A stretch of DNA of 64,000 nt from Spirochaetota bacterium (GTDB taxonomy: Bacteria; Spirochaetota; UBA4802; UBA5550). The notes beneath the pieces are model-generated. The model made no database searches. It saw only the letters and a list, made by a program, of their open reading frames with translations, and was not told where the DNA came from. The DNA is taken from contig CAXXHB010000003.1 in NCBI GenBank assembly GCA_963664815.2, forward strand, positions 384,001 to 448,000. The letters are read 5' to 3'. Below, in pieces: positions 1 through 64,000 of this stretch; positions within the stretch are counted from its first letter, which is position 1, and each line of letters starts with the position of its first letter. A program made the position numbers and the translations under genes.

Positions 1-1
1 A

Positions 2-1015
2 TTGGTTAATTGTGGTGATAAGAACTCTTTACCACAGCAAGGACCTGAAAGAACAGTTAAAACAATCGACGGCGGTAAAACTGAAATACCTTTTTATCCG
101 CAGAGGATAGCATGCTTTTATAATCCGGCATATGACAAGATAGTAATGCTCAGCAAGGGTTCGAGAATAGCTTTAATGCCAAAAGGAATTTCACCCTGGG
201 CGCATAAGTTTTACCCTGAGCTTGCAGGAATCCCGGTAAATTCAACCGAAGGTATACCCGATGTCGAACGGCTGCTGAAGCTGAAAGTAGACCTTGTGTT
301 TTATCCTAAAGGGCGTAGCAGTATGGAGAAGGTTATGGAAGCCGGTATTGCTGTATTATGCCCATTTAATGATAAATATACACCTTCGACTATGGATGAA
401 TATACCGGAGAATTCAAAAAACAGATTATGTTTTTCAGTGATGTGCTCGGCAGAGATACTGCGCCAAGGGCTGAAAAATATTGTAAATACCTGGATGAAA
501 TTACTTCAAGAGTATTTGCCATTACCTCGAAGATTCCTGAATCGGGTAGGCCCCGGGTTTATTATGGTAAGCTTAATGACCTCTGTTCAACCCAGGGGAA
601 CAATACAATTATGAGATGGTATACTGAACTGGCGGGAGGTATCTATCTTCCGAAAAAGCTGGATAAATATTTTGCAGCAGCAAGCATGGAACAGATTATA
701 GCCTGGGACCCTGATATAATTTTACTGGGAATGTACGGTTCCTTTGATGCTGTAAAAAATACCCGGGGACTGGATACTCTCAGGGCATATAAAAACAGAA
801 GGGTTTTTAAAATACCAACAGGCGTATTCTGCTGGGATATGACAAGTTGCGAAACTGCGATCCTGCCTGTATTCCTGGGGAAAAAATTTCATCCGGGTCT
901 TTTCAAAAACTGGGATATTGAAAAAGAAATGAAGAAATTTTATCTGGAAATCTATGGGATAAGTATTGCTGATAACGATATAAAACGGATATTGGAAGGA
1001 ATGCCTCCATTGTGA
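2..1015 (+). CDS. ABC transporter substrate-binding lipoprotein, Fe-siderophore/cobalamin (helical backbone) family; 5'-truncated by window edge
   Basis: Lipoprotein Cys near start (VNCGDK); 'PQRIAC', 'DVERLLKLKVDLV', 'SMEQIIAWDPDIIL', 'AYKNRRVFKIP' typical of BtuF/FepB-like proteins. Confidence 0.85.
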   Translation: MVNCGDKNSLPQQGPERTVKTIDGGKTEIPFYPQRIACFYNPAYDKIVMLSKGSRIALMPKGISPWAHKFYPELAGIPVNSTEGIPDVERLLKLKVDLVFYPKGRSSMEKVMEAGIAVLCPFNDKYTPSTMDEYTGEFKKQIMFFSDVLGRDTAPRAEKYCKYLDEITSRVFAITSKIPESGRPRVYYGKLNDLCSTQGNNTIMRWYTELAGGIYLPKKLDKYFAAASMEQIIAWDPDIILLGMYGSFDAVKNTRGLDTLRAYKNRRVFKIPTGVFCWDMTSCETAILPVFLGKKFHPGLFKNWDIEKEMKKFYLEIYGISIADNDIKRILEGMPPL

Positions 1016-1182
1016 TGCCGCTGCAGTCTGTTCAGACTGGCATCAATAATATTTGATAAAATTATGTTTTACAAAAACAGATTGCTTTATTTTGTTATCA
1101 ATGAGAATCTTTAAACATTTAGTTATGAATAGATATTGTTATAAGTATAAATGGTATCAGATATTTTCTTAAGGTATGATGA

Positions 1183-2193
1183 ATGCGATGCAGTTATTGT
1201 GAAAGACGATGTGAAATAGCCGGGGGAAAAACCGGGTTTTGCCGGATGTATATAGTTTGTGAGGGAGAGATTAAGGAACGGTTTCCTCACCGGTGGAGTG
1301 CCTGCGGAACATCTCAGGTTGAATCTATTCCTTTCTATCATATTTATCCTGGGAGCCGGTGTCTTACAATAGGTACAACAAGCTGCAATTTCCGCTGCCG
1401 GTACTGTTCCAATGCTTATATTGCAAAGGAATGTCCGGAGCATCAACAGGAGAGAATGTTTAATCTTCCGGCAGATGAACTTGTCGCAATGGCAAAGAAA
1501 CTCAATTGCCACAGTATTATCTTTAATGTGAATGAGCCAACAGTATCAATACCTTCACTTGTTGAGGTTTCAAGGGAGGCTGGAGTCGCAGGTGTTAAAA
1601 TGGGCTGCCTGACAAACGGGTATATGACTGAAGAATCTGCAGAGATACTGGCATCAGTTTTTTCTTTTTTTAATATCAGTCTCAAGGGAATTTCAGACAG
1701 TTTCAATACTGCTTATATCGGCATAGATTCATCAAAACCTGTATTGAGGAATATAAGACGGCTCGCATCAAACCGGCATGTGGAGGTGACAACACCTGTT
1801 ATCACAGGGGGTAATGATAACGAAATAGATTCAATTGCTGATTTTATTGCCGGAGTTAATCCATCAATACCCTGGCATGTATTCCGGCTTCTTCCGGAGG
1901 ATGAGATGAAGGGTGAAGAATATCCCGACATCGGCTATATTGATAACGCGTTGATTGTATCAAGGAAAAAACTCCCATATATCTATTTTCATAACTTTGT
2001 AGGATCAGACTGGGTAAATACCATTTGTCCATCATGTGGAACTGTTGTAATTGAGCGTTTCAGTCTTGGCTGTGGTGGTGACAAACTGAAAAAAATTCAT
2101 ATTGAAGATGGAATGTGTCCTTCCTGCGGATTTACAATTAATTTAACAAGTGAAAAAACCCGGGAAGAAAATACAAGAGGAATAAACAAATGA
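1183..2193 (+). CDS. Radical SAM enzyme, AmmeMemoRadiSam/PflX-like
   Basis: N-terminal CxxCxxxC...GFCR, radical SAM CxxxCxxC (CNFRCRYC), C-terminal CPSCG...CPSCG zinc ribbon. Confidence 0.85.
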   Translation: MRCSYCERRCEIAGGKTGFCRMYIVCEGEIKERFPHRWSACGTSQVESIPFYHIYPGSRCLTIGTTSCNFRCRYCSNAYIAKECPEHQQERMFNLPADELVAMAKKLNCHSIIFNVNEPTVSIPSLVEVSREAGVAGVKMGCLTNGYMTEESAEILASVFSFFNISLKGISDSFNTAYIGIDSSKPVLRNIRRLASNRHVEVTTPVITGGNDNEIDSIADFIAGVNPSIPWHVFRLLPEDEMKGEEYPDIGYIDNALIVSRKKLPYIYFHNFVGSDWVNTICPSCGTVVIERFSLGCGGDKLKKIHIEDGMCPSCGFTINLTSEKTREENTRGINK

Positions 2194-3329
2194 GTACAAC
2201 GATAGTGGATGCACGTGGGTGGCAGAACGCATTCGATCTAAAAACCGGTGATAAAGCTGAGACAGAAACCCCGGTTGCCGGAATCGTGAAAAATGTGCTG
2301 CAGCGGCATCCTTATCCCGGTGATATGGATAGTGGAAGCAATCGCTGGGTAAGCGACACGGCTCTTGATCTTATAGAGAGTTATAATCCGCGTTTTGTGT
2401 TTCTTTCCTATGCTGCCCAGTATTTCGCCGGAAGATATAATGCAATGAAGGAAGAATCCCGTGCTGAAATGATAACTGATGCTTTCAATGAAGTAGGTCG
2501 CTTTGTTAATAAATCAGGTTTTTCTGCGATAGTAGTCGGATCCGGTGATATGACTCCCCTGTTAGGAAGCATCGATATAACGAGGCTTGATGGGATCGGC
2601 GTGTGTACAAACTGGTCGACAAAATATGCAGGCCTCTATAATCCGAGTCAGAAAGACCTTGACTTTATAAACTCCCATCCGTTTGTTGAAAAAATTATTC
2701 CACGCGAAGAGGTTGTCAGACTTTTTAATGGTACGCCTGCTCAGGCTTTGCGGGTACCGGAATTTCTTATACTCGCCCGTATGGGGTATACCTTTAAAGC
2801 CATGAGCCCTACCATGAAAGTTCCGGTAATGATCCCTTCTGATAATTTTAATATTCCATTGCATATAACAGATTATGATGTTAAAGATATTACCGGTATA
2901 AGGGGAGTTATAGAGAAAAAAATTGCAGAGAAAAATGTTGCACTGATAATAATGGAGGGTGTGGGGCTGGATGAATTTCTGCTGTCTCACATATCGTGTA
3001 ATAACGGGAAAGAGTGGTTTTACTATGAAACAGGGGATGCGCAGTATCTAACAATATCTTCCGGAGAGCACCGGTTTTTTGATTATCCGAAAGGATATCG
3101 TTATTTTGATGAAGTGGATAGAACAAATGAGTACCCGTTTTCCGGATATTTTAAATCTGTTCCCGGGAATACCTTCGGAAGTTCATTTGCCGGTAAAAGT
3201 ATTGCAGTGGGAAACAAGAGTATGTTCATGCACATGGTAACGGGAGCGGATATCTCGGTTGAATGTTTTTCGCGAAATATGTTCAATCAGGGAACGATGG
3301 CCGTTATTCACAGGGATGATAAATTGTGA
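2190..3329 (+). CDS. Hypothetical protein, possible alkaline-phosphatase/nucleotide-pyrophosphatase-like fold
   Basis: 379-aa ORF with ATGA overlap to the radical SAM gene; 'SNRWVSDTALDLIESYNPRFVFLSY' and 'IVVGSGDM' resemble AP-superfamily core segments. Confidence 0.55.
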   Translation: MSTTIVDARGWQNAFDLKTGDKAETETPVAGIVKNVLQRHPYPGDMDSGSNRWVSDTALDLIESYNPRFVFLSYAAQYFAGRYNAMKEESRAEMITDAFNEVGRFVNKSGFSAIVVGSGDMTPLLGSIDITRLDGIGVCTNWSTKYAGLYNPSQKDLDFINSHPFVEKIIPREEVVRLFNGTPAQALRVPEFLILARMGYTFKAMSPTMKVPVMIPSDNFNIPLHITDYDVKDITGIRGVIEKKIAEKNVALIIMEGVGLDEFLLSHISCNNGKEWFYYETGDAQYLTISSGEHRFFDYPKGYRYFDEVDRTNEYPFSGYFKSVPGNTFGSSFAGKSIAVGNKSMFMHMVTGADISVECFSRNMFNQGTMAVIHRDDKL

Positions 3330-3446
3330 ATAATTGTTTTATTAAGTTGAACGAAGCTTTCTAAAAAAGAGTATTTCGTATGGTTTTACCGGGATTGTCG
3401 TCTATGGCAGTTGTCGGATTTCTAATCAAGGCTTTAAGTGTTAAAA

Positions 3447-3920
3447 ATGATTTATATAATCTGCGGTGAATACAATCAGGGGAAGACAGCAAAAATAAAA
3501 TCTATCTACCTTGAACAAAAAGAGGGTGATGGGTTTATTACACAGAAAATATTCAGGAATTCAATATTCTGCGGTTACGAAATTGTCAGATTATCTACCG
3601 GTGAGACAGTAACTCAGTCGTTAAAAACAGAATTGTTTCCCCTGGATAAGAAACCATTATTTGCATATGGGCCATTCAGCTTCTGCCATTATGGCTTCAG
3701 TTTTGCCGATTCAATAATTGATGATATAATTAATACAGAAACTGATCCGGTTTTTATTGATGAAATAGGCCCGATTGAGCTTGAGGGAAATGGGCATCAT
3801 AACTGTTTTACTAAAATTTTAAAAACTGACCGGACAATATATTTCACCGTACGTAAGTACAGTCTCGAAAAAGTGATCTCGTTTTTCTCACTCAAAGATT
3901 ATGTATTGATTAAAATTTGA
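3447..3920 (+). CDS. NTPase_1/THEP1-like nucleoside triphosphatase
   Basis: P-loop GEYNQGKT, 'GFIT', Walker B 'FIDEIGPIE'. Confidence 0.7.
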   Translation: MIYIICGEYNQGKTAKIKSIYLEQKEGDGFITQKIFRNSIFCGYEIVRLSTGETVTQSLKTELFPLDKKPLFAYGPFSFCHYGFSFADSIIDDIINTETDPVFIDEIGPIELEGNGHHNCFTKILKTDRTIYFTVRKYSLEKVISFFSLKDYVLIKI

Positions 3921-4104
3921 TGCCGATAGTTAAAATTATTCTATGTTGTAGAACATTAGGTTTATTGGCAGAGTGCGTTTAACGTATTCCTTCAGGTATA
4001 GAGTTTGATTGGAAATCTCATGATATCTGCAAATATTGCCCGAATTGAACGGATATCTGGCTTGCCATCCTTTAAATATAAGTAAGTCTGTAATTGTCTT
4101 ATTA

Positions 4105-4665
4105 TTAACACCCTTTTTTGATGATATTATTAATTATTCCATGCCATTTTAAAGCGTCTTTAAGCAGTACTCTATAATCCTCGCTATCCTTACTTGTTTC
4201 CCAGAATAAAAAGTTCGCTAATACAGATGTATTTTGATAATCATTAAATAATATTTTTAGATCAATTCTGTTTATTTTTTGGTGTATAACAAACAGATCT
4301 CTAATTGCTGATTCTTTTTCTGAAGAAGGATTTTCAGCATTTAATTCATATTCCGGGATATCTGTTTTTATTTCAACTCCATCTTCCAGAATATCACAAC
4401 CTATGATGTCATCAAATTGATATATAAAAGAAGCAGGAGTTCCATTTTTCATCACGCAAATACAGAGCTTTTTATCATCATAATTGATGGCGAGAGCCAT
4501 ATTCTGGTTAACATACTTTTCTGTTGACCTGAAATCTTTAATAAAATCATCAAATATTTTTTTTCTTTTCATATAGTGATTATATGTTTTCATCTTTTTG
4601 TTGTTAAATAACCAGTAATAAATCAGACCGATCACTATTATAGAAACTATTACAAACTTTAACAT
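4105..4665 (-). CDS. Hypothetical membrane-anchored protein
   Basis: 186-aa ORF, N-terminal TM helix, GGAG RBS upstream. Confidence 0.65.
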   Translation of the reverse strand: MLKFVIVSIIVIGLIYYWLFNNKKMKTYNHYMKRKKIFDDFIKDFRSTEKYVNQNMALAINYDDKKLCICVMKNGTPASFIYQFDDIIGCDILEDGVEIKTDIPEYELNAENPSSEKESAIRDLFVIHQKINRIDLKILFNDYQNTSVLANFLFWETSKDSEDYRVLLKDALKWHGIINNIIKKGC

Positions 4666-5080
4666 ATAAATCTACTCCTAATGAAGGATTGACCAGAAAG
4701 GATTTAAACCTGTTTCTGAAATCGTTTTCCCATGATAGATTGTAAACAACCAAAATAGCGTTTAATGTCATAGATATAGAAAAAATTACAAGAAAAATTT
4801 AACAACCGGATTTACAAACAAGATGGAGTTTATTGTAAGGAATATATATTGTCAGGAAAACGGATCTTTTTTTTCTTCAATGATGCTGTAATAGCGCGGC
4901 ATTTATTATGAAGTACGGAACTTCAGATTAGTACATCTTTGAAAATAAATTAATCCATCAAGTTTTGACTGTCTATCAAATTATTTTTTTGTAGACATGA
5001 AAAAGTTATTAATTTAAACTGGCTTGACTTGAAGAGATTTCATTATTAATAATGAATTGGATAGTCTGGAGAAGTATTCT

Positions 5081-6943
5081 ATGACTAGTGAATTAAATTC
5101 AATGTCTGAAATCCGCATAACTGATCTGCGGGTTGAAGACGTAATGACGCGGAATTTCGGTGTTGTAAAACATAACGTGTCTATCAGTGATGTTGTGAAT
5201 TTGATTCTGGCAAATGACTGGGAAGAGATCTTTATAATTGATGAATCAGATAAGTTCATACATATAGTAACAAAGAAACATCTGTTGAACATTATAAAAG
5301 ACGGATTTGACCAGCAGAAACCTATCTCGCATATCTGCAATAATAAAATAATAACAACATCCCCGAAAATTTCCCTGATTGACGCCAGAAGCGTTATGCG
5401 TGAAAACAGGATAGGGCGTTTGCCTGTTGTCGACAAGGACAAAAATGTTCTTGGTGTTTTAACTGCACGCGATGTGTGTAATGGATTTTCATCAAAGCTG
5501 GAAATGCTTGGTGAACATATGTATTCAATTATGGAAAATATTTCTGAAGCCATACAGGTAATAGACTGTACCGGTGTAGTAACTTACTGGAATCATAGTG
5601 CTGAAAAAATGTTTGGTTTTAAAGCATCAATAATTTTAGGTAAAAAGCTTGCTGATTTTATTCCTGATGATCTTCCTTTGAAAGTAATAACAGATCATGA
5701 TACATATCGGGATGTTATAACTGAACTGGATAGTGGAATTGTTATTGTCAGGAATGCGGTACCTGTTATCTCCTCTGGAGGTGAGATGATAGGAGTGGTC
5801 TGTACAAGTAAGGATATCACCGTCACAAAGAATCTTATAAGTAAGATTGACCATTATCAGACGAGAGTCGTTAAACTTGAACAGATTATGGATTCACGTG
5901 AATGCACTCAGGTATCCAATGCAGAAGAAAAGTTTTATACGATAGATACAGAAACATTAACTATATTGAAACAGGCTGCCAGGGTTGCTGCTTCGAATGC
6001 CACGGTTCTTATTACAGGTGAAAGTGGTACCGGGAAAGAGCTTATGGCAAAATATATATATCGTAATAGTCAAAGGTATGATAAACCATTTATTGAAATT
6101 AATTGCGGCGCTATTCCTGAAGCATTATTCGAAAGTGAAATGTTCGGCTATGAATCCGGTGCTTTTACGGGAGCGTCTAAAAATGGTAAACCTGGAAAGT
6201 TTGAACTTGCCAAACTGGGAACTCTTTTTCTGGATGAAATAGGGGAGCTGCCGATAGAAATGCAGGCAAAATTCCTGCGCGTTCTCCAGGAGAAAAATTA
6301 TTACCGGGTAGGAGGGAAAACACCTCTGGTAAGTGATGTGAGGATTATCGCTGCGACAAACCGCGATATGAAAAAACTTGTAGAAGAGAATATATTCCGA
6401 AAGGATCTCTTTTATCGTATGAGTGTTGTTGTTCTGGAAATACCACCTTTAAGAGAAAGAAAATGCGATATCCCGGGTCTTATTCAACTGTTCATCAATC
6501 AGCTGAATCTTCAATATGGAAGATCTATCAGTGGTATTGGTTCTGATGTTATTGATTTATTGACCGATTATTCCTGGCCTGGTAATGTAAGGCAGCTTCA
6601 CAATATACTCGAAAGAATATTTATTCTCAGTGAAGATAATTATATTACATTGCAGACAGTAAGTGAATCCGGTTTAAATACAACATTATCTGGTGACAGG
6701 ATTAACATGAATAATAAACCAGTTATTTCAGAGATTGAGGAGCCAATTAACAGTAATATAAAACTTGATGAATTAATTGATACTCGAGAAAGGGAAGTAA
6801 TTCTTGAAGTTCTTAAAAACTGTGATTATAATAAATCTCAGGCAGCGCAGGTTCTGGGAATTCCCCGCAGTACGTTATATTACAAATTGAAGGTTCTTGA
6901 TATAGAGACTGATCTTGTTTCAAAAAAACTGACATTTTGTTAA
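5081..6943 (+). CDS. Sigma-54-dependent transcriptional activator (CBS pair-PAS-AAA+-Fis HTH)
   Basis: CBS motifs (VEDVMTR, GRLPVVD), PAS (YWNHSAEKMFG), Walker A GESGTGKE, ESEMFGYESGAFTGA, LFLDEIGE, WPGNVRQL, HTH NKSQAAQVLGIPRSTLYYKL; ATG 5081 follows GGAGA. Confidence 0.93.
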   Translation: MTSELNSMSEIRITDLRVEDVMTRNFGVVKHNVSISDVVNLILANDWEEIFIIDESDKFIHIVTKKHLLNIIKDGFDQQKPISHICNNKIITTSPKISLIDARSVMRENRIGRLPVVDKDKNVLGVLTARDVCNGFSSKLEMLGEHMYSIMENISEAIQVIDCTGVVTYWNHSAEKMFGFKASIILGKKLADFIPDDLPLKVITDHDTYRDVITELDSGIVIVRNAVPVISSGGEMIGVVCTSKDITVTKNLISKIDHYQTRVVKLEQIMDSRECTQVSNAEEKFYTIDTETLTILKQAARVAASNATVLITGESGTGKELMAKYIYRNSQRYDKPFIEINCGAIPEALFESEMFGYESGAFTGASKNGKPGKFELAKLGTLFLDEIGELPIEMQAKFLRVLQEKNYYRVGGKTPLVSDVRIIAATNRDMKKLVEENIFRKDLFYRMSVVVLEIPPLRERKCDIPGLIQLFINQLNLQYGRSISGIGSDVIDLLTDYSWPGNVRQLHNILERIFILSEDNYITLQTVSESGLNTTLSGDRINMNNKPVISEIEEPINSNIKLDELIDTREREVILEVLKNCDYNKSQAAQVLGIPRSTLYYKLKVLDIETDLVSKKLTFC

Positions 6944-7005
6944 GTAATTCTACGTTTATTTTAATTAATTGCAGCTCTTTTATGTAATCCGGAGAGGAAG
7001 AAAAA

Positions 7006-8289
7006 ATGGCAACTTATCAGGAAATCAGACAAATGTGGTCAGATATAGGCATTGATCTGGATAAGCATGATATTTTTCTGGATACATTCCCCGGAGTATA
7101 TAAACGGATAATTCAGAAGCAGGAAAGAAGACCCGATAAGATAGATTATTTCAGCAGGATGGTGGCCAGTGTACATGGACGCCGTCCTTATGAACTTTTT
7201 GAACATAAACAGCAAGGGGGTAAGGTTTTTGGTGTCTATTGTGTTTATGTTCCGGATGAAATTATTCTGGCTTTAGGTGGAATCAGTACTGGTTTATGCG
7301 GTGGCGATCAGTTCTGGGTTCCCGGCGGAGAGAAATATTTGCCGGCAAATACCTGCCCATTGATTAAGTCTTCTATGGGATCACGCCTTGACAGAACCAG
7401 TCCCTTTTGCCAGATAGCAGATATCTTTATCGGGGAAGCTACATGTGACGGGAAGAAAAAAGCCTGGGAAATTCTGGCTCAGGATGTACCTATGCATATA
7501 ATGCAGGTACCACAGATGAAAAGGGAGGAGGACATCCGGAGTTTTGTCAGTGAAATACGGCAACTGATAAAAGTTTCCCAGGGTTTAACCGGTAAGCATT
7601 TAACCTTTGATGCTCTGGCCAGGAGTATAGTTACTATAAACAACAAGCGCAGAGCATTGAGCCGGCTTAATCTGACCAGACAGGCATCACCTGTACCCAT
7701 CAGCGGTAAGGACGCCCTCATGGTCATACAGGTGGCTTTCTATGATGATCCAATACGTTTTGTTGAAATGATCAATATTCTCTGTGATGAACTGGAAGAC
7801 AGGATAATTAAAAGAGAAGGTACTTTTTCTGCTGATACCCCCCGTATACTTGTGACGGGAACACCAATGGCTCTGCCAAACTGGAAACTTCATCACCTGA
7901 TAGAGACTTCCGGAGGAGTTGTTGTTTGTGAAGAAAGCTGCACAGGTACACGGTATTTTGAAAATCTTGTTGATGAAAACAGCAGTAATTTGGAAGAACA
8001 GATTATGGCTTTGGCCGATCGCTATATGAAAACCAATTGTGCATGTTTTACCCCCAATAGTGCACGGATTGAAGATATTCTTCGCTATGTTAAAGATTAT
8101 AATGCAGACGGTGTTATAGATTGCTCTCTGCAGTTCTGTGGTCTTTATTCCACAGAAAGTTATCTGCTGAGAGAGGCTTTGCGAAATGAAGGGATCCCCT
8201 TTCTTCATCTGGAAACGGATTATAGTGAACAGGATTCAGGACAGCTGCAGACGCGGATTGAGGCTTTCATGGAAATGATAAAAAAATAG
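7006..8289 (+). CDS. Double-cubane [8Fe-9S] cluster protein (DCCP)-like reductase, 2-hydroxyacyl-CoA dehydratase family
   Basis: Single-chain ~427 aa with Cys set YCVYVP, GLCGG, NTCPLIKSS, TCDGKKK, EESCTG, CACFTPN, LQFC and HLETDYS..D.GQL.TR.EAF. Confidence 0.8.
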   Translation: MATYQEIRQMWSDIGIDLDKHDIFLDTFPGVYKRIIQKQERRPDKIDYFSRMVASVHGRRPYELFEHKQQGGKVFGVYCVYVPDEIILALGGISTGLCGGDQFWVPGGEKYLPANTCPLIKSSMGSRLDRTSPFCQIADIFIGEATCDGKKKAWEILAQDVPMHIMQVPQMKREEDIRSFVSEIRQLIKVSQGLTGKHLTFDALARSIVTINNKRRALSRLNLTRQASPVPISGKDALMVIQVAFYDDPIRFVEMINILCDELEDRIIKREGTFSADTPRILVTGTPMALPNWKLHHLIETSGGVVVCEESCTGTRYFENLVDENSSNLEEQIMALADRYMKTNCACFTPNSARIEDILRYVKDYNADGVIDCSLQFCGLYSTESYLLREALRNEGIPFLHLETDYSEQDSGQLQTRIEAFMEMIKK

Positions 8290-8484
8290 ATTTCAAATTA
8301 GAGAGAGCTGCACTAAGAACTGTCGTACATGATTTTAATTTGAAATTTAAAGATGAAATGTTGAGAATTTAATGAGTAAGGAATTAAATAGAGGTTTGTT
8401 CATTAAGATATGCAGCTTTCTTTACTAAATAGTAAGATGTTAAGGCAGACTCATTAGAATGATTTTAATCAGGGTGGTTTATTA

Positions 8485-9048
8485 ATGACTAATGAAGGAT
8501 TGAAACACAGAAGAGCGAAAATCGAGAAATCAAAGGATATTCTTTTAATTACTGTCCCTTCAATGAAGAAAATTTCATTCATTATATTTCTGGTTGCATC
8601 TTCATGTGTCTGGATATTGGGAGAAAAGGTTGTTGTTGCATTAATTCTAAAGATGGAGGTGCTTCAGGGATTTAATATTATTTTTATGCTCTGGTTTATA
8701 GTATGGACTATAATGGGGTTCTATCTGTTTCTGAAACTGCTATGGGTGATAGCGGGAAGGGAGATAGTTACCATATTGCCAGGGACTTTGAAAATCGAAA
8801 AAGCATATATTATCGGGATTCTCAGAAGCAGAGAGTACCTGCTGGAAGGGGTTAAAGATATTCAGATTGTACCAAATGCATCATTACGACACCGAAGAGG
8901 AGTTGTGTACAATACATTTTTCAAGGGGTATATTAAATTTAATTATGGTAAAAAAACTATTGCATTTATGAGCAGTGTGGATGAGGAAGAAGCCGGATAT
9001 ATTCTTGAACAGATCAAACAATATATTTATAACAGTAATGCTGTCTGA
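8485..9048 (+). CDS. Hypothetical membrane protein (2 TM plus soluble C-terminal domain)
   Basis: 187-aa ORF with two hydrophobic helices. Confidence 0.65.
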   Translation: MTNEGLKHRRAKIEKSKDILLITVPSMKKISFIIFLVASSCVWILGEKVVVALILKMEVLQGFNIIFMLWFIVWTIMGFYLFLKLLWVIAGREIVTILPGTLKIEKAYIIGILRSREYLLEGVKDIQIVPNASLRHRRGVVYNTFFKGYIKFNYGKKTIAFMSSVDEEEAGYILEQIKQYIYNSNAV

Positions 9049-9244
9049 TCTGCAGATTTACTGAACGCCATGATTAAATTATATTCTTTTTTCAGCCAGT
9101 AAGCCAGCATTATTAATACCCTGAACATGAATTTATTTAGTATAATAATTATTTTTTAGAGATTATTATACTAAAACCTGGACTTTTACAGAATAATTAT
9201 AATTTTATATGACGTTCAAGTATGAGAAATCTGACAGATCGATG

Positions 9245-9279
9245 TGTCAAAAGCCTGACATATTGTCAGGTTCCTGACA
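9245..9279. promoter_or_regulatory. Tandem palindromic enhancer boxes TGTCA-N6-TGACA (putative activator UAS)
   Basis: TGTCAaaagccTGACA (9245-9260) and TGTCAggttccTGACA (9264-9279), plus an extra TGACA half-site at 9232-9236. Confidence 0.65.
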
Positions 9280-9845
9280 CTTTGCTGATTTGTTTACGCT
9301 GTAAAATCCGAGAAATAGACATATACTATCTATATTCCTCAATTTCAGATTAACGTAAATTTTTGTTAATAAAAAAGATTTCAACATATTAATTGGACGG
9401 TCTGTATTTAATATATTTTTTTATTTTATTCTGGAAGATTAAAATCTTCTTTCATTAGTAGCTGTGTACACTACTTCTGATTCGTAATTACAGTTTTTAT
9501 TAAAAAAATAAAATAATTCTTTCATTAATCAAGGCTCTTTATTGTTGCCATTATTATTGAATGGCTGCTCTGCATTCTCTATTAGTTTCTTTTTGAGAAG
9601 TATTACCTGTTGCGAGTGTAATACATGCTCTCGAATTATATCCAGTACTTACTGATCATTTTTAAATGCTCAGATTATCATCTTCACTTTATGCATATCA
9701 TCCTTTCCTTTTATTAAAGCTTAATCGGCTCTTCTTCTTTCTATAAAGAAAATCTGTTTCTATAAAATAAAAGTCATGATTAACTTAACATGCATGTTGG
9801 GTAGTGACATTAAAATTATTCAGGTGCTGCAAATATTTTGAGGAT

Positions 9846-9860
9846 TGGCATGGAATCTGC
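9846..9860 (+). promoter_or_regulatory. Sigma-54 (-24/-12) promoter of the CstA-family transporter
   Basis: TGGCATGGAATCTGC: GG-N10-GC spacing, about 47 bp upstream of the GTG start. Confidence 0.75.
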
Positions 9861-9907
9861 GAATTATAATTACAGTACTACAAATAATTAAATTCTAAAA
9901 AGGAGAG

Positions 9908-11572
9908 GTGCAATATATGGTACTTACTACTTCGACCCTGACAATTATCGGGTTGGCAATCTGGACTTTTGGATTTTTAATCATCAGCGGATACCTGCAG
10001 AAAACTTATCTCAAATTTAAGCCAGGCAGGAAAGTTCCGGCAGTTGAATTCCGTGATGACGTGGATTTTTATCCAGCTAATCCGGTAACTCTGTTTGGAG
10101 ATCACTGGGCTTCAATTGCCGGTGGAGCTCCTTTAGCCGGAGGAGCAACCGGTGCTATGTGGGGTTTTCTGCCCGCATTCCTTTACATCACCGTAGGTAA
10201 CATATTTCTGGGATCACCCCATGACTATGCTACAATGCATCTATCCATGCGCAAAAAAGGTATGACTATAGGGCTCCTTATCAGGGAACTTATAAGTGAA
10301 AGAGCCGGTAAGATGGGTGTTTTTCTCGGATGGTGCAGTATTGCTGCGTTTATGGCTGTTTTTTTAACAGCGCTTGCCAAGCTTTTCGTGGCTACTCCTG
10401 AAATGACACTTCCTACATTTGCGTTCACAGGCTGCGGAGTTATGATGGGTTTTCTGATTTATAAGTTCGGCTGGTCAGTAACAAGAGCGACAGCTATTGG
10501 TATAGTTATAGTTGCAATTTGTATTGTTCTGGGTATGTATCACCCGATAAGTTTACCGTTTTATGTCTGGTTTGCTATTTTCACTATTTACCCGGTTGTT
10601 TCAGCTTCTATTCCTGCCTGGATGCTGGTTGAACCGAGAAACTTTCTTAATTTCTGTTTTATGTGCGTAGGTGCGACAGCACTGTTAATCGGCTGTATCG
10701 TTGGTAATATTCCAATTCAGCTGCCGGCAGTTATAGCCACCACAAAACAGGGTCCACTATGGCCTATGCTGTTTTTAACGATCTCATGCGGAGCATTAAC
10801 CGGAATGCACTCTTTCTGGACAACGGGATATACTTCAAGACGTGTTCCTGATGAGAAATATGTACGTATTATCGGTTACGGCGGCGAAGTGCTTGAAGGT
10901 CTCACTGCATTTGTAGCCCTGGCTTCTGCAGCTGTTCTTCCGTTAGCTGTATACACTGAATATATAGCCAAGGGCTGGATATTTATACTTCAGAACGGCT
11001 ATGCACAGATTGCAGGAAGTGTATTTACTTTTATTACCTATCACTCCTGGGCTGTGTGGGGAGGATTGCTTGGAAGTATTTTTATGATCACAACGCTGGA
11101 ATCCGGCGCACGAAATATGAGAATTTTTATGCTGGAACTCTGGGGAATGTTTGTTAAACCTGTATCTCCTAATAATGGGGCGGCTAAATGGGGAGCTGCA
11201 TCTCTTTCACTTGTTGCCTGTGCTGCATTATCTCTTTCCGGAGGATGGTTCTATATCTGGATTCTATTCCCCGCGCTATCAAGTCTGCTTGCGTTGATGT
11301 CATTCATGACAGTTATCATATGGCTTAAGCTGGTTGGAAGACCTACAGGGTATTTCTGGTTTGCATTGCTAATCACAACTTTTGTCATAGCATTACCGGG
11401 AGCAGGTTACCTCAGCTATACGTATATAGTTAAAGGTATGTATCATCTTGCCTGGATACCGGCTCTTGCGATTGTACTGACAGCATTTTTCTATGTTGAC
11501 TTCTTCAAGAAAAAGAATTCAATAACTGCTCAGGAAATTGAAATAGCTTCAAAAGTTGAAGAAGCTGTTTAA
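9908..11572 (+). CDS. CstA-family (carbon starvation/BtsT-like) transporter
   Basis: PAVEFRDDVDFYP, LFGDHWASIAGGAPLAG, GSPHDY, PLWPMLFLTISCGALTGMH, many TM helices; AGGAGAG RBS. Confidence 0.88.
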   Translation: MQYMVLTTSTLTIIGLAIWTFGFLIISGYLQKTYLKFKPGRKVPAVEFRDDVDFYPANPVTLFGDHWASIAGGAPLAGGATGAMWGFLPAFLYITVGNIFLGSPHDYATMHLSMRKKGMTIGLLIRELISERAGKMGVFLGWCSIAAFMAVFLTALAKLFVATPEMTLPTFAFTGCGVMMGFLIYKFGWSVTRATAIGIVIVAICIVLGMYHPISLPFYVWFAIFTIYPVVSASIPAWMLVEPRNFLNFCFMCVGATALLIGCIVGNIPIQLPAVIATTKQGPLWPMLFLTISCGALTGMHSFWTTGYTSRRVPDEKYVRIIGYGGEVLEGLTAFVALASAAVLPLAVYTEYIAKGWIFILQNGYAQIAGSVFTFITYHSWAVWGGLLGSIFMITTLESGARNMRIFMLELWGMFVKPVSPNNGAAKWGAASLSLVACAALSLSGGWFYIWILFPALSSLLALMSFMTVIIWLKLVGRPTGYFWFALLITTFVIALPGAGYLSYTYIVKGMYHLAWIPALAIVLTAFFYVDFFKKKNSITAQEIEIASKVEEAV

Positions 11573-11652
11573 GGGTATCACAGTCTCAGGTTGAAAATAT
11601 AGATCCCTCAGAAATAAGAGGAATTAAAAATGGTTTTAATTTGAAAATATAG

Positions 11653-11690
11653 CGATAACCGGGTGAAGTCTTCTTTACCCGGTTTTATCG
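11653..11690 (+). terminator. Intrinsic terminator after the CstA gene
   Basis: AACCGGGTGAAG-tctt-CTTTACCCGGTT hairpin followed by T run. Confidence 0.65.
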
Positions 11691-11925
11691 TTAAGATAAA
11701 TCACAAGAGGGACTGTTGTGAGATGCTTATAAAATATTGATAGACAGAACAGTAAATATTTATTAAATTATAATTCAGTAAGATTTGCTGTAATATTATA
11801 TGAAATAATGCTTAATGGGATGATTCGTTTCAATTAAATCCCGTATATTTTTTCAGGATATCATAAGCATTAGCGTTATCTGTGTGAAGGTTTGAAGCAG
11901 TAAAAAAATCAGGAGGTGTTAAATA

Positions 11926-12192
11926 ATGCAAAATGGTGAATTAACACAGGTTCAAAAACTTTATCTTGAAGCTTTAAAAGACGGTCCAAAAGAATCAGGT
12001 CAACTAACGACTATTGTGCGAAATAGGCTTACTCAGATTAAAAGCGGGAATAATCCTGTAGGAGCGACAGGGAGAGCTCAGGCAGTGCTGGATGAGCTTG
12101 AAAAAGACGGTTATATTGTTGTAATATCGAAGAAGCTTTTCGGTGGTAAAAAATATGACATTACAGATAAAGGTAAAGGAATTATTGGTTAG
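11926..12192 (+). CDS. Small winged-helix (PadR-like) protein
   Basis: LEALKDGP, LDELEKDGYI, KKYDITDKG wHTH pattern; AGGAGGT RBS. Confidence 0.7.
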   Translation: MQNGELTQVQKLYLEALKDGPKESGQLTTIVRNRLTQIKSGNNPVGATGRAQAVLDELEKDGYIVVISKKLFGGKKYDITDKGKGIIG

Positions 12193-12198
12193 GACAGC

Positions 12199-13167
12199 AT
12201 GACAAAAATGCATCAGGCGAAATTAGAGATCCTTAATAACCGCTTGGATCGTCTGGAAAAAGACGTTCAGAGAATACAGGCTTATAATGGCAAGGGGATG
12301 AAGGCTGATAATTCGCTCAATGATGTATACTCCAGTTTTGTAAACATGGGAGAAATCCTTAAGCAGACTCAGGCAGAGAATAACAACAAAACAGATGAAT
12401 TAAATGATATATGTGTAAGGTATAAAGATCTGTTTGCTAAATTTGAGTTCGTTGCAGATGAATTCAATTCGCAGAACAAAGGTATGGTTCTCGTAAGTAA
12501 AAGAGCCATACCTGAATTTTTTTATAATATAACCATGCGCTATCGCAGGTTCTGGAATATATATGAGAAGATTGCAACCTTCTTTGGAGTTGGAATTATC
12601 GCTTTCACTTTAATCATATTGACATACTTTTCTGCTTATGGTCACTTCCCGTTGTTACAACAAAACAGTGGAGGAACACAGGCGATAAAAGCTTTTGGGT
12701 TTATAGCTGGTCTTGTTATAGGGCTATGTGTGCATGAATTTGCTCATGGAGTTGTTCTTGCTAATAATGGCATTAAAATCAAACAGGTAGGTGTGATGGC
12801 AGGTTCTATGGTCGGAGGATTTATAGAGGCTGAAGAGACTACTTTTTTCCAGGCTGACCGGAGAGTACATTTAAGATTTAATGCATCGAGTATCGGAACC
12901 AATGCTTTGCTGGCTGTATTATTGGGATTAATTGCGATGTTAACTTCTTCCGGACTTTTATTATACCTGTCATTAGGAAATCTGTTTTTTGGCATAATAA
13001 ATTCATTTCCGATTCTCCCTCTGGACGGGGGATGGGTTTATGAAGATTTAATTAATATTTACCTGACAAATAAAATCATCAGAAAGATACTACTATATGC
13101 AAGATTTGCCTTTGCCATACTTTGGCTAATCCTTTTTACTTTTTCTGTTCTCTCGTATCATTCATAG
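12199..13167 (+). CDS. Site-2 protease (M50) family intramembrane metalloprotease with N-terminal coiled coil
   Basis: HEFAH zinc motif and NSFPILPLDGG motif; TM helices. Confidence 0.85.
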   Translation: MTKMHQAKLEILNNRLDRLEKDVQRIQAYNGKGMKADNSLNDVYSSFVNMGEILKQTQAENNNKTDELNDICVRYKDLFAKFEFVADEFNSQNKGMVLVSKRAIPEFFYNITMRYRRFWNIYEKIATFFGVGIIAFTLIILTYFSAYGHFPLLQQNSGGTQAIKAFGFIAGLVIGLCVHEFAHGVVLANNGIKIKQVGVMAGSMVGGFIEAEETTFFQADRRVHLRFNASSIGTNALLAVLLGLIAMLTSSGLLLYLSLGNLFFGIINSFPILPLDGGWVYEDLINIYLTNKIIRKILLYARFAFAILWLILFTFSVLSYHS

Positions 13168-13524
13168 CATGTTAACCAATATCAGCGGACGTTGAGTAAT
13201 TAGCCGTTTTGCTGTTAAGTGTTTTGTTAGGTGCTGCATCAGTTTCAGATGTTTGGGTTATAGTTTTGCATATATTATAACTTATCCATGTATGTAGTAA
13301 CATTCAGCGGGGAGAGAACAGCTGAATCGGTCTGAGTATGAAATTTACAGATGAAACCTGATAAGAATCTGCTCAAAGTATCCTTTATGAACCTGAAATA
13401 TTCATCGTACACCGGACTTCACAAAACATTTACATTTAAAAAATGAGACCCATGACTGTGAAATTATAAATCAGTTTATAGTCATGAGTCATCAGATCAA
13501 TTTTTTTCTACCGGTAGATCCATG

Positions 13525-13728
13525 TTATTTAAAATTGAAACCGGATGCATTATCAACTTCCTTTTTCATATCATCTTCTTTATCTGTTTTAGTTGCTGAA
13601 GCATCAGTTTTCTTTTCTTCAGCCGCAACCGGAGAAGACTTATCTGCTTTTTTGCAGCTTGTGAAAGCAAAACCTGACGTTAATACCAAAGTAAGTACAC
13701 ACATTACAGCGAGAATCTCTTTCTTCAT
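13525..13728 (-). CDS. Small lipoprotein (67 aa)
   Basis: MKK + hydrophobic stretch + FTSC lipobox, charged low-complexity tail; AGGAG RBS. Confidence 0.7.
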   Translation of the reverse strand: MKKEILAVMCVLTLVLTSGFAFTSCKKADKSSPVAAEEKKTDASATKTDKEDDMKKEVDNASGFNFK

Positions 13729-14048
13729 AAAAATACAACTCCTGTTATAATAATTTTTTAACCCTTAATATATCATGGGTTAAAAAAAGCAAAAATATTT
13801 TTTAAATTTTTTTATTTTGAATAAAGTACAGCGTGAGTATCGTTGATAAGGTGAAGCGATGATTGTTGCGAAGTAAAATTTTTATGTTGAGTAATCTGCC
13901 ATTCAACATCCATCTGTTGGTATACTTTTTCGGATTACGGATTTCTTTCTTATATGTTTTAACTTCTTCGGGGCAACTAAGATGAAACCACTACGTATTC
14001 AATTCGGCATTCCGGAGTTGAAAGTCCTACCGGATGATGTGAAAAAAA

Positions 14049-14064
14049 TGTCAACTTTCTGACG
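14049..14064. promoter_or_regulatory. UAS box TGTCA-N6-TGACG upstream of the hdr operon
   Basis: TGTCAactttcTGACG about 160 bp upstream of the -24 element; further TGACA at 14105-14109. Confidence 0.6.
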
Positions 14065-14221
14065 CCACTATTCAAAAAACGGGCACATCTTAATTCTGAA
14101 AATCTGACAATTGAAAAATATTATTAATAAAACACAGAATGAATAAGAATATTAATAATAAAACCTGTTTAAACTGGAAGAATTTAGCTTAAAGAGGCGC
14201 TTTATAATGGTTTTTATAGCT

Positions 14222-14237
14222 TGGCATGATTATTGCA
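14222..14237 (+). promoter_or_regulatory. Sigma-54 (-24/-12) promoter of the hdr/CoA-transferase operon
   Basis: TGGCATGATTATTGCA, near-consensus with exact GG-N10-GC spacing. Confidence 0.85.
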
Positions 14238-14289
14238 TATTTATAATAAATAATAATACAAAAATATTTATTTTTTTTGGAGGTATAGT

Positions 14290-14883
14290 TTGCCACGAGA
14301 ATCGGAAAAAGATTGGGACGATCAGCTATTCCAGAAAGTTGACAGATATAAACTGGCCCAGAATCTTGAAAGCTGTCTTCAATGCGGGAAATGCACGGGT
14401 AACTGCCCGGTTGCTGCGCTTACTACTTCTTATAATCCAAGGGCAATTATCAATGATATACTATCAGGGAATATATCCAGACTGCTGGACAGCGAAGAAA
14501 TCTGGAGATGTTTCTGGTGTGCAAATTGTTACAGGGTATGTCCGGTTGATATCAGTTATCCAATGCTTATGATGCAGCTCAGATATTTGGCACTTGAAAA
14601 TGGATACGGATTAAAATATGTCGTCAATATAAATAAATTTACATACAAAGCTCTTGATGAAGGTCTGAGTTTTGTACCCGGTGCGAAAGGTATAGAACGT
14701 ATAAAAAAACTTCGCACTGCGATAAACGTTTCTCCATGGCCTGAAGTATCAGAAAGGGCTAAAAAGGAATACAGGGAAATATTTGAACAAACCGGAGCCG
14801 TGGCGTGGATGAAAAAGATTGAATCTCAGGAGGAGAAAGGACTGAGAATGAGCTTCGCAGAAGGGAGAATTACAAATGAGTGA
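14290..14883 (+). CDS. hdrC: Heterodisulfide reductase subunit C-like (HdrC1)
   Basis: CLQCGKCTGNCP and IWRCFWCANCYRVCP; TTG start after GGAGG. Confidence 0.88.
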   Translation: MPRESEKDWDDQLFQKVDRYKLAQNLESCLQCGKCTGNCPVAALTTSYNPRAIINDILSGNISRLLDSEEIWRCFWCANCYRVCPVDISYPMLMMQLRYLALENGYGLKYVVNINKFTYKALDEGLSFVPGAKGIERIKKLRTAINVSPWPEVSERAKKEYREIFEQTGAVAWMKKIESQEEKGLRMSFAEGRITNE

Positions 14884-15835
14884 TAATATTCAAGTCAGGG
14901 TAATCAGACCGGAAGAACGGATACCGGAGATACCGGAAAAAATATTTCTTTTCCGCAGCTGTACCGGAAGCATGGAATACCCTGGAACAGAGCTTGCTGT
15001 CAAAACAGTACTGTCAAAAATCGGTGTTGAGGTTATAATGGATCCGGACCAGACATGCTGTTCGGGATATATACTAACATGTTCCGGGTATACACCTGAA
15101 GCTTCACTGGCGGTAACTGCAAGGAACCTCGCTATGGTTGAACAGAAGTATAATCTGGATACATATGCCTTTTGTAATGGATGCTTCGGATATATGCGCG
15201 AGTTGTCTCACATAGTAAATCATGCACCCGGCATGAAAGAGCAGGTGAATGAGCTTATAGGAAAATGGGGATATAATTATAAAGGTAAAACTACAATTTA
15301 TCATGTGCAGGAATTGTATTATCTATTGATAGATAGAATCAAATCTCTTGTTGTACGGCCTCTTAACGGTTTGCGGGTGGCATCACATTACGGCTGCCAT
15401 TACCTTGCTCAGCAGTATGGAATTCTTGATGATGGTGATTTGCCGACATTTCATGAAAAGATATATGAAGTTCTTGGAGCAACACCGGTTTTTTACAAAG
15501 AGAGAAGAATGTGTTGTGGTTATGCAGTAGGACGGGGATTTACTCACAAAGAAAGTATGGTGCAGCCTCATCTGTCAAGGAAATTTGACAGCGCCAAAGC
15601 GGAAGGAGTACAGCTTATGACTACTGTCTGTCCGGGATGTAACACAGGGCTTGACAGGGAACAGTCTAATCTTGCGGCAAAGGGATTCGGCCCTTATAAT
15701 ATTCCTGTTATAGATCTGTCTCAACTGATCGGGCTCGCTATTGGTTTGCCGATAAAAAGCCTCGGATTTCAGGCAAACAGCGTATCTATGGATGGTGTAT
15801 TAAATTTTTTGGGATTAAATAAGGAGATCGATTGA
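14876..15835 (+). CDS. hdrB: Heterodisulfide reductase subunit B-like (HdrB1)
   Basis: Two CCG domains: FRSC..EYPG..DQTCCSG..CNGC and HYGCH..MCCGY..CPGC. Confidence 0.88.
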   Translation: MSDNIQVRVIRPEERIPEIPEKIFLFRSCTGSMEYPGTELAVKTVLSKIGVEVIMDPDQTCCSGYILTCSGYTPEASLAVTARNLAMVEQKYNLDTYAFCNGCFGYMRELSHIVNHAPGMKEQVNELIGKWGYNYKGKTTIYHVQELYYLLIDRIKSLVVRPLNGLRVASHYGCHYLAQQYGILDDGDLPTFHEKIYEVLGATPVFYKERRMCCGYAVGRGFTHKESMVQPHLSRKFDSAKAEGVQLMTTVCPGCNTGLDREQSNLAAKGFGPYNIPVIDLSQLIGLAIGLPIKSLGFQANSVSMDGVLNFLGLNKEID

Positions 15836-16878
15836 TGAAAGATAAAACTGTTCTTGTAATAGGCGGCGGAATAGCCGGGATGGAAGCCGCATTGCAGATT
15901 GGTAATTCCGGTTATAAAGTTATGCTTGTGGAAAAAGAAAACTCACTCGGGGGAACTCTCCTCAACCTGTACAGCAGTTTCCCTCGGTGGGAGGATCCTG
16001 CCAGACTTGTGCAGATGAAATATGATGATCTTAAAAATTGCGGGAATGTTCAGATAAAAACCGGAACAGTACCTGTTGCAAGCACAAAGCAGGGAAAGGG
16101 ATACATTGTAGAACTCAAGGGTACTGACGGGCAGAATGATAAAGTTCAGGCTGATGCAGTTGTAATTGCAACGGGTTTCGGGCTTTTTGATGTTTCTGCA
16201 TATGGCGAATATGGATATGGCGAATATGATAATGTTCTCAATACACTCGAGTTTGAAGCGAAACTGAAGGAGTGGATTGAAGATAAATCAGGAATGATAA
16301 AAAAACCCAAGACAATTGCTTTTATCAAATGTGTCGGCTCGCGGGACAGGTCAAAAGGGTATCCTTACTGTTCTAAAATTTGCTGCATGATAACTGCAAA
16401 ACAGGCTGGACTTGTTAAAGATATTCTCCCGGACGCAAAATGTTTCGTTTTTTACATGGATTACCGTGCAGCGGGAAAGGAATACGAGGAATTTGTGCGT
16501 ACTGTTATTGAAGAAAAGCATGTTCGTTATGTCAGAGGCAGACCAGCCAAGATTCTGCCTGAAAACGGCAGAATGACTTTAAGGGTTGAAGATACTCTTA
16601 TGGGTGTACCTGTTGAGGTAAGGGCTGATATGGTTGTACTGGCTGCTGCAATAGAACCGAGTGCGGGGACAAAGCAAATGGCGGAGATTTTCAGACTGGA
16701 GTCAGATCATTACGGATTTTTGGAGACGGTTTACGGAAGTCCTTCAAGAGCATCTGATATGATTTTTGTCGCGGGTTCGTGTACATATGCGGTAGAGACA
16801 AAAGGGGCCCTGCAGCAGGGAGCATCAGCAGCAGCTGAAGTATTGGCCATGTTCGGCCGTGAAAATACAGGAGAATGA
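15835..16878 (+). CDS. hdrA: Short HdrA-like flavoprotein (no ferredoxin insert or C-terminal ferredoxin domains)
   Basis: VIGGGIAGMEAA, CVGSRD, YCSKICCM..KQA, FYMDYRAAGK, GRPAKI; about 347 aa. Confidence 0.88.
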   Translation: MKDKTVLVIGGGIAGMEAALQIGNSGYKVMLVEKENSLGGTLLNLYSSFPRWEDPARLVQMKYDDLKNCGNVQIKTGTVPVASTKQGKGYIVELKGTDGQNDKVQADAVVIATGFGLFDVSAYGEYGYGEYDNVLNTLEFEAKLKEWIEDKSGMIKKPKTIAFIKCVGSRDRSKGYPYCSKICCMITAKQAGLVKDILPDAKCFVFYMDYRAAGKEYEEFVRTVIEEKHVRYVRGRPAKILPENGRMTLRVEDTLMGVPVEVRADMVVLAAAIEPSAGTKQMAEIFRLESDHYGFLETVYGSPSRASDMIFVAGSCTYAVETKGALQQGASAAAEVLAMFGRENTGE

Positions 16879-16879
16879 T

Positions 16880-17476
16880 ATGTCAGAAACAGTCCGGCAG
16901 ACATCAGAAGTTTTTTATCATTTAGTAAAACTGGATGAAACAGACAATAGACTGGCTGATGAAATAAAACAGAGCTGCGGTGTTGATATTGAGATGTGTC
17001 TGGAATGCGGTAAATGCACTGGCGGCTGTTCAAATACTCATATATTCGATTTTACACCACGGAAAATTATACAGCTTATAAAACTCGGACAGGAGGATAA
17101 ACTGTTGCATATGGATTCTCTGTGGACATGTGTTTCATGTCAACTCTGCTTTGACCGCTGCCCTTCAGGGATCAGCGTAGCCAGAATTATGGATTACCTT
17201 CGTGAAAAAAGTCATAAAAAAAATATTAAACCCTCACGTGAAAACGTTATGCTGTTCCATGAAATAGTATTGAGGTCAGTTCAGCATTCAGGAAGGCTTC
17301 ATGAACTTGGTTCCGTTATGCAGTTCAATATAAAAAGCGGAATGTTATTCAAGGATACGGAGCTTGGCATTAAAATGTTTTTTAAAGGCAAATTGAGTCT
17401 TTTTCATTTTAAAATCAAAGGCGTAAAACAGGTAAGACGCTTATTTAAATATTTTTATGCCGGGGGTGAAAAATAA
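16880..17476 (+). CDS. hdrC: Heterodisulfide reductase subunit C-like (HdrC2)
   Basis: CLECGKCTGGCS and LWTCVSCQLCFDRCP; ATG 16880 after AGGAG. Confidence 0.88.
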   Translation: MSETVRQTSEVFYHLVKLDETDNRLADEIKQSCGVDIEMCLECGKCTGGCSNTHIFDFTPRKIIQLIKLGQEDKLLHMDSLWTCVSCQLCFDRCPSGISVARIMDYLREKSHKKNIKPSRENVMLFHEIVLRSVQHSGRLHELGSVMQFNIKSGMLFKDTELGIKMFFKGKLSLFHFKIKGVKQVRRLFKYFYAGGEK

Positions 17477-18351
17477 TGATAAATGTAGCTTATTATCCCG
17501 GTTGTTCTTTAAAAGGAATGGCCAGCGAATATGATAAATCATCCCGCATTGTGTGCAGCCACCTGGGAATAAAACTTCATGAAATTAAAAACTGGAATTG
17601 CTGCGGGGCCACATCGGCTCACAGTTTAAATCATAACCTTGATATAAGTCTTTCAGCCCGTAATCTTGATATTGTAAAAAGCATGAACCTTGACCATGTG
17701 ACAAGTCCATGTCCTGGATGTTTTAGCCGCCTTAAAGGTTCATCTTTTGAAATGAGGAATAACACGGCAGTCAGAAATACAGTCGAGAAATTCCTGGGGA
17801 GATCCGCACCTGTTGAGCCCGAGGTCAGCAGTATGGTTCAGCTTATTGTTGAGAATAACAGTATGAAAGAGATTGCAAGTCATGTGGTAAAACCTCTTAA
17901 CGGGCTGAAAGCAGCCGTGTACTACGGGTGCCTTCTTACAAGGCCAAAAAAGATTGTGGGATTTGATGATCCGGAAAAGCCGATGTCTCTGGATTTTATA
18001 ATGCAGTCTGTTGGAGCTGAGACCGTCACCTGGGGCTGTAAAGCCGAATGCTGCGGGGGCGGATACTCTGTTTCGGAAACAGATATCGTTATGGATCTTT
18101 CATCCAGAATTTTGGAGTCAGCCCATCAGTCAGGTGCTGAGGCTATTGTTGTTGCATGTCCGCTTTGTCAGGCTAACCTGGATACAAGGCAGAAAGCTAT
18201 CAGTGAAAAGCAGGGGATTAAGTATAATTTACCTGTTATCTACTTTACTCAGCTTATGGGACTTGCTTACGGAGATAAGTCTTCGTCACTGGGGTTCAGG
18301 CGTCTGTTTATCAGTCCATTCAAACTTTTAAAATCAAAGGGGCTGATATAA
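17476..18351 (+). CDS. hdrB: Heterodisulfide reductase subunit B (HdrB2)
   Basis: YYPGCS, WNCCGA, PCPGC, YYGCL, ECCGG, ACPLCQANLD, PVIYFTQLMGLA. Confidence 0.9.
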   Translation: MINVAYYPGCSLKGMASEYDKSSRIVCSHLGIKLHEIKNWNCCGATSAHSLNHNLDISLSARNLDIVKSMNLDHVTSPCPGCFSRLKGSSFEMRNNTAVRNTVEKFLGRSAPVEPEVSSMVQLIVENNSMKEIASHVVKPLNGLKAAVYYGCLLTRPKKIVGFDDPEKPMSLDFIMQSVGAETVTWGCKAECCGGGYSVSETDIVMDLSSRILESAHQSGAEAIVVACPLCQANLDTRQKAISEKQGIKYNLPVIYFTQLMGLAYGDKSSSLGFRRLFISPFKLLKSKGLI

Positions 18352-18527
18352 AAATAAAAAATTAAGGAGGTAATAAAAAGACTGCCTGAAAGCTGGGGCT
18401 TTTCAGACAGCTTTTATAAAAAACACAAAGATCATTTTTCACACTTAATTGTTATTTTCAGGAGTTAGAATTAAGAGTTACTCAATGACTTAAAGGCATT
18501 TTAATATTAATCAAGGAGTGAAATCAA

Positions 18528-19514
18528 GTGAAAAACAAGCTTATTTCAATACAAGAGGCAGTAAAAAAATATACATGGGACGGTATGACTTTTGCCCATG
18601 GCGGTGCTTTACCTGTAGGTTCCGACTGTATAGCATTCTTTCGTGAAATGGTTCGCAATGGAGTAAAGGATATAAACTGCATTTCAAACTGTAATACACA
18701 GGGATCAAATCTGCTTGCCGGTGCCGGTCTCATGAAACGTATGGAGGTCGGGTTTTCCGGTCTTGAGGTATATGGTTTTGCCAACGGTCTTAAAAGGGTT
18801 GTGGAAAGCGGCAAGACAATTCTTGAAGACTATTCCAATGGAGCAATTCCACTCAGACTCATGGGTGGTGCTTTAGGCTGGCCATTTGTTCCCACATTTA
18901 TATGCACAGGTTCCGGTCAGCAATCCTGTTCTGCTGATGAACCGGATGTTTTTCCAAATAAAAAAAAGATACCCGAGATTAAAGATCCTTTTACCGGAGT
19001 TACAATGGGAGCTATGAAAAGTCTCACGCCTGATCTTGCAGTGATCCATGTAACTATGTCTGATATATACGGGAATGCGATTATGCTTGGTACGGAATGG
19101 AGTCGTTTTGAACTTTCCCGTGCATCTAAAAAGGTTATACTGCAGACAGATTATATTGTTGATACTGACTGTATAAAACAGTTTCCGAACCTTGTGAGGA
19201 TCCCTGATCTTGTTGTTGACGGAGTTGTCTATTGGCCCATGGGTGTATGGCCGGCATGTTCAACAGGTGTTTATGACAGTGATGAAGAACATATGGGGCT
19301 GATGAATAAACTGCTTAAAACAGAGGATGGCACAAAAGAATACATAGATAAATATGTCAGGAGTTACACCACATATGAGGAATACCTGGAAGTTATAGGC
19401 AAGGATAAGATCAAAACTCTCAAAGATACAGCAACCGCATTTTTAATGGATCCTTATAAAAAATGGATAGTAAGCGATTCTGAGATCAAGTCTTCGATGG
19501 GGGGAGGTAAATAA
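18528..19514 (+). CDS. CoA-transferase subunit A (glutaconate CoA-transferase GctA-like), copy 1
   Basis: KLISIQEAV, EDYSNG..LRLMGGALGWPF, DPFTG, PDLAVIHV..SD.YGN. Confidence 0.85.
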   Translation: MKNKLISIQEAVKKYTWDGMTFAHGGALPVGSDCIAFFREMVRNGVKDINCISNCNTQGSNLLAGAGLMKRMEVGFSGLEVYGFANGLKRVVESGKTILEDYSNGAIPLRLMGGALGWPFVPTFICTGSGQQSCSADEPDVFPNKKKIPEIKDPFTGVTMGAMKSLTPDLAVIHVTMSDIYGNAIMLGTEWSRFELSRASKKVILQTDYIVDTDCIKQFPNLVRIPDLVVDGVVYWPMGVWPACSTGVYDSDEEHMGLMNKLLKTEDGTKEYIDKYVRSYTTYEEYLEVIGKDKIKTLKDTATAFLMDPYKKWIVSDSEIKSSMGGGK

Positions 19515-20308
19515 TGGAATATTCTAAAAATGAAGGGATGGCGATTGCCACAGGGAGAGAATTTAATGATGGTGAGCTTGCAATATTCGGCGTGGGTCTG
19601 AGTATGCTTGCAGGATTTTTCGCACAGAAGAATCATGCTCCGAATCTTATAGCATTCACTGAGGGTGGAGTATACGGGTCTACTCCTGTCGGAGGACTGC
19701 CGTGGGGTATTGAGGATAACCGCATATCCGCGAATGCAACAAGCTTTACAAATGCCATTGATGCTCTTGGTATGCTCGTGGCATCGGGCAGGGTCGACAA
19801 TGCTGTAATAGGGGCTGCACAGATTGATAAATTCGGAAACGTTAATACTACAGGTATATGGGACGAAGGAACACAGCCGTGGAAGGTTGGAAGATATACT
19901 CTTCCAAAAGTAAGACTTAACGGAAGCGGCGGCGCTAACGAAATCGCTGTTGGTGCCAAAAAATATTTAATAATGGCAGCTCATGAGAAAAAAAGATTTG
20001 CCGACAGAGTGGATTATATTTCCTCACCCGGCTACATTGATGGAGGAAATGCACGCCAGAGATACGGTTTTCCTGGTGGCGGCCCTTCAGCTATCATCAC
20101 AAATCTTGGTATACTGAGGCCTGATCCGGTAACAAAGGAATTTTATCTGGATGCGTATTTCAGCCATTCGTCTGTTGAAGAAATAATAGAGAATACAGGC
20201 TGGGTGTTAAAGATATCTCCGAATGTCAAGATGGTTCCTGAACCAACTGAGAAAGAACTTGAGAATCTGAGAGCGGTTGATGCGACAGGATCGCTACGGA
20301 AAAAATAA
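19514..20308 (+). CDS. CoA-transferase subunit B (GctB-like), copy 1, catalytic Glu retained
   Basis: FGVGL, FTEGG (Glu50), GAAQIDKFGNVN, RLNGSGGAN, VDYISSPG, ENTGW. Confidence 0.87.
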   Translation: MEYSKNEGMAIATGREFNDGELAIFGVGLSMLAGFFAQKNHAPNLIAFTEGGVYGSTPVGGLPWGIEDNRISANATSFTNAIDALGMLVASGRVDNAVIGAAQIDKFGNVNTTGIWDEGTQPWKVGRYTLPKVRLNGSGGANEIAVGAKKYLIMAAHEKKRFADRVDYISSPGYIDGGNARQRYGFPGGGPSAIITNLGILRPDPVTKEFYLDAYFSHSSVEEIIENTGWVLKISPNVKMVPEPTEKELENLRAVDATGSLRKK

Positions 20309-20316
20309 TATATTGG

Positions 20317-20360
20317 CAGGCAGCATAATAACCATGTGAAACATGATTATTTTCTGCCTG
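20317..20360 (+). terminator. Stem-loop between the two CoA-transferase pairs (terminator or mRNA stabiliser)
   Basis: CAGGCAG...ATAACCATGT-gaa-ACATGATTAT...CTGCCTG followed by TTT. Confidence 0.45.
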
Positions 20361-20459
20361 TTTAAAATAAGGTAAAGAATTTAATTCAGTATTTATATTC
20401 AGTCACTTGGAACCAGTAGTAGAAAGAGTAAAAATAAATTTAATCAAAGGAGGTTGAAA

Positions 20460-21275
20460 ATGCACGAAAAGTTGATGTCATTATCAAAGGCTGCCGATCT
20501 CATCAGAAATGATATGCTGCTCAGCTTCGGTGGTAATGGGATGCATCGTAATCCTGTTGCTTTTGCATTAGCCCTTACAAAGAGACCTTTAAAAAGTCTC
20601 AGGATGTGCGGGGCTGCACCTGGAATTGCGACTGATATCATGATGCCACAGTCTTGTGAAGCATATTTCGGTTTTTTTGGTCTGGAAAATGAGGCCGGCC
20701 TGGCACCAGGTATGAGAAAAGCGATGGAGGGGGCAAATCCTACAGTCAAGGCATATGAGGGTTCCTGAACGGCGATGATTGCTGCTCTCCGTGCGGGAGC
20801 CTATGGAATACCCTTTATGCCAGTCGGAGGCATGTGGGGAAGCGACTTAGTTGCATTACGCCCAGATTTTTATCAAGTCATGAAAAGCCCGTTTGACGGG
20901 AAAGAAGTAGTATGTGTTAAAGCTCTTGTGCCTGATTATGCCGTAATTCATGTACAGGAAGCGGATATCTACGGGAATGCCCGTATACTCGGCCCGAGTT
21001 ATCAGGATGCGCTTCTTGCAAGAGCAGCAAAAAAAGTAATAATAACAGCAGAGCGAATAGTGGGTACATACCGGATGCAGGAAGAACCTAAGCTTACGGC
21101 AATTCCTCATATGCTGGTTGAAGCTGTTGTTGAAGTACCCGGCGGTGCTAAACCCGGAATTTGTTATCCTGATTATCTCACTGCTGACTGGGATGCTCAT
21201 AAGGCTTATCAGAAAGCTGTGAAGGAAGGTACGGTATCGGACTGGGTGGCTAAACTTTTGGAAGGGAGGTCATAA
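20460..21275 (+). CDS. CoA-transferase subunit A-like protein, copy 2; putative selenoprotein (in-frame UGA at codon 103)
   Basis: ORFs 20454-20768 and 20775-21275 share a frame and are separated only by TGA-ACG-GCG; joined 271-aa product (..AYEGS-U-TAMIAALRAGAYGIPF..) is collinear with copy 1; AAGGAGGT RBS before ATG 20460; SECIS-like hairpin downstream. Confidence 0.8.
20784..20800 (+). promoter_or_regulatory. Putative bacterial SECIS element
   Basis: GCTC(T)CC-GTGC-GGGAGC: 6-bp stem with bulged U and a loop starting GU, loop G 22 nt after the UGA. Confidence 0.7.
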
Positions 21276-21276
21276 A

Positions 21277-22014
21277 ATGGAATATGGAAAACCTGAAATG
21301 ATGGCAGTAGCCCTCATACGTGAAATACAGGAAAATGACGTTGTGTTCCATGGTCTTGCTTCATCTACTCCAATGGTGGCCATGAAAGCGGCCAAGGCAC
21401 TTGGCAAAGATTATACATATGTTACTCTCAGTGACGGTCTGGACCATGACTGGAAAAGACCCCCATATTTCGCATCCACACTTTCTGAAAATACTTATAC
21501 TGGTTCCGTGGCGACTTTCGGACTGGATGAAATATTCGATCTTTATATGTCCGGTAAAGGAGATATAGCTTTCCTTTCATGCCTTCAGATGGATAAAACA
21601 GGAAGGATCGCGATGTCATACGTTGGCGGAGAATATGATCATCCGAAACTCAGGGGGCCGGGAGGAGCAGGCAGCGCCTCGCTTACGCCTATGACTCCCA
21701 GAACAATAATCTGGAAAACTCAGCATGACAAGAGAACTTTTATCGAGCACGTAGATTTTGCAACAACATCACCGGCTGTTGATAAAATGTTCACTCTGGT
21801 TACGCCTCTTTGTATTTTCAGGAAGCCGGTTGGAGAAAAACTTCTTAAACTGGATTGTATTTTCCCGTACACAACACTGGAAGAAGTTAAGGAAAATACC
21901 GGATGGGTAATTGATGAAACAAAAGTACCTGTAATGGATCCCCCTACAGAGGCTGAATTGTCAGCAATCAAGAGAGTGGATCCTAACAATATTCTTGCTT
22001 ACGAGTTTAAATAG
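21277..22014 (+). CDS. CoA-transferase subunit B-like protein, copy 2, lacking the canonical catalytic Glu
   Basis: VFHGLAS, QMDKTGRI, KLRGPGGAGS, HDKRTFIEHVDF, ENTGW; 'TLSDG' where copy 1 has 'TEGG'. Confidence 0.83.
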   Translation: MEYGKPEMMAVALIREIQENDVVFHGLASSTPMVAMKAAKALGKDYTYVTLSDGLDHDWKRPPYFASTLSENTYTGSVATFGLDEIFDLYMSGKGDIAFLSCLQMDKTGRIAMSYVGGEYDHPKLRGPGGAGSASLTPMTPRTIIWKTQHDKRTFIEHVDFATTSPAVDKMFTLVTPLCIFRKPVGEKLLKLDCIFPYTTLEEVKENTGWVIDETKVPVMDPPTEAELSAIKRVDPNNILAYEFK

Positions 22015-22036
22015 TTTAAAAAGTATTGATTTATAA

Positions 22037-22081
22037 TGCCAAACAGGAACAGAGTAGCTGGTGCTTCGTTCCTGTTTGGCA
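22037..22081 (+). terminator. Inverted repeat after the CoA-transferase genes
   Basis: TGCCAAACAGGAAC ... GTTCCTGTTTGGCA, 14-bp stem. Confidence 0.55.
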
Positions 22082-22143
22082 AAAAATATTGCTGTAATTT
22101 ATATTTTATTGTTTAGCAGGATTTAAAATTTTAATGTGGTGGA

Positions 22144-23805
22144 ATGGTGATTTTTATGAGTAAAAAAGTACTTATAGTCGGAGGTGTTGCAGGTGGAGCC
22201 AGCACTGCTGCGAGACTCAGGAGACTTGACGAAAATGCTGAGATTATTATGTTTGAACGTGGTGAATTTATTTCATTTGCCAACTGCGGGCTTCCATATT
22301 ATGTAGGGGGTGCTATTGTAAACAGGAAAAGCCTTTTCGTACAGACTCCTCAGTCAATGAAAAAACGATTTAACCTGGACGTTCGTATACACAGCGAAGT
22401 CGTAAAAATTTTTCCTTCTGAAAAGAAGGTTGAAGTCCGCAGCATTCAGAAAGGGGAGAATTACTTTGAGACCTATGATTACCTTGTACTTTCTCCGGGA
22501 GCGCAGCCCGTTTTACCGGACATAAAAGGACTGAATCTTCCAAATGTATTCAGTGTCCGCAATGTTCCTGACAGTGATGCAATAAAGCAGTTTATCGATG
22601 CTCATAAGCCTGCAACAGCTGTGATAATAGGCGGAGGTTTTATAGGTATGGAAATGGCAGATGTGCTTCATCAGTGCGGAGTAAAGACAACTGTTGTTGA
22701 AGCGGCAGACCGGATTATGAATCTCTGGCTTGACGGGGAAATGGCAACAACAGTACAGCAGTATATAAATAAGAAAGGAATAGAGCTTGTTTTAAATGAT
22801 AAAGTTGCGGTTCTCGAGGGTTCTTCTGGAGTTGAGAGGGCAGTTCTTGAAAGCGGCAGAGAAATTTCTGCGGAGATTGTAATTCTCGGTACAGGAGTAA
22901 AACCTGAGGTATGGCTTGCAGAAGATGCCGGACTTGTCATTGGCTCCACGGGCGGGATACACGTGGATGAATATCTGCGGACCTCAAATGAATTTATTTA
23001 TGCAGTTGGCGATGCCATTGAAGTAAAAAATATGATTACGGATAAATATGAACTGATGTTTCTTGCAGGTCCTGCCAACAGGCAGGGGAGGCTTGCGGCA
23101 GATAATATTGCAGGAAGACCATCTAAATATTCCGGTTCACAGGGAACAGCAATAATAAAAATAATAGATATGACTGTGGCTGTAACCGGTGCGAACGGGA
23201 AAAGTCTCAGTAATTCAGGAATACCTTTTCTCGCGTGTCATATACATCCCGCTTCTCATGCGGCATACTATCCCGGCGGAACGCAGATGTCGATCAAACT
23301 TTTTTTCACCCCTGATGAAGGAAAAATCCTCGGGGCACAGATTGTGGGATTTGACGGAGTTGACAAGCGCATTGATGTTTTTGCAACTGCTGTCAGGGCT
23401 GGAATGACAGTGTTTGATCTCACTGAGCTTGAGCTGGCCTATGCACCCCCATTTTCATCGGCAAAGGATCCAGTGAATATGGCCGGGTATGTGGCCTCAA
23501 ACATATTGCTTAAGGATATTGAAGTGGTTTACTGGAAAGATGTTCCGGCACTTGTTTCAGGAGGTGCATTTCTCCTTGACGTTCGCATGCCGTCAGAAGT
23601 AGAGGCTGGGGCGGTTAATGGTTCGGTTAATATACCTGTTGATGATCTGAGAAACCGCATTGAAGAGATACCTAAAGACAAGGTGATCCTGGTTTACTGC
23701 CAGGTGGGTCTGCGTAGCTATATCTCTAATCGTATATTAAAGCAGAAAGGATTTATTGTAAAGAATATCAGCGGAGGATACAAGTCCTTCCAATCACAAA
23801 AGTAA
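22144..23805 (+). CDS. cdr: CoA-disulfide/persulfide reductase with C-terminal rhodanese domain
   Basis: GGVAGGASTAARLRR, redox Cys SFANCGLPY, GGGFIG, LAYAPPFS, rhodanese YCQVGLRS. Confidence 0.9.
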   Translation: MVIFMSKKVLIVGGVAGGASTAARLRRLDENAEIIMFERGEFISFANCGLPYYVGGAIVNRKSLFVQTPQSMKKRFNLDVRIHSEVVKIFPSEKKVEVRSIQKGENYFETYDYLVLSPGAQPVLPDIKGLNLPNVFSVRNVPDSDAIKQFIDAHKPATAVIIGGGFIGMEMADVLHQCGVKTTVVEAADRIMNLWLDGEMATTVQQYINKKGIELVLNDKVAVLEGSSGVERAVLESGREISAEIVILGTGVKPEVWLAEDAGLVIGSTGGIHVDEYLRTSNEFIYAVGDAIEVKNMITDKYELMFLAGPANRQGRLAADNIAGRPSKYSGSQGTAIIKIIDMTVAVTGANGKSLSNSGIPFLACHIHPASHAAYYPGGTQMSIKLFFTPDEGKILGAQIVGFDGVDKRIDVFATAVRAGMTVFDLTELELAYAPPFSSAKDPVNMAGYVASNILLKDIEVVYWKDVPALVSGGAFLLDVRMPSEVEAGAVNGSVNIPVDDLRNRIEEIPKDKVILVYCQVGLRSYISNRILKQKGFIVKNISGGYKSFQSQK

Positions 23806-23918
23806 ATGTTCTTTATTGATGGTCTGAATTTAAGAAAAGCTAATAAGTTCATATGTAACTGATTTTAGTAACATATGATAATTTTATTTTATGATAAAAC
23901 AACTGGAGAAAAGATTTA

Positions 23919-25433
23919 ATGAAAAAAATTATTATTTCCACGATTTTCCTTTCTTTAATATTGATTTCACTTCCTAATACAATTTATTTGTACGCAAGTA
24001 ATACACAGGCTGCAGTAAAAATTCAGGATAATGTTAATGTTGAAGATAATGTAAAGAATGGAACTGTTGGTACGAGTATTTCTGAACATAGTAATCCTCA
24101 TATCAATGCTAAAAATTTAAGTCTTTTATGGATAATTCCATTTATTGGTATACTCCTGTCAATTGCCCTTTTACCACTTTTTACGCCGGACTTCTGGCAC
24201 CACCATTATGGCAAAGTGTCGATCTTCTGGTGGCTAACATTTTTTGTGGCGTTTTCTGTTAAATTTGGAATAGGTATCGGTTCCTACTACCTTCTGGAAG
24301 TATATCTGATGGAGTTTATTCCATTTATAACTCTGCTCCTTGCCCTTTTTACTGTTGCCGGAGGCATTCAGCTTAAAGGGGAGCTTGCAGGAACGCCAAA
24401 AGTAAACACTGTCATGATCCTTATAGGAGGTATACTTGCAAGTTTTATGGGTACAACCGGAGCAGCAATGGTAATGATACGACCTGTTCTGAAGGCAAAC
24501 GAATGGAGAGCAAACAGAGCGCATATAGTTGTTTTTGTAATTTTCGTTGTTGCCAATGTAGGGGGTGGACTTACCCCTCTCGGTGATCCTCCTCTATTTC
24601 TTGGTTTCCTTAAAGGAGTTGATTTTTTCTGGACAGTGAAGCATATGTTTCCACTTGTTGCTTTTACAATCGGGATACTCCTCGTAATTTTCTTTATAAT
24701 GGATACATATTATTACAGTAAAGAAAAAAATAAACCGGTAAAAGATGCTGCCGGGGAAAAGTTAAAACTCATTGGTATACCCAATATGCTTTTAATTCCA
24801 TTAATAATTGGAGCTGTCATAATATCAAGCATCGACATGGGAACTGCCTTCACTGTTCATTTCGTTGCAGTGCAATTATCATCAATCTTTCAGGTTATGC
24901 TTCTTCTTGTCATAACTATCATTTCGCTCAGGGTATCAAACCCGGATATAAGAGAAGCGAACGGATTCAGCTGGGAGCCGATCAGGGAAGTCTCAAAACT
25001 TTTCGCAACAATTTTCATGACTATGGTTACACCGATTGCTATGCTCAGAGCCGGAGTTGACGGACCTATGGGGATGGTTGTAAGAGGAGTTGCCGATAGC
25101 AGCGGTAATTTTATCAATTCTCATTTTTTCTGGGCGGCAGGTGCCCTTTCAAGCTTTCTTGATAATGCCCCAACATATCTTGTTTTCTTTAATACTGCAG
25201 GGGGCAGCCCTGTTGATCTGATGGGTGTTCATGCCGGAACGCTTATTGCAATAAGTGCCGGTGCAGTTTTCATGGGGGCAAATACATATATCGGCAATGC
25301 CCCTAATTTTATGACAAAATCAATCGCGGAAGAGTCTGGTGTGGCAATGCCGAGTTTTTTCGGGTATATGTTTAAATATTCAATACCGATCCTTATTCCG
25401 GTATTTATTCTGGTAACATATATATTTTTTTAA
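23919..25433 (+). CDS. Ion-transporter superfamily membrane protein (putative Na+/H+ antiporter or carboxylate transporter)
   Basis: FWHHHYGK, GTTGAAM, ANVGGGLTPLGDPPLFLG, SFLDNAPTY, TYIGNAPNF. Confidence 0.85.
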   Translation: MKKIIISTIFLSLILISLPNTIYLYASNTQAAVKIQDNVNVEDNVKNGTVGTSISEHSNPHINAKNLSLLWIIPFIGILLSIALLPLFTPDFWHHHYGKVSIFWWLTFFVAFSVKFGIGIGSYYLLEVYLMEFIPFITLLLALFTVAGGIQLKGELAGTPKVNTVMILIGGILASFMGTTGAAMVMIRPVLKANEWRANRAHIVVFVIFVVANVGGGLTPLGDPPLFLGFLKGVDFFWTVKHMFPLVAFTIGILLVIFFIMDTYYYSKEKNKPVKDAAGEKLKLIGIPNMLLIPLIIGAVIISSIDMGTAFTVHFVAVQLSSIFQVMLLLVITIISLRVSNPDIREANGFSWEPIREVSKLFATIFMTMVTPIAMLRAGVDGPMGMVVRGVADSSGNFINSHFFWAAGALSSFLDNAPTYLVFFNTAGGSPVDLMGVHAGTLIAISAGAVFMGANTYIGNAPNFMTKSIAEESGVAMPSFFGYMFKYSIPILIPVFILVTYIFF

Positions 25434-25616
25434 TATTTGTATTTTTTGTAACTCAAATGTAAGTTTTTTATGTTCTTATTCTTAATAAAATGAATATATA
25501 ACTGTCTTTAGCAATGCCGGTTTTCCGGCAGATCATTGAAACCTGTGATTTAATAAAAAAAAATATTGGCAGGCAGCGATGGTCTGGCCGAAGAATAGGC
25601 ATGGATATAAACAGCA

Positions 25617-25649
25617 AAAAAGAAGGGCTGCCTTTTAGGCAGCCCTTTG
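25617..25649. terminator. Intrinsic terminator between convergent genes
   Basis: AAGGGCTGCC-tttta-GGCAGCCCTT flanked by A/T runs. Confidence 0.7.
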
Positions 25650-25664
25650 TAGATGATATTAATC

Positions 25665-26093
25665 TTAATCCAGCTCGAATCCCATGATAGTACATCCTTT
25701 TTCATCATCATCAAGCCATACGACATGCACAGGGGCATCATAAGGAACTTTTTCAATATTGCTATAGTTTATCAGTCGGCCGAACACACGCGGCCCTTCG
25801 TCCAGGGTGACAGAGCATATGGCGAGGGGCAGGTATTCCTTAATAGCCTTATGGAATGGGAAGCGGCCTTCCACGAAGGAGTAAATTTTGCCATGACCGG
25901 AAACTTCTTTCCAGTCAACATCGGCGCTGCCACAGTGCTGGCAGATAAAACCCCCCGGCCAGTAATACTTGCCGCAGCTCTTGCAGTGGGGCAGTAAAAA
26001 CTTATGCTCATCATGAGCAGTCTTGTAAAACAGTTCGTTGTCAGAGCTGGTTCTGAGGTCAAAAGGCAGATTTACTTTTAATGCATTAGCCAT
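25665..26093 (-). CDS. DUF35 zinc-ribbon/OB-fold protein (thiolase partner)
   Basis: CKSCG..WP...CQHCG, WKEVSGHGKIYSF, VTLDEGPR. Confidence 0.88.
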   Translation of the reverse strand: MANALKVNLPFDLRTSSDNELFYKTAHDEHKFLLPHCKSCGKYYWPGGFICQHCGSADVDWKEVSGHGKIYSFVEGRFPFHKAIKEYLPLAICSVTLDEGPRVFGRLINYSNIEKVPYDAPVHVVWLDDDEKGCTIMGFELD

Positions 26094-26095
26094 TG

Positions 26096-27289
26096 TTATT
26101 CCCCCCTTTCTACAATTATAGTTTCGTTGCTCTGATAATAACCGCCGTTATCAGAGATAAGCATGAATTCAGGAAGCTTTGTGCCCGGTATTACCCCTAA
26201 CTGACGATCTCCGCAGCGCTTAGACATCTGCATCACCGCCTCAGCCATCGGAGTAAGGCCCATATAATAACCTTCAGAGAGCAGACCGCCTCCAGTGTTT
26301 ACTGGGAATGCGCCGCCGGGCCCGATATTTTCCACTGTCATGAAGTCGCGGGATTTATTCTTGTCGAAGAACCCATAGTCACCCAGAGTTGCCTCAACTG
26401 TGTATGTGTAGCAATCGTATATCTGGGCTGCACCTATGTCTTTTGGCTCTAAGCCGGCCATCTGGAAAGCTTCACGTCCGGCTACAGCGGCACTGCTTGC
26501 GGGATCACCCGGTGTAAGCTGCCAGCCTTTGGAGGTGTCATTGGCAGCACCGAAACTGCGGATCTTTACGGGCGGATTCTTAAGGTGTTTAGCCCGTTCT
26601 GTGGTGGTGATGATAACAGCCCGGCCGCCGTCAGTTGATGCCGTGGCATCTAAGGCACGGAATGGCCATGAAAGAAACGGTGTAGCCAGGTAGTCATCCT
26701 TTGTCAAAGGCTTGCTGTACTGAATGGCCTTGGGATTCAGATTAGCCCATTTGCGGTGTGCAATAGCTATATCTCCCCATACATCGGGCCCTGTCCCATG
26801 TTCATGCATGGCACGACTGGCGAAAATTGCATAATTTGTGAAAGCAGAAATATTACCGTAAGCGCCGTACTCATCATAGGGCTTGTTGCTTAACAGGTCA
26901 ATTTCGTCTGTCCATGTACGGCGGCCGGTTCTGCCACTCTCGGCAAATACAATCAGTACATATTTACATGTACCGTTTTCAAGAACACCAATCGCTTTAT
27001 TGATGTTGGTGCGGTAGCAGTAAGCTTCCTGGCTTAAGAATTTCGGGCGTATGCCCAGACTGGAGGTTATTACGTTGGCTGTATGGTGAAAAGCGTCTCC
27101 AGACAAAATTGGAAAATCACGGTAAAGAATCAGACCATCTATATCATCCTTCTTTAATCCCGCATCATTAATGGCGTTCATGGTCGCTTCGAGATAAAAA
27201 CTCGCTGCGGAACGTCCAGAAACTACTCCCTGCGGTGTATAACCGACACCGGCAAAGGCATATTTGTTTCTTAATCCTGTACGATCCAT
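26096..27289 (-). CDS. Thiolase-fold protein, SCP2/Ltp2 (aldolase)-like
   Basis: GVGYT, DAGL..DIDG, A.LNPKA, STDGGRA, AQIYDCYT, VNTGGGLLSEGY, QMSKRCGDRQ; lacks GHP.GA. Confidence 0.82.
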   Translation of the reverse strand: MDRTGLRNKYAFAGVGYTPQGVVSGRSAASFYLEATMNAINDAGLKKDDIDGLILYRDFPILSGDAFHHTANVITSSLGIRPKFLSQEAYCYRTNINKAIGVLENGTCKYVLIVFAESGRTGRRTWTDEIDLLSNKPYDEYGAYGNISAFTNYAIFASRAMHEHGTGPDVWGDIAIAHRKWANLNPKAIQYSKPLTKDDYLATPFLSWPFRALDATASTDGGRAVIITTTERAKHLKNPPVKIRSFGAANDTSKGWQLTPGDPASSAAVAGREAFQMAGLEPKDIGAAQIYDCYTYTVEATLGDYGFFDKNKSRDFMTVENIGPGGAFPVNTGGGLLSEGYYMGLTPMAEAVMQMSKRCGDRQLGVIPGTKLPEFMLISDNGGYYQSNETIIVERGE

Positions 27290-27476
27290 AAATGTGTCCT
27301 CCTTAACTTATTTTGCTATAGATTTTATTGTTTTGAGAGATTCCGCTGTTAACAGAGCAGATGGCAAAAGGAGAAATGCAAATAAAGACAGAAAATATTC
27401 ATTCCATTGGCTATCTACATGTTTCAAGTCAGTACCTTCATGGTGGAATAAAAAATCTTAAACTGATTATATAAAT

Positions 27477-27492
27477 TGCATTATTCGTGCCA
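27477..27492 (-). promoter_or_regulatory. Sigma-54 (-24/-12) promoter of the thiolase/DUF35 operon
   Basis: Minus strand TGGCACGAATAATGCA, exact GG-N10-GC spacing. Confidence 0.85.
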
Positions 27493-27655
27493 GTTTAGTG
27501 AATTTATTGTCGGGGAAAACTTGTGCGGAATTACTCCTGATTAAGAAACTTTAATCGTGAATTGAAGAAAAACCGGCAAAAAGCCGGATGTAATATGTAA
27601 TAGATATTTATCTATAAGATTATGATGACATCATATGACGGTTTTTTGAATGAAA

Positions 27656-27686
27656 TGTCAAAAAACTGACGTCAGTAATATTGACA
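27656..27686. promoter_or_regulatory. UAS boxes upstream of the thiolase operon promoter
   Basis: TGTCAaaaaacTGACG (27656-27671) overlapping CGTCAgtaatatTGACA (27670-27686), about 165 bp from the -24 element. Confidence 0.6.
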
Positions 27687-28165
27687 GTTGTACTGTTGTG
27701 CACTGAATTAAAAAAAGTTGATAAATATATATGAGTTGAATTACTCAGTTCAATATAAACGGGAAAATTATAGGTAAAAATAATTGAGTTAATACTTAGA
27801 GAAATAACATAGTGGATCAAATGAGCAAGAATAAAAGAAAGCAATTAAGATCTGAGAAAAAGTTTAATATCGTCAAACAGCATGTTTGAGTAAAACTTAA
27901 ATATAGATAATTAATTCCACGAATTGAGTTAAGGAATTAGTACTGATTTTATTCTATGATAAAACCAATGGGGAGAATATTAATGTAATGGGATTTTTCA
28001 CCTGTTTTTAACAAAATCAGATTTTTTATTATATTTCTGACAGGAATCTTTGCTGAATCCTTCGTAATCATTACGGGCAGTACTGATAAACCATTCATAG
28101 TTTATCCGTGGGAAGTGTCATTATAAAAACGGCAATTTATGGACTAAATATAATGATACAGAGAT

Positions 28166-28204
28166 CGTTATAACCGCACAACATTAGGCTGTGCGGTTAT
28201 AACG
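28166..28204 (-). terminator. Hairpin at the end of the acyl-CoA catabolic operon
   Basis: CGTTATAACCGCACA-9nt-TGTGCGGTTATAACG, 15-bp perfect stem 9 bp after the thiolase stop. Confidence 0.65.
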
Positions 28205-28213
28205 GCGTAACTG

Positions 28214-29452
28214 TTACATCTTTTCCAGTATATGTATACACATGGAGGCCTCTTCAACTCCGATATTGCCGCCGCCGTTTTCTGCAAGACCAATTCTGGC
28301 ACCTGCGACCTGTCGTGGACCTGCGTCACCCCGTAGCTGCAGAACTAATTCATGGATCTGGGCAAGGCCTGATGCCCCTATGGGATGCCCTCTGCATTCC
28401 AGTCCGCCGCTTGTGTTTACAGGTTTTTTCCCTCCGAGTGTGGTTGCACCTGATTCTGCATATGGGCCGCCTTCGCCGGTTTTGCAGAATCCCATTGATT
28501 CGCACTGGTGTAGTTCACCCCAGCTGGTGGCGTCATGCAGCTCGGCAAAATCTATATCATCCGGCCCGAGTCCGGCCGTTTCATATGCCTGTTTAGAAAG
28601 TCTTTCGCCAATATCAGGTGCATCAAGGGGACGGTTCTCACCCTGTCCGAGTACCGAAGCGCGTATTTTTACAGGGCGTGCTCCGATAAGTTTTTTAAGA
28701 AACCTGTCCGAACAGATAATTACAGCTGCTGCACCATCTCCAAGAGGTGCACACATAGCACGGGTGAGAGGCCATGCGATTTTTTTATCAGCAAGAACCT
28801 CTTCAACAGACATTTTCTGCTGATACTGTGAGTATGGATTAAGAGAACCATGCAGGTGGTTTTTTGAACAGATTACAGCAAGTTGTTTCTGTGTCGATCC
28901 GAAACGGTCCATATGCCAGCGGGCACCCATGGCATATGCATCCATAAAAATGCTTCGGCCTTCCCCGGGCCTGGAGCCGTCGTCAGGGATTGATACTTTC
29001 AATGTTTTTCCGATTTCTTCCATCATTTTTAACTGATTTAACATATTCCCGACATCCATACAGGATGCGTAGGCTCCCATGGCCACGTTTTTATCAGGGT
29101 GTGATATTTTTTCCGATCCGACTGCTATTGCAGCTTCATACATTCCGGCACGTATTCCAGTGTATGCAAGATGAAGTGCTGTTGAGGCTCCGGCACAGGC
29201 ATTTTCAACATTTGTTACAGGTATTTTATCAATTCCCATTCCCCGGAACACAACCTGACCCCGTATGGAATGCTGCCGCTCATACATCCCCCAGAAAGTA
29301 TTGGAAAAAAATCCCGCCTGAATGTCTTTTTTTGTAAGGTTAGCATCTGCAAGAGCCAGATCAATTACCTTTTCCGCCATTGATTTTACAGTATCATCAG
29401 GATATTTATTAAAGCGTATCATTCCTGATCCGATGATGTATACATCATTCAT
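28214..29452 (-). CDS. SCP2-type thiolase (acetyl-CoA acyltransferase)
   Basis: VENACAGAST, ELHDAT, GHPIGASG, ENGGG. Confidence 0.9.
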   Translation of the reverse strand: MNDVYIIGSGMIRFNKYPDDTVKSMAEKVIDLALADANLTKKDIQAGFFSNTFWGMYERQHSIRGQVVFRGMGIDKIPVTNVENACAGASTALHLAYTGIRAGMYEAAIAVGSEKISHPDKNVAMGAYASCMDVGNMLNQLKMMEEIGKTLKVSIPDDGSRPGEGRSIFMDAYAMGARWHMDRFGSTQKQLAVICSKNHLHGSLNPYSQYQQKMSVEEVLADKKIAWPLTRAMCAPLGDGAAAVIICSDRFLKKLIGARPVKIRASVLGQGENRPLDAPDIGERLSKQAYETAGLGPDDIDFAELHDATSWGELHQCESMGFCKTGEGGPYAESGATTLGGKKPVNTSGGLECRGHPIGASGLAQIHELVLQLRGDAGPRQVAGARIGLAENGGGNIGVEEASMCIHILEKM

Positions 29453-29488
29453 TATTAAACCCTCCGATTATAAATAATTTAAAATACA

Positions 29489-31948
29489 TTATTCTATCCA
29501 ATCCACCTGAGGGAATTCCCTCTCGACAGGTTTGTCTATCTGCACTGCAGGATACCCTATAACAATTGATGTTGCCACAAGATCGTATGGCCATTTAATA
29601 CCCAGTTTTTTCCTGAGTTTTTTGCTCATATTTACCGGTTCTGTCCCGAATCCGGCATAACAGGTTCCAAGACCAAGAGAATGTGCCGCGAGTACCATGT
29701 TCTGGCAGCACATGCCGGTGCTGAATACAGGTGTTGATATACCCATGTGATGCACAAGGACATAGATTACTGTTGTCGCACCGAAAAATATATCCATTTG
29801 CTTTTCACCGAACTGTGGTGTAAGTAGCGCCTGTATAGCCACCATCGGCCGCTGGTCAATACCGTCCGGACGCAGAAAAGCCGCGCTGTTTTTCACCAGT
29901 TTCCGAAACGGACCTCTGCCCTGGTAAATGCGGGTAACCATTCCGAGAGTCCTTGTGCAATCTCTGCTCAATTCATCAAGGAGTGCACGATCCCTTATAA
30001 CAATAAATTTCCATGGTTGTGAATTTCCTGCCGAAGGTGAAAAGCGCCCTGCCTCAAGTATACGGTGGACTAACTCCCGGGGGACTGCTTCATCTGTAAA
30101 GACACGGTTGGATCTTCGGCGGTAAATAATACGCTCTGTAGAGGTAATTTTATTTTCAATAACTGCGAAAGCTGGAGGATTCTCCTGCATGAATGGGTTT
30201 GGATATCCCTTTCCTTTTTCAGGTATACCAAGTGCGGTATTTGACCAGCGGCCTTTTTCAATCCTGTAGTAATTCGGAAATGTAAGAGCATCTTGTGGAC
30301 ATATTGCCTCGCAGTTGTGGCATGCAAGGCACACTTTTCCGAAATATTCAGATCTGCTGCCGGTAAATTCAGATTTATAATTGCCGCAGGAGATGCATCT
30401 TCCAGATTCGCTTGATACCTGGTCGGGCGTAAGACTTCCGTCAACAGGGTTGCTTATGCTTTTAAGGCGCTCAACAAAGCCCGGTCTTACTGCACAATTT
30501 CGTTCAGTATTTTTATAGCCGTATAGAGGTACATTACGGAAAGATATTTCCTTTTTTAAAGGAACTGAATATTTTTTTCCGGAAAGATAAGCGTTTATGG
30601 AAAACGCGGCATTTTTACCGGCACCTATTGCGGCTGTTACTGTCGCGGACCCGTTTAAAACATCACCACCTGCGAATACTCCGGCATGTTTAGTCATCCA
30701 TGTGTCATCTGCAATAAGACGGCCATTTTCAAAAATCTCTTCAAAGCCGCTGGGTTCCACCTCCTGACCTATGGCATAAACAGCCAGATCTGCCTCCATG
30801 TCGAATTCTCCACCTTCAGCCGGCAAAGGGCGGCTTCTGCCGGAATCATCCTCTTCATATAAACGCATCCGCGTGCATTTTATTTTTAATGGGCCGTTTC
30901 CGGTATGGGTGATGTTAAGCGGCGCCGAGAGAAATTCAATTTTTACACCTTCCTCAAGTGCATCGCTGATATCTTTATCGAATGCAGGCATCTCTTTTCT
31001 TGAGCGCCGGTAAAGGATTGTAGCTTCAGCACCGCACCTTCTTGCCGTTCGCGCTACATCTATGGCGGTGTTTCCGCCTCCGATTACTATTACATTCCGC
31101 GCATCCGGCATCTCCTCTCCTTCACGGATATTCCTTAAAAAATCGAGTCCGGACAGAACCCGGCCGAATATTGGGAAATCAGTTTTTTTACTATTTGCGG
31201 TTCCGATAGCCAAATAGACTGCATTATAGTCTGACATGAGCGTTTTTAATGATATATCACTTCCTGCTTTAACCCCGAGTTTCAGTGTAACACCCATGTC
31301 TGTTATACGCTGATATTCGCCGTCAATCAGATCAGAAGAGAGCCGAAATGCAGGTATAGCATATCTGAGCATTCCCCCGGGTTTCAGATCAGCCTCATAA
31401 ACAGTAACATCGTGGCCCATCCGTGTAAGCTGATAAGCGCAGGACATGCCAGATGGCCCGGAGCCCACAATGGCAATTTGTTTTCCGCTTTTTTTCTCAG
31501 GTTTAATGAAGGATTTTTTTTCTTTGATTCCCCACTCTCCGATGAAACGTTCAATCTCATTAATATTAACAGATTCATCAAGGTTTTGACGGTTGCATCC
31601 CCCCTCGCAGGGGTGAGGACATACCATTCCTGTAATGGCCGGGAACGGGTTAGCATCCGTGATTATATCCCACACCTCTTCATATGTTCCTCCATCAGCC
31701 AGCACCTTCATATACTTTCTCACATCCACCCCTGATGGACAATTATGCTGGCAGGCCGGCTCCTGGTTGCCGGAGTATGCCCGGGATACAAGTGAAAGTG
31801 TCTGGCACGGGCATTGCTGAACACAAAGCCCGCATCCGATACATTTTTCATCATCAAGAATAATACTGAAAGGTGTTTTGACTACCGGCGGATCGCTTAA
31901 TATTCTGAATTTCTGAGTAAAACTTCCGTTCATAAAGTTATTCTCCAT
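29489..31948 (-). CDS. Fusion: 4Fe-4S ferredoxin / GltD-NfnB-like FAD-NAD(P) oxidoreductase / nitroreductase
   Basis: CIGCGLCVQQCP; PACQHNCP..VCPHPCEGGC, GSGPSG, GGGNTAID; RCISCG; CLACHNCEAICP; RRSNR..APSAGNSQPW..LAAHSLGLGTC. Confidence 0.85.
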   Translation of the reverse strand: MENNFMNGSFTQKFRILSDPPVVKTPFSIILDDEKCIGCGLCVQQCPCQTLSLVSRAYSGNQEPACQHNCPSGVDVRKYMKVLADGGTYEEVWDIITDANPFPAITGMVCPHPCEGGCNRQNLDESVNINEIERFIGEWGIKEKKSFIKPEKKSGKQIAIVGSGPSGMSCAYQLTRMGHDVTVYEADLKPGGMLRYAIPAFRLSSDLIDGEYQRITDMGVTLKLGVKAGSDISLKTLMSDYNAVYLAIGTANSKKTDFPIFGRVLSGLDFLRNIREGEEMPDARNVIVIGGGNTAIDVARTARRCGAEATILYRRSRKEMPAFDKDISDALEEGVKIEFLSAPLNITHTGNGPLKIKCTRMRLYEEDDSGRSRPLPAEGGEFDMEADLAVYAIGQEVEPSGFEEIFENGRLIADDTWMTKHAGVFAGGDVLNGSATVTAAIGAGKNAAFSINAYLSGKKYSVPLKKEISFRNVPLYGYKNTERNCAVRPGFVERLKSISNPVDGSLTPDQVSSESGRCISCGNYKSEFTGSRSEYFGKVCLACHNCEAICPQDALTFPNYYRIEKGRWSNTALGIPEKGKGYPNPFMQENPPAFAVIENKITSTERIIYRRRSNRVFTDEAVPRELVHRILEAGRFSPSAGNSQPWKFIVIRDRALLDELSRDCTRTLGMVTRIYQGRGPFRKLVKNSAAFLRPDGIDQRPMVAIQALLTPQFGEKQMDIFFGATTVIYVLVHHMGISTPVFSTGMCCQNMVLAAHSLGLGTCYAGFGTEPVNMSKKLRKKLGIKWPYDLVATSIVIGYPAVQIDKPVEREFPQVDWIE

Positions 31949-32119
31949 ACAAATATTCGTAAAATGCTGCGTATTCTTTAAATTTTATAACATTTACCGT
32001 AATGGGTTAAAGCTGTTACATAACCTGTGCTCAGGATAATTTCCGTAACGGTTTTCGGAATTCTTTAATGATCTGAATATTGCGCATAATTCCCCCTCCC
32101 TCCGGGTTTAACAGTCCAG

Positions 32120-33256
32120 TCATTTCAAGCTGATCTCATCAACGAGATCGAGTTTTTTGATGGGAACTGATCCAAGAAGCGCCTGTACCTGTCTGGCATC
32201 ACGATAACGTTTTTCCTGCCCGAAGTCTTTCATGTAACCATAACCGCCAAGTATCTGTACGCCATCAGTAACTACCTCGCAAGCCATCTCATGGACAATA
32301 AGTGCAGTGGATATGCTGTATATGCCCCAGTCATGGATTTTTGCCTCAATCCCCTGACAGGTTTCTGCCACACACATATCAGCAGCCTTGCTCCGGATTA
32401 CCATGTTGCCAAGGATCATCTTTACCTCGCTCCAGTTGATAATCGTCCTGCCCCCCTGTTCCCTTTCCATGGTATAATTGACAGCTTCATTGAGCGAACC
32501 CTTCATGATACCGGCCGAGATAGCGGCCGTAGCTACATGCATAGTTCTGGACATCATATCAAAATACTTTTTGCCATCACCTTCATTGCCGATAATTTCA
32601 GCCTTTGATTCATCCAGTGTAATATCAATAATGGGACACGCATGGAGTCCGAGACTGACGATGGGGTCACTTTTTATAATGCTGATGTCAGTAAGATCAA
32701 CCAGGAAGAAAGAATATCCGGGTTTACCGGCCGATTTCGCAGGAATAATAGCCCATTTGGAGAAATTGCCCAGCACAAGATAATCAAGCTTACCCGTGAT
32801 CTTATATTTATTACCTGACAATGTTGCCTGAGGCAGACTGGCTGCCTGGCCGGGATTGAAAAATGAAGGGAAGGCGATGAGATAATCACGTGCAGTATTT
32901 GCATTAAGGAATAGCTTTTCGGCTATTTTGTCATCGCCGGCTTCAAGAATGATCTCCTGTGACAGTGAGCTTGTTAAGATAATAAGCGAGTAGGACGCGT
33001 CAACTTCAGCAACGTGTCCGACCATCATACACAGAGCGCTGATTCCCAGTCCAATGCCGCCGTACTTCTCCGGTAACATGATGCCAAGAAATCCAAGGTC
33101 GTATATTTTATGAAAGGCGTTTTCGATAACATCGTCAGTCAGCCTGCCGAAAGGATACCGGTCGTGTTCTCCCACATTCGGTTTAAGTTCTTTTCTGGAA
33201 AACGACGTTATCAGCTCTTCAAATGGCTTCAGGTCTTTATTCAATGCGGTAATCAT
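32120..33256 (-). CDS. Acyl-CoA dehydrogenase family protein (probable non-catalytic subunit)
   Basis: PEKYGGIG, REQGGR, VQILGGYGYMKDF..EKRYRDA; start moved to ATG 33256 (GGAGG RBS); no YEG motif. Confidence 0.85.
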   Translation of the reverse strand: MITALNKDLKPFEELITSFSRKELKPNVGEHDRYPFGRLTDDVIENAFHKIYDLGFLGIMLPEKYGGIGLGISALCMMVGHVAEVDASYSLIILTSSLSQEIILEAGDDKIAEKLFLNANTARDYLIAFPSFFNPGQAASLPQATLSGNKYKITGKLDYLVLGNFSKWAIIPAKSAGKPGYSFFLVDLTDISIIKSDPIVSLGLHACPIIDITLDESKAEIIGNEGDGKKYFDMMSRTMHVATAAISAGIMKGSLNEAVNYTMEREQGGRTIINWSEVKMILGNMVIRSKAADMCVAETCQGIEAKIHDWGIYSISTALIVHEMACEVVTDGVQILGGYGYMKDFGQEKRYRDARQVQALLGSVPIKKLDLVDEISLK

Positions 33257-33269
33257 GGTTTTAGCCTCC

Positions 33270-34775
33270 TTATTCTTTAAATAACCCTGCATGCGGACAT
33301 GCAGGAGCGGCAATGAGACTCTTGAATACATTAAGCCGGTTAAGCTGATTGGTGCCTTCATAGATCTGGAGAAGCTTGGCATCGCGCAGAATCTTCTCAA
33401 TGTACCGGTCACTTCTCATTCCCGCTGCGCCCATAAGTTCAATGGCAATCTGACAATTTTTTACACCAATATCCGTTCCTGTAAACTTGGCCATGGATGC
33501 GACTCCAGTACAAAGATGCTGGTCCTCCCGATTTTGCAAATCAAGGTAATATTTGCTCATAAGCCAGATACTGAATGAGGTGGAAAGAAGCGGAGACATA
33601 GCTTTAAAAAAGATCTTCGGAAAATGTTTTAAGAAGTAATAAACAGGTTTCATCTGAAGCAGGTTCAGCATCCCGCGGTGAGAATTTGCTGTAACAGAAT
33701 CGATCCATGCAAGCCTGCCGATCCTGGCGTTCGTGTACATTTCAGCAAGCCTGCACTGAACCCACTCATAGTCAACCATGGGAATGCCGTTCAGTTCAGT
33801 TTCAATGCAGTGCTTAAGAGCAACTTCGTAGGCACCACGGGCGGCACCTGTACCGAATGTGCTGACACCGGGTCGTGACCCGCACCAGAAATAGTCGAGA
33901 TGTCGCATGATTATATCGCGGGCAGGCTGTTTTGTAAATTTGCGCAATTTATCCGGATCAAACACAACCAGTTCATCCGGGACAAAACAATCATCGAATA
34001 TGACCTCACTGGCCGGACAGATGCGCTGGCCCATCTTGTTCTCGTGAGAACCAAACGATAATCCCTTCATCCCATCCCTGACCATCATGACAACCATGGA
34101 ATCACCGGCCCTTTTCAGATCGGAAAAGGAGTAAACGATGGTCCACTTTGAAACGTGTCCGTTAGAGATGAAAACTTTCGTCCCGTTTAGAATATATCCT
34201 CCTTTGACTTTTTTTGCATAACAGGACATTTTTCCTTTATCCATAAGATCGACTTCCTCTATGTCGGTTCCTGCTCCGGGTTCGGTGAGTGATAGAGATA
34301 CGAGGCAGGGATCGCCTGACTTTTCTCCATGCAGCACTTCGTTAATTACCTTTTTTATTACCCTGGTGTTACAGCCCATCAGGAGACATATAAAACCGAG
34401 ATAATGAACGCCGATAACATTTGCTATGCCGACATCGACTGATGCGATCTCCTCCAGGAAATAGTAGATGGATGTAATACTGAAACCTTTGCCTCCGAAG
34501 AGTCTGGGTATCCACATGGTGTAAAGACCCCATTCGTTGGCTTTTTTAACAAGTTCCCACGGAAAATAATCCGGATCTTCAAAGGTTTTGCGGTCGAGTT
34601 CGAGAGACATCGGCCTGACTACCTCTTCATTAAACTTACGGGCAAAGGCAATTACTTTATGAGTCTCCTTAATCATGGCCCTGGGCATGCGCGGGGCATA
34701 GTTAAGAGCAAGAGAAATATCATTGAAGTCCGGAAAACCTGATACGAATGAATTAATCTGTGAATGCTTAATCAT
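33270..34775 (-). CDS. Acyl-CoA dehydrogenase
   Basis: LTEPGAGTD, LNGTKVFISNG, KMGQR, EKILRDAKLLQIYEGTNQ. Confidence 0.9.
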   Translation of the reverse strand: MIKHSQINSFVSGFPDFNDISLALNYAPRMPRAMIKETHKVIAFARKFNEEVVRPMSLELDRKTFEDPDYFPWELVKKANEWGLYTMWIPRLFGGKGFSITSIYYFLEEIASVDVGIANVIGVHYLGFICLLMGCNTRVIKKVINEVLHGEKSGDPCLVSLSLTEPGAGTDIEEVDLMDKGKMSCYAKKVKGGYILNGTKVFISNGHVSKWTIVYSFSDLKRAGDSMVVMMVRDGMKGLSFGSHENKMGQRICPASEVIFDDCFVPDELVVFDPDKLRKFTKQPARDIIMRHLDYFWCGSRPGVSTFGTGAARGAYEVALKHCIETELNGIPMVDYEWVQCRLAEMYTNARIGRLAWIDSVTANSHRGMLNLLQMKPVYYFLKHFPKIFFKAMSPLLSTSFSIWLMSKYYLDLQNREDQHLCTGVASMAKFTGTDIGVKNCQIAIELMGAAGMRSDRYIEKILRDAKLLQIYEGTNQLNRLNVFKSLIAAPACPHAGLFKE

Positions 34776-34860
34776 GGAATACCCCTTTAATTATATAATG
34801 GTATTGATAAAAAATTCCCACCGGCTGTTTTCAATAGCCGTGAAAATTATGCTTAGTTGA

Positions 34861-36204
34861 TCAGCTCTTATTGCTTCTGCGCCATAATTTAAGATTTTCC
34901 GCTTCCCTGAATAACTGCTCCCTGAAGTCCGGATGCGAAATGCTGATGATCCGTTCTGCTCTTTCCCATATTGTTGCACCCTTGAGTGTAACCATGCCAT
35001 ACTCCGTTACTACTTTATGCACACTTGATCTCGGATCAGTTACTCCTGTTCCTGAATTGAGGGCCGATACTATTCTTGAACCGATTGTTCCGTCTTTCTT
35101 TTTGTAAGTTGCCGGACATGCTATTATTGATTGTCCGTTTTTAGACCGGTATGCGCCAAAGACAAAATCAAGCTGGCCTCCTGTACCTGAAATCTGTCTT
35201 GTACCCATTGTTTCCGAGTTTATCTGACCGGTGATATCCATTTCCAGGCAGCCGTTTATGGAAACCACGTTGTCGTTCAGTCCGATAATGTGCGGATCAT
35301 TGGTGTAATCTACCGGACAGGAATGTGCATCGGTACAGGTGTAAATGAAATCTACAAAAGCACGGGTACCGACTCCCAGGCAGTATGTCATTTTACCTTT
35401 ATCGATCTGTTTCTTTTTTCCTGTCACAAGACCTGCCTGGTAGAGTTTCATAATGCTGTCAGTCAGCATTTCGGTGTGGACTCCAAGATCTTTCAAATCA
35501 GACTTTGCAAGGAGGGATGTGACTGCAAATGGTGTATTGCCGTAACCGATCTGCAGACAGGCTCCGTCACCAATAGCGCTGTATATATGACCTGCTATTT
35601 TCTCATCAATTTCTGTAGGTACCGGATCCGGAAGTTCGCCGAAAGCAGGATTTTCTCCCTCTACAATATAATCCACTTCTGAAATATGAATTTTACAGTC
35701 AGGATGAGCACTTGCAACCGGCCTCATGTTTGTATTAATTTCGGCAACAAATACTCTGGAACCATCTACCAGTCCCTTCCCATAGGCCGGGCAGTTTCCG
35801 AAATGAAAGTAACCTTCATTGTCCATCGGAGATACCATCCGTGAGCCCACATCTACCCGCAGATCTCCCTTGCGGTACATCAGCGGGTATTCATAGAACA
35901 GAGCAGGATGCGGGTTCATGTTTTCATGTTTTATCATTATTCTCTCAATCGGTCCTACAAATATAGGGGTGCTTATAAATGAACGGCATTCAGAATCAGC
36001 CTGTACATACTTCCACACTCCGACCCTTTGCATGCACCTGACCTTGACATCGCTCAATTCATTAACACGTCTGGCAAGCTCCCTGTCCATTAACTCTCCG
36101 CAGGCATTGTAACCATAAAGATCTACTGTGTCGCCGGACTTAACCAGATTTCCCGCCTGTTCCGGAGTGATTAGTTTGCTTTGATATTCATGTTGATGCT
36201 GCAT
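34861..36204 (-). CDS. Acetyl-CoA hydrolase/transferase (4-hydroxybutyrate/butyryl-CoA:acetate CoA-transferase family)
   Basis: DGACLQIGYG..P, DLGVHTEM, ISGTGGQLDF, VVTEYG, ISHPDFRE. Confidence 0.88.
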   Translation of the reverse strand: MQHQHEYQSKLITPEQAGNLVKSGDTVDLYGYNACGELMDRELARRVNELSDVKVRCMQRVGVWKYVQADSECRSFISTPIFVGPIERIMIKHENMNPHPALFYEYPLMYRKGDLRVDVGSRMVSPMDNEGYFHFGNCPAYGKGLVDGSRVFVAEINTNMRPVASAHPDCKIHISEVDYIVEGENPAFGELPDPVPTEIDEKIAGHIYSAIGDGACLQIGYGNTPFAVTSLLAKSDLKDLGVHTEMLTDSIMKLYQAGLVTGKKKQIDKGKMTYCLGVGTRAFVDFIYTCTDAHSCPVDYTNDPHIIGLNDNVVSINGCLEMDITGQINSETMGTRQISGTGGQLDFVFGAYRSKNGQSIIACPATYKKKDGTIGSRIVSALNSGTGVTDPRSSVHKVVTEYGMVTLKGATIWERAERIISISHPDFREQLFREAENLKLWRRSNKS

Positions 36205-36226
36205 TTTCGTTGCTCCTTTTAATTAT

Positions 36227-37015
36227 TTATATTTGTTTTATAATTTGCATTTCAGCCTTTTTACGCATAACATAACTCAAAATAGAAAAAGGAATAATGC
36301 CATATCTCATGTTCATCAGCAGCTTGTTTAACGGACGGTCCATCAGCCAGTGAACACGGGTACTGCATGCAGCTTTTAATACTGTTTTTGCGACATCCTC
36401 CGCGGTTATTGAAACTCTAACATTATCAATAAGTCCATGCGGGTTCTGTTGCACCATTGGTGTACTGACAAAATTCGGCATAATATCACAAACGTGTATG
36501 CCGTATCGCTGCCATTCCATATTTAATGCCTCCGTGAATCCTCTCACCCAGAACTTTGATGCAGAATATGCTGTCAGAGCGGGTGCAGCAATTATAGAAG
36601 AGGCAGATGCCATATTAATCACATGCGATTCTCTGGTATTCTTCAGATAGGGAAATGCATGATACGCACAGTTGAGAACACCCTTATTGTTTATATTGAG
36701 AATTGCATGCTGATCTTTCAGAGAAATATCTTCAAAATTATTAATTCGAAGTACACCCGCGTTATTGAATAATACATCAAATTTGCCGCCGGCTGCGGCG
36801 TTAAAATCAGATAATACGGAGGCAACCATCTTTTCATCTGTAACATCCAGATGTGCAGAAAAACCGGTTTTTCCCTTTAAATGCCTTTTAAGCAGATGCA
36901 GACCCCTTTTATTCACATCGGAGATTCCGACAAACCATCCTTTATCAGCAAACAGGATTGCCACCTCCCTGCCTATTCCGGCTGCGGCCCCGGTAATAAA
37001 TATGCTTTTCTTCAA
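36227..37015 (-). CDS. Short-chain dehydrogenase/reductase
   Basis: TGAAAGIG, NNAG, YSASK. Confidence 0.9.
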   Translation of the reverse strand: MKKSIFITGAAAGIGREVAILFADKGWFVGISDVNKRGLHLLKRHLKGKTGFSAHLDVTDEKMVASVLSDFNAAAGGKFDVLFNNAGVLRINNFEDISLKDQHAILNINNKGVLNCAYHAFPYLKNTRESHVINMASASSIIAAPALTAYSASKFWVRGFTEALNMEWQRYGIHVCDIMPNFVSTPMVQQNPHGLIDNVRVSITAEDVAKTVLKAACSTRVHWLMDRPLNKLLMNMRYGIIPFSILSYVMRKKAEMQIIKQI

Positions 37016-37110
37016 ATTTATGCCTCTCTCTTTAATTGTTACCTGCTTCTGTATGCAGGAATAAAAATATCATCTTCAGAAATTCCGCTTAAAGATTTTA
37101 TAACATTTAA

Positions 37111-37190
37111 ATATTATGTAACTCATCTGTGTTAAACAGTCTTCTACTGGGTTAAGATAGATCGAACAATATAAATCTGGTTAATCTTTA
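37111..37190. repeat. Copy 1 of an ~80-bp duplicated upstream element (SDR promoter region)
   Basis: ATATTATGTAACTCATCT..CAGTCTTCTACTGG.TTAAGATA..GAA.AATATAAAT..GGTTAAT, repeated at 38320-38399. Confidence 0.8.
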
Positions 37191-37309
37191 TTGAGCAGCA
37201 GCTTCAAATGCAGAAAATATTTATGGAGAGAAGAAGGTAATTGATGGATATCATTCAAAATATTATTTAAGTAAATAATAAACAACGGGGAAGTTAAACA
37301 AAAAATCTG

Positions 37310-38185
37310 TTATTTTTGTAAGTTTAAATGCTGCTTGTTATTCTCAAGTAAGCGGATCATTTTATGGATATATTTATCACTGTCTATGATGCGATCTGTA
37401 GCCATGCTGAAAATTCCCCTGAACATTGATATGGGAGCCCATCGCTTTGGTGAGATGATGCGGGCTCTGCGGGATTCAACGCCGGCCACTACTGCGGCTG
37501 CTATAACATCGGGTTTAACCGGTTTTCTTAAATGGCCGGGAAATCCATGTTTGAGTAGATCTGTTGCTATAATGTTGCCTCCAAAAACAACTTCAGCAAT
37601 CGGAGTATCAACCCATCCCGGGAAAAGCACTCCTGCTGTAGCTCCTGTGCCCGCAAGCTCTGCACGTAACGTTCTGCCAAGCATTTCCACTGCCGCTTTT
37701 GAAGCTGCATAAGGTGCATTTATCATGCCGTTACAGAAAGCATAGATGGACGATGTTATCAATATATGACCTTTGGATTCAATGATGTGAGGGAGGCAAG
37801 CCTTGATGGTGTACCATACACCGAACAGATCAACATTGATAACCTTTTCGAACTCGTCGCAGCTGATTGTCAGAAGCGTCGTGGGATTGTTTGAGGTACT
37901 TGCGGAAATCCCCGCGTTTGCAAATGCCATGTCAAGTTTTCCAAATTTGCTGATAGCTTTATTCACCACTGATTCTGTCTCCGGCATACTGGTGACATCC
38001 ATTACAATTGGTAATACCCGCTCATTTTTCATTGAGAATGATATGCTGTCAAGTGCATCTTGATTCAGGTCAGTCAGAATAAGATTCGCACCATGAGCGT
38101 AAAATGCATCCGCAACTGCTTTACCAATTCCGCCAGATGCGCCGGTAATCAGTACTGTTTTTCCTTTCAGATTGAATGATGTCAT
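37310..38185 (-). CDS. Short-chain dehydrogenase/reductase
   Basis: TGASGGIG, ANAG, YAASK, PGWVDT. Confidence 0.9.
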   Translation of the reverse strand: MTSFNLKGKTVLITGASGGIGKAVADAFYAHGANLILTDLNQDALDSISFSMKNERVLPIVMDVTSMPETESVVNKAISKFGKLDMAFANAGISASTSNNPTTLLTISCDEFEKVINVDLFGVWYTIKACLPHIIESKGHILITSSIYAFCNGMINAPYAASKAAVEMLGRTLRAELAGTGATAGVLFPGWVDTPIAEVVFGGNIIATDLLKHGFPGHLRKPVKPDVIAAAVVAGVESRRARIISPKRWAPISMFRGIFSMATDRIIDSDKYIHKMIRLLENNKQHLNLQK

Positions 38186-38319
38186 AATTTTTATTCTCCA
38201 TTGATTCTATAGCTAAAACCGCTTTTTTCAACATACTGCATAAAAATAACACGGCATATATTGTGCCGGTGCTAATATCTGTTTTATTACATTTTCTGGT
38301 TAAAATATTTTACCTGTTT

Positions 38320-38399
38320 ATATTATGTAACTCATCTCTATGATGCAGTCTTCTACTGGATTAAGATAAGCTGAATAATATAAATACGGTTAATTTTTT
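38320..38399. repeat. Copy 2 of the ~80-bp duplicated upstream element
   Basis: Collinear with 37111-37190; lies between the SDR gene and the divergent AraC regulator. Confidence 0.8.
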
Positions 38400-38484
38400 A
38401 TCAACTGCTCTGTCAAAACAGGGATATCAATAAATTAAAAATTTAATTGATTTTAATTTTAAATGATGAAAAATTATAAGCATC

Positions 38485-40098
38485 ATGAATACTGTTTTCC
38501 GGAAATTAATGTTCACTGGTATACTGATTTTTTTTGTTTCAGCAGTACCCGGCTGTATAAAGCATCCACCCGAAAAACATGCTGTAAATATTTCCGGCAA
38601 ATGGAAGATAATTAATGAAGATAATTTGAAATTTTCGAAGTCTGAATATGATGATTCTGATGCTGCTGTTATTGATCTCCCCGGAAACTGGATGAATTTA
38701 ATCCAAAAAAGTGAATCAATGACAACCCTGTTATGGTTGAGAAAAGCAGTTTATATTGATGATTCTTTTTCAAATTCAGAGCTTATACTGGAGTTAGGGA
38801 AGATCAGTGTGGCTGAAGAGGTATATTTTAACGGGTGTTTTATAGGGAGTACAGGTGGCATGCCTAAAGGTAATAAAACTATTGATTACCGCTTTGCCTG
38901 GCAAACTCCCAGATATTATCTGATACCAAAATTTCTAATTAAGTTCAATCAAAAAAATATTATATCAATCCGGGTATTTTCTCATGTAATAAATGGTGTA
39001 ACCGGAAATCTGCAAATCAGTGAAATGTGGAACGAATATCCGTACAGGTTAGGGGATTTAATGCCGGTTATGATTAATTATTTTTCTATAATAATTAATA
39101 TGTTTTTTTTATTTTTGTTCTTCATCCAATATTCCTATGACAGATCGAGATTGCTGTTTTTATATCTGGCTTTAACAGCCATGTCAGATGTTGTTTTAAG
39201 CCTCTGTGTTGTAAATTTTCCTTTCTATATAAGCGGTATGATCCGCTATAAAACGTTATTTATTGCGTATTCCTCCATTAATGTTTTGATGGCGCTGTTT
39301 ATGCAGGAGGTCTTTAATAGAAGATATAAGCATTCAACCTTGATTTTATTATTATTTTACTGCTTAAGCATAACCATTATTATTTTACCACAGACAACAA
39401 GAGTATATATAGGATATACCAGAATAGCAGTAACGATCTTTGCATTTGCATGCCAGGTGTATGCAATTACCGGTTTACTTTTATCAATAATAAAAAATCT
39501 TCATAAATACTGGCTTTTTTTATTTGTAGTACCGGTAGTACTGTCGACATTACGCAATGCCTATTATTTATTAATAATGAATTATGATGCAATATATATA
39601 TCTATATTCCTTCATGTCCCTATAATAATAACGATTTTTATTTTATTTTTATTTTATGATTTTGATTCGCAGAAACGAATTAATGAAACGATATTCCAGT
39701 CAATGAGAAAGAAGGCGCAGAGACTTCAGTATAACCTTTCCAGATCAAAGAAAACAAATGCAAAACTTCAGCCTAATGAAATAATATACAACCTGATCGA
39801 TTACATTGATATGAATTTTACCAAAACGTACAACAGAGCCGAACTGTCGAAGCAGTTTGGATTAAATGAAAACTATATGCTGCAGCTTTTTAAAAAAACA
39901 ACAGGTAAAACAATATCAAATTATATTAATACGAAACGCATTGATAAGTCCATTGAAATGATGGGTGAAAAAGATATTAAAATGATAGATATTGCGTATA
40001 ATATCGGCTTTGAAAATTACAATTTCTTTCACCGGCTCTTTAAACAGAAGACAGGTATGAGTCCGGGGCTTTTCCGGAAAAAATTTATAATTAAATAG
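38485..40098 (+). CDS. Membrane one-component regulator: galactose-binding-like periplasmic domain, 7TM region, AraC HTH
   Basis: Signal/lipobox, LPGNW, WLRK, EVYFNG.FIG; several TM helices; FKKTTG..YIN..RI..IAYNIGFENYNFF.RLFK. Confidence 0.85.
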   Translation: MNTVFRKLMFTGILIFFVSAVPGCIKHPPEKHAVNISGKWKIINEDNLKFSKSEYDDSDAAVIDLPGNWMNLIQKSESMTTLLWLRKAVYIDDSFSNSELILELGKISVAEEVYFNGCFIGSTGGMPKGNKTIDYRFAWQTPRYYLIPKFLIKFNQKNIISIRVFSHVINGVTGNLQISEMWNEYPYRLGDLMPVMINYFSIIINMFFLFLFFIQYSYDRSRLLFLYLALTAMSDVVLSLCVVNFPFYISGMIRYKTLFIAYSSINVLMALFMQEVFNRRYKHSTLILLLFYCLSITIIILPQTTRVYIGYTRIAVTIFAFACQVYAITGLLLSIIKNLHKYWLFLFVVPVVLSTLRNAYYLLIMNYDAIYISIFLHVPIIITIFILFLFYDFDSQKRINETIFQSMRKKAQRLQYNLSRSKKTNAKLQPNEIIYNLIDYIDMNFTKTYNRAELSKQFGLNENYMLQLFKKTTGKTISNYINTKRIDKSIEMMGEKDIKMIDIAYNIGFENYNFFHRLFKQKTGMSPGLFRKKFIIK

Positions 40099-40159
40099 AA
40101 TATTATCTTTTTATCTTTCTCCCTGTTCCGGGAATCGGAGCACTCATGCAGGTTTTGTA

Positions 40160-41179
40160 CTAAAAATACTGTAAATCATTCAATCTGAAATACAGCCTGC
40201 CATGTTTAACGCGAGACTTGACAAACCCGTCCCGCTCCAGCACCTGCATGTGGGAATAAACCTCTGATACCAGGAGATACACCTCAAGAGGAAGCCGTTT
40301 TTTATCGATGTTCGGGAAAAGCTCTCTTCCAATACGATAAACAGTATTTTCGCCATTTTTCAGAATATTGATGATATTTTTCAGTCTCATTTTATATTGT
40401 TCTCTGAACATATCAGTTGTTGTATGCAAATCCATTATCAGCTTTCCGTGAGCCGGGCATGTAATAAGCGGAAAAAGCTGTTCAATTTTTGTGATTGAAT
40501 TATAATATTCTATCTGGCTCAGCCGGCCGGGCATAACTTTCCCCGGTTCGAGCATCACAAACGCGTTTGGTGTTATATGCTCAAGGACATGGTCACCTGC
40601 AAAAAGTATTCTTTCGTTTTTCAGAAAAAGACATATCGAGCCCCTCGTGTGTCCCGGGGTTGAGACGACCGTTGCCTCGTAATCGCCGATTGTAATACTC
40701 TCTCCATCGGATAAAAATCTGTCGACGCTGCATTTCTCGGCCAGAGATTTTATGACAGAATTAACAAGCAGAAGAGAAAGCTTAAATATAAATGGTATCC
40801 CCATAATTCTGAAATACTTAAATAGCTGTCCGGCTGGAACCTCAAATCCGTATTTAATGAGATCGAGATCTTCGGAATTTGCTGCGATATCTGTATGCGA
40901 GCCCGATCCGGTCTGTATTTTTTTTGCGGCTCCAAAATGGTCAACATGTCCATGTGTCAGGATTATCTGCCGTATGTCGGAAAAAGCTACTCCGATTTCC
41001 GATAACGCTTTATCAAGGATATCCGCTGTTTTCAGGGTTCCGGTATCGATTAATGTCACGACTTTCCCCTTTACAAGATATACATTTACAGGTCCCGGTT
41101 TATTCCCGGGAAGAGGTAAAATTATCCGGTAAATATTTTTATAAATTTCCTGTACCCTTGATTTAACAGTTATTTCCAT
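40160..41179 (-). CDS. Metallo-beta-lactamase-fold hydrolase
   Basis: LIDTG, THGHVDHFG, TPGHTRG, AGDHVL, PAHG. Confidence 0.88.
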   Translation of the reverse strand: MEITVKSRVQEIYKNIYRIILPLPGNKPGPVNVYLVKGKVVTLIDTGTLKTADILDKALSEIGVAFSDIRQIILTHGHVDHFGAAKKIQTGSGSHTDIAANSEDLDLIKYGFEVPAGQLFKYFRIMGIPFIFKLSLLLVNSVIKSLAEKCSVDRFLSDGESITIGDYEATVVSTPGHTRGSICLFLKNERILFAGDHVLEHITPNAFVMLEPGKVMPGRLSQIEYYNSITKIEQLFPLITCPAHGKLIMDLHTTTDMFREQYKMRLKNIINILKNGENTVYRIGRELFPNIDKKRLPLEVYLLVSEVYSHMQVLERDGFVKSRVKHGRLYFRLNDLQYF

Positions 41180-41696
41180 AAAACTATTATATAGATACTG
41201 TCAATGATAGTCAATCCACTCATTTATTCCATCTTCAAATTAATGATTATTTATGATTTCCGGGTATTCAACATTAAGTAAAGCATAACTAAAAAATATA
41301 AGTAATTCCATTTGTACTGAAACATGAATCGACGTAGTCATTTATCATTACAACCGCCTTTAATCATTATTTTATTTACAGGTATTGAACGGATTCAAAT
41401 CTGATTTAAAAAAAGACTTGTCGTTGACTTTTTATCAGGTACTGAAAAATGTGATCTATTGATCGTTGGATTTAAAAAGTTGCTTAACTATATACCTGCA
41501 ATATCAGGGGGAATATTAATATTTTATTACCAATTTAGAGATATTAAATCAGTTATTTAAAAAATAAATTAAATTGAGAATGCTTTGCAATTTAAGTAAT
41601 ATGACGGTTTGAGGGAAAATCTCAAGGACATGAGATATCCGGTTTTGCGGATCGGTGATAGCGGCAAAATTCCAGAGAAAAAACAGGAGTTTTACG

Positions 41697-42797
41697 ATGG
41701 AATTGGATTTAACAAATTTTAATCCGGTAATTTTTGGTATTTTTTTTACCAGCGTATATTGCTTTATAGGCAGCATCTTTGTTTATATATATCCAGGATC
41801 AAAATTTCAGGAAATTTTTGCTGTCTTATTCCTTTTTTTTGAGTCTGTATGGCTTGGACTGGGTGGTGTAGCGGCTTTGGAATTTCAAAGTATTTCACCG
41901 GTTTTTCTCTTTAAGCTGAGCCTTCTGGTCTATTTCTTTACCATCCTCAGCATCAGTTTTTATTTTATAATAATTGTTACCCCTGATTTTACATTGAAAC
42001 CCTATCATTATTTAAATATCATCGGACCAATTTTAGCAGTCCTGCTGTTTTTTATCGAGGATTATTCTTCATATACCGGAGATTTTCTATCACTGTATTA
42101 CTTCGGCAGCGACAAGATGCTTCTTCCTGCGATTACATCCCTGACTCTGTTTTTCTATTTTTTCTATATGTTGTACCGTATCATAAAGCTTTATAGGGGG
42201 CATCGCGGTGAATTTTCATCAGTCTGGAGAGCTTTTGTCGTATTTATACTCCTTAATGTGGTTTTAACTGTTTTGTGGATGATTGATAAGATCTTTTCCA
42301 TGAGATACCTCTGGCATCTCTATTTTATAAGCGGTTGTTTCCCTATTATCGGTTCTTATCTTGCAATTAAATATCCGAAATATGTGCACATGCTGGTTGA
42401 AATGTCCAGCCCCAAAAAATATTTGAAAACAAAAATCAGCAATATTGATCCGGACATCGCAATAGAGGAACTTATTACTTTTATGAGCAATGAAAAGCCC
42501 TTTCTGAACAGCGGGATCACTCTGGCGGGACTTGCATCTGAACTCGATTACACTCCACATCAACTCTCCGAACTGCTGAATGTTCACATGCAGAAAAATT
42601 TTTTTTCCTTTATCAATCATTATCGTATAGAGGAGTCAAAGGCAAGAATTCAGTCAGAGCCGGATTCTTTATTAATTAGAATAGCACATGATGTCGGTTT
42701 TCAGTCTGTCGCTTCATTTAACCGCGCATTCAAAAAAGAGACCGGTGAATCTCCTTCCGGTTATAAAAAACGAATCAGTTATTTTCCTCCCGATTAA
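41697..42797 (+). CDS. Membrane-bound AraC-family regulator
   Basis: N-terminal TM helices; ITLAGLA..HQLSELLN..FINHYRIEE..IAHDVGFQSVASFNRAFKK; ATG 41697 after AGGAG. Confidence 0.87.
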   Translation: MELDLTNFNPVIFGIFFTSVYCFIGSIFVYIYPGSKFQEIFAVLFLFFESVWLGLGGVAALEFQSISPVFLFKLSLLVYFFTILSISFYFIIIVTPDFTLKPYHYLNIIGPILAVLLFFIEDYSSYTGDFLSLYYFGSDKMLLPAITSLTLFFYFFYMLYRIIKLYRGHRGEFSSVWRAFVVFILLNVVLTVLWMIDKIFSMRYLWHLYFISGCFPIIGSYLAIKYPKYVHMLVEMSSPKKYLKTKISNIDPDIAIEELITFMSNEKPFLNSGITLAGLASELDYTPHQLSELLNVHMQKNFFSFINHYRIEESKARIQSEPDSLLIRIAHDVGFQSVASFNRAFKKETGESPSGYKKRISYFPPD

Positions 42798-42969
42798 GTC
42801 TTTTCCTTCGAACTTCTGATAAAAAAACTGCTCAGATTATAACCTGAGTAGCGTCTTAAAAAAAAATAGAATAAACTAAATGGATTTGTAAAAAAAGCCC
42901 TGCTTTTTCCCTTAAGACTTTTTTCTTTAAGAGTCTTTAAGACACTGATGGGAATAGCCGGAAACTCCA

Positions 42970-43007
42970 ATTCCTGTTATTACAGTCAGGAGAGTAATAA
43001 CAGGAAT
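42970..43007. repeat. 14-bp perfect inverted repeat in the lipoprotein operon leader
   Basis: ATTCCTGTTATTAC-10nt-GTAATAACAGGAAT. Confidence 0.7.
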
Positions 43008-43120
43008 AATTTGCGGGTCAATAAAGGACTCTCTGTAGTGAAGTCTCAATGAAACATACAGGGTAAGCGCAATTTTAATATATTATTTCAAAAAATTTTT
43101 TAAAGAGGGTGAGGTAAAAA

Positions 43121-44122
43121 ATGTTTTCAGGCAGGGATGTTTTACCACGGGTAGTTTTATTAAAAAGGAAGGAGTATACAAATAGAAAAGTATTCGTTTC
43201 CGTTCTTCTTACTGTTTTTATGCTTACAGCTTTATTGTCATGTGGCAGCGGATCATCCGGCGACAGCAATAATAACGGCAATAATAAAACAGTTACAATT
43301 TATACTTCGGGGATTGGTGCTGACAATTATGCCTGCTACTGGAAAGGGACAACAAAAACATCTTTGTCTACTTCTTTATCAGGTTCCATAGCCAAGACTA
43401 TCTATGTGGATAGTAGCGGCACGGTCTATACAGGAGGGGCTCCAACTGTGTTTACTGCAGGTTACTGGATAGGAACAACCTTTACTAGTCTGGGGGGAGA
43501 CGGAGGTGGTGTAGGAATATATGTAAGTAGCGACGGTACAGTTTATACAGGGGGACATTATAATTATAAAACCTGCTATTGGACCAATTCAGCAATAACT
43601 TATGTGGCGAATGGGGGGTATACATGTGCAATTTATGTAAGTAACGGTACAGTTTATAATGCAGGGATAAATCCCTCTTCAGTAGCCTGCTACTGGGCAG
43701 GAACAACTGAAACGCTGCTGACCTCATCAGGAGGGTATGCATATACAATCTATGTGAGCGATACAGGGACAGTCTATACTGCAGGCTATGACGGAAGCAG
43801 TATCGCCTGTTACTGGACAGGGACAACTAAAACGCAGCTTACAACCTCGGGCGGATGTGTCTATTCAATTTATGCGGGTGATGACGGAACAGTCTACACA
43901 GCCGGAAAAGACGGAAGCGGTTATGCCTGCTACTGGGTAGGTACAACGAAGACACAACTTGCATCAGGAGGGGAGGCAAGATCAATCTACGTGGACAGTG
44001 ACGGAGTTATCTATACTTCCGGGAAGGACGAAAGTAATTATGCCTGCTACTGGGTAGGTACAACGAAGACACAACTTGCAACAGGTGGAGAGGCTTATTC
44101 TATATATATTGATGAGGAATAA
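43121..44122 (+). CDS. Lipoprotein with ~39-aa beta-propeller-like repeats
   Basis: LLSC lipobox; about 7 repeats of IYV..GTVYT.G...ACYW.GT.KT.L..GG; identical 43-bp segment at 43921 and 44038. Confidence 0.8.
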   Translation: MFSGRDVLPRVVLLKRKEYTNRKVFVSVLLTVFMLTALLSCGSGSSGDSNNNGNNKTVTIYTSGIGADNYACYWKGTTKTSLSTSLSGSIAKTIYVDSSGTVYTGGAPTVFTAGYWIGTTFTSLGGDGGGVGIYVSSDGTVYTGGHYNYKTCYWTNSAITYVANGGYTCAIYVSNGTVYNAGINPSSVACYWAGTTETLLTSSGGYAYTIYVSDTGTVYTAGYDGSSIACYWTGTTKTQLTTSGGCVYSIYAGDDGTVYTAGKDGSGYACYWVGTTKTQLASGGEARSIYVDSDGVIYTSGKDESNYACYWVGTTKTQLATGGEAYSIYIDEE

Positions 44123-44278
44123 TTACAGTTTAACCCGACCGTCACCAGGAAAAGATTAAACTTAATTACAATCAAACACTGATTTTATGAAATCACTCAG
44201 GAAAGTCTGTAACATACAGAGTAAGCGCAATTTTAATACATTATTTCAAAGACAGATTTAAAGAGGAGAAGGTAAAAG

Positions 44279-44740
44279 ATGTTATCAAAGATGATTAAAC
44301 TAAATCGGATTTATGTTTTAATGTTCTGTTTTTTATTTGGATTAGCCGGATGTGGAGGGGACAGCAGCAGTAACGATCCAACCAGTACAAGTATCAGCCC
44401 ATGGACAAAGCTCCTTGGCGTCGCAGGTAAAGAAACGTATGGATATGGAATCGCTGCAGATACCAGCGGTAACAGCTATGTCACCGGATATACAATGGGA
44501 GCTCTTGACGGACAGACATTAACAGGGGACTCGGATGTATTTGTGGTCAAGTATGATAGTTCAGGTGTGAAGCAATGGACAGATCTCCTTGGCGTCGCAA
44601 ATCAAACAACAATAGGGAATGGAATCGCTGTAGATACCAGCGGAGTTACCTATGTCACTGGATATACAACTGGAGCACTTGACGGGCAGACATTAACAGG
44701 GGTTACTGATGTATTTGTTACAACGGTTTTGAGCGATTGA
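44279..44740 (+). CDS. SBBP-repeat (beta-propeller) lipoprotein, only two repeats
   Basis: LAGC lipobox; WT.LLGVA..GIA.DTSG..YVTGYT.GALDGQ twice, 174-bp DNA period (44401/44575). Confidence 0.8.
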   Translation: MLSKMIKLNRIYVLMFCFLFGLAGCGGDSSSNDPTSTSISPWTKLLGVAGKETYGYGIAADTSGNSYVTGYTMGALDGQTLTGDSDVFVVKYDSSGVKQWTDLLGVANQTTIGNGIAVDTSGVTYVTGYTTGALDGQTLTGVTDVFVTTVLSD

Positions 44741-44778
44741 TTTTGTGCTGATTAAATAATATAAATTATGTAATATTC

Positions 44779-44807
44779 CAGGGGGCTGCTTAAAAAGGCA
44801 GCCCCTG
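44779..44807. terminator. Terminator hairpin between the SBBP gene and tRNA-Gly
   Basis: GGGGCTGC-ttaaaaag-GCAGCCCC. Confidence 0.6.
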
Positions 44808-44858
44808 ATTATTCGGGTTTAATTGCGTGAAAAAACTTGATTAAATAAGGAACTGATT

Positions 44859-44930
44859 AGCGGGCGATGGGGCTCGAACCCACGACGTCCAGCTTGGGAA
44901 GCTGACATTCTACCACTGAATTACACCCGC
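44859..44930 (-). tRNA. tRNA-Gly (anticodon CCC)
   Basis: Minus strand GCGGGTGTAATTCAGTGGTAGAATGTCAGCTTCCCAAGCTGGACGTCGTGGGTTCGAGCCCCATCGCCCGCT folds as a cloverleaf; CCA not encoded. Confidence 0.95.
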
Positions 44931-45163
44931 GAATAATTAAAAAATACAGCTTTTTATATATGTATTTTATGGCAGATGATTGTCAATAAAATATTTTTAT
45001 TTGATATAAAATTTAGGGCAGGGCAGTGATAAAAAGTCATGTGAAAACAGATGAAAATTTATGTCGTACTTTTTCTGTTATGCGCAAAATACGATCATCC
45101 GGAATGAAACGGCAGGAAAAGAGAGATGCATCTCAGGTTGTATTTTAAGTTTATATAGATTTT

Positions 45164-45209
45164 ATCTGAAATAAAAAAGAGAGGTAACCCTCTCTTTTTT
45201 ATTTCAGAT
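45164..45209 (-). terminator. Long palindromic terminator after the FecR lipoprotein gene
   Basis: 21-bp perfect stem ATCTGAAATAAAAAAGAGAGG-taac-CCTCTCTTTTTTATTTCAGAT. Confidence 0.75.
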
Positions 45210-45243
45210 GTATGCATAATAATAAATATTAAACCGCAACAGA

Positions 45244-45957
45244 TTATTTCTTGCCCTCGATATCTCCCTTCATCGCTTCTGCTCCAAGCATGGCGGGACC
45301 TTTTATATCTTTAGCATTGATTTCTATTTTTTTCTTTTTATTATCATCTTTATCTTCAGTCACATCTTTTATATCTCTGACCTGAACAGCATTATTCTTT
45401 TCAACAACAGCTTCTTTACCTGCTTCAACCAGGACAAAGGCTGAATCATCAGTGGTAGATTCTTTGACAGCAACTTTCCCTTCAGTACAGCTGATAATGC
45501 TTTTATCTTTATCGACAGTTACATTAAATTCAGTTCCTCTTACTCCGGCAACAGCAGTCGGAGTGTTAACCTTGAATTTTTCATCCTGGCTTAATTTCCT
45601 TGTTACTTTAAACAAAACATGTCCATTTTCAACATTAAATTCAGTAAACTCTTTATTTCCATTCAGACTTCTGGAAAGCTCCGTCATTACTACAGAACTC
45701 TTTTCATTTATTCTTATGGTGCTCCCCTGAAAGGTAATTTCAGCAATAGCTTTAGTACCTGTCTTAAGAACCATTCCCTGAGTAACTTTGTCACCCATAT
45801 TTGCCGGGTTCGTTACTCCATTAGAGACTAATTTAACATCCCCCATTATGAAATTTATAGACCCGTCATTTTGAACAACTGATGCTGCCTGTTTACTGCA
45901 GCCTGCAAAAAGTACAGCAACTGACATCGCGATTATTAAAAAAATTTTCTTTTTCAT
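45244..45957 (-). CDS. FecR-domain lipoprotein (LipL45-like)
   Basis: MKKK..FAGC lipobox, FIMGDV, VNTPTAVAGVRGTEF, EGKVAV; start at ATG 45957 after GGAGG. Confidence 0.82.
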   Translation of the reverse strand: MKKKIFLIIAMSVAVLFAGCSKQAASVVQNDGSINFIMGDVKLVSNGVTNPANMGDKVTQGMVLKTGTKAIAEITFQGSTIRINEKSSVVMTELSRSLNGNKEFTEFNVENGHVLFKVTRKLSQDEKFKVNTPTAVAGVRGTEFNVTVDKDKSIISCTEGKVAVKESTTDDSAFVLVEAGKEAVVEKNNAVQVRDIKDVTEDKDDNKKKKIEINAKDIKGPAMLGAEAMKGDIEGKK

Positions 45958-46126
45958 TTTTCCTCCAATGATTGGTTGTGAATTCTGTGTCTGAAACAGC
46001 AAAAAAACTTACGAGTAACATTTAAAATGTATTAAATATTCTGATAACCCGATAATTCTGTCCATTTTCTCAATTAAAGTGTACTTTCAGAATTAAAGAT
46101 ACTATAGATACTGAATAATTCAGTGT

Positions 46127-47977
46127 CTATATTTTTTTTAAATATTTAAGCACCTTTTTTTTATTATTTAATGCCGATTGATCCTGCGGATTAAACTTCA
46201 ATACTGCATCAAAGTCTGAACAGGCGCCTTTATAATCCATGATTTTCATCTTTTCAAGTCCTCTGTTGATATAGGCATCGGAATAGACAGGATTCAATTC
46301 AATGGCTATATTATAATCGGATATAGCCTCTGTAGAATCATTCAGCTTGGATTTAACCAATCCGCGGTTAAAATAGACCTCGGCATTATCCGGTTTCAGT
46401 TTCACTGAGTTGTTATAATCTTTTAACGCCCCCTGGTAGTCCCTGTTTATTAATTTTATACCAGCCCTGTTGTTATATGCCTCAAAAAAATCAGGCTTTA
46501 ACCGGAGGGTAATATCATAATTTTCAATTGCAGCTTTATAATCCCGGAGTATATAAAAGACATTCCCCCTGTTGTTATAGGCCTGATAAAAGGAAGAATT
46601 CAAATCAATTGCTTTGCTGTAGTCATCCAGTGCTCCCCGGAAATCTTTAAATTTTTCTTTTATTATCCCCCTGTTATAAAAACCCTCTGCATAATCCGGT
46701 TTTATCTTTACAGCTTCATTTAAGTCGGATATTGTCCCGTTATAATCGCCAAGTTCAGCCCTTACAATTCCTCTGTTGTTATATATCTGGGCAATATTAG
46801 GGCTAAGCTCAATGGCTTTATTATAATCAGCCAGAGCGCCGACATTATCCTTTATATTCATTTTTGCTGCGCCTCTTCCATGGTAGGCCAGGGCATAGTC
46901 CGGCTTAAGCTTAATAGCTTTATCAAAATTCGTAATAGCATCCGGATAATTCTGTTCCTTTTTATAGATATTCACACCTTTGGTAAAGTAGATATCTGCT
47001 TCATTTATTACAGGTTTTGCTTTCTGCTCAAGGTTGTTTATTTCCATCTGAACTATCTGCCTGTTATAAATCGCAGATAAATAATTCGGATTGAGTTCAA
47101 TAGCGCGGGTAAAATCTTTAACGGCATCAGTATATTTTTTTAATCTGAAATTTGCCAGCCCCCTGTTGTTAAAAGCTATAGCCATTTCGGGATTAATTCC
47201 TATTGCGCTGCTGTAATCGGAAATAGCTCCATCTATATCTCCAAGTTCAATTCTGGCTATTCCGCGGTTGTTAAAAAAATCCTCATTCCCTGAATTGATA
47301 AGGATGGCTTTATTATAATTTGACAATGCTTCATCAAGCTTTTTTAAATAAACTTTGAGATTTCCTATATTATAATAAGCCTCGCTGTATGAAGGATCAA
47401 TCCTGATTGCAGACTGATAATCCATCATGGCGCCGTTAATATCATTAAGTCTGAATTTTGCGATTGCCCTGTTAAGGTAAGATTTCAGATTATTGGGATT
47501 TAATTCGACCGCCGTATTCAGATCCTCAAGAGCGCCTGTATTGTTTCCGACTAATAATTTTGCAGTTCCTCTGCTGTAGTATAGCTGAAATTCTGATTTA
47601 TCTGATGATATTCCTCTGCTGTAATCTTCAATTGCACCGTTTATATCATTAAGCTCAACTTTTATATTTCCTCTTCTGTAAAAAACATGTGATAATTTTG
47701 GGTTCTTTTCTATAGATTTATCGTAGCATTCCAGAGATTTCGTATATTCCTTATTCAATTCGAAAAGATATCCTTTCGAAAACCATCCATATTCAGAATC
47801 GGGGTTGGTCTCCATAATCCTTTTTCTTAAATAAACTCTGTCTTTAATACTATCACTTTTTAATGATTGTTCATAGAGTTTTGAAGCATGTGATGTCTCT
47901 TCATCTTCTGCTGAAAATAAAACTGTAAATGATAATATGTTAATTAATATAATTGCAGATATTACTGTATTTTTCAT
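46127..47977 (-). CDS. Exported tetratricopeptide-repeat protein
   Basis: Signal peptide plus many 34-aa repeats (AY.NRG..A..DY..AI.L.P). Confidence 0.9.
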   Translation of the reverse strand: MKNTVISAIILINILSFTVLFSAEDEETSHASKLYEQSLKSDSIKDRVYLRKRIMETNPDSEYGWFSKGYLFELNKEYTKSLECYDKSIEKNPKLSHVFYRRGNIKVELNDINGAIEDYSRGISSDKSEFQLYYSRGTAKLLVGNNTGALEDLNTAVELNPNNLKSYLNRAIAKFRLNDINGAMMDYQSAIRIDPSYSEAYYNIGNLKVYLKKLDEALSNYNKAILINSGNEDFFNNRGIARIELGDIDGAISDYSSAIGINPEMAIAFNNRGLANFRLKKYTDAVKDFTRAIELNPNYLSAIYNRQIVQMEINNLEQKAKPVINEADIYFTKGVNIYKKEQNYPDAITNFDKAIKLKPDYALAYHGRGAAKMNIKDNVGALADYNKAIELSPNIAQIYNNRGIVRAELGDYNGTISDLNEAVKIKPDYAEGFYNRGIIKEKFKDFRGALDDYSKAIDLNSSFYQAYNNRGNVFYILRDYKAAIENYDITLRLKPDFFEAYNNRAGIKLINRDYQGALKDYNNSVKLKPDNAEVYFNRGLVKSKLNDSTEAISDYNIAIELNPVYSDAYINRGLEKMKIMDYKGACSDFDAVLKFNPQDQSALNNKKKVLKYLKKI

Positions 47978-48516
47978 AAAAACTTCACCTCCACTGATGA
48001 ATTTGCAATCCGGAAAAACAGTAAAAAATTCATCAGGACATACTGCTTGTTATAAAATATATCGTCTTTTTCTTCTGCCGAGTTAATAGAAATATTGTAT
48101 GCAAAATTTAGTGCCCTGTATGATTATCTGTTTTACTTTCTAGTCAATACTCTTGATTTTACAACTCAACACATCGAATTTTACAACGGTCTGAATCCAG
48201 ACTATTAATATTATTTATAAGAAACAGTAATTCAGATACAGGTATAATTGTAAATCATATTAAAAGATAATTTTACGATTCTTTTTCCATCTTCTTAAAA
48301 TCTGTTTGGCTGTTGGATTATAATTACACTTGCAGAAAAAGTGAAAATATATGTTAATTTCTTAACATATATTTTAGTTTATTAAAGTTTATAAATTGCT
48401 GTTGGAAAGTATTTATTAATTATCGGTTAACAATTGATTGATATTTTTTTCATATCTCATATGAGAGTTATAATTATTACAGTTAATAATGGAATTATTA
48501 CGATAATATATTAAAT

Positions 48517-50493
48517 ATGATGAAATCCGAAATTAACATATATAAAAAGATTACAGTACTGTTGATATTTCTGATGCTTTTTATCCAGCTTCCGATATAC
48601 ACGCAAAGCATAGTTGAAATGGACAGGCAGGCACAGGCTTATTTTGATAATAAAGAGTTTTCAAAAGCGGTAGCTTTATGGCTTAATATTCTCGATGTTG
48701 ATCCGAATAACATGGAAGTGCAGAAGAAAGTTGAGATTCTTTATGAAAGAAAACAGAAGAAGGATCTTGAGCTTGAAAAGTCCAAAATGAACTATAAGCT
48801 GGCGAAAAGGGAGATTGTAAAGAATTTTGTTCAGGGTGTCACATTTGATGCAGCGGAAAAGAATCTTTTTAACTCAAAGGAAAATGCCCGTATTGCTTTT
48901 GAAAGCTTTATCATTGCCTACAGAATTGATCCCAAAGATTCAGATATGCAGCTTATACGGGAGGATATGCAGAAACTCGAAAAGCTGCTGAATTCAGAAG
49001 AGAAGAGGCTCACTGTTTCAAAGGCACAGAGAGAAAGAGCCAGGGCTCTGGCAATACTTGCTGCTGCCGCGATGAATGAAGCCAGATATAAGGATGCCCT
49101 TGGCCATTGGGCCGAAATACTCTCTTTCATGCCTGAAAACCTGGAAGCTGTTGAGGGTAAGAGAATGGCTGAAATGGCCATCGATAATATTATACGATAT
49201 GAAACCATGAAAAAATATATGGCAAGCGGTAAAAATTATTTTGATCTTAATGAATATAAACTTGCCCATCAGGATTTTATGAATGTTCTGCAGCTTGATC
49301 CGGAAAATGGTGCTGCCAGGGATTATATCGAAAAAATTGAAGATGTTCTTAACAGTAAAAAGAAATATGAACAGAGGCTTCGTGAGGCTGAAAACTTTTA
49401 TTCCTCAGGTATAAAAAATATACGCGGAAATAAATTTGATGAAGCGAGAGATGAACTGGAAAATGCCATTTCATTAATCGCAAATTACAAAGATGCAAAG
49501 GAGAGACTGGCCAGTATACCCAGGCTTAAAGAGGAATTTGAAAAAAAAGAGAGAGAGCGCAGGCTCAGGCAGATTAATGAGGAATTTCAGAATGGATTAA
49601 TAGCGCTTGCAGATTCAAGATACCAGGATGCCATATCCGCCTTTGAAAAAACGCTGAAACTTGACCCGGGTAATATACTTGCACCCTCGTATATACAGAG
49701 GGCAAAAGACGCACAGAGACTTGTAGAGGAGGAAACTGTTGATGAGAATTCATCCTATTATGATCTTGTACATTCGCTCTCTGTATCCGGGAAACGCCTT
49801 TTTGAGTCCGGTAAGTTTGAAGAGTCCAGGAAAAGATGGAATCAGATTCTTGAACTTTTTCCTTCAAATAAAGTCGCTAATGAATATATTTTTAAGTGTG
49901 AGCTGAAGCTCAACCCGGCTGAAGGTGATGCTGTTGTAAAAAAAATTGTCGCCGAGGGGGAGGGTTTCCTGAGTAAAAAGGAATACAGGAATGCATATAG
50001 AAAATTTGAGCTTGTTAAATCGTTGTATCCCGATTACCCTGGAATTCAGAACCTGCTGAAAAAGGCCGAAAGGGAGCAGGCATATGTCGGTTCTGTTGCA
50101 TTGACGCAGGAAGATAAAAATGATCTTGATAGAAGATATAATCTTGGAATGGCATATTATCAGAAAGGCGGAGATGATAATATAAAGAAAGCGCTGATTG
50201 AACTCAGATGGGTAGCCGGTAAGGACCCAAATAATATCAAGGCGGTTGTTGCAGTAAATAAAATTGAATCGCAGTTAAGGGCTGGAGCTGCAACTGTAAA
50301 AAATGAAGGCACCAGGTTAACCGCTGATCAGGAAGCCCTTGTGAGAAAATATTATTATAACGGAATAAATTATTATTCAAATAATGACTTCAAAAGGGCG
50401 ATAGCGGAGTGGAGAAAAGTGGTTGCCATCGATCCGGGGCACACCAGAGCAAAAAATAACATCAGAAAGTGTCTGGCACTCATAGGCCAGTAA
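48517..50493 (+). CDS. Exported tetratricopeptide-repeat protein
   Basis: Signal peptide, TPR motifs (W..VL.LDP.N..A). Confidence 0.85.
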   Translation: MMKSEINIYKKITVLLIFLMLFIQLPIYTQSIVEMDRQAQAYFDNKEFSKAVALWLNILDVDPNNMEVQKKVEILYERKQKKDLELEKSKMNYKLAKREIVKNFVQGVTFDAAEKNLFNSKENARIAFESFIIAYRIDPKDSDMQLIREDMQKLEKLLNSEEKRLTVSKAQRERARALAILAAAAMNEARYKDALGHWAEILSFMPENLEAVEGKRMAEMAIDNIIRYETMKKYMASGKNYFDLNEYKLAHQDFMNVLQLDPENGAARDYIEKIEDVLNSKKKYEQRLREAENFYSSGIKNIRGNKFDEARDELENAISLIANYKDAKERLASIPRLKEEFEKKERERRLRQINEEFQNGLIALADSRYQDAISAFEKTLKLDPGNILAPSYIQRAKDAQRLVEEETVDENSSYYDLVHSLSVSGKRLFESGKFEESRKRWNQILELFPSNKVANEYIFKCELKLNPAEGDAVVKKIVAEGEGFLSKKEYRNAYRKFELVKSLYPDYPGIQNLLKKAEREQAYVGSVALTQEDKNDLDRRYNLGMAYYQKGGDDNIKKALIELRWVAGKDPNNIKAVVAVNKIESQLRAGAATVKNEGTRLTADQEALVRKYYYNGINYYSNNDFKRAIAEWRKVVAIDPGHTRAKNNIRKCLALIGQ

Positions 50494-50516
50494 GCATATG
50501 ACAAGGGAAATATAAA

Positions 50517-52076
50517 ATGAAAAATGATTCCGGGAAGAGTAAGAGTTCACAAAAAAAGATCAGGTTTGGCATAAGCCTTAAATTTTCTCTGGCGGTTATA
50601 ACCCTTGTTTCAGTTATTATTCTGACTATTGCTGTTTTTATTGTTTATCGGGAAAGCGATCTCCTGAAAGAGCAGGTTTTTACCTTTACCAAAAGGGAGA
50701 TCGTGCATCTTTCAAATACTGCCCAGCAGACAATCGGGTATGAGGAGCTTACGCTTTCGGATGCTGTTAATGAATTAAAGCGGATTCCTCACTACAGGTA
50801 TGTTTTTGTCCTGGGAAGCAATAATGAAGTACTTTATTATTTCGACAGAAGATTAACAGAAGGTGAAGTAAAGCATGAGGAGAGAAAACAGCTCAATGAC
50901 TCCATTGAGAGGAATCTTGAAAAAAGAAGTGATCCTGATCTCGTTGATGTTATTGATTACAACGATAAAATTTCAGGGGGGACAATTTATGATTTTACAA
51001 AAATTGTTTACAGCAGAGCTAACAGCAAGGTAAAGGCCGGAGTTGTTATTATCGGGATGTCAGATATTTTAATTCGTACTGAAATCGCGAAAATCAAAAA
51101 ACTTATCATGTTTATTTTCTTTGTTTACCTGGCAATTTCAATAGTCGGGGCAGTGATACTTTCCATGATTATTATCCGCCCTATCAAAAAAATTTCGCAT
51201 GGAGCGTCGGTTATAGGGCAGGGCGATTTTTCCTATAGAATTGAAGTTAACAGTTCGGATGAACTGGGGAGGCTTGCAGCTGAATTCAACCAGATGACCG
51301 AGATGATCCGTACTTCCAAAGAGAAAGAAATTGAAACCAGGATCATGAATGAACAGCTTGAAATAGCGCGTGATATACAGGAGGGTCTGAATCCCATGGG
51401 CTATTATAATAAGAACGGGATACAGATCAAAGGATCAACCAAAGCGGCTAAAGGAGTAGGGGGTGATTATTTCGATTATATTGACATTGATGAAAACAGG
51501 GTCTGCGCATTAATAAGCGATGTTTCCGGAAAGGGAGTCCCCGCATCTCTTGTAATGGTTATGATACGAACTGTATTTACATCCTATGTATCCAGAAAGG
51601 ACATTGATTGTGCCAGTGTAGTTACGGCAATAAATGACTCACTGAGCGCTGATTTTGCTATAGATAAATTTGCCACACTCTTTTTTATGATATACGACAG
51701 GGTTACAGGGGAGCTGTCTTTTTCAAATGCCGGGCATGGACCTCTTCTTTGCTACAGGGCTGCGCAGAATGCCTGTACCAGAACATCACTCGATGGAGTT
51801 CCCATAGGTATTATGGAGGAAGTGGATTATAAACAGGCTAAAGTAAAATTTAATCCTGGAGATATGATAATACTGTATACTGACGGTATTACCGAGATGA
51901 GGAATGCATCAAAAGAGGAGTATGGACTCCATCGGTTACATAAATTGATGCTGGAAAGTGCTCAGTTAAATGCGGCTGAATTTCTGGAACTTCTTATTAA
52001 TGATGTGGAAAATTTCAGAGGTGATACCCCTCCGCATGATGACACAACAGCCATGGTTTTTAAAAGGGAATATTAG
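50517..52076 (+). CDS. Membrane HAMP-domain SpoIIE/PP2C (RsbU-like) phosphatase
   Basis: 2 TM, HAMP (SSDELGRLA.EFNQM), VGGDYFD, DVSGKGVPA, NAGHGP, YTDGITE, HDDTT. Confidence 0.92.
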   Translation: MKNDSGKSKSSQKKIRFGISLKFSLAVITLVSVIILTIAVFIVYRESDLLKEQVFTFTKREIVHLSNTAQQTIGYEELTLSDAVNELKRIPHYRYVFVLGSNNEVLYYFDRRLTEGEVKHEERKQLNDSIERNLEKRSDPDLVDVIDYNDKISGGTIYDFTKIVYSRANSKVKAGVVIIGMSDILIRTEIAKIKKLIMFIFFVYLAISIVGAVILSMIIIRPIKKISHGASVIGQGDFSYRIEVNSSDELGRLAAEFNQMTEMIRTSKEKEIETRIMNEQLEIARDIQEGLNPMGYYNKNGIQIKGSTKAAKGVGGDYFDYIDIDENRVCALISDVSGKGVPASLVMVMIRTVFTSYVSRKDIDCASVVTAINDSLSADFAIDKFATLFFMIYDRVTGELSFSNAGHGPLLCYRAAQNACTRTSLDGVPIGIMEEVDYKQAKVKFNPGDMIILYTDGITEMRNASKEEYGLHRLHKLMLESAQLNAAEFLELLINDVENFRGDTPPHDDTTAMVFKREY

Positions 52077-52106
52077 GAGAGATAGTAAAAAAACATAATT
52101 TAAGAT

Positions 52107-52136
52107 AAAAAAACCGGTTTTTAAAACCGGTTTTTC
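52107..52136. terminator. Bidirectional terminator between convergent genes
   Basis: AAAAAACCGGTTTT-T-AAAACCGGTTTTTT. Confidence 0.65.
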
Positions 52137-52151
52137 TGTCTTAAATTAATG

Positions 52152-52475
52152 TTATAGAAGTTCATCTTCCGAGTCATAAATAGTAAAAAACTTATCAAGT
52201 GTAGCAAGCTTTAATATGTTCAATACATCATCATGAATATTCATAAGGGCAAATTTCCCGTTATGGGCTTTCATTTTTTTCATACCCGCAACAAGAGCAC
52301 CTATACCGGACGAATCCATATAGTTTACTTTTTTCATATCTACTATAACACTGGCGTGTTGACCATCAGTAATGCTGAAGAGCGCTTTTTTCAATTCGCT
52401 AACGTTATATAAATCGACTTCACCGCTTACATCGATTATCTTGTGTTCACCAATATCTCTAAAATCGATATTCAC
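52152..52475 (-). CDS. STAS-domain anti-sigma-factor antagonist (RsbV-like)
   Basis: SGEVDLYN, VNYMDSSGIGALV. Confidence 0.9.
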   Translation of the reverse strand: MNIDFRDIGEHKIIDVSGEVDLYNVSELKKALFSITDGQHASVIVDMKKVNYMDSSGIGALVAGMKKMKAHNGKFALMNIHDDVLNILKLATLDKFFTIYDSEDELL

Positions 52476-52717
52476 GAATTCCTCCGGATTTAATTATCAC
52501 CTATTTTTGGTATAACTGGGTTTTTTTGTAAAGTAATTATTTCGTTAATGTCTTCTGATTATTAAAATATTTTATCAATAACAACTCCTGAACTTTTTAT
52601 AATAAAATATTCTATTTTCTCCCTCTTCAAAGGAGGCTGTGAGAATTAATCGTTTATTTTGCACTAAAATACAGGTTAAAGAAATAACGTTGATATTTTA
52701 TATCAAATAAAAGTTTT

Positions 52718-54097
52718 TCATTTAGTGTCAATAAATAATTTATCAATAAATCCTGAAAGATCAAGGAAATTATTCACTTCTTTCATTTCTTTGCAGTAAT
52801 ATCCGTAAATTGAGGCTAAACTGTCATTCCAGTCCCATAAATGCTTTTTATCGGGATTGAGCCAGAAGAGATTTTTAGTCTTATCCCGTATTTTTTGAAA
52901 TGATTCTATACCTGCGTCGTTATTGTTATTTCTTGCGTCCCCAAGTATCAGTACAGATGTTTTTCTTGTCAGAGCATCACTATGATTTTCTATAAACTGG
53001 TCAAAGCATCTTCCGTAATTACTGCCCCAGCCATAAGTAAAATTAACGTCAGTGAACATTGAATTGATTGCTCTTTCCGGATCCATTTCTTTGAACAGAT
53101 CTGTTATTTCGACCATATTGCTGATAAAAGCAAAAGTTCTCACCTTGGAGAAAAGGCTCTGGAGACTGTATGTAAGAAGAAGCATAAAGTGTGAATACTG
53201 GTTTACTGATCTTGAAACATCAACCATTACTACAAGCTGCGGACGGTCAATTTTCCTTGTTTTGTAAAATAATTTAAAGGGAACACCCCCATACTGCATA
53301 TTTGTCCTGAAGGTTCTCTTTATATCAATTCCGCCATGTTTTACCCTTTTTTTTCTCAGAGAGATTCTGTTTTTAAGTTTCTGCCCAAACCTGTTGACGA
53401 TCTCTCTCATCTCCTTTATTTCCTGAGGTTTCAGCTGGTATATAAATTTATTCAGAAGGTAATCCTCTCTGTTTTTAAGAATTACTCCGATGTTTCTTTT
53501 TGATATTTTAAGGTTTATCAGGCTTTTAATCAGTGCCAGAAGCTCTTCAATATTTTTCTGATCAGATTCCCAGTTCTCGCTTCGGGAATAAAAAGATCCT
53601 GTGGCGCCTCCCCGTGAACGGAATATACCCATTCCGTCAGCCCCTCCGGAGGCATTCGATTCCGGGAGTTCATCCAGGAACATTTGCATTATCTCTTCAG
53701 ATGATTTTTCTATCAGTATTGCCGGGTCAAGGGTTTCAATAAATTTTTCAAGCTGGTTATTGATTTCATTCATGAAGTTGCCGGACATTTTTTCGGTAAA
53801 ATCCTGCAGGCTGTCACTGTCCATTCCGTCAAAAAACCGTTCGCGGCTGCTGAAGTATTCGTCGAAGCATTTGTCAAATACCGGGATGTCTGTAAATTCC
53901 TTTACAAGTGTTGTCTTGAGAGTCTGTCTGAAAATATCCTTTTCTGCAAGGTCTACCTCTGTAACGGCGTTAAACAGGGATATTACTTCATCAGCAGATA
54001 TTGTAATATTTGCATCGCGCAGAATTTCAATAAAGTCATAGAGCTTTGATGATATATAGCTCTGTTCATATTTCTTGTCTTTATCCATGGGGATCAT
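52718..54097 (-). CDS. VWA-domain CoxE-like protein
   Basis: IDIKRTFR.N.QYGGVP, DVSRSV, ILGDARNN, FWLNP; start placed just after the MoxR stop. Confidence 0.85.
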   Translation of the reverse strand: MIPMDKDKKYEQSYISSKLYDFIEILRDANITISADEVISLFNAVTEVDLAEKDIFRQTLKTTLVKEFTDIPVFDKCFDEYFSSRERFFDGMDSDSLQDFTEKMSGNFMNEINNQLEKFIETLDPAILIEKSSEEIMQMFLDELPESNASGGADGMGIFRSRGGATGSFYSRSENWESDQKNIEELLALIKSLINLKISKRNIGVILKNREDYLLNKFIYQLKPQEIKEMREIVNRFGQKLKNRISLRKKRVKHGGIDIKRTFRTNMQYGGVPFKLFYKTRKIDRPQLVVMVDVSRSVNQYSHFMLLLTYSLQSLFSKVRTFAFISNMVEITDLFKEMDPERAINSMFTDVNFTYGWGSNYGRCFDQFIENHSDALTRKTSVLILGDARNNNNDAGIESFQKIRDKTKNLFWLNPDKKHLWDWNDSLASIYGYYCKEMKEVNNFLDLSGFIDKLFIDTK

Positions 54098-54098
54098 G

Positions 54099-55007
54099 TC
54101 AGTTAAGAAAAACTTCTCTGGATTGGGATATGGCAAGCTGAATGTCCTTTTCATATTTAAGGATAAAATTCAGTGTTTCCATTGCTATAGCCGGGTCGAG
54201 ATCCTTGTAACCAAGGAGAACAAGCGCTTTGGCCCAGTCGAGGGTTTCGCTTATACTCGGTTCTTTTTTCAGCTGGAGCTTTCTTATTCTCTGGACTGTT
54301 TCGACAACCTGCCTTATCAGTCTGGGTCCGCTTTCCGGCACCTTAAGCGACACAATTTTTTCCTCAAGTTCAAGTGTAGGATAGTCAATATACAGGTGAA
54401 GGCATCTTCTTTTCAGCGCATCGGACATCTCTCTTGCACTGTTTGATGTGAGAAAAACGAAGGGTTTTATATCAGTTTTAAATGTTCCAAGCTCCGGGAT
54501 TGTCACCTGGAAATCGGAGAGTACCTCAAGGAGAAATGCCTCAAACTCGGAATCAGATTTGTCAATTTCATCAATTAGAAGTACCGACCTTCTGTTATTG
54601 GTTATAGATTTTAGTATTGGCCTGGGGATCAGAAAATTCTCGGAAAAAAATACATCTTCTGTTGATGTAAGCTTTGTGATAGCCCCCTGAAGCGTATCCT
54701 CCGACCCCATTATTTCAGAAAGCTTGTCTTTTAATATCTGTGTATAGAGAAGCTGTTTGGCATACTCCCATTCATAGAGGGCTTTCGATTCATCAAGACC
54801 TTCATAGCACTGCATTCTTATAAGATCGATATTCAGCGCGGAGGCAATGCACTTTGCCAGTTCGGTCTTTCCAACTCCGGCTGGACCTTCTACCAGAACC
54901 GGTTTTTCAAGCTTCAGGGCAAGATAAACTGTTGTGGCAATCTCTTTGGAAGCGATGTATTTTGCTTTTTCCAGCTCTATTATTGCCTGTTCCACACTTG
55001 TAAACAT
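54099..55007 (-). CDS. MoxR-family AAA+ ATPase (CoxD-like)
   Basis: EGPAGVGKTE, QCYEGLD, LLIDEIDK, LTSN..REMSDALKRRC. Confidence 0.92.
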   Translation of the reverse strand: MFTSVEQAIIELEKAKYIASKEIATTVYLALKLEKPVLVEGPAGVGKTELAKCIASALNIDLIRMQCYEGLDESKALYEWEYAKQLLYTQILKDKLSEIMGSEDTLQGAITKLTSTEDVFFSENFLIPRPILKSITNNRRSVLLIDEIDKSDSEFEAFLLEVLSDFQVTIPELGTFKTDIKPFVFLTSNSAREMSDALKRRCLHLYIDYPTLELEEKIVSLKVPESGPRLIRQVVETVQRIRKLQLKKEPSISETLDWAKALVLLGYKDLDPAIAMETLNFILKYEKDIQLAISQSREVFLN

Positions 55008-55130
55008 AACTGCACCATTTTTTTTTTATTTTCCCGGCAGTAATTTCTGAATAAGCTTAAGTCTTTACTACCGGTTTTTCAACAAGATATTCATTATCAT
55101 TTTTTTCAAGAAATAAATAGGTTTTTCGTT

Positions 55131-56081
55131 TTAACCTTTAAGGGAATCAAACAGAAAAAGATCTCTGAGCTTAACTTTTTCTGTTTCAGGGAGAATATGT
55201 TCAGCTTTTATATATGCTTTTTTAAATATGTCTATTAAAGGGAAAAGTTTGTTAAGCCCGATATTTTCAGTCTCTATCCTGTCATTATAGACTGCCTCAT
55301 CGATCTGTTTTGCAACAGATACAGACTGCATTTCAATAAGAGACTGAATATCTCCTGTTGGAGATAGCTCAATTCCCTGCAGGAATAATGATTTTTCGGC
55401 ATATAGCAGGAATGACAGAAAAGACTCAAGAATCAAAGCCCTTTCAAGTATTCCGTATTTCTTGATCATGCGCCGGGTAAATGCAGGATCTATGCGGGGT
55501 ACCTGGAAATTCTGAACCGCAGTATCCTTTAATACAAGTTTCGTATGGCTGACGCTCTTCATAATGGGTAGTTCAAGTTCCGGGAGTGAGTCTGCAGGTA
55601 ATTCTGCAGTATTTATTACAGCCATGCGGCTGATTTTTTCGTCTCCCGGCATACGGCATGTTACAAACATCATGCCTGAGTTTTTACCCGCTGTAATGAA
55701 TTTTTTCTCTCCATTAAGAAGATACCCTCCGGCGGTTTTCGAGAGAACAACCGGTTCTTTTGGACTCTCTGAATGAGCAAGGGCACATAGTGAATTTTGG
55801 TTTATTTTTCCCAGCATTAAAGACAGATCTTCATCATCTTCGGATTTCAGGATTATTTCATTCAGGATGGGCCTTGTCAGTGTAGCCTGTACTATCCATA
55901 AAACTGACAGCCCCAGATCGCCTGTTTCTCCGGCAATTATTACAGATGGCCTGCCGGTTCTGTAGAGTTTTATATCCGGGTTGAACTTTTCTGACAGTCT
56001 GAACCAGACTTTTTTCTGTTCATGTATATCAGATATTCTTTGAAGATGAGTCGATTTGATCAGTTCCAGAAGTTCTGTCAT
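55131..56081 (-). CDS. Acyl-CoA dehydrogenase-like protein (divergent)
   Basis: ALAHSE and LNGEKKFIT resemble the ACAD middle domain. Confidence 0.6.
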   Translation of the reverse strand: MTELLELIKSTHLQRISDIHEQKKVWFRLSEKFNPDIKLYRTGRPSVIIAGETGDLGLSVLWIVQATLTRPILNEIILKSEDDEDLSLMLGKINQNSLCALAHSESPKEPVVLSKTAGGYLLNGEKKFITAGKNSGMMFVTCRMPGDEKISRMAVINTAELPADSLPELELPIMKSVSHTKLVLKDTAVQNFQVPRIDPAFTRRMIKKYGILERALILESFLSFLLYAEKSLFLQGIELSPTGDIQSLIEMQSVSVAKQIDEAVYNDRIETENIGLNKLFPLIDIFKKAYIKAEHILPETEKVKLRDLFLFDSLKG

Positions 56082-56233
56082 GATGTTCCCTTTATTATCA
56101 GAGAGTATATTTTATGACATAAGTCAAGTGATGTATTTAATCTGTTAAAATAAAAATTATATTGTATTATATTAAGTATCTGCGTCTTTCACTAAATAAA
56201 TGAGGCATTCATATATTCTCACATAATCCGGAT

Positions 56234-57460
56234 TCAGTTCTTTGAAATTTTTCTGCTTTTTCTGTTTCTTAATAAAGATTCCACTTTAAGCGGCAACCCG
56301 TAAATGTTAAGAAAGCCGGTTGCATCCTTCTGATCGTAAAGCGTGCTGGCATCGAATGTTGCAATATCCGGTTCATAAAGGGTATCTTCAGATTTCCTTC
56401 CGACCAGTGTGCAGTTGCCTTTATATAGTTTAAGCCTTACTACTCCATTAACATATTCCTGAGTTTTGTTTATCAGCGCGTCCAGGGCCTCCCGCTTTCT
56501 CGAAAACCACAAACCGTTGTAGATAAGACGTGAGTACTCATTGGCAAGATCATCCTTGAAATGCTGGGTATCCCGGTCAAGTGTAATGGATTCAAGATCG
56601 CGATGCGCAGTCATGAGAACGGTTCCTGCCGGGGTTTCATATACTCCGCGGGATTTTATTCCCACAAGCCTGTTCTCCACTATATCCACCCGGCCGATAC
56701 CGTTTTCTCCGGCGATTTTATTAAGCTTTTTCATCAATTCAACGGGTGAAAGTTTTTTCCCGTCAATTGCAACAGGTTCACCTTTTCTGAATTCAATTTC
56801 TATATAGAGAGGTTTGTCGGGAGCTTTCTCAGGCGATTTTGTAAGGAGGAACATGCTTTCGTCAGGTTCCCTGTAGGGGTTTTCAAGGATACCCCCTTCA
56901 TAAGATATGTGGAGGATGTTCCTGTCCATGCTGTAAGGCTTGTCCTTGGTTACCGGAAGGGGGATGTTGTGTTTTTCAGCATAATCAAAAAGCTTCGATC
57001 TTGAGTCAAGTTCCCATTCCCTCCATGGCGCGATTATTTTAAGGTCCGGAGCAAGGGATTTAAATGCCATTTCGAATCTTACCTGATCATTGCCTTTGCC
57101 GGTTGCGCCATGGCAGACCGCATCAGCTTTCTCTTTTCTTGCGATTTCTATCTGGCGTTTCGCTATTACCGGTCGGGCAAGTGAAGTGCCGAGGAGGTAT
57201 CTGTCCTCGTAAATTGCATTGGCCTTAATTGCCTGGAATATATATTCTGTTACAAATTCTTCTGTAAGGTCTTCGATATAGCATTTACTTGCACCGGTTT
57301 TTTTTGCTTTTTCCTTAAGCCCTGTCAGTTCCTCTTCCTGGCCGATATTGGCAGCATAGGCTATTACCTCGCAGTTATATGTTTCTGTCAGCCATTTGAG
57401 GATAATTGAAGTATCAAGTCCCCCTGAATATGCAAGTACAACTTTTTTTATTTTATTCAT
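56234..57460 (-). CDS. argG: Argininosuccinate synthase
   Basis: [41 protein letters not shown]; ATG 57460 after AGGAG. Confidence 0.97.
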
Positions 57461-57573
57461 TTTTAGTCTTCTCCTGAATTGTATTCCTTTTATGTTTATG
57501 TATTTTTTTCTCACCATCCGCCCGTCGGGCACCTTCCCCCATAAGAGATGGGGGAGGCTTTTAACAAAAGTAA

Positions 57574-58527
57574 TTATTTTCCCATCAACGCACAGAGAAC
57601 CGCTTTCTGGCAGTGTAGTCTGTTCTCAGCCTGGTCAAATACAATAGAGTGCCTTCCGTCCATAACCTCATCTGTTATCTCTTCACCCCGGTGAGCCGGG
57701 AGACAGTGTAAAACTTTTGTGTCTTTGCCGGTTTTCTTTATCAGGTCCATATCAACCCTGAATTTTGAAAAAATCTTTTTCTTCTGGGCGGCCTCTTTTT
57801 CCTGGCCCATACTTACCCATACATCTGTATAAATATAATCGGCTCCTTCAACGGCCTTGGCTATGTCGTTCGTTATTACAATTTTTGAGTATGAGTTGGC
57901 TGCGAGTTTATATGCTTTTTCGATTACCTCCATTTCGGGCTCGAATTTTTTCGGGCACGCCACTGTTATATCTGTGCCGAGTATCGCAGCGCCGATCAGC
58001 AGTGAGTTTGCAACATTATTTCCGTCACCTATGTAGGTTAGTTTAACCTTGGAGATATCCTTCTCCCTCTCAAATATTGTGAAATAGTCCGCAAGGGCCT
58101 GGCATGGATGATAAGAGTCCGTGAGGCCATTAACAACAGGGATATCCGCATATTTAGCCAGTTCTACAACTTTCTGATGTGCAAATGTTCTTATCATAAT
58201 TCCGTCGTTGTATCTTGACAGTACTCTGGCGGTGTCGGCAATGGTTTCTCCGCGGCCCAGCTGAATTTCGCTGCTGCTGAGAAAGAGTGCATGCCCTCCA
58301 AGCTGAAGCATCCCGGTTTCAAAAGAAACTCTTGTCCTTGTCGAGTTTTTTTCAAAAATCATCGCGAGAGTTTTATTCTCCAGCACTCTGGAAAATTTTC
58401 CCTGTTTAACTTCTTTTTTCAGTGTTGCTGAACAAGCGAAGAGTCTGAATATATCATCTCTCGTAAGATCCGCCAGTGTGAGGAAATCTTCAGCGCTGAT
58501 TCGAGGTATTTTCATATGATTCACCAT
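57574..58527 (-). CDS. argF: Ornithine carbamoyltransferase
   Basis: [33 protein letters not shown]. Confidence 0.96.
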
Positions 58528-59728
58528 TCTTTAATATTAATTTTTCCAGAATATCCATCCCCTCATCAACTGTTTTTATATCAATCGTAAGAGGGGGCAT
58601 TATTCTGATAACGTTACCTGCAGTGCAGTTAATTACAAGCTTTTCATTGAGGGCATCTTTCACAAGCTGTTTTCCCTCTTCGGCAATTTCCACCCCTATA
58701 TGTAAACCCAGGCCTCTCAGGCTCTTGATGTATCCGGTCTTCTGCTTGATCTTTTTAAGTCTTTCAAAGATCTGCATTGATGAAGTGTTGACAGATGACA
58801 GGAATTGCTTCTTTTTCACCTCGTTGAGTACGGCTGATGCAGCGGCACATGCGAGATGATTTCCACCGAAAGTTGTACCGTGGGATCCATAAGGGAAATG
58901 TTCGGCAAGAAAGTTTTTCGCATGAATTGCGCCTACGGGGATTCCCCCCCCCAGGCCTTTCGCAAGCGTAAGAATATCGGGTGTTACATTAAAATGCTGA
59001 TGTACATAGGTTTTTCCTGTTCTCCCGATTCCGGTCTGAACTTCATCTATTATTGTGAGGATCCCTCTCTGGTTGCAGGTCTCAAAAATCTCTTTTACAA
59101 AATCGGCATCGGCTACATTAATACCGCTCTCCCCCTGTATAAGCTCCAGCATTACTGCGGCAATATACCTGTCGTGTTTTAATATTTTCCTTATGGCCTT
59201 TTTATTGTTATACGGAGCGTATATGAAACCGGGTACAATAGGCCCGAAACCCTCATGAATTTTTGTCTGGGCAGTTGCCGACATTGCGCCGAAAGTCCTT
59301 CCGTGGAATGACCCGGAAAAGGTAACTATTTTGAACTTTTTTTTATGTATGCTGAGTCCGTAACGCCTCGCAAGCTTTATCGCCGCCTCGTTTGCCTCTG
59401 CACCGCTGTTTACAAAAAGTGTTTTCCCGGGAAATGACGTTTCCGATACAAGCCGGGCAGCATCAATCTGTTCCTGGTTTAAAAACAGGTTTGAGGAGTG
59501 AATGATTTTATCAACCTGGCTGTGAAGAGCTTTCTGCAGCGGCTGGTTTGAATAACCAAGTGAGGACACGGCAATACCTGATAAAAAGTCGACATATTTT
59601 TTATTGTCCTGGTCGTAGAGGTATGAACCGTCACCCTTGATGAACGATACCGGCAGCCTTTCCCCGTAATTCTGGAAAAGGTATTCCTTGTCATCGGAAA
59701 TGATTTTTGCAAGTTTTGATGAACCCAA
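58490..59728 (-). CDS. argD: Acetylornithine aminotransferase
   Basis: NSGAEANE, SFHGRT, IQGESG, DEVQTG.GRTG, LAKGLGGG, HGTTFGGN; probable TTG start 59728 after GGAG. Confidence 0.92.
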   Translation of the reverse strand: MGSSKLAKIISDDKEYLFQNYGERLPVSFIKGDGSYLYDQDNKKYVDFLSGIAVSSLGYSNQPLQKALHSQVDKIIHSSNLFLNQEQIDAARLVSETSFPGKTLFVNSGAEANEAAIKLARRYGLSIHKKKFKIVTFSGSFHGRTFGAMSATAQTKIHEGFGPIVPGFIYAPYNNKKAIRKILKHDRYIAAVMLELIQGESGINVADADFVKEIFETCNQRGILTIIDEVQTGIGRTGKTYVHQHFNVTPDILTLAKGLGGGIPVGAIHAKNFLAEHFPYGSHGTTFGGNHLACAAASAVLNEVKKKQFLSSVNTSSMQIFERLKKIKQKTGYIKSLRGLGLHIGVEIAEEGKQLVKDALNEKLVINCTAGNVIRIMPPLTIDIKTVDEGMDILEKLILKNGESYENTSNQR

Positions 59729-60080
59729 TGTTTTACTCCATTTTATAAAGTTATCGGGCGGCCGCAACCCGTATTTATGCTGAAAACGGATTTTTGATGC
59801 CGCAGGTTCCGGGATGAAAAAGATGAAACGCCCCTGACTCTGTTAAAGATAATAACCAAATCTATCTCAAGGCAACCCTGAACTGTCTTTTGATGGAAAA
59901 ACTTAAAACTCCTGCTCTCCTCCGGGTGCGGGAGTTTTCTTTATCAACATTATATTTATAAAGTATTGGTTAAATCAGGATTTAACTGTCAATTATAAAA
60001 AAACAGTTAATATTTTACACCAGGTTTTTTATCATATTAGAAATAATGGAAGATTGCTTTAATATTGCATGAAAACAGGG

Positions 60081-60797
60081 TTAGTCATCTGCATTATCCT
60101 CAGGGGTGAATTTAAGTTCTTTATTTAATATTCCTATGGCGAATTCACCTTTTTCAGTCAGTTTATCAATAACCAGGTTCATGCTGTCTGAGTTGAAATT
60201 TATGTATTCCTCAAACTTTTTTGTCATCTCTCTTCCTATTACAATTTCCTTCCCGGGGAAAACCTCACCGATATCTTTAAGAGTTTTCTTTATTCTGTGA
60301 GGGGATTCATATATAATAATAATCCCTTCATGAGTCTTAAGTCTGTTGAGTTCATTTACCCTCTTTCCCGGCTTTTTGCTGAGGAATCCTCCGAAGAGAA
60401 CGGTTTTTTCAGGGAATCCGGAAATGGAAACAAGGGTGGTAAGAGCCGATACACCAGGGACAGGAATTACGTTTATACCCTCCTTCCTTGCCATGAATAC
60501 GATTTTACTGCCGGGATCGGATAGTCCCGGGGTCCCCGAATCGGTCATATATCCGGTATTAATACCGCTTTTTACTTCATCAATGAGTGATAATATCTTT
60601 CTGTCGTCCGAGTGCATATGCAGGGATCGGAGGGGTTTGTTTATACCGTGATACGATAGAATACGTGCCGTCTGGCGGGTGTCTTCACAGTATAATATTT
60701 CCACTGTTTCTTTCAGAATCTGCAGCGCCCTGAGAGTTATATCGTCAGGGTTTCCTATAGGCGCTGCAATGATGTATAGAGATGCTGTGACGGACAT
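60081..60797 (-). CDS. rsmI: 16S rRNA (cytidine1402-2'-O)-methyltransferase
   Basis: PIGN..DITLRA, CEDTR, DSGTPGLSDPG, YESPHR, REMTK.FEE. Confidence 0.93.
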   Translation of the reverse strand: MSVTASLYIIAAPIGNPDDITLRALQILKETVEILYCEDTRQTARILSYHGINKPLRSLHMHSDDRKILSLIDEVKSGINTGYMTDSGTPGLSDPGSKIVFMARKEGINVIPVPGVSALTTLVSISGFPEKTVLFGGFLSKKPGKRVNELNRLKTHEGIIIIYESPHRIKKTLKDIGEVFPGKEIVIGREMTKKFEEYINFNSDSMNLVIDKLTEKGEFAIGILNKELKFTPEDNADD

Positions 60798-60968
60798 ATT
60801 TCTTTCCTGTATAAACCGGGATTTGTCCCTGCCGGAATATTTATTGCGGCGGGACTGTGATGTACTTTTTCAGATTAACTGCCTGCTTATTTCTGGCAAT
60901 GCTTTTTTCATATTTATTTAACCGGAAGATCCTGTAACAGTCAGCCCTTCATTTAATAATTCAATTAA

Positions 60969-62519
60969 TTAATCATTTCTTCTGAGTATGCTGGTAAGTT
61001 TGTCTGCCGAATGGGAGAGATTTCCGGACAGGCTGCTTATCTCTTCAGCGCCCGAGGCAAGATCCTGAGTCGATTCATTTATAACGCTGATCGATTTTGT
61101 TATCTCTTCAAGGGCGAACTTCAGCTCCTGCATCGATGTTTTTATCTCATCTGAACCGGCAAGGACTGCGCCGGCATTCTTTTGCAGCTTTGTATTCATG
61201 GAGAGGTCATCTTCAGAAGTTTTATTTACTTCCACCACAAGCTCTCCGAACTGTGATGCAAGTCTTAAAACCTCCTCCGATGAGGTATTGACATTTTTTA
61301 ACGCCTGACCAGTTATTTTAACCTCTTTATCAGTAATCTGAACAAGGGATGTTATCTCTTTGGCATTAATCTGCGTTTTTTCGGCAAGTTTGCCAACTTC
61401 ATCCGCAACAACTGCGAAACCCTTTCCATGTTCACCTGCGCGTGCCGCTTCAATCGAAGCATTCAGCGAAAGAAGGTTGATCTGATCGGAGACATCATTT
61501 ATCAAAGATGTCGCTTCAGAAACCTTGCCGCTGCTTGAAATCACATTGTCAAGTGCTTTCTGACATTTGATGATCTCTCCGATTGCGTCATTAATTCTTA
61601 TGTCCAGTTTTGTTTTTAAATCGAGAGCAAGGTTCATTCTCGATCTGCCGGAGGATACAAGATCAAACATTTTTTTCAGATCATCCAGAAGAAGGGTTAT
61701 CTTCTGGTTCTGTGTAACTGCCATATTTGCGGAAGATTCTGAAGAAGCGGATATCTCTTCCAGAGTTGATGTGATCTCTTCAATGCTTGCAGCCTGTGTC
61801 TGCGCATTGTTTGAAAATGATGAGGAGTTCGACGAAAGAGAGCCTGCTGTTTCGGCCAGGGTATCCGCAACTGTTGTACATGTATGAACCATATTGTTAT
61901 TTTCATCGAGAGACTTCTCAATCTGCCTGTTTTTTTCATCGGTTTCGTCAAGGGTTGATCTGACTATTTTAATAATTAGAATGCAGAGCGCGGATATAAA
62001 AAGCGTCACAGTACCTACCTGTGTGATTGTAACACCTATATATCGCCCCTCTATTATTCCGGATGATGTCAATGTTATAACGACGGTGATTACAAGAACA
62101 GCCCCTGTCGTTGTAATCACCGTCGTCCTGTTGCCGTAAAGAGCGGACATTACAATAAAGATCATGAAATACAGAAAGTATATATATTTGCCGACCATGG
62201 TGCCTACAAGGTGCGCCTGAATGGCTACAAGAAACAGCGGTGTCAGAACCCCGAAATAAACAGCAATGTTGTAGGCGCCGGATCGGAGGATGAAAAGACA
62301 TGTAATAAATCCAAGGACAATAACTGAAATAGTTATATTATAAGTGGATGTTGCTGTATCGGGGGCGAAAATATGAGTAGTTACAGCAGCCAGTGTTATA
62401 AGCAGAAGAAATACAATCTGCATCCACATGAATACAAAGGTCCTCTGCTGTTTCATGAATGGATCGTTTTCATATTTTTTCAGGAAAAATGATTTCAATG
62501 ATGCATTTATTTTATTCAT
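60969..62519 (-). CDS. Methyl-accepting chemotaxis protein with multi-TM N-terminus
   Basis: [30 protein letters not shown]. Confidence 0.93.
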
Positions 62520-62717
62520 AATTTCACCCGTAACAGAATTTTTATTTTTTTAATCAATAGTAATGCCTGAACCTTTTATAATATAAAATTCTCTGTACTC
62601 CCGGCCGCCTGAAGCGTCCGGGAGATATAATTGTTTATTTTACACTAAAATATATGCTGAAGAATTAACATCGTTTTTTAATGATTAATACAGGTTTATA
62701 TTAATCAACAGTTTTTT

Positions 62718-63557
62718 CTATTTAAAAACAATACCTGAATCTATGCAGATTGACTGGCCGGTTATCTCTTTTGCTGCATCCGAAGCCAGGAATAAAGCGG
62801 CATTTGCCATATCACCGGCTGTCTGGGCCCTTCTTAATGAAGACATTGAACGGGCCAGCCTGTTCATAACATCTTCACTTGTCTTACAGTCCCCGAATGC
62901 TTTGGGATTCAGATTCTTAATCTGCTGGCCCCCCTCTTCGTAGATCGGCGTATAAACAAACCCGGGGCAGATAACATTTACATTTACATTAAAATAACCC
63001 ATCTCTTTGGACAGGGATTGGGCGAAGCTGACAATAGCGGCCTTGGATGCGTTATAATGCGGCTGTAACGGACCTGGTGTAAATGCGGCTATGGATGCAT
63101 TGAATATTATTTTACCCTCTTTTTTTGCGGCAAAGATATTGTAGAATTCGGTTGTAACTTTTACTGATCCGAATACGTTTATGTCAAACACCCTCTGCCA
63201 GTCTTCACAGGCAATATTGGTTAAAGGGGGTCCCACAAAGTCTTTGCCGTCTTTGCTCTTACCCGGTCCCACGCCGGCATTGTTTATCAGAATATCAACT
63301 GTCCCGAAATCTTCCATAACCTTTGTCTTCATGGATTTAATCTCGTCGATATTTCTTACATCAACTTTGCAGAATATTGCCTTAAAACCTGCTTTTTTTA
63401 TATCATTGACCGTTTCCATCCCTTTTACTTCATTGTAATCGCAGACAGCTACGGATGCTCCTGCCCTGGCAAACTGAATTGCCGTTTCGCGCCCGATGCC
63501 TGTAGCGGCCCCGGTGATTACTGCAGCCTTATTACTGAAATCATAAGTTACATTCAT
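62718..63557 (-). CDS. Short-chain dehydrogenase/reductase
   Basis: TGAATGIG, NNAG, YNASK, NVICPG. Confidence 0.9.
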   Translation of the reverse strand: MNVTYDFSNKAAVITGAATGIGRETAIQFARAGASVAVCDYNEVKGMETVNDIKKAGFKAIFCKVDVRNIDEIKSMKTKVMEDFGTVDILINNAGVGPGKSKDGKDFVGPPLTNIACEDWQRVFDINVFGSVKVTTEFYNIFAAKKEGKIIFNASIAAFTPGPLQPHYNASKAAIVSFAQSLSKEMGYFNVNVNVICPGFVYTPIYEEGGQQIKNLNPKAFGDCKTSEDVMNRLARSMSSLRRAQTAGDMANAALFLASDAAKEITGQSICIDSGIVFK

Positions 63558-63596
63558 ATATACAGCCTCCTGATAAATTTGGGATTGATTACAGCA

Positions 63597-64000
63597 TTAG
63601 GGGATGATCATAACCTTTATGGCGCCCGGGTCATTAATCTGTGCTTTGAATGCATCATTTGCCTGATCCAGTGAAAACCTGTGAGAGATCAACGGCCTGG
63701 CATTGACTTTACCGCTTTTAAGAAGTTCAATGGACGCCGGAAAATTTCCTCCTAGGCATCCGATCAGGGATATATTTTTTGATATCATATTCAGAGGATC
63801 CCATGTAAGCGGTTCTTCATATATACCCACCATAAGTATTTTACCCCCCCCGCTGGTTATTTCTATGGACTGCTCGAATGTTGTCCGGGTGCCGGCGCAT
63901 TCAACGACAGCGTTTACACCCATTCTGCCTGTGGCTTCCATAACACCCTTTACAGTATCCTCTTCAGCCGCATCGATTATGATATCAGCTCCGCAGATTT
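63597..64000 (-). CDS. Zinc-binding (MDR) alcohol dehydrogenase, C-terminal part; starts beyond the window
   Basis: GADIIID..VVECAG..GGKILMVG..LISHRFSLD..AF..KVMI. Confidence 0.8.
   Translation of the reverse strand, partial: ICGADIIIDAAEEDTVKGVMEATGRMGVNAVVECAGTRTTFEQSIEITSGGGKILMVGIYEEPLTWDPLNMISKNISLIGCLGGNFPASIELLKSGKVNARPLISHRFSLDQANDAFKAQINDPGAIKVMIIP

Follow-up and report, generated by a model that had tools for sequence, protein, structure and literature searches.

The locus analyzed here is probably a single sigma-54 regulon, in which a PrdR-like activator binds and switches on three transcription units, and it encodes what is apparently an undescribed type of enzyme, a selenocysteine (Sec) protein with a CoA-transferase fold. 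It occupies positions 5057 to 27686 of the window, by which we mean the whole 64,000-nucleotide stretch of Spirochaetota DNA under study. The gene cluster claimed in the initial annotation is real: every component listed there was found among the ORFs and by Pfam and NCBIfam profile searches. The interpretation offered with it is borne out in part. Islands of this kind recur in syntrophic anaerobes, where they probably break carbon-sulfur bonds of CoA-activated acids. The best explanation of the locus as a whole, which we hold tentatively, is a regulon for Sec-driven C-S cleavage with recycling by a heterodisulfide-reductase-like (Hdr-like) complex and a CoA-disulfide reductase (CoADR).

The two CoA-transferase-type pairs

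Pair 1 (18528 to 20308, plus strand; alpha 18528 to 19514, beta 19514 to 20308) is a glutaconate-type CoA-transferase and a close relative of GctAB (PDB 1poi). Its beta subunit aligns to GctB (1poi_B; E = 5.8e-41) and keeps the catalytic Glu, Glu opposite Glu. Pair 2 has the fold and subunit organization of GctAB in common with pair 1, but its beta subunit (21277 to 22014, plus strand) carries Leu at the catalytic position, a column that is Leu or Ile in 61 of 61 homologs. At the alpha column that holds Sec or Cys in the pair 2 family, GctA has neither. Because the beta subunit lacks the catalytic Glu, pair 2 should be unable to transfer CoA; its sequence indicates that it is not a CoA-transferase.

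The alpha subunit of pair 2 (20454 to 21275, plus strand) is a selenoprotein gene with an in-frame TGA at 20766 to 20768 that very probably specifies Sec (U105 with the TTG at 20454 as the start, U103 with the ATG at 20460). Across homologous loci, the aligned column holds TGA in 30 genes and TGC or TGT in 49, and Sec arose or persisted there in at least two separate clades. A SECIS-like hairpin with a 6-bp stem and a CGUGC loop (20784 to 20800, plus strand) starts 18 nt after the U of the UGA. Counting stems of at least 6 bp, such a hairpin (6 to 8 bp, CGUGC loop) follows 27 of the 30 TGA genes and none of the 49 Cys genes. The genome also encodes tRNA-Sec, SelA, SelB, and SelD, the last with a TGA of its own. 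These results bear out what had been claimed earlier for pair 2, the absence of the catalytic Glu and the presence of Sec. The selenoproteome reviews and literature that we searched contain no selenoprotein with the CoA-transferase fold. In the alignment of homologs, no second Cys is conserved specifically in the pair 2 family, which makes a small molecule the probable resolving thiol.

IpdAB, the cholesterol ring-C hydrolase (6co6, 6coj, 6con), has a glutaconate-CoA-transferase-like alpha/beta arrangement and acts on an acyl-CoA without CoA transfer. The Sec/Cys column lies opposite its key alpha residue (E in 6co6 and 6con, mutated to A in 6coj), which we take to be Glu105; in contrast to IpdA, the window protein has Sec or Cys there and is linked to disulfide reductases. 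PMC6678751 describes the IpdAB reaction as a hydrolytic retro-Claisen cleavage. The best solved match of the pair 2 beta subunit is AibB, a decarboxylase subunit (E = 1.3e-17), and AibA/AibB (PDB 5mzw-5n03) also have the common fold without the catalytic Glu. Unlike in pair 2, the Sec/Cys column is occupied by Gly in AibA, and the Aib proteins have no redox partners; their depositors' paper reportedly assigns them a 3-methylglutaconyl-CoA decarboxylase function.

Regulon, gene content, and recurrence

At the head of the locus lies a sigma-54 enhancer-binding activator (5057 to 6943, plus strand; two CBS, PAS, AAA+, and HTH_8 domains by Pfam) that is closest to PrdR, scoring 583 bits with NCBIfam NF041552, under the 795-bit cut-off. 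The genome encodes RpoN (376 bits, cut-off 277). Three sigma-54 promoter-like sites were found: a -24/-12-like one, TGGCATGGAATCTGCG, upstream of cstA (9846 to 9861, plus strand), and two -24/-12 sites with a single mismatch to the consensus, TGGCATGATTATTGCA upstream of hdrC1 (14222 to 14237, plus strand) and TGGCACGAATAATGCA at the thiolase operon (27477 to 27492, minus strand). Each is accompanied by inverted repeats: two overlapping TGTCA-N6-TGAC copies, putative activator binding sites, for the cstA promoter (9245 to 9279), one TGTCA-N6-TGAC copy that precedes the hdr promoter by 173 nt (14049 to 14063), and two TGTCA-N6-7-TGAC copies upstream of the thiolase promoter (27656 to 27686). 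The seven matches to TGTCA-N6-7-TGAC in the window, at five sites, all lie 173 to 601 nt upstream of the three promoter sites; 0.73 matches are expected by chance, and none of 100 shuffles reached seven. The promoter motif TGGCA-N7-TGC has four matches in the window, three of them just upstream of cstA (9846), hdrC1 (14222), and the thiolase gene (27478 to 27492, minus strand), and this count by itself is not above chance (shuffle mean, 2.09; four reached in 17 of 100 shuffles). The whole 5.2-Mb genome contains 52 promoter-like and 79 repeat matches, and only in these three cases does a promoter have a repeat 60 to 700 nt away. The shared promoter architecture proposed for three operons is supported by sigma-54-like sites together with upstream repeats, a combination found nowhere else in the genome, and the PrdR-like activator probably binds the TGTCA-N6-7-TGAC repeats to switch on the three transcription units.

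The first of these units begins with a CstA-family transporter of the short form (9908 to 11572, plus strand; 554 aa; PF02554). The second encodes the Hdr-like complex, all on the plus strand and assigned by Pfam and NCBIfam: hdrC1 with a 4Fe-4S dicluster (14290 to 14883), hdrB1 with two CCG domains (14876 to 15835), a short HdrA of 348 aa with FAD and one Fe-S site in an sHdrA-like architecture (15832 to 16878), hdrC2 (16859 to 17476), and hdrB2, again with two CCG domains (17476 to 18351). HdrA matches PDB 6tjr (349 aa) end to end, residues 5 to 342 against 2 to 340. The sulfur-oxidizing heterodisulfide-reductase-like complex sHdr, as described in PMC6067878 and PMC11094781, is encoded as hdrC1B1A-hyp-C2B2; the window has the same C1-B1-A-C2-B2 order and likewise a short HdrA (about 350 aa) but lacks the hyp gene that separates hdrA from hdrC2. 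Further differences are the strictly anaerobic hosts here and the linkage of the complex to CoA enzymes. Of the locus proteins that were scanned, none is a lipoate-binding protein, DsrE, or TusA.

Behind the Sec enzyme lies a CoA-disulfide/persulfide reductase fused to a rhodanese domain (Cdr; 22144 to 23805, plus strand; Pfam and NCBIfam). It is alike over its full length to CoADR-RHD, Npsr, and CoA-persulfide reductase (3icr, 3nta, and 8a56; E = 1.6e-182 to 1.9e-155), of which 3nta and 8a56 are persulfide reductases, and both candidate active-site cysteines are present, in the motifs FANCGLPYY and YCQVGLRS. Its position after a Sec enzyme in a sigma-54 operon sets it apart from those reductases. 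The third unit, with its own sigma-54 site and repeat, encodes on the minus strand a DUF35 protein (25665 to 26093) and an SCP-x/Ltp-type thiolase (26096 to 27289), both assigned by Pfam and NCBIfam.

We anchored a neighborhood comparison on the Sec/Cys alpha subunit, with 22 loci informative in having at least 7 kb upstream; many of the loci belong to a single family and cannot be treated as independent. The core of hdrC1B1AC2B2, pair 1, a transporter, and pair 2 recurs in 16 to 17 of the 22, over five families and two phyla, and forms one operon in Syntrophomonadaceae, Syntrophobacteraceae, Pelotomaculum, an unclassified member of the Bacillota, and Desulfovibrionaceae. The predicted co-occurrence with the alpha subunit stood for hdrCBACB (at least three genes in 16/22), pair 1 (17/22), and the activator (homologs with 49 to 59% identity at the operon head in 9 of the 20 loci with 10 kb upstream). 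It was weaker for cdr (after the operon in 7 of 26 loci), for CstA, and for the thiolase/DUF35 pair, whose sole co-occurrence is within one operon (L023; 80% and 86% identity). An MFS transporter is present in 13 loci; CstA takes its place in two, with the CstA homologs of L018 and L042 (77 to 80% identity) encoded between the two pairs.

Proposed chemistry and its alternatives

In the reading that we favor, an organic acid anion would enter by CstA here, and by the MFS transporter in most relatives, and pair 1 would convert it to a CoA thioester. Pair 2 would then convert that acyl-CoA, its Sec standing at the active-site position of the ring-opening hydrolase IpdAB. In the most likely chemistry, the selenolate would attack the sulfur atom of an alpha-thio acyl-CoA, in which a thioether, thiol, or disulfide adjoins the thioester carbonyl; the attack would free the enolate of the desulfurized acyl-CoA and leave a selenosulfide. 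This would pass to CoA or another thiol and be reduced by the sHdr-like HdrC1B1-A-C2B2, CoADR-rhodanese would take the CoA disulfide or persulfide, with release of thiol or H2S, and the thiolase/DUF35 pair would work on the acyl-CoA product. The genes, the regulon signature, the Sec codon and its hairpin, the loss of the Glu, and the recurring gene linkage are observed; which way the reaction runs, that its substrate bears sulfur, and that a (seleno)disulfide passes to Hdr and CoADR are inferred. The glycine and D-proline reductases, the Stickland selenoenzymes, use a Sec nucleophile and a thiol system that reduces the ensuing selenosulfide. The parallel extends to the proposed cleavage of a bond at the carbonyl-adjacent carbon and to the PrdR-like activator, but the fold is unrelated, and here a CoA thioester would be the substrate.

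Independent but indirect support for sulfur chemistry comes from the Cys-type relatives. A CoA-disulfide reductase (NF007123; 554 bits, cut-off 458) lies directly upstream of alpha in 24 of 49 Cys-clade loci; these microcompartment loci also encode MtnK (419 bits, cut-off 275), MtnA (403, cut-off 279), a class II aldolase, and an acylating aldehyde dehydrogenase, a methylthioribose-type pathway that should yield (methylthio)acetyl-CoA. This pairing points to C-S chemistry on alpha-thio acyl-CoAs. Acyl-CoAs are supplied beside the family by three routes: CoA-transferase here, acylating aldehyde dehydrogenase in the microcompartment loci, and AMP-ligases in Chloroflexota. Several observations count against a sulfur reading. 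Identity between the Cys clade and the window protein is only about 40%, and the two may differ in substrate; 5-deoxyribose is another compound processed by MtnK, MtnA, and the aldolase, giving sulfur-free acetaldehyde, and MtnK is missing from the genome to which the window belongs. Sulfur-free redox reactions also employ Hdr-like and CCG-domain proteins, the top NCBIfam score of HdrB2 is to SdhE, a fumarate-reductase anchor subunit, cdr is infrequent among the loci, and the operon encodes no evident electron donor for the Hdr-like complex.

The same architecture might instead serve sulfur-free chemistry, which we consider possible but rather unlikely: a Stickland-like selenium mechanism in which the Sec enzyme reductively strips an acyl-CoA of an alpha hydroxyl or amino group, or acts as a reductase of enoyl- or glutaconyl-type CoA esters, while the Hdr-like complex only re-reduces the enzyme selenosulfide. 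The resemblance of the activator to PrdR, regulator of the selenoenzyme proline reductase, fits this, as do the glutaconate type of pair 1, the thiolase/DUF35 pair within the regulon, the known occurrence of Hdr-like modules in carbon-substrate reductases, and the acyl-CoA dehydrogenase and EtfAB genes in the neighborhoods of L015, L016, L022, L024, and L040, which also suit ordinary fatty-acid-type chemistry. However, hydroxyl and amino substituents leave poorly unless further activated, and this reading would explain neither the rhodanese-fused persulfide-type reductase nor the close association of CoA-disulfide reductase with the Cys relatives in methylthioribose-type loci.

We regard as improbable a non-redox role for pair 2, as a lyase, hydrolase, or decarboxylase using Sec/Cys as a base or covalent nucleophile, with the Hdr-like complex and Cdr doing a separate job in the same catabolic pathway (e.g., electron transfer or thiol homeostasis). 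AibAB and IpdAB are the closest solved relatives after GctA, and a thiolase/DUF35 pair would suit beta-keto cleavage following ring or chain opening; but disulfide reductases are the most constant neighbors in both clades, Sec recurs in separate clades at one column, and known bacterial Sec/Cys exchange sites are, according to the review PMC9312934, overwhelmingly redox-active. That the TGA is a true stop in a split or dead gene within a chance neighborhood is scarcely credible: gene callers do split alpha (among the matches listed, 79 of 120 homologs are post-TGA fragments of 150 to 174 aa, 54 to 61% of the query) and a 71-nt fold around the TGA is no more stable than shuffles (z = -0.35), but the TGA occupies one column in 30 species with Cys in others, the position-specific hairpin is confined to TGA genes, the Sec machinery is complete, and the operon is conserved over two phyla.

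Flanking genes

The double-cubane-cluster (DCCP) anaerobic reductase (7006 to 8289, plus strand; NF040772, 473 bits, cut-off 350) had been counted as part of the system, which is doubtful: it occurs in none of 80 related loci, and the promoter and repeat scan found no sigma-54 or upstream site of its own. Absent from the earlier list are an 88-aa protein and an M50-like membrane protein next after CstA (11926 to 13167, plus strand; Pfam/NCBIfam), which are co-conserved with cstA in L018 (69% and 54% identity) and L042 (60% and 39%). Also absent from it is a CitMHS_2 anion transporter (23919 to 25433, plus strand, as the operon, with no terminator called before it). It likewise co-occurs with alpha in none of the related loci, and two paralogs with 76 to 80% identity lie elsewhere in the genome.

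A predicted selenocysteine site in a CoA-transferase fold

We conclude that the alpha subunit of pair 2, the second of two CoA-transferase-type alpha/beta pairs at the locus (20454-22014), is a predicted bacterial selenoprotein, judging from an alignment column that holds either TGA or Cys, a SECIS-type hairpin, and selABCD in the genome. The alpha gene has an in-frame TGA at 20766-20768 and, with this codon read as selenocysteine (Sec), encodes a single 273-aa CoA_trans protein. A database search returned 296 relatives; among the matches listed, 79 of 120 are fragments of 150 to 174 aa that contain only the part after the TGA, and the full-length relatives have Cys at the Sec column. Gene callers thus routinely cut this family in two at the TGA. 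An antisense open reading frame family (256 aa, 13 loci), first taken for a conserved neighbor, proved to be a shadow of the split alpha gene.

The codon at this column was readable in 79 of 80 related loci, collected on contigs from one genome per species, and is TGA in 30, TGC in 32, and TGT in 17. A hairpin with at least six consecutive pairs and a 5-nt loop begins 18 nt past the U of UGA in the window and in 27 of the 30 TGA genes; 26 of these 30 TGA loci share the loop CGUGC. Its stem is kept by compensatory changes in distant members, and all 49 Cys genes have at most three pairs at the same position. Sec and Cys loci are told apart only by this position-specific stem count and not by minimum free energies (+12 to +48; Mann-Whitney p = 0.88). 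A plain fold of the 71-nt stretch surrounding the TGA did no better than shuffled sequences (z = -0.35), and Rfam at gathering thresholds gave no SECIS family, its only match in the window being a tRNA at 44859-44930. The genome encodes tRNA-Sec (selC), SelA, SelB, and SelD, and the SelD gene (G000:C3:2287335-2288261) carries an in-frame TGA of its own.

In a quick maximum-likelihood tree, one clade with full support holds 29 Sec genes together with a single Cys gene (one row of this analysis, L083, was labeled Sec from a stop elsewhere in the match and actually has Cys at the column). Two more Sec genes, from Thermodesulfobacteriota loci L078 and L080, fall in a separate clade that is otherwise Cys; they have Sec at the same column, in the motif EHAU, and a hairpin in a different register. 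As read from the tree, these two genes are a separate Cys/Sec exchange.

PF01144 matches both pair 2 subunits (alpha, 61.6 bits; beta, 38.2 bits; cutoff, 23 bits), and the ESM Atlas offers generic CoA-transferase names only. Pair 1 (18528-20308) is of the glutaconate type, its beta subunit matching GctB at an E value of 5.8e-41 with catalytic Glu on Glu and TEGG opposite the ESG of GctB. At this catalytic column, pair 2 beta has Leu, and 61 of 61 homologs have Leu or Ile. The initial annotation had described pair 2 as Glu-less and Sec-bearing, and both points are supported, by this Leu and by the alignment of the TGA with Cys in homologs. We conclude that pair 2, as judged from its predicted active site, is not a CoA-transferase.

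The best solved relative of pair 2 beta is AibB, and those of pair 2 alpha are GctA, AibA, and IpdA. Opposite the Sec/Cys column lies Glu in IpdA structures 6co6 and 6con and Ala in 6coj; we take this residue to be the catalytic Glu105 and 6coj to be its E105A variant. The combination of a Glu-less beta subunit with a glutaconate-type alpha subunit is a likeness to the nontransferase branch of IpdAB and AibAB, of which IpdAB is described as a retro-Claisen hydrolase (PMC6678751). However, where IpdA has Glu at the alpha active-site column, pair 2 alpha has Sec or Cys, and this replacement indicates that pair 2 alpha represents a distinct subfamily. One other Cys, C237, is invariant in the alpha subunit and is present in GctA and AibA as well, and no Cys is conserved at 90% or more in the pair 2 beta family.

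Gene content, recurrence, and origin

The genes named in the initial annotation were all found within the flagged 22.6 kb (5057-27686) by open reading frame, Pfam, and NCBIfam analysis. They begin with a sigma-54-type activator of CBS-CBS-PAS architecture, nearest to PrdR (583 bits, under the NCBIfam cutoff of 795), and, 62 nt behind it, a double-cubane reductase gene (DCCP, 7006-8289; NF040772, 473 bits, above the cutoff of 350). A 554-aa CstA transporter, the series hdrC1-hdrB1-hdrA-hdrC2-hdrB2 with a 348-aa HdrA, and the two CoA_trans alpha/beta pairs are also present. Pair 2 is followed by a CoADR-rhodanese fusion (Cdr, 22144-23805), and the opposite strand encodes a DUF35 protein and an SCP-x-type thiolase. 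Three genes were absent from the earlier list: a CitMHS_2 transporter after cdr (23919-25433) and, after cstA, genes for an 88-aa protein of no family and an M50-like membrane protein (11926-13167). The genome has three CitMHS_2 copies at 76 to 80% identity (the others at G000:C3 3526585-3528096 and 829100-830596), and the locus copy is therefore no specific evidence on the substrate. Between pair 1 and pair 2 lie 145 nt (20308-20454) that contain a long inverted repeat followed by a T-rich stretch, at a place where relatives have a transporter gene; the terminator scan made no call there, and this gap may represent an attenuator or the trace left by a lost gene.

Comparison of the window proteins with the 80 loci, 30 of which form a close clade at 50 to 77% identity, supports much of the co-occurrence proposed earlier, bearing in mind that loci from the same family are not independent. 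At least three hdr genes occur in 16 and pair 1 in 17 of the 22 loci with at least 7 kb upstream, the activator in 9 of the 20 with 10 kb upstream, and cdr in 7 of the 26 with at least 2.5 kb downstream. The DCCP gene does not share in this recurrence (0 of 80 loci), nor does CitMHS_2 (0 of 80). The typical arrangement starts with the activator and continues with hdrC1B1AC2B2, pair 1, a major facilitator superfamily (MFS) transporter (13 loci), pair 2, and at times cdr; the operons are hosted by Syntrophomonadaceae, Syntrophobacteraceae, Pelotomaculum, an unclassified member of Bacillota, and Desulfovibrionaceae. Two loci (L018 and L042) have, as in the window, cstA together with genes for the 88-aa and M50-like proteins instead of the MFS gene, and this co-conservation suggests a three-gene uptake or sensing module. 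In another (L023), thiolase and DUF35 genes lie inside the operon. Genes shared downstream of cdr by L018, L029, and L032 (sporulation, PhoH, and YbeY) and by L033 and L039 (RF-1, PrmC, and Sua5) were set aside as housekeeping synteny.

The system is single copy in its genome, and no close homolog (E value of 1e-40 or better) was found in 40 relatives of that genome (7 of the same genus, 17 of the family, and 16 of the order). Locus genes have 42 to 48% G+C, compared to 38% for their contig, the exceptions being the activator (37%) and CitMHS_2 (39%). In the quick tree, Syntrophobacteraceae genes nest among those of Syntrophomonadaceae. Together, the absence from relatives, the higher G+C content, and the tree nesting suggest horizontal acquisition of the system.

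Cysteine relatives and a possible carbon-sulfur chemistry

In 24 of the 49 distant loci (~40% identity, all of them Bacillota), a gene for a 444-aa CoA-disulfide reductase (NF007123, 554 bits; cutoff, 458) immediately precedes the alpha gene. The operon also encodes a class II aldolase, an acylating aldehyde dehydrogenase, shell proteins, a phosphotransacylase, an iron alcohol dehydrogenase, and DhaK/DhaL, and adjoining genes encode S-methyl-5-thioribose kinase MtnK (419 bits; cutoff, 275) and 1-phosphate isomerase MtnA (403 bits; cutoff, 279), all identified from one representative per cluster. From this gene content, the operon looks like a methylthioribose or 5-deoxyribose microcompartment. 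Its further members are a DeoR regulator, an SBP-like protein, and the Cys-type alpha/beta pair, and it occurs in Clostridia, Paenibacillaceae, and Erysipelotrichaceae (L043, L048-L051, L056, L061, L063, L065, L070, L072, L076, L079, L081, L088, L090, and L091). In the DHAP shunt as described, such enzymes yield DHAP and 2-(methylthio)acetaldehyde, from which the aldehyde dehydrogenase would make (methylthio)acetyl-CoA. The pair adjoins an AMP-dependent ligase in Chloroflexota and Thermomicrobiota, often with an aldolase-family gene. The differing neighbors suggest that three unrelated acyl-CoA-making routes feed one enzyme family, the steadiest partners of which are disulfide reductases.

The substrate site has a lone Sec or Cys, a resolving Cys is lacking, and the partners are disulfide reductases of the CoA or Hdr type, all of which fits a thiophilic attack. 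We infer that, in a fold that binds CoA esters, the Sec or Cys of pair 2 may attack a sulfur adjoining the thioester carbonyl. This would free an acyl-CoA enolate and leave a (seleno)disulfide, which would pass to CoA or another thiol by exchange and then be reduced by Hdr or CoADR. Comparable reactions are the thioether cleavage by 2-ketopropyl-CoM carboxylase and the selenoether cleavage in glycine reductase.

Cdr has the features of a CoADR-RHD/CoA-persulfide reductase (full-length flavoprotein, C-terminal rhodanese, and both cysteines, read from the sequence), with a TIGR03385 score of 500 bits, under the cutoff of 578.8. It matches persulfide reductases across its full length, which fits sulfide release from a mercapto substrate. 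The Hdr genes resemble the sulfur-oxidizing Hdr-like system (sHdr) in part: the hdrC1B1A/hdrC2B2 order and the short HdrA are present, and the hyp gene of hdrC1B1A-hyp-hdrC2B2 is missing. The lipoate-binding protein, DsrE, and TusA linked to sHdr are likewise absent from the 19 locus proteins scanned, among which the rhodanese domain of Cdr is the only sulfur-transferase-type element. Sulfur-free chemistry is a live alternative, favored by the PrdR-like activator, the glutaconate-type pair 1, and acyl-CoA dehydrogenase and EtfAB genes near some loci.

Read jointly, these features would make the Sec/Cys Glu-less heterodimer a new class, a thiol-dependent C-S reductase acting on alpha-thio acyl-CoAs, with distinct roles for its Sec and Cys forms; we offer this reading tentatively and consider it, on balance, rather unlikely. 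If it is true, the Sec form, with the sHdr-like complex, would let syntrophs use thioether- or mercapto-carboxylates as a carbon source or electron sink. The Cys form of Clostridia, Paenibacillaceae, and Erysipelotrichaceae, with its microcompartment and CoA-disulfide reductase, would free methanethiol from (methylthio)acetyl-CoA and thereby complete a path by which anaerobes turn methylthioribose into DHAP, acetyl-CoA, and recyclable sulfur. The system would add a selenoprotein family on a fold that is not known to use selenium, give the Hdr-like complexes of syntrophic bacteria a concrete partner enzyme, and offer a testable way in which thioether and mercapto acids, about whose fate in anaerobes little is known, might be degraded. 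The Cys relatives suggest, in addition, a missing step of anaerobic methylthioadenosine salvage in a microcompartment.

A literature search found no account of the cluster, of a Sec-containing protein of the CoA-transferase fold, or of a methylthioribose microcompartment. No CoA-transferase/PF01144 entry was found in selenoproteome reviews of 2022 and 2026 (PMC9312934 and PMC13188914), whose supplementary tables could hold some. The folds and modules are already known; what is new is the predicted selenium site in this fold, the sHdr-like linkage, and a cleanly delimited regulon.

The predicted sigma-54 regulon

The promoter architecture said to be common to three operons is supported by sigma-54-like sites that each have an upstream inverted repeat. 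Of four TGGCA-N7-TGC matches in the window, three lie directly upstream of cstA, hdrC1, and the thiolase gene in the correct orientation, and two of these three differ by one mismatch from TGGCAC-N5-TTGCA. The repeat TGTCA-N6-7-TGAC gives seven matches at five sites, all 173 to 601 nt upstream of the three promoter-like sites; 0.73 matches were expected by chance in the window, and seven were reached in none of 100 shuffles. Across the 5.2-Mb genome, which encodes RpoN, there are 52 promoter-like and 79 repeat matches, and a repeat within 60 to 700 nt is confined to these three promoters. With -24/-12 elements, an enhancer-binding protein, upstream repeats, and rpoN all present, we conclude that the operons form a predicted sigma-54 regulon, small and cleanly delimited enough to make induction experiments straightforward.

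No terminator-like site was called from hdrB2 to the end of CitMHS_2; one was called after cstA and one after the DUF35 gene. The DCCP gene is without a sigma-54-like promoter of this kind. A looser sigma-54 pattern allowing three mismatches was uninformative (137 matches versus 148 expected). Just outside the regulon, the minus strand at 28214-31948 holds genes for another thiolase, of 412 aa, and for an 819-aa protein in which ferredoxin-like, pyridine-nucleotide-disulfide-oxidoreductase, and nitroreductase domains are fused. Within this fusion gene, the plus strand carries at 31803 a sigma-54-like site with one mismatch and with the upstream repeat absent. The cstA repeats are ~590 nt from their promoter, a long distance for an enhancer-binding protein. 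The upstream repeats of cstA and hdrC1 sit in unusually long AT-rich intergenic regions (8290-9908 and 13168-14290; ~1.1 to 1.6 kb, 32 to 36% G+C).

Follow-up and report, generated by a model that had tools for sequence, protein, structure and literature searches.

In the window, the whole 64,000-nt stretch of a Spirochaetota contig analysed here, a five-gene hdr cluster is followed by two CoA-transferase-like gene pairs, one of which has a subunit read as a selenoprotein. We tentatively favour an interpretation in which these genes form a horizontally acquired catabolic operon, where thiol/selenol redox cycling would serve an acyl-CoA-converting selenoenzyme. All of the window genes described below, together with a SECIS-like hairpin and a sigma-54-like element, lie on the + strand.

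The hdrC1-B1-A-C2-B2 genes occupy positions 14290–18351, each ORF exactly where the earlier note on this DNA placed it, and all cofactor motifs are intact. Adjoining genes overlap by 1–20 nt, as expected of a single unit with translational coupling. HdrC1 (14290–14883, 197 aa) and HdrC2 (16859–17476, 205 aa) each contain two [4Fe-4S] binding motifs (CxxCxxCxxxCP and CxxCxxCxxxC, respectively), while HdrB1 (14876–15835, 319 aa) and HdrB2 (17476–18351, 291 aa) each contain two complete CCG domains. Between the pairs lies a short HdrA (15832–16878, 348 aa) with sites for FAD and a single [4Fe-4S] cluster and without ferredoxin domains. Pfam assignments are consistent with this (Fer4 dicluster in both HdrC proteins, two CCG stretches in each HdrB and Pyr_redox_2 in HdrA). 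The top NCBIfam matches are to Hdr subunit models, all well under the equivalog cut-offs: HdrA scores 227 bits (cut-off 1100), HdrB1 198 (345), HdrC1 83 (270) and HdrC2 67 (160), and HdrB2 scores 172 against the HdrB model (345) and, as its highest match, 184 against the model for SdhE of methylmenaquinol:fumarate reductase (500). The window ORFs that were scanned for domains contained no hydrogenase, MvhD, Flx or GcvH/LbpA domains, in agreement with the earlier description of a locus free of such partners. Whole-genome family searches located GcvH, TusA, DsrE and MvhD copies, none of them nearer to the window than 0.87 Mb.

HdrA retains the GxGxxG motif and four cluster cysteines (C167, C180, C184 and C185), which are invariant across 22 family members; an extra cysteine, Cys317, is also family-invariant. 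Only two stretches align with methanogen HdrA (residues 4–77 to 143–216 and 104–334 to 318–558), indicating that the N-terminal, inserted ferredoxin and C-terminal ferredoxin domains are absent. In view of the missing ferredoxin domains, the complex is probably non-bifurcating. The possibility that the short HdrA is a gene fragment is ruled out by the lengths of its relatives, the best 120 of which are 312–377 aa, and by its end-to-end alignment with the 349-aa sHdrA structure 6TJR. These 120 were drawn from 3860 proteins with E<=1e-10 among 8000 scored; judged by such sequence comparisons, short HdrA is a large family in its own right. The C1-B1-A-C2-B2 order around a short HdrA, as first described, is real.

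HdrB1 had been considered atypical on account of its 'LFRSC..EYPG' N-terminus, and HdrB2 canonical. The HdrB1 motif aligns with 'YFLGC..RYPG' of methanogen HdrB, however, and the sole difference of HdrB1 is a conserved 22-aa N-terminal extension. If anything the description should be reversed, as the score against methanogen HdrB is 169 bits for HdrB1 and 145 for HdrB2, with SdhE as the best NCBIfam match of the latter. Since HdrB2 is as SdhE-like as it is HdrB-like, a quinone-linked role is possible. The ten CCG cysteines, ligands for two noncubane clusters, are invariant in HdrB1 and likewise in HdrB2, and the proposal of two distinct HdrB sites stands, both being complete.

Downstream, alpha1 (18528–19514; Pfam CoA_trans) is a putative CoA-transferase subunit of the glutaconate CoA-transferase type, and beta1 (19514–20308) retains the catalytic glutamate (AFTEGG), which aligns with the Glu of 'IVESG' in GctB (1POI_B, 143.9 bits). 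Beta1 is 92% identical to its orthologue in a Syntrophomonas MAG. Pair 1 appears to be a genuine transferase of the glutaconate type. The second pair is different. Its alpha2 subunit (20454–21275) has the CoA-transferase fold (82 bits to GctA, 77 to IpdA and 66 to AibA), and the best PDB match of its partner, beta2 (21277–22014), is AibB (5MZW_D, 67 bits). In beta2, Asp53 replaces the catalytic glutamate, and there is a beta2-specific conserved cysteine, Cys179. Among four beta2 orthologues, the position of the lost glutamate is Asp in three and Gly in one, that of a Desulfovibrio MAG (L021). In the loss of the catalytic beta-glutamate, pair 2 resembles IpdAB and AibAB; for IpdAB, this loss is the published argument against a transferase function (PMC5380842). 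Of the downstream genes that the earlier note called CoA-transferases, only pair 1 is a likely transferase; pair 2 lacks the catalytic glutamate, and its alpha2 is a selenoprotein.

The alpha2 reading frame contains an in-frame TGA at 20766–20768, overlooked in the earlier note, whose coordinates end before this gene. The TGA corresponds to residue 105, in the motif E102-G-S-U105, and the E-x-x-Cys/Sec motif is invariant in alpha subunits of pair 2; alpha1 has an aligned Asn at the selenocysteine position. Of 29 alpha2 matches from the Syntrophomonadaceae-type family, 27 have TGA at this codon, with both flanks strongly conserved as protein, while 19 of 19 full-length homologues have Cys at this position. 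In addition, 79 of the best 120 database homologues are C-terminal pieces of 150–174 aa, as expected where gene callers stop at the TGA. A SECIS-like hairpin (GCUCUC-CGUGC-GGGAGC, 20784–20800) starts 16 nt 3' of the UGA, and its consensus is retained in all five Sec-type loci; in these loci its synonymous sites are invariant, whereas flanking synonymous sites vary. No compensatory changes were seen in the hairpin among the Sec-type loci, and its single-sequence folding energy is no better than that of shuffled sequences. The genome encodes tRNA-Sec (tRNA-SeC) and SelB. The conserved TGA, the Cys-containing homologues, the frozen hairpin and this decoding machinery together indicate that, on sequence grounds, residue 105 of alpha2 is selenocysteine. 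The site of the Glu-to-Ala difference between IpdA 6CO6 and 6COJ falls, in the alignment, no more than one residue from the invariant E102, which lies three residues before U105. Sec105 is probably situated in the alpha/beta active site, where it may be out of reach of HdrB; a small-molecule mediator must then be assumed.

Several neighbouring genes may belong to the same unit. At 5057–6943 is a PrdR-like sigma-54 enhancer-binding activator (Pfam CBS pair, PAS, AAA+ and HTH_8), which resembles PrdR along its entire length and matches NCBIfam NF041552 (TF_PrdR) with 583.5 bits over residues 24–613, under the cut-off of 795. PrdR is the controller of the selenoenzyme D-proline reductase. A sigma-54 -24/-12-like element, TGGCATGATTATTGCA (14222–14237), is intergenic, 53 nt before the hdrC1 start; it has one mismatch to TGGCAC-N5-TTGCW, and such sites are not above chance in the window (24 found, 27.9 expected). 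The operon probably depends on sigma-54. Membership of a double-cubane-cluster anaerobic reductase of the HGD-D family (7006–8289; Pfam HGD-D; NF040772 473.5 bits, exceeding its cut-off of 350) is uncertain. A CstA-family transporter gene (9908–11572; Pfam CstA, 272.6 bits) is followed by a terminator-like hairpin (11657–11684). Directly 5' of a gene for an M50-like intramembrane metalloprotease (12199–13167; Pfam Peptidase_M50, HEFAHG motif and N-terminal coiled region) is an ORF for an 88-aa protein (11926–12192) that has no Pfam or NCBIfam match. Beyond beta2, a flavoprotein that resembles CoA-disulfide/persulfide reductases and has a rhodanese domain at its C-terminus (22144–23805; Pyr_redox_2, Pyr_redox_dim, Rhodanese) has SFANCG and YCQVGLR cysteines and matches TIGR03385 with 500 bits, under the cut-off of 578.8. 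A CitMHS_2 transporter gene (23919–25433; Pfam 579.8 bits) is the only stretch of window positions 1–40000 with a long DNA match (75–79%) in three same-genus genomes; this transporter is probably a native neighbour outside the acquired unit.

Comparison with three Syntrophomonas/Syntrophomonadaceae MAG loci (L014, L015 and L016) and with L021 reveals shared synteny of an activator, HdrC1B1AC2B2, alpha1beta1, a transporter and alpha2beta2; the flanking activator has the same architecture in all four, and in none was the double-cubane-cluster reductase gene seen beside the cluster. L021 additionally contains the CstA gene, an M50-like homologue (16333–17292) and, as its last gene, the rhodanese-fused flavoprotein, which is present in two of three cluster types. 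The Syntrophomonas loci examined carry an MFS transporter in place of CstA and lack the flavoprotein. In 107 Syntrophomonadaceae-type genomes, short HdrA and alpha2 are both present in 26, alpha2 alone in two, HdrA alone in six and neither in 73, counts that overstate independence as these are related MAGs. The two genes share a contig in 17 of the 26, 1.7–10.5 kb apart. Across genomes, the occurrence of the Hdr genes goes together with that of alpha2, and the proposed link to the downstream CoA-transferases is real: three phylum-level lineages conserve it, and in the 107 genomes it is statistically tight. The Hdr complex is not strictly tied to alpha2, however, since six of the 32 HdrA-positive genomes have the five-gene unit without it, as do MAGs from Syntrophales (L020) and Solirubrobacterales (L019), neither of whose genomes has an alpha2 orthologue. 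A search of 400 other genomes from the phylum to which the window belongs, three of them from the same genus, found neither gene, and at the DNA level the cluster region is without a counterpart in same-genus genomes. Presence in 26 of 107 genomes of the one group and in none of 400 of the other indicates that the operon was probably acquired horizontally.

The gene order and the collinearity of HdrA with sHdrA 6TJR could point to a variant sHdr oxidizing sulfane sulfur to sulfite, in which CoA persulfide and the rhodanese-fused flavoprotein, present here and in L021, would take over from LbpA and dihydrolipoamide dehydrogenase, with CoA-bound sulfur as the cargo of the CoA-transferase-like proteins. 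TusA, DsrE and GcvH homologues do occur elsewhere in the genome. However, type I sHdr is defined by shdrC1B1AHC2B2, with LbpA and sulfur transferases as its constant associates (PMC11094781, PMC6067878). The window operon has no sHdrH gene, for which the junction of hdrA and hdrC2 leaves no room, and within 0.87 Mb there is no gene for LbpA, TusA or DsrE. The score of HdrA is 198 bits with methanogen HdrA and 152 with sHdrA, and HdrB1, like HdrA, scores higher against methanogen subunits than against sHdrA. The 'sHdr-like layout' of the earlier note is therefore not upheld, and membership in the sulfur-oxidizing sHdr group is rejected, even though the complex resembles in build the predicted sHdr AA'B1C1B2C2 assembly. 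Given also that the usual hosts are Syntrophomonadaceae-type anaerobes, that the complex is constantly accompanied by a transporter of carboxylate type, a true CoA-transferase and a regulator of amino-acid (PrdR-like) type, and that the Syntrophomonas clusters lack the flavoprotein, a divergent sHdr function is improbable.

It is likewise unlikely that this is an energy-metabolism Hdr, bifurcating or DsrC-/quinone-linked, merely adjacent to a CoA-transferase operon, with HdrC2B2 as an SdhE-like module to menaquinone or another general acceptor. The SdhE match of HdrB2, the genomes with Hdr but no alpha2, and a membrane HdrD-like protein adjoining the cluster in L015 are compatible with such a role, but the SdhE score is far below its cut-off, HdrA lacks ferredoxin domains, and the operon encodes neither a module for NAD(H), H2 or formate nor a membrane subunit. 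The unit is also accessory, absent from the 400 phylum genomes and present in about 30% of one family, a distribution more in keeping with a substrate-specific pathway than with core energy metabolism, and it co-occurs tightly and at close spacing with alpha2. That the cluster is decaying, with alpha2 a pseudogene and the Hdr genes left over from a transferred island and no longer functional, is barely credible. Under table 11 the stop does split the alpha2 frame, and the region has no counterpart in same-genus DNA, but the TGA and protein conservation in another family, the Cys in full-length homologues, the tRNA-SeC and SelB genes, and the intact metal-binding cysteines of all five Hdr subunits already contradict this reading.

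In the favoured catabolic operon, an imported carboxylate would be converted to its CoA thioester by alpha1/beta1. Alpha2/beta2 would then convert the resulting acyl-CoA, with Sec/Cys acting as nucleophile or redox residue; IpdAB and AibAB, which share the fold and perform non-transferase chemistry on CoA esters, offer a parallel. The Hdr complex, a soluble one, could cycle the thiol/selenol-disulfide state arising from this reaction, one HdrB site accepting an enzyme- or substrate-derived (seleno)sulfide and the other a second thiol couple, most simply CoA/CoA-disulfide/CoA-persulfide. The rhodanese-fused flavoprotein may link this second couple to NAD(H), although its absence from the Syntrophomonas loci means that such a link would not be universal. 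Together, the Hdr complex and the Sec-containing CoA-transferase-like enzyme look like an undescribed anaerobic pathway.

The ORF calls bear out the five coupled hdr genes that the earlier note had placed at 14290–18351, in the order C1-B1-A-C2-B2. They encode HdrC1 (14290–14883, 197 aa), HdrB1 (14876–15835, 319 aa), HdrA (15832–16878, 348 aa), HdrC2 (16859–17476, 205 aa) and HdrB2 (17476–18351, 291 aa), all on the + strand. Pfam comparison reveals dicluster ferredoxin domains in both HdrC proteins, two CCG stretches apiece in HdrB1 and HdrB2, and a pyridine-nucleotide-disulfide oxidoreductase fold in HdrA. Hdr subunit models are the top NCBIfam matches, and all five proteins fall far under the equivalog cut-offs. 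The hdrC1 start is preceded by GGAGG and, 53 nt ahead, by a TGGCAT-N5-TTGCA element, such sites being no commoner in the window than expected by chance. A search from 14290 to 23805 detected no strong terminator on the + strand.

HdrA keeps an FAD motif and a single [4Fe-4S] cluster and has no CxxCxxCxxxC motif, as had been described; GxGxxG and the four cysteines are invariant in the family members compared. It matches methanogen HdrA structures at residues 4–77 and 104–334 only, which indicates that neither the N-terminal domain nor either of the ferredoxin domains is present. On the alignments the short HdrA is a complete protein, not a fragment, the alternative that the earlier note had left to be checked. 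Relatives at E<=1e-10 numbered 3860 among 8000 database proteins scored; the best 120 of them are 312–377 aa in length, and the protein is collinear with the 349-aa sHdrA of structure 6TJR. In 22 of these relatives the FAD motif, the four cluster cysteines and an extra cysteine, Cys317 ('AGSCTYAVE'), are invariant; methanogen HdrA has Ala at the position aligned with Cys317. The sole other HdrA-like sequence of the genome, more than 1 Mb off, consists of one open frame of 1497 aa that contains several stretches resembling HdrA (G000:C3:1452573–1456685), directly followed by an MvhD/FlpD gene (C3:1457078–1457446), a second copy of which lies 8 kb upstream. A second short-HdrA copy with 59% identity was seen in a Syntrophomonadaceae-type genome (G002:C52:9046–10080); it contains one in-frame TGA and is possibly a selenocysteine-containing HdrA variant or an end effect.

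The two HdrB subunits required reappraisal. The N-terminus of HdrB1, first taken to be atypical, aligns normally to methanogen HdrB, and HdrB2 is, if anything, the less canonical member of the pair, HdrB1 being the more methanogen-like (169 versus 145 bits, both in full-length alignment). Ten cysteines (C29, 61, 62, 100, 103, 174, 213, 214, 252 and 255 in HdrB1 numbering) are shared with methanogen HdrB and invariant in four HdrB1 and four HdrB2 sequences; they constitute two CCG motifs, as for two noncubane [4Fe-4S] clusters. HdrB1 is set apart by a conserved 22-aa N-terminal extension.

The layout had been likened to that of the sHdr system of sulfur oxidisers. The gene order and the short HdrA uphold this likeness; the gene that sits between hdrA and hdrC2 in sHdr does not. 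Type I sHdr is defined by the arrangement shdrC1B1AHC2B2, with sHdrH ('hyp') between hdrA and hdrC2 (PMC11094781), and is known from Hyphomicrobium denitrificans, Aquifex aeolicus, Acidithiobacillus and the Sulfolobales. In the window the hdrC2 ORF opens at 16859, its next ATG being at 16880, and hdrA runs to 16878; the two genes abut, no gene fits between them, and sHdrH is absent. The same direct junction is present in three Syntrophomonas/Syntrophomonadaceae metagenome-assembled genome (MAG) loci (L014, L015 and L016), a Syntrophales MAG (L020) and a Desulfovibrio MAG (L021). As in type I sHdr, two unlike HdrC/HdrB pairs surround an HdrA of about 350 aa with FAD and one [4Fe-4S] cluster, and residues 5–342 of the window HdrA are collinear with 2–340 of the sHdrA crystal structure 6TJR. 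An AA'B1C1B2C2 assembly, predicted for sHdr (PMC11094781), is by analogy likely for the window complex.

The window complex is nevertheless probably not the sulfur-oxidising sHdr system. The latter is described as constantly associated with LbpA and with TusA, DsrE or rhodanese sulfur transferases (PMC11094781, PMC6067878), whereas the window locus has no lipoate-maturation, LbpA, TusA, DsrE or Rhd genes, its sole rhodanese being a domain fused to a CoA-disulfide reductase (CoADR)-like protein. The expected lack of Lbp, Tus, Dsr or MvhD partners was confirmed by a genome search, in which the GcvH, TusA, DsrE and MvhD families were all at least 0.87 Mb away: two GcvH-like copies (PF01597; C3:1.93 Mb and C3:2.07 Mb, none in the window), TusA at C3:1.32 and 1.58 Mb, DsrE at C2:0.64 Mb with sub-cut-off DsrE matches beside the TusA genes, and MvhD (PF02662) at C3:1.444 and 1.457 Mb, adjoining the 1497-aa HdrA-containing frame. 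Unlike sHdr, the window Hdr occurs in strict-anaerobe lineages and is constantly accompanied by enzymes of CoA-transferase fold, including a predicted selenoprotein. The score of HdrA is 152 bits with sHdrA 6TJR, 180–198 with methanogen HdrA and 433–778 with its own family. One further locus (L024) was considered as a true sHdr cluster for subunit comparison and was set aside, as its HdrA is 579 aa long and the surrounding high-GC DNA abounds in spurious ORFs.

Methanogenic HdrABC, with MvhAGD-HdrABC as reference (PDB 5ODC, 8RVU, 9SFI), shares with the window proteins the HdrC dicluster motifs and the thioredoxin-reductase-like HdrA core with its cluster. In contrast to methanogenic and other bifurcating HdrA proteins, which are about 650 aa with inserted and C-terminal ferredoxin domains, the window HdrA has neither domain and covers only residues 143–216 and 318–558 of 9SFI_A. 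Classical ferredoxin-coupled bifurcation would therefore be unlikely on this domain composition. Also unlike methanogen Hdr, the window locus lacks MvhD, hydrogenase and Flx and has two non-identical HdrBC modules.

Downstream of hdrB2 are two gene pairs with CoA-transferase folds, alpha1/beta1 (18528–20308) and alpha2/beta2 (20454–22014). The coupling to CoA-transferases proposed at the outset stands for alpha1/beta1, in which the catalytic Glu is kept; in the second pair beta2 lacks the Glu and alpha2 is a predicted selenoprotein, and this pair is probably not a transferase. IpdAB and AibAB likewise have family I CoA-transferase folds without being transferases; the former hydrolyses COCHEA-CoA in steroid catabolism, and the latter is 3-methylglutaconyl-CoA decarboxylase. 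By sequence, alpha2 matches GctA, IpdA (77 bits) and AibA (66 bits), and the closest structural relative of beta2 is AibB, its best match (67 bits). As in IpdAB, the beta subunit has lost the catalytic Glu, and the invariant E102 of alpha2 is near an IpdA Glu: it aligns within one residue of the position that is Glu in 6CO6 and Ala in 6COJ, which we take to be the catalytic Glu of IpdAB. Unlike IpdA, AibA and GctA, alpha2 has an invariant Cys or Sec three residues past this Glu, without a counterpart in the alignments, and unlike IpdAB and AibAB the pair has an Hdr-like complex as its genomic partner. The beta subunits differ at the position of the catalytic Glu. beta1 matches GctB with 143.9 bits (E 5.8e-41), its 'AFTEGG' aligned to 'IVESG'; it retains the Glu of the latter motif (Glu54-beta), the catalytic residue of glutaconate CoA-transferase (PMC5380842), as expected of a family I CoA-transferase. 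At this position beta2 has Asp in the window and in L014 and L015, and Gly in the Desulfovibrio locus; loss of the Glu (Gly57-beta) was an argument for IpdAB not being a transferase (PMC5380842). All four beta2 orthologs have C179 ('PLCIFR'), where beta1 has Gly, and this residue might be considered a candidate resolving cysteine. In the ESM Atlas a Cys-type alpha2 homolog matched no clusters other than generic ones labelled 'CoA transferase subunit A', and complex prediction for the Desulfovibrio alpha2 and beta2 with the partner HdrB1 scored 0.00, where the mark is 0.34, which yields no verdict.

The alpha2 gene consists of two ORFs (20454–20768 and 20775–21275) in one frame, parted by a single TGA; read through, it encodes a 273-aa protein with the motif 'YEGS-U-TAMI'. 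From the comparative evidence this TGA is read as a selenocysteine codon (Sec105). It is present at the same codon in the window, in the Syntrophomonas locus L014 and in three further genomes (G001–G003), with the protein conserved on both sides. Within the family of G001, 28 of 107 genomes have an alpha2 ortholog, and 27 of 29 matches contain exactly one in-frame TGA. The Desulfovibrio ortholog has Cys at the Sec position, as do 19 of 19 aligned full-length homologs of 40–70% identity, a selection out of the 41 entries of full length in the best 120. Across alpha2 and the aligned homologs both E102 and C/U105 are invariant. More distant homologs, of an 'EHAC' type, include entries named Pelotomaculum propionicicum and Clostridium aceticum. 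The other 79 of the best 120 database homologs are C-terminal pieces of 150–174 aa, the product expected of gene callers halting at the TGA. The genome encodes a tRNA-SeC (anticodon tca; C2:23618–23706) and SelB (TIGR00475, 323.6 bits versus a cut-off of 242; C2:15627–17426). A SECIS-like hairpin, with a 6-bp stem and a 5-nt CGUGC loop, begins 16 nt past the UGA. All five Sec-type loci keep it, identically or with wobble compensation, and its synonymous sites are frozen where those of the flanks vary, with no compensatory pair change; conservation is the whole of the argument for it, since its folding energy is ordinary and the 60 nt after the UGA give z-scores of 0.75 and 0.26 versus shuffles.

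The best short-HdrA loci (54–65% identity) are in Syntrophomonas/Syntrophomonadaceae, Syntrophales, Solirubrobacterales and Desulfovibrio MAGs. In L014, L015 and L016 the order is a CBS-PAS sigma-54 activator, HdrC1B1AC2B2, alpha1/beta1, an MFS transporter and alpha2/beta2; L016 stops at the transporter, and the alpha2 of its genome is on another contig. The Desulfovibrio locus reads activator, the five hdr genes, alpha1/beta1, the transporter CstA, an M50-like gene, alpha2/beta2 and CoADR-rhodanese. In the window the order is activator (5057–6943), DCCP (7006–8289), an ORF that matches no family (8485–9048, 187 aa, next after DCCP), CstA (9908–11572), an 88-aa protein, the M50-like gene, the hdr genes, alpha1/beta1, alpha2/beta2 and CoADR-rhodanese (22144–23805). 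The set is the same, in slightly rearranged order. The + strand DCCP gene, which adjoins the activator and carries an 'HGD-D' label, scores 473.5 bits with the NCBIfam double-cubane-cluster anaerobic reductase model (cut-off 350), and no BcrAD/BadFG-type ATPase partner for it was seen in the window. Its membership of the conserved unit is doubtful, as none of the other four loci has it next to the cluster. In the Syntrophales locus, HdrB1-A-C2-B2 is followed by unrelated genes, and a genome search found no alpha2 ortholog in the Syntrophales or Solirubrobacterales genomes, which indicates that the Hdr unit can occur without alpha2.

Two further arrangements were observed in passing. In one Syntrophomonas MAG (L015), a 718-aa HdrD/DsrMK-like membrane fusion protein, combining NarI-like, dicluster and CCG domains, is encoded at 12831–14987 (− strand), tail to tail with the beta2 gene. 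Desulfosporosinus nitroreducens (L022, 7889–11616) encodes an HdrC, a one-CCG protein of 236 aa, a 347-aa HdrA (44% identity) and a one-CCG protein of 238 aa, with Crp-family regulator, TauE/SafE sulfite-exporter-family and DUF1847 genes upstream on the opposite strand.

Among the 107 genomes of the Syntrophomonadaceae-type family, 32 have a short HdrA ortholog and 28 have alpha2; both are present in 26, alpha2 alone in two, HdrA alone in six and neither in 73, counts that are descriptive and not a test because these are related, mostly incomplete MAGs. The two genes share a contig in 17 of the 26 genomes, 1.7–10.5 kb apart. Neither was found in any of 400 other genomes of the window phylum, three of the same genus included, with five candidates scored per genome. 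The three same-genus genomes have no DNA-level match to window positions 7000–23900, and a CitMHS_2 gene is their sole long DNA match to positions 1–40000. This absence from the searched genomes of the phylum and genus, together with 92% identity between beta1 and a Syntrophomonas MAG protein, suggests that the operon probably came by horizontal transfer out of a pool of Syntrophomonadaceae-like donors.

The activator matches the NCBIfam PrdR model over its full length with 583 bits; with other sigma-54 activator models the match is confined to the AAA+/HTH part and reaches at most 330 bits. It differs from PrdR proper in scoring under the equivalog cut-off of 795 bits. A selenoenzyme with a PrdR-like sigma-54 activator is reminiscent of the Stickland reductases (D-proline reductase PrdAB under PrdR; glycine reductase GrdAB). 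Stickland selenoenzymes need a dedicated reductant system for the Se-S intermediate. Unlike these, alpha2/beta2 has no sequence relation to PrdA, PrdB, GrdA or GrdB, its substrate would be a CoA thioester, and the candidate reductant is an Hdr-like complex, not thioredoxin or PrdC.

Elsewhere in the window, an 819-aa fusion of Fer4_20 (dihydropyrimidine-dehydrogenase-type), Pyr_redox_2 and nitroreductase domains is encoded at 29489–31948 (− strand). Clustered with it are genes for two thiolase-like proteins, two acyl-CoA dehydrogenases, an acetyl-CoA hydrolase/transferase and two SDRs. Inside the fusion gene, on the opposite strand, lies a perfect sigma-54 −24/−12 match, TGGCACGGGCATTGCT (31803–31818). 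Two acyl-CoA dehydrogenase ORFs (32120–33412 and 33270–34775, − strand) overlap by 143 nt, the downstream GTG start having probably been called too early. The sole RNA gene of the window (ARAGORN, Rfam) is a tRNA-Gly (ccc) at 44859–44930 (− strand).

What the sequences show is the parts list with its cofactor motifs, the Sec/Cys pair, a beta2 without the transferase Glu that beta1 retains, and the genomic coupling of Hdr with alpha2; a pathway may be sketched from these. An imported carboxylate would be turned into its CoA ester by alpha1/beta1, and the ester would be transformed by alpha2/beta2 via Sec/Cys105, with Glu102 assisting. The resulting thiol or selenol-disulfide chemistry could be handled at one HdrB site, and electrons would be exchanged, via HdrC, the HdrA FAD and the second HdrC, with a further thiol couple at the remaining HdrB. 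The obvious candidate for this further couple is CoA/CoA disulfide/persulfide, because in two of the three cluster types the last gene of the operon is CoADR-rhodanese.

The same gene also bears on a rival explanation, a variant sHdr using CoA persulfide. CoADR-rhodanese has the domain order of known CoADR/rhodanese enzymes and both their SFANCG and YCQVGLR cysteines, and its characterised relatives are presumably of the NADH-dependent persulfide reductase/CoA persulfide reductase type. Unlike those enzymes this putative reductase falls under the equivalog cut-off (TIGR03385, 500 versus 578.8 bits) and is set in an Hdr/CoA-transferase operon; the sHdrH gene and the separate sulfur-transfer partners of sHdr are missing from the locus. 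The complex could instead be an Hdr of general energy metabolism whose quinone module resembles SdhE. HdrB2 scores slightly higher with the NCBIfam SdhE model (184 bits) than with the HdrB model (172 bits), and it retains all ten noncubane-cluster cysteines. Gene decay of the cluster would make of the split alpha2 a pseudogene, a reading rejected on the conservation of the TGA in nearly all matches and of Cys in the homologs.

Set beside these alternatives, a selenoenzyme system not hitherto described is a tentative and, in its full form, somewhat doubtful proposal. An enzyme of IpdAB/AibAB fold would use a catalytic Sec on a CoA thioester, and an Hdr complex reserved for it, containing four noncubane clusters, would recycle its selenenyl-sulfide/thiol state. 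Controlled by a PrdR-like regulator, such a system would be to CoA esters what the Stickland reductases are to glycine and proline, and would perform either a reductive cleavage (C-S, C-N or C-X) or a conversion dependent on a thiol, outside known pathways.

In the literature searched, short-HdrA complexes with two unlike HdrBC modules have been characterised so far only as sulfur-oxidising sHdr, and the papers in it that mention hdrC1B1A or hdrC2B2 concern sulfur oxidisers or Methanosarcina throughout. The search yielded no description of a selenocysteine-containing CoA-transferase-type protein or of the combination of Hdr, CoA-transferase, CoA-disulfide reductase and sigma-54 activator, and nothing relevant on Hdr with mercaptopropionate/CoA transferase in sulfate reducers or on a Syntrophomonas Hdr of this kind. 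Subscription-journal papers and supplementary files were outside its scope, so that an earlier description may exist. Two candidate matches were discarded: the benzene 'Magic' cluster, which in the text retrieved concerns a GlcDEF-like complex (PMC13101534), and the hdrABC of the S. wolfei proteome, which in the portion retrieved is a different locus (PMC4324140). alpha2 may represent a new selenoprotein family, partnered with a variant Hdr-like complex.

The occurrence of the same Hdr layout with other partners in strict-anaerobe lineages constitutes a second setting for it, and gene order alone is consequently no basis for calling sHdr in metagenomes. With its Sec/Cys pair, defined partner and defined regulator, alpha2 is a testable handle, and the substrates of HdrB, an open question for sHdr too, are approachable here via CoA-based thiols and a soluble partner enzyme. 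If the proposed system is real, short-HdrA C1B1A-C2B2 complexes would gain their first physiological partner outside sulfur oxidation. The cluster, found in about a quarter (26/107) of one family of syntrophic fatty-acid degraders, is a possible missing piece of syntroph physiology, and sediments and anaerobic digesters are settings where its pathway may be of importance.

Follow-up and report, generated by a model that had tools for sequence, protein, structure and literature searches.

The gene at positions 20460-21275 of the forward strand in the window, as we call the whole stretch of 64,000 nucleotides of Spirochaetota DNA analysed here, is with little room for doubt one gene encoding a selenoprotein. 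Judged from the sequence, its in-frame UGA (20766-20768) would be read as selenocysteine (Sec) by SelB together with a 6-bp stem-loop, giving a product of 271 amino acids with Sec at residue 103. The best overall explanation of the locus, which we consider highly likely, combines this Sec103 gene with a role as one half of a CoA-transferase-like pair that is probably not a transferase and that may take part in CoA-linked redox chemistry. The parts of this explanation differ in strength, and they are treated in turn below.

Reading frame and coding potential

The letters upstream of the gene include a Shine-Dalgarno sequence, GGAGG (20449-20453), placed 6 nt before the ATG at 20460. From this ATG to the TAA at 21273-21275 the frame runs for 271 codons, and the TGA at 20766-20768 is the only in-frame stop between them. 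Under translation table 11 the gene falls into two open reading frame pieces, 20454/20460-20768 and 20775-21275, which lie in the same frame, as the original prediction had recognized. The joined protein reads KAYEGS-U-TAMIAALRAGAYGIPF; the paralogue that starts at 18528 reads LEDYS-N-GAIPLRLMGGALGWPF over the same stretch, and the gapless alignment of the two that had been proposed is borne out.

Two further samples, from two separate studies, yielded contigs without a single difference over the TGA (X3, covering 20300-21091, and X4, covering 20690-20849). The TGA is thus not an assembly slip, which answers the concern about sequencing error raised with the original prediction. Across the genome TGA ends 621 of the 2043 long open reading frames, a frequency that marks it as an ordinary stop and argues that the codon has not been reassigned. 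A promoter and terminator scan returned nothing above shuffled expectation and no plus-strand terminator after the TGA. G+C content is even along the gene cluster, offering no compositional hint of recent transfer.

All four components of the Sec pathway, on which the original prediction depended, are encoded in the genome: selA (367 bits), selB (detected through the SelB wing domain, 47 bits), selC, the tRNA-Sec (70 bits), and selD (370 bits), which has an in-frame TGA of its own. This complete machinery bears on one alternative, that the UGA is recoded to a residue other than Sec (Cys, Trp or Gly) through near-cognate read-through or a changed genetic code. Column 103 would tolerate Cys, as the homologues described below indicate. 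Yet TGA is a common stop in this genome, a full Sec apparatus is at hand, and only in the TGA-bearing forms does selection maintain a structured element at the distance of a SECIS, so that such recoding is hardly credible.

Selenocysteine and cysteine at column 103

The column occupied by Sec103 alternates between just two residues. Among 39 related genome loci it is TGA in 38 and TGT in the remaining one, the rest of the frame being intact with one stop each. The metagenome set (80 loci kept of at least 589 matching stretches) has TGA in 24 and TGT or TGC in the other 56, and all 40 aligned full-length homologues among the database matches listed carry Cys. A tree of 119 rows contains 62 with Sec, 57 with Cys and none with any other residue at this position, and it requires at least six switches between Sec and Cys, four of which are forced by starred branches. 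Bacillota and deltaproteobacterial syntrophs alike retain the TGA. The gene therefore shows what is expected of a selenoprotein gene, a single in-frame UGA where homologues carry Cys, and the Sec machinery, the exclusive alternation with Cys and the presence of the TGA in independent contigs together uphold the 271-residue selenoprotein that had been predicted, including the supposition that homologues would have Cys here.

Default annotation would take the gene for a pseudogene, or the TGA for a nonsense mutation peculiar to one strain or an error of sequencing, and one metagenome copy (L091) does have a second stop. Against this, the same TGA recurs in 62 further loci from many assemblies, the remaining frames are intact with one stop each and do not decay downstream of the TGA, the contigs from two studies are identical across it, and protein identity to the relatives is 54-85% with the active-site columns conserved. 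We regard decay or error as virtually impossible.

It is also conceivable that the TGA terminates translation and that a split alpha subunit is made as two polypeptides of about 102 and 166 amino acids. An ATG follows at 20775, and public gene calls yield pieces of similar kind: 79 of the 120 database matches listed are 150-174 amino acids long and start past the Sec column, which means that they have suffered the same annotation split as the gene here, an outcome foreseen in the original prediction. At the potential restart codon (+3), however, no more than 16 of 39 sequences have ATG, the others having ATH or CAR. The break is exchanged only with Cys codons in a column that is otherwise invariant, a covarying hairpin lies at the place expected of a SECIS, and in the structural model the break would fall at a strand/helix junction inside one compact domain. 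A split subunit is accordingly very unlikely, and the single Sec-containing polypeptide remains the preferred reading.

The downstream stem-loop

The predicted SECIS-type hairpin lies on the plus strand at 20784-20800, in the palindrome GCTCTCCGTGCGGGAGC. Its 6-bp stem, which includes one U·G pair, is formed by 20784-20789 and 20795-20800 and closes a loop of CGUGC (20790-20794); it starts 15 nt downstream of the UGA, where SelB would use it to decode that codon. Pairing, covariation and RNAalifold all point to this structure. Across 39 distinct sequences the stem pairs in 234 of 234 cells. Pair 51-63 covaries (UA in 33, CG in 6), as does pair 54-60 (CG in 33, UA in 4, GU and UG in one each), and none of 500 shuffles reached the observed score for pairing or covariation. 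Third positions are also constrained: synonymous entropy is 0.17-0.72 bits over codons +6 to +10, compared with 1.5-1.9 bits on either side. Because the conserved peptide A-L-R-A-G-A already dictates four of the six stem pairs, what speaks for a structure is the two free pairs together with the synonymous constraint.

Sec and Cys forms differ in this element. Folding energy of the whole segment did not separate them, the means being -17.9 for both, and this measure is confounded by G+C content; a pair count specific to the hairpin register was used in its place. By that count none of the 56 metagenome loci with a Cys codon attains six of six pairs. In ten distant Sec-type loci the equivalent distance from the UGA is occupied by other hairpins, which a minimum-energy fold shows in seven of the ten. 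A stem-loop directly after the UGA is thus conserved as a structure, a second property of selenoprotein genes. A search of 20400-21300 against Rfam at permissive thresholds gave no match and no model fitting the hairpin.

The original prediction had drawn the hairpin with a bulged U, and while a stem-loop after the UGA is confirmed, that detail is not. The bulged form can be drawn in the window's own sequence, and the loop G then falls 22 nt past the UGA, as had been stated. Compared across the relatives, the bulged drawing leaves six cells unpaired (five at pair 55-60 and one at pair 54-61, or 97.4% paired) versus none for the unbulged stem, and it is the unbulged 6-bp stem that RNAalifold recovers unaided. 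Covariation thus speaks for a simple stem that contains a U·G pair and closes a CGUGC loop. The SECIS of E. coli fdhF has a bulged U and a GU at the loop. The element described here resembles it as a short GC-rich stem-loop that soon follows the UGA and has both G and U in its loop, and differs in that no bulged U is favoured, in the loop sequence CGUGC, and in the 15-nt spacer.

Fold, active site and the beta partner

Both the alpha subunit encoded by the Sec gene and the product of the next gene, B2 (21277-22014, plus strand), belong to the alpha/beta CoA-transferase fold family, with PF01144 scores of 61.6 and 38.2 bits, respectively. B2 follows the Sec gene directly in related loci. The AlphaFold model of alpha has a pLDDT of 91.7 and places residue 103 at the start of a helix (103-115), and its best fold matches are IpdA, AibA and GctA. 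There is good reason to think, from the model, that Sec103 caps the N-terminus of this helix at the reaction centre. NCBIfam holds no specific model for alpha or B2, and the ESM Atlas look-alikes of a 70%-identical Cys homologue bear generic CoA-transferase names only.

Immediately upstream lies a canonical GctAB-type pair (18528-20308, plus strand), recognized by profile and alignment, that offers a convenient standard. A1 (18528-19514) has Asn at the Sec column, as do 19 paralogues in related genomes, and B1 (19514-20308) has the catalytic Glu in a TEGG motif. The B1 Glu aligns with those of VESG in GctB (1poi_B) and SENG in CtfB (9csc_B), and these three motifs fix the catalytic-Glu column of the beta subunits. 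Aligners disagree by up to two residues on the register of the lost-Glu beta column, with HMMER (against AibB) on one side and BLASTP and MAFFT on the other.

Class I CoA-transferases have a beta catalytic Glu within an (S/T/V)E(N/S/G)G motif and an alpha Gln or Asn next to the thioester. The present pair has neither. B2 has Asp53 at the Glu column, where relatives have Gly, Asn or Ala, and no Glu lies within three residues of it in either aligner register. Among 107 loci, 59 have Gly at this column, 43 Asp, 3 Asn, 1 Ala and 1 Glu; the Asp occurs in 42 loci of the close Sec clade, and the Gly set includes ten Sec-type loci. In alpha, the Gln/Asn position is taken by Sec. B2 does keep the glycine-rich GPGGAG loop, and its Cys179 is invariant in 21 of 21 sequences.

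Loss of the catalytic Glu across the subfamily argues against a ping-pong CoA-transferase. Together with the replacement of the active-site Gln/Asn by Sec, it suggests that alpha and B2 are probably a CoA-transferase-like enzyme with another chemistry, in the manner of IpdAB and AibAB, where the beta Glu is likewise lost and a key residue sits elsewhere in the same pocket. Alpha would then form a heterodimer with the product of 21277-22014 and would belong to a large uncharacterised subfamily, with alpha always Cys or Sec and beta without the catalytic Glu, that does not work as a ping-pong CoA-transferase; on the sequence comparisons and the model, we judge this likely. The CoA-transferase alpha subunit of the original prediction is therefore retained as a fold and abandoned as an activity class.

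The comparison with solved relatives is instructive. IpdAB, from Mycobacterium tuberculosis and Rhodococcus jostii (6con, 6co6, 6co9, 6coj), is a ring-cleaving hydrolase of the CoA-transferase fold. Among solved structures the alpha model fits IpdA best (6con_A, E 2.8e-23, TM 0.87), and profile matches between IpdA and alpha reach E 7e-35 to 2e-36. Its key residue, E105 of the alpha subunit, occupies the Sec103 column: the chains of 6coj, whose title gives E105A, and 6co6 differ exactly there, by a change to Ala. Glu105, which we take to be catalytic, is the residue mutated in the E105A substrate complex, and a 2018 PNAS study of IpdAB is said to describe a beta subunit without the transferase Glu. 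IpdAB differs from the present pair in its low identity (about 26%), in having Glu instead of Sec/Cys and no UGA, and in its aerobic steroid-catabolic context, without Hdr-like or CoA-disulfide reductase neighbours.

AibA/AibB of Myxococcus xanthus (5mzw-5n03) is a decarboxylase of the same fold, a non-transferase within a GctAB-like branch. AibB is the best solved relative of B2 (E 1e-17) and AibA the second-best fold match of alpha (TM 0.88, identity about 26%). AibA, however, has Gly at the Sec column, the engineered or variant residue of that system is a Cys in beta, and no selenium is involved. Since the catalytic residue differs from those of IpdAB and AibAB, the same reaction is not expected. 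GctAB of Acidaminococcus fermentans (1poi) ranks first for alpha among sequence-profile matches (E 4.6e-51) and shares the two-subunit layout; GctA, by contrast, carries Gln in place of Sec, and the catalytic Glu missing from B2 is present in GctB.

A genuine CoA-transferase of family I, in which Sec would tune the active site and transfer would proceed through an acidic beta residue (Asp53), has its own points in favour. PF01144 matches both subunits, beta retains the GPGGAG loop, the Glu column is Asp in those 42 loci of the close Sec clade, and the surroundings, with a transporter and CoA-transferase genes, look canonical. That said, the family as a whole does not keep the Asp, the column being Gly in 59 of 107 loci including ten of Sec type, and the non-transferases IpdAB and AibAB are among the closest solved structures for both subunits. 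A change of Glu to Asp in glutaconate CoA-transferase turns the enzyme into a hydrolase, and the entry 9cq2 is titled 'CtfAB E46D active site mutant hydrolase'; both count against transfer through Asp53. Such a transferase seems improbable, and the discussion below proceeds from a non-transferase pair.

Known prokaryotic selenoproteins, such as Sec-type CoA-disulfide reductase, HdrA and glutathione peroxidase, share several traits with the present one, including the interchange of Sec and Cys at a single catalytic position, a SECIS immediately after the UGA, a presence in selenoprotein-rich anaerobes and association with thiol/disulfide enzymes. Unlike them, the alpha subunit has no thioredoxin fold and no UxxC or CxxU motif around Sec103, where the local motif is E-G-S-U-T.

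Gene neighbourhood

Upstream of the canonical A1/B1 pair, on the plus strand, domain and NCBIfam profiles identify an Hdr-like gene set (14290-18351). It comprises an HdrC-like gene (14290-14883), an HdrB-like gene (14876-15835), a short HdrA-like gene (15832-16878), a second HdrC-like gene (16859-17476) and an HdrB/SdhE-like gene (17476-18351) whose best NCBIfam match, SdhE, is under cut-off. HdrB/CCG proteins also serve redox enzymes that do not act on thiols. Downstream of B2 on the same strand come a putative CoA-disulfide reductase fused to a rhodanese domain (22144-23805), which scores under the cut-offs of both models that match it (500 bits against 578.8 for TIGR03385 and 396 against 458 for NF007123), and a CitMHS_2-type transporter recognized by profile (23919-25433). 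An MFS transporter is found at a comparable place in two related loci (L034 and L047).

These associations recur, to varying degrees, elsewhere in the family. Of the 27 genome loci with a full 4-kb flank, 19 have an HdrB-like gene upstream in the same orientation and eight have none; loci without Hdr-like genes have mixed neighbours (DUF1646, AMP-binding, aminotransferase, thiolase-like) from which no pathway emerges. A homologue of the CoA-disulfide reductase follows B2 in 8 of 40 genome loci and, within the close clade, in 8 of the 31 loci whose downstream flank reaches 1 kb or more. The distant Cys clade has the reductase gene directly upstream instead, in 12 of 36 loci with enough flank, and the two such genes scanned scored 580 and 567 bits against the NF007123 cut-off of 458. 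About two-thirds of loci have no CoA-disulfide reductase gene within the available flank.

Possible chemistry

The CoA-disulfide reductase and the Hdr-like complex, as conserved neighbours, point to CoA-linked thiol/selenol redox chemistry. One possibility, which we put forward tentatively on the strength of these neighbours, is that the pocket still binds CoA or acyl-CoA, as its retained GPGGAG loop suggests, and that Sec/Cys103 carries out thiol/selenol chemistry as a nucleophile, attacking either the CoA sulfur or a CoA-bound substrate. Turnover would pass through an Se-S intermediate. This intermediate could be resolved by the CoA-disulfide reductase encoded alongside in far-apart branches of the family or, in the syntroph clade, by the Hdr-like complex encoded upstream, while the canonical A1/B1 pair and the transporter might supply a CoA-activated acid.

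A more specific proposal, drawn by analogy and rather unlikely as it stands, is that the Cys/Sec-type pair is a missing CoA thiol redox enzyme. CoA-SH would sit in the pocket and Sec103 would cycle through CoA-S-Se-enzyme, making the pair a CoA-dependent peroxidase or a reductase of CoA heterodisulfides or persulfides. The CoA-disulfide reductase would then recycle the enzyme much as glutathione reductase works with glutathione peroxidase, a task that a ferredoxin-linked Hdr-like complex could assume in syntrophs. Were this so, the system would be a bacterial, CoA-specific counterpart of the CoM-S-S-CoB system of methanogens. A 2024 review (PMC10950700) describes enzymes of CoA redox control as unidentified, among them a CoA S-transferase, CoAredoxins and a CoA-dependent peroxidase, and the repeated pairing with CoA-disulfide reductase bears on this open question of CoA-based redox enzymes.

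Implications

Table 1 of a 2026 inventory of 119 prokaryotic selenoprotein families (PMC13188914) contains no PF01144, CoA-transferase or glutaconate family. A literature search for Sec-containing CoA-transferases returned unrelated papers only (PMC7176365 among them), its scope being such that supplementary tables of selenoproteome studies, which lay outside it, might list one. So far as the Sec reading of the stop is concerned, the alpha family, on the sequences compared, is almost certainly an addition to the known selenoprotein families, and it would put selenium in the active site of a CoA-transferase look-alike.

The family is widespread in syntrophic oxidizers of fatty acids and propionate (Syntrophomonadaceae, Pelotomaculum, Syntrophobacteraceae and Syntrophaceae) and is found in soil metagenomes as well, and gene callers routinely fragment the Sec-type alpha genes. 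The Sec/Cys column sets apart a large and still uncharacterised branch within the CoA-transferase fold, one that would be unable to use the textbook glutamyl-CoA mechanism. By occupying column 103, selenium flags what is probably the catalytic residue of this branch, and its chemistry thereby becomes directly testable.

A conserved UGA codon almost certainly read as selenocysteine

The Sec gene runs on the forward strand from ATG 20460, preceded by a GGAGG Shine-Dalgarno sequence at 20449-20453, to TAA 21273-21275, and is open throughout apart from a single in-frame TGA (20766-20768) at residue 103. Its 271-residue product matches Pfam CoA_trans (PF01144) with 61.6 bits and, as the original prediction stated, the junction (KAYEGS-U-TAMIAALRAGAYGIPF) aligns without gaps to LEDYS-N-GAIPLRLMGG of the paralogue that begins at 18528. 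Elsewhere in this host TGA serves as an ordinary stop codon: it closes 11 of the window's 38 long ORFs and, over the whole genome, 621 of 2043, three Hdr-like genes of this cluster among them.

Scanning a single genome for each species recovered 40 related loci (protein identity 54-84%) in Syntrophomonadaceae, Desulfosporosinus, Pelotomaculum, Syntrophobacteraceae and Syntrophaceae. TGA is the sole in-frame stop, at column 103, in 38 of the 39 loci that cover this column, and the other (L064) has TGT. From a metagenome scan 80 loci were kept out of at least 589 matching stretches; together with L071, on a contig of a related genome, these provide 80 loci covering the column, 24 with TGA and 56 with TGT or TGC. 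Ten of the TGA loci sit in branches just 34-42% identical to the window's protein: L071 (G045:C210:3029-3880), from a genome of the same order, and L113, L114, L122, L142, L146-L149 and L151, all from metagenomes.

Among the best 120 listed matches in the protein database, 79 are pieces of 150-174 residues starting past column 103, a pattern attributable to gene callers splitting the frame at the TGA, as had been anticipated, and 41 are full length. Cys occupies column 103 in all 40 full-length homologues aligned (P0106 was omitted), and the column is among 21 that never vary. The window and 118 loci (L068 and L123 were omitted for a missing column and L091 for short coverage) make up a 119-row tree with Sec in 62 rows and Cys in all the remaining 57; it requires at least six Sec/Cys changes, four of them forced by well-supported branches. 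The worry that the TGA might be a sequencing error or strain-specific mutation is answered by its conservation in relatives and by contigs from two further samples, from two studies, which span the site with zero differences. In L091, a close copy on a metagenome contig, the frame meets another stop seven codons into the hairpin region (ALRA*ASG), owing either to decay of this copy or to an error in the reads.

The machinery for decoding is also encoded, as the original prediction requires. The host genome has selA (367 bits), a SelB winged-helix domain in an adjoining 608-residue frame, and a tRNA-Sec (70 bits) a few kilobases away. Its selD, which lies outside the window on the reverse strand (L152, G000 C3:2287335-2288261), has one in-frame TGA (...TGAG-U-AAKIGP) with a hairpin beginning about 9 nt downstream, so the host selenophosphate synthetase is itself a selenoprotein. 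With the conserved UGA, a hairpin under selection (below) and a full set of Sec genes, the proposed 271-residue selenoprotein with Sec103 holds up, and decoding of UGA 20766-20768 as Sec is close to certain.

A selected hairpin downstream of the UGA

A palindrome, GCTCTCCGTGCGGGAGC, lies downstream of the TGA at 20784-20800 of the forward strand. In an alignment of 39 distinct TGA-bearing sequences, RNAalifold, unaided, drew a 6-bp stem with a CGUGC loop (20784-20789 with 20795-20800, columns 49-54 with 60-65) in which all 234 stem cells are paired. At pair 51-63, 33 sequences have U-A and six have C-G, while pair 54-60 is C-G in 33, U-A in four, and G-U and U-G in one each. None of 500 shuffles matched the observed pairing or covariation, and every slid control dropped to 30-69% paired. 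Four of the six pairs are fixed by the conserved peptide A-L-R-A-G-A underlying the stem; the remaining two link third codon positions, and exactly these two covary. Codons +6 to +10 have a third-position entropy of 0.17-0.72 bits, whereas the four-fold sites flanking them on both sides have 1.5-1.9 bits. Loci with a Cys codon form one to five pairs in the same register, never all six.

The downstream hairpin is the one anticipated, and is shared by the 39 aligned TGA-bearing sequences, but not in the geometry first drawn. The fdhF-like structure with a bulged U pairs 97.4% of cells, leaving five unpaired at one pair and one at another, against 234 of 234 without the bulge, and is therefore not favoured. 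A search of Rfam gave no match to the hairpin.

The ten distant Sec-type loci have different, G+C-rich palindromes beginning 14-16 nt past the UGA, such as a GGC loop on a stem of 7-8 bp, and these appear in the minimum-energy fold in seven of ten. Distant branches with their own TGA and their own hairpins point to several independent Sec/Cys switches.

Distribution

No close copy of the Sec gene was found in the same-genus relatives G001-G007, where the best matches have E values of about 1e-26, with 31-33% identity for those listed. Column 103 is Asn in the 19 best paralogues retrieved (L012-L030, from related genomes of the same family or order). Syntrophomonadaceae-type MAGs contain the nearest copies (about 80% identity), and in the tree the deltaproteobacterial copies nest within the Syntrophomonadaceae-type clade. 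The cluster looks horizontally mobile, though its G+C content is not deviant.

A CoA-transferase fold without the catalytic glutamate

The AlphaFold model of the Sec-containing alpha subunit (Sec-alpha) has a pLDDT of 91.7, and in it residue 103 opens helix 103-115, right behind strand 97-100. Its top structural matches are IpdA (6con_A), AibA (5mzw) and GctA (1poi), with the AtoD/SCOT type ranking behind. In profile alignments, column 103, Sec here, is Gln in GctA (YSQD), Gly in AibA, and Glu or Ala in the IpdA chains 6co6 and 6coj, the latter entitled 'IpdAB E105A COCHEA-CoA complex'. Sec103 thus sits at a position already known to belong to the active site in this fold.

The beta partner, B2 (21277-22014), directly follows the Sec gene in related loci as well, and its closest solved relative is AibB. 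The catalytic-Glu column was fixed through the neighbouring beta subunit B1, in which TEGG lines up with GctB VESG and CtfB SENG. B2 has Asp at this column, and among 107 loci with a readable partner there are 59 with Gly, 43 with Asp, three with Asn, and one each with Ala and Glu. When HMMER aligns B2 with AibB the register moves by two residues, and in neither register is there a Glu within three residues. The glycine-rich loop GPGGAG is retained. Class I CoA-transferases work through a glutamyl-CoA thioester on the beta Glu, and with this residue lost the pair is unlikely to run the standard reaction. In IpdAB the beta Glu is reported, in a 2018 abstract, to be absent and alpha Glu105 to serve as base.

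The assignment as a CoA-transferase alpha subunit consequently stands for the fold, given PF01144 and the IpdA, AibA and GctA matches, and probably fails for the standard transferase reaction. By sequence comparison, the pair is best described as a CoA-transferase-fold enzyme with another catalytic residue, like IpdAB and AibAB. B2 Cys179 (PLCIF), invariant in 21 of 21 partners where both B1 and AibB have Gly, is a candidate resolving thiol.

Gene neighbourhood and possible chemistry

Five Hdr-like genes at 14290-18351 (HdrC-like, HdrB-like, a short HdrA-like of 348 aa, HdrC-like, and HdrB/SdhE-like) are translationally coupled through overlapping stops and starts. They are followed by the canonical GctAB-type pair A1/B1 (18528-20308; A1 18528-19514, B1 19514-20308), Sec-alpha and B2, a fusion of CoA-disulfide reductase with rhodanese (22144-23805) and a CitMHS_2 transporter. 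The order of the Hdr-like genes is the one described for the sHdr clusters of sulfur oxidisers; in the window it stands in a strict-anaerobe setting, adjoining CoA-transferase-fold genes. Also near the cluster is a thiolase-like gene (Thiolase_C_1; 26096-27289, reverse strand), a family found at L047:1958-3151 between an MFS transporter and the Sec gene. At 29489-31948 (reverse strand) an 819-residue fusion joins a 4Fe-4S region, a pyridine nucleotide-disulfide oxidoreductase and a C-terminal nitroreductase domain.

In 19 of the 27 genome loci that have a full 4-kb upstream flank, an HdrB-like gene lies upstream in the same orientation, whether or not A1/B1 intervene. Of the 40 genome loci, 8 have a CoA-disulfide reductase homologue 3' of B2. 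In the distant branch with Cys, where identity is below 50%, the reductase gene is immediately upstream in 12 of the 36 loci whose flank measures at least 1.3 kb, or 15 of 60 overall; two of these, when scanned, scored 580 and 567 bits, above the NF007123 curated cut-off of 458. The link between the alpha/beta pair and a CoA-specific disulfide reductase thus recurs in far-apart branches with different gene orders. The remaining neighbours differ among loci.

The Sec-alpha/B2 pocket may bind CoA or acyl-CoA, with the Sec103 selenolate, at a helix N-terminus, acting as nucleophile. Turnover would pass through a Se-S species, resolved with the CoA-disulfide reductase or, in syntrophs, with an Hdr-like complex. 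As a whole this scheme is tentative, and we regard it as quite possible rather than probable. The main alternative among non-transferase readings is a non-redox role nearer to IpdAB, in which Sec or Cys would either accept an acyl group as nucleophile or serve as base while a C-C or C-S bond of acyl-CoA is cleaved. This alternative is plausible. CCG-domain proteins also work with redox enzymes of non-thiol type, and in most loci the flank examined contains no reductase.

A previously unlisted selenoprotein family

A review of 2026, 'Recent advances in exploring the composition and evolution of the prokaryotic selenoproteome' (PMC13188914), describes its Table 1, which covers 119 families and subfamilies, as the fullest inventory available; section 7 of the review, parts 1 and 2, has no CoA-transferase, PF01144 or glutaconate entry. 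A full-text literature search found no paper describing a Sec-containing CoA-transferase, a result on which the supplementary lists of selenoproteome surveys may bear, and NCBIfam release 20 has no model for the family. Sec-alpha almost certainly represents a genuine selenoprotein family on the CoA-transferase fold, previously unlisted. It also singles out, within this fold, an uncharacterised branch that depends on Cys or Sec, and the enzymology of the Sec-alpha/B2 pair is sharply testable.
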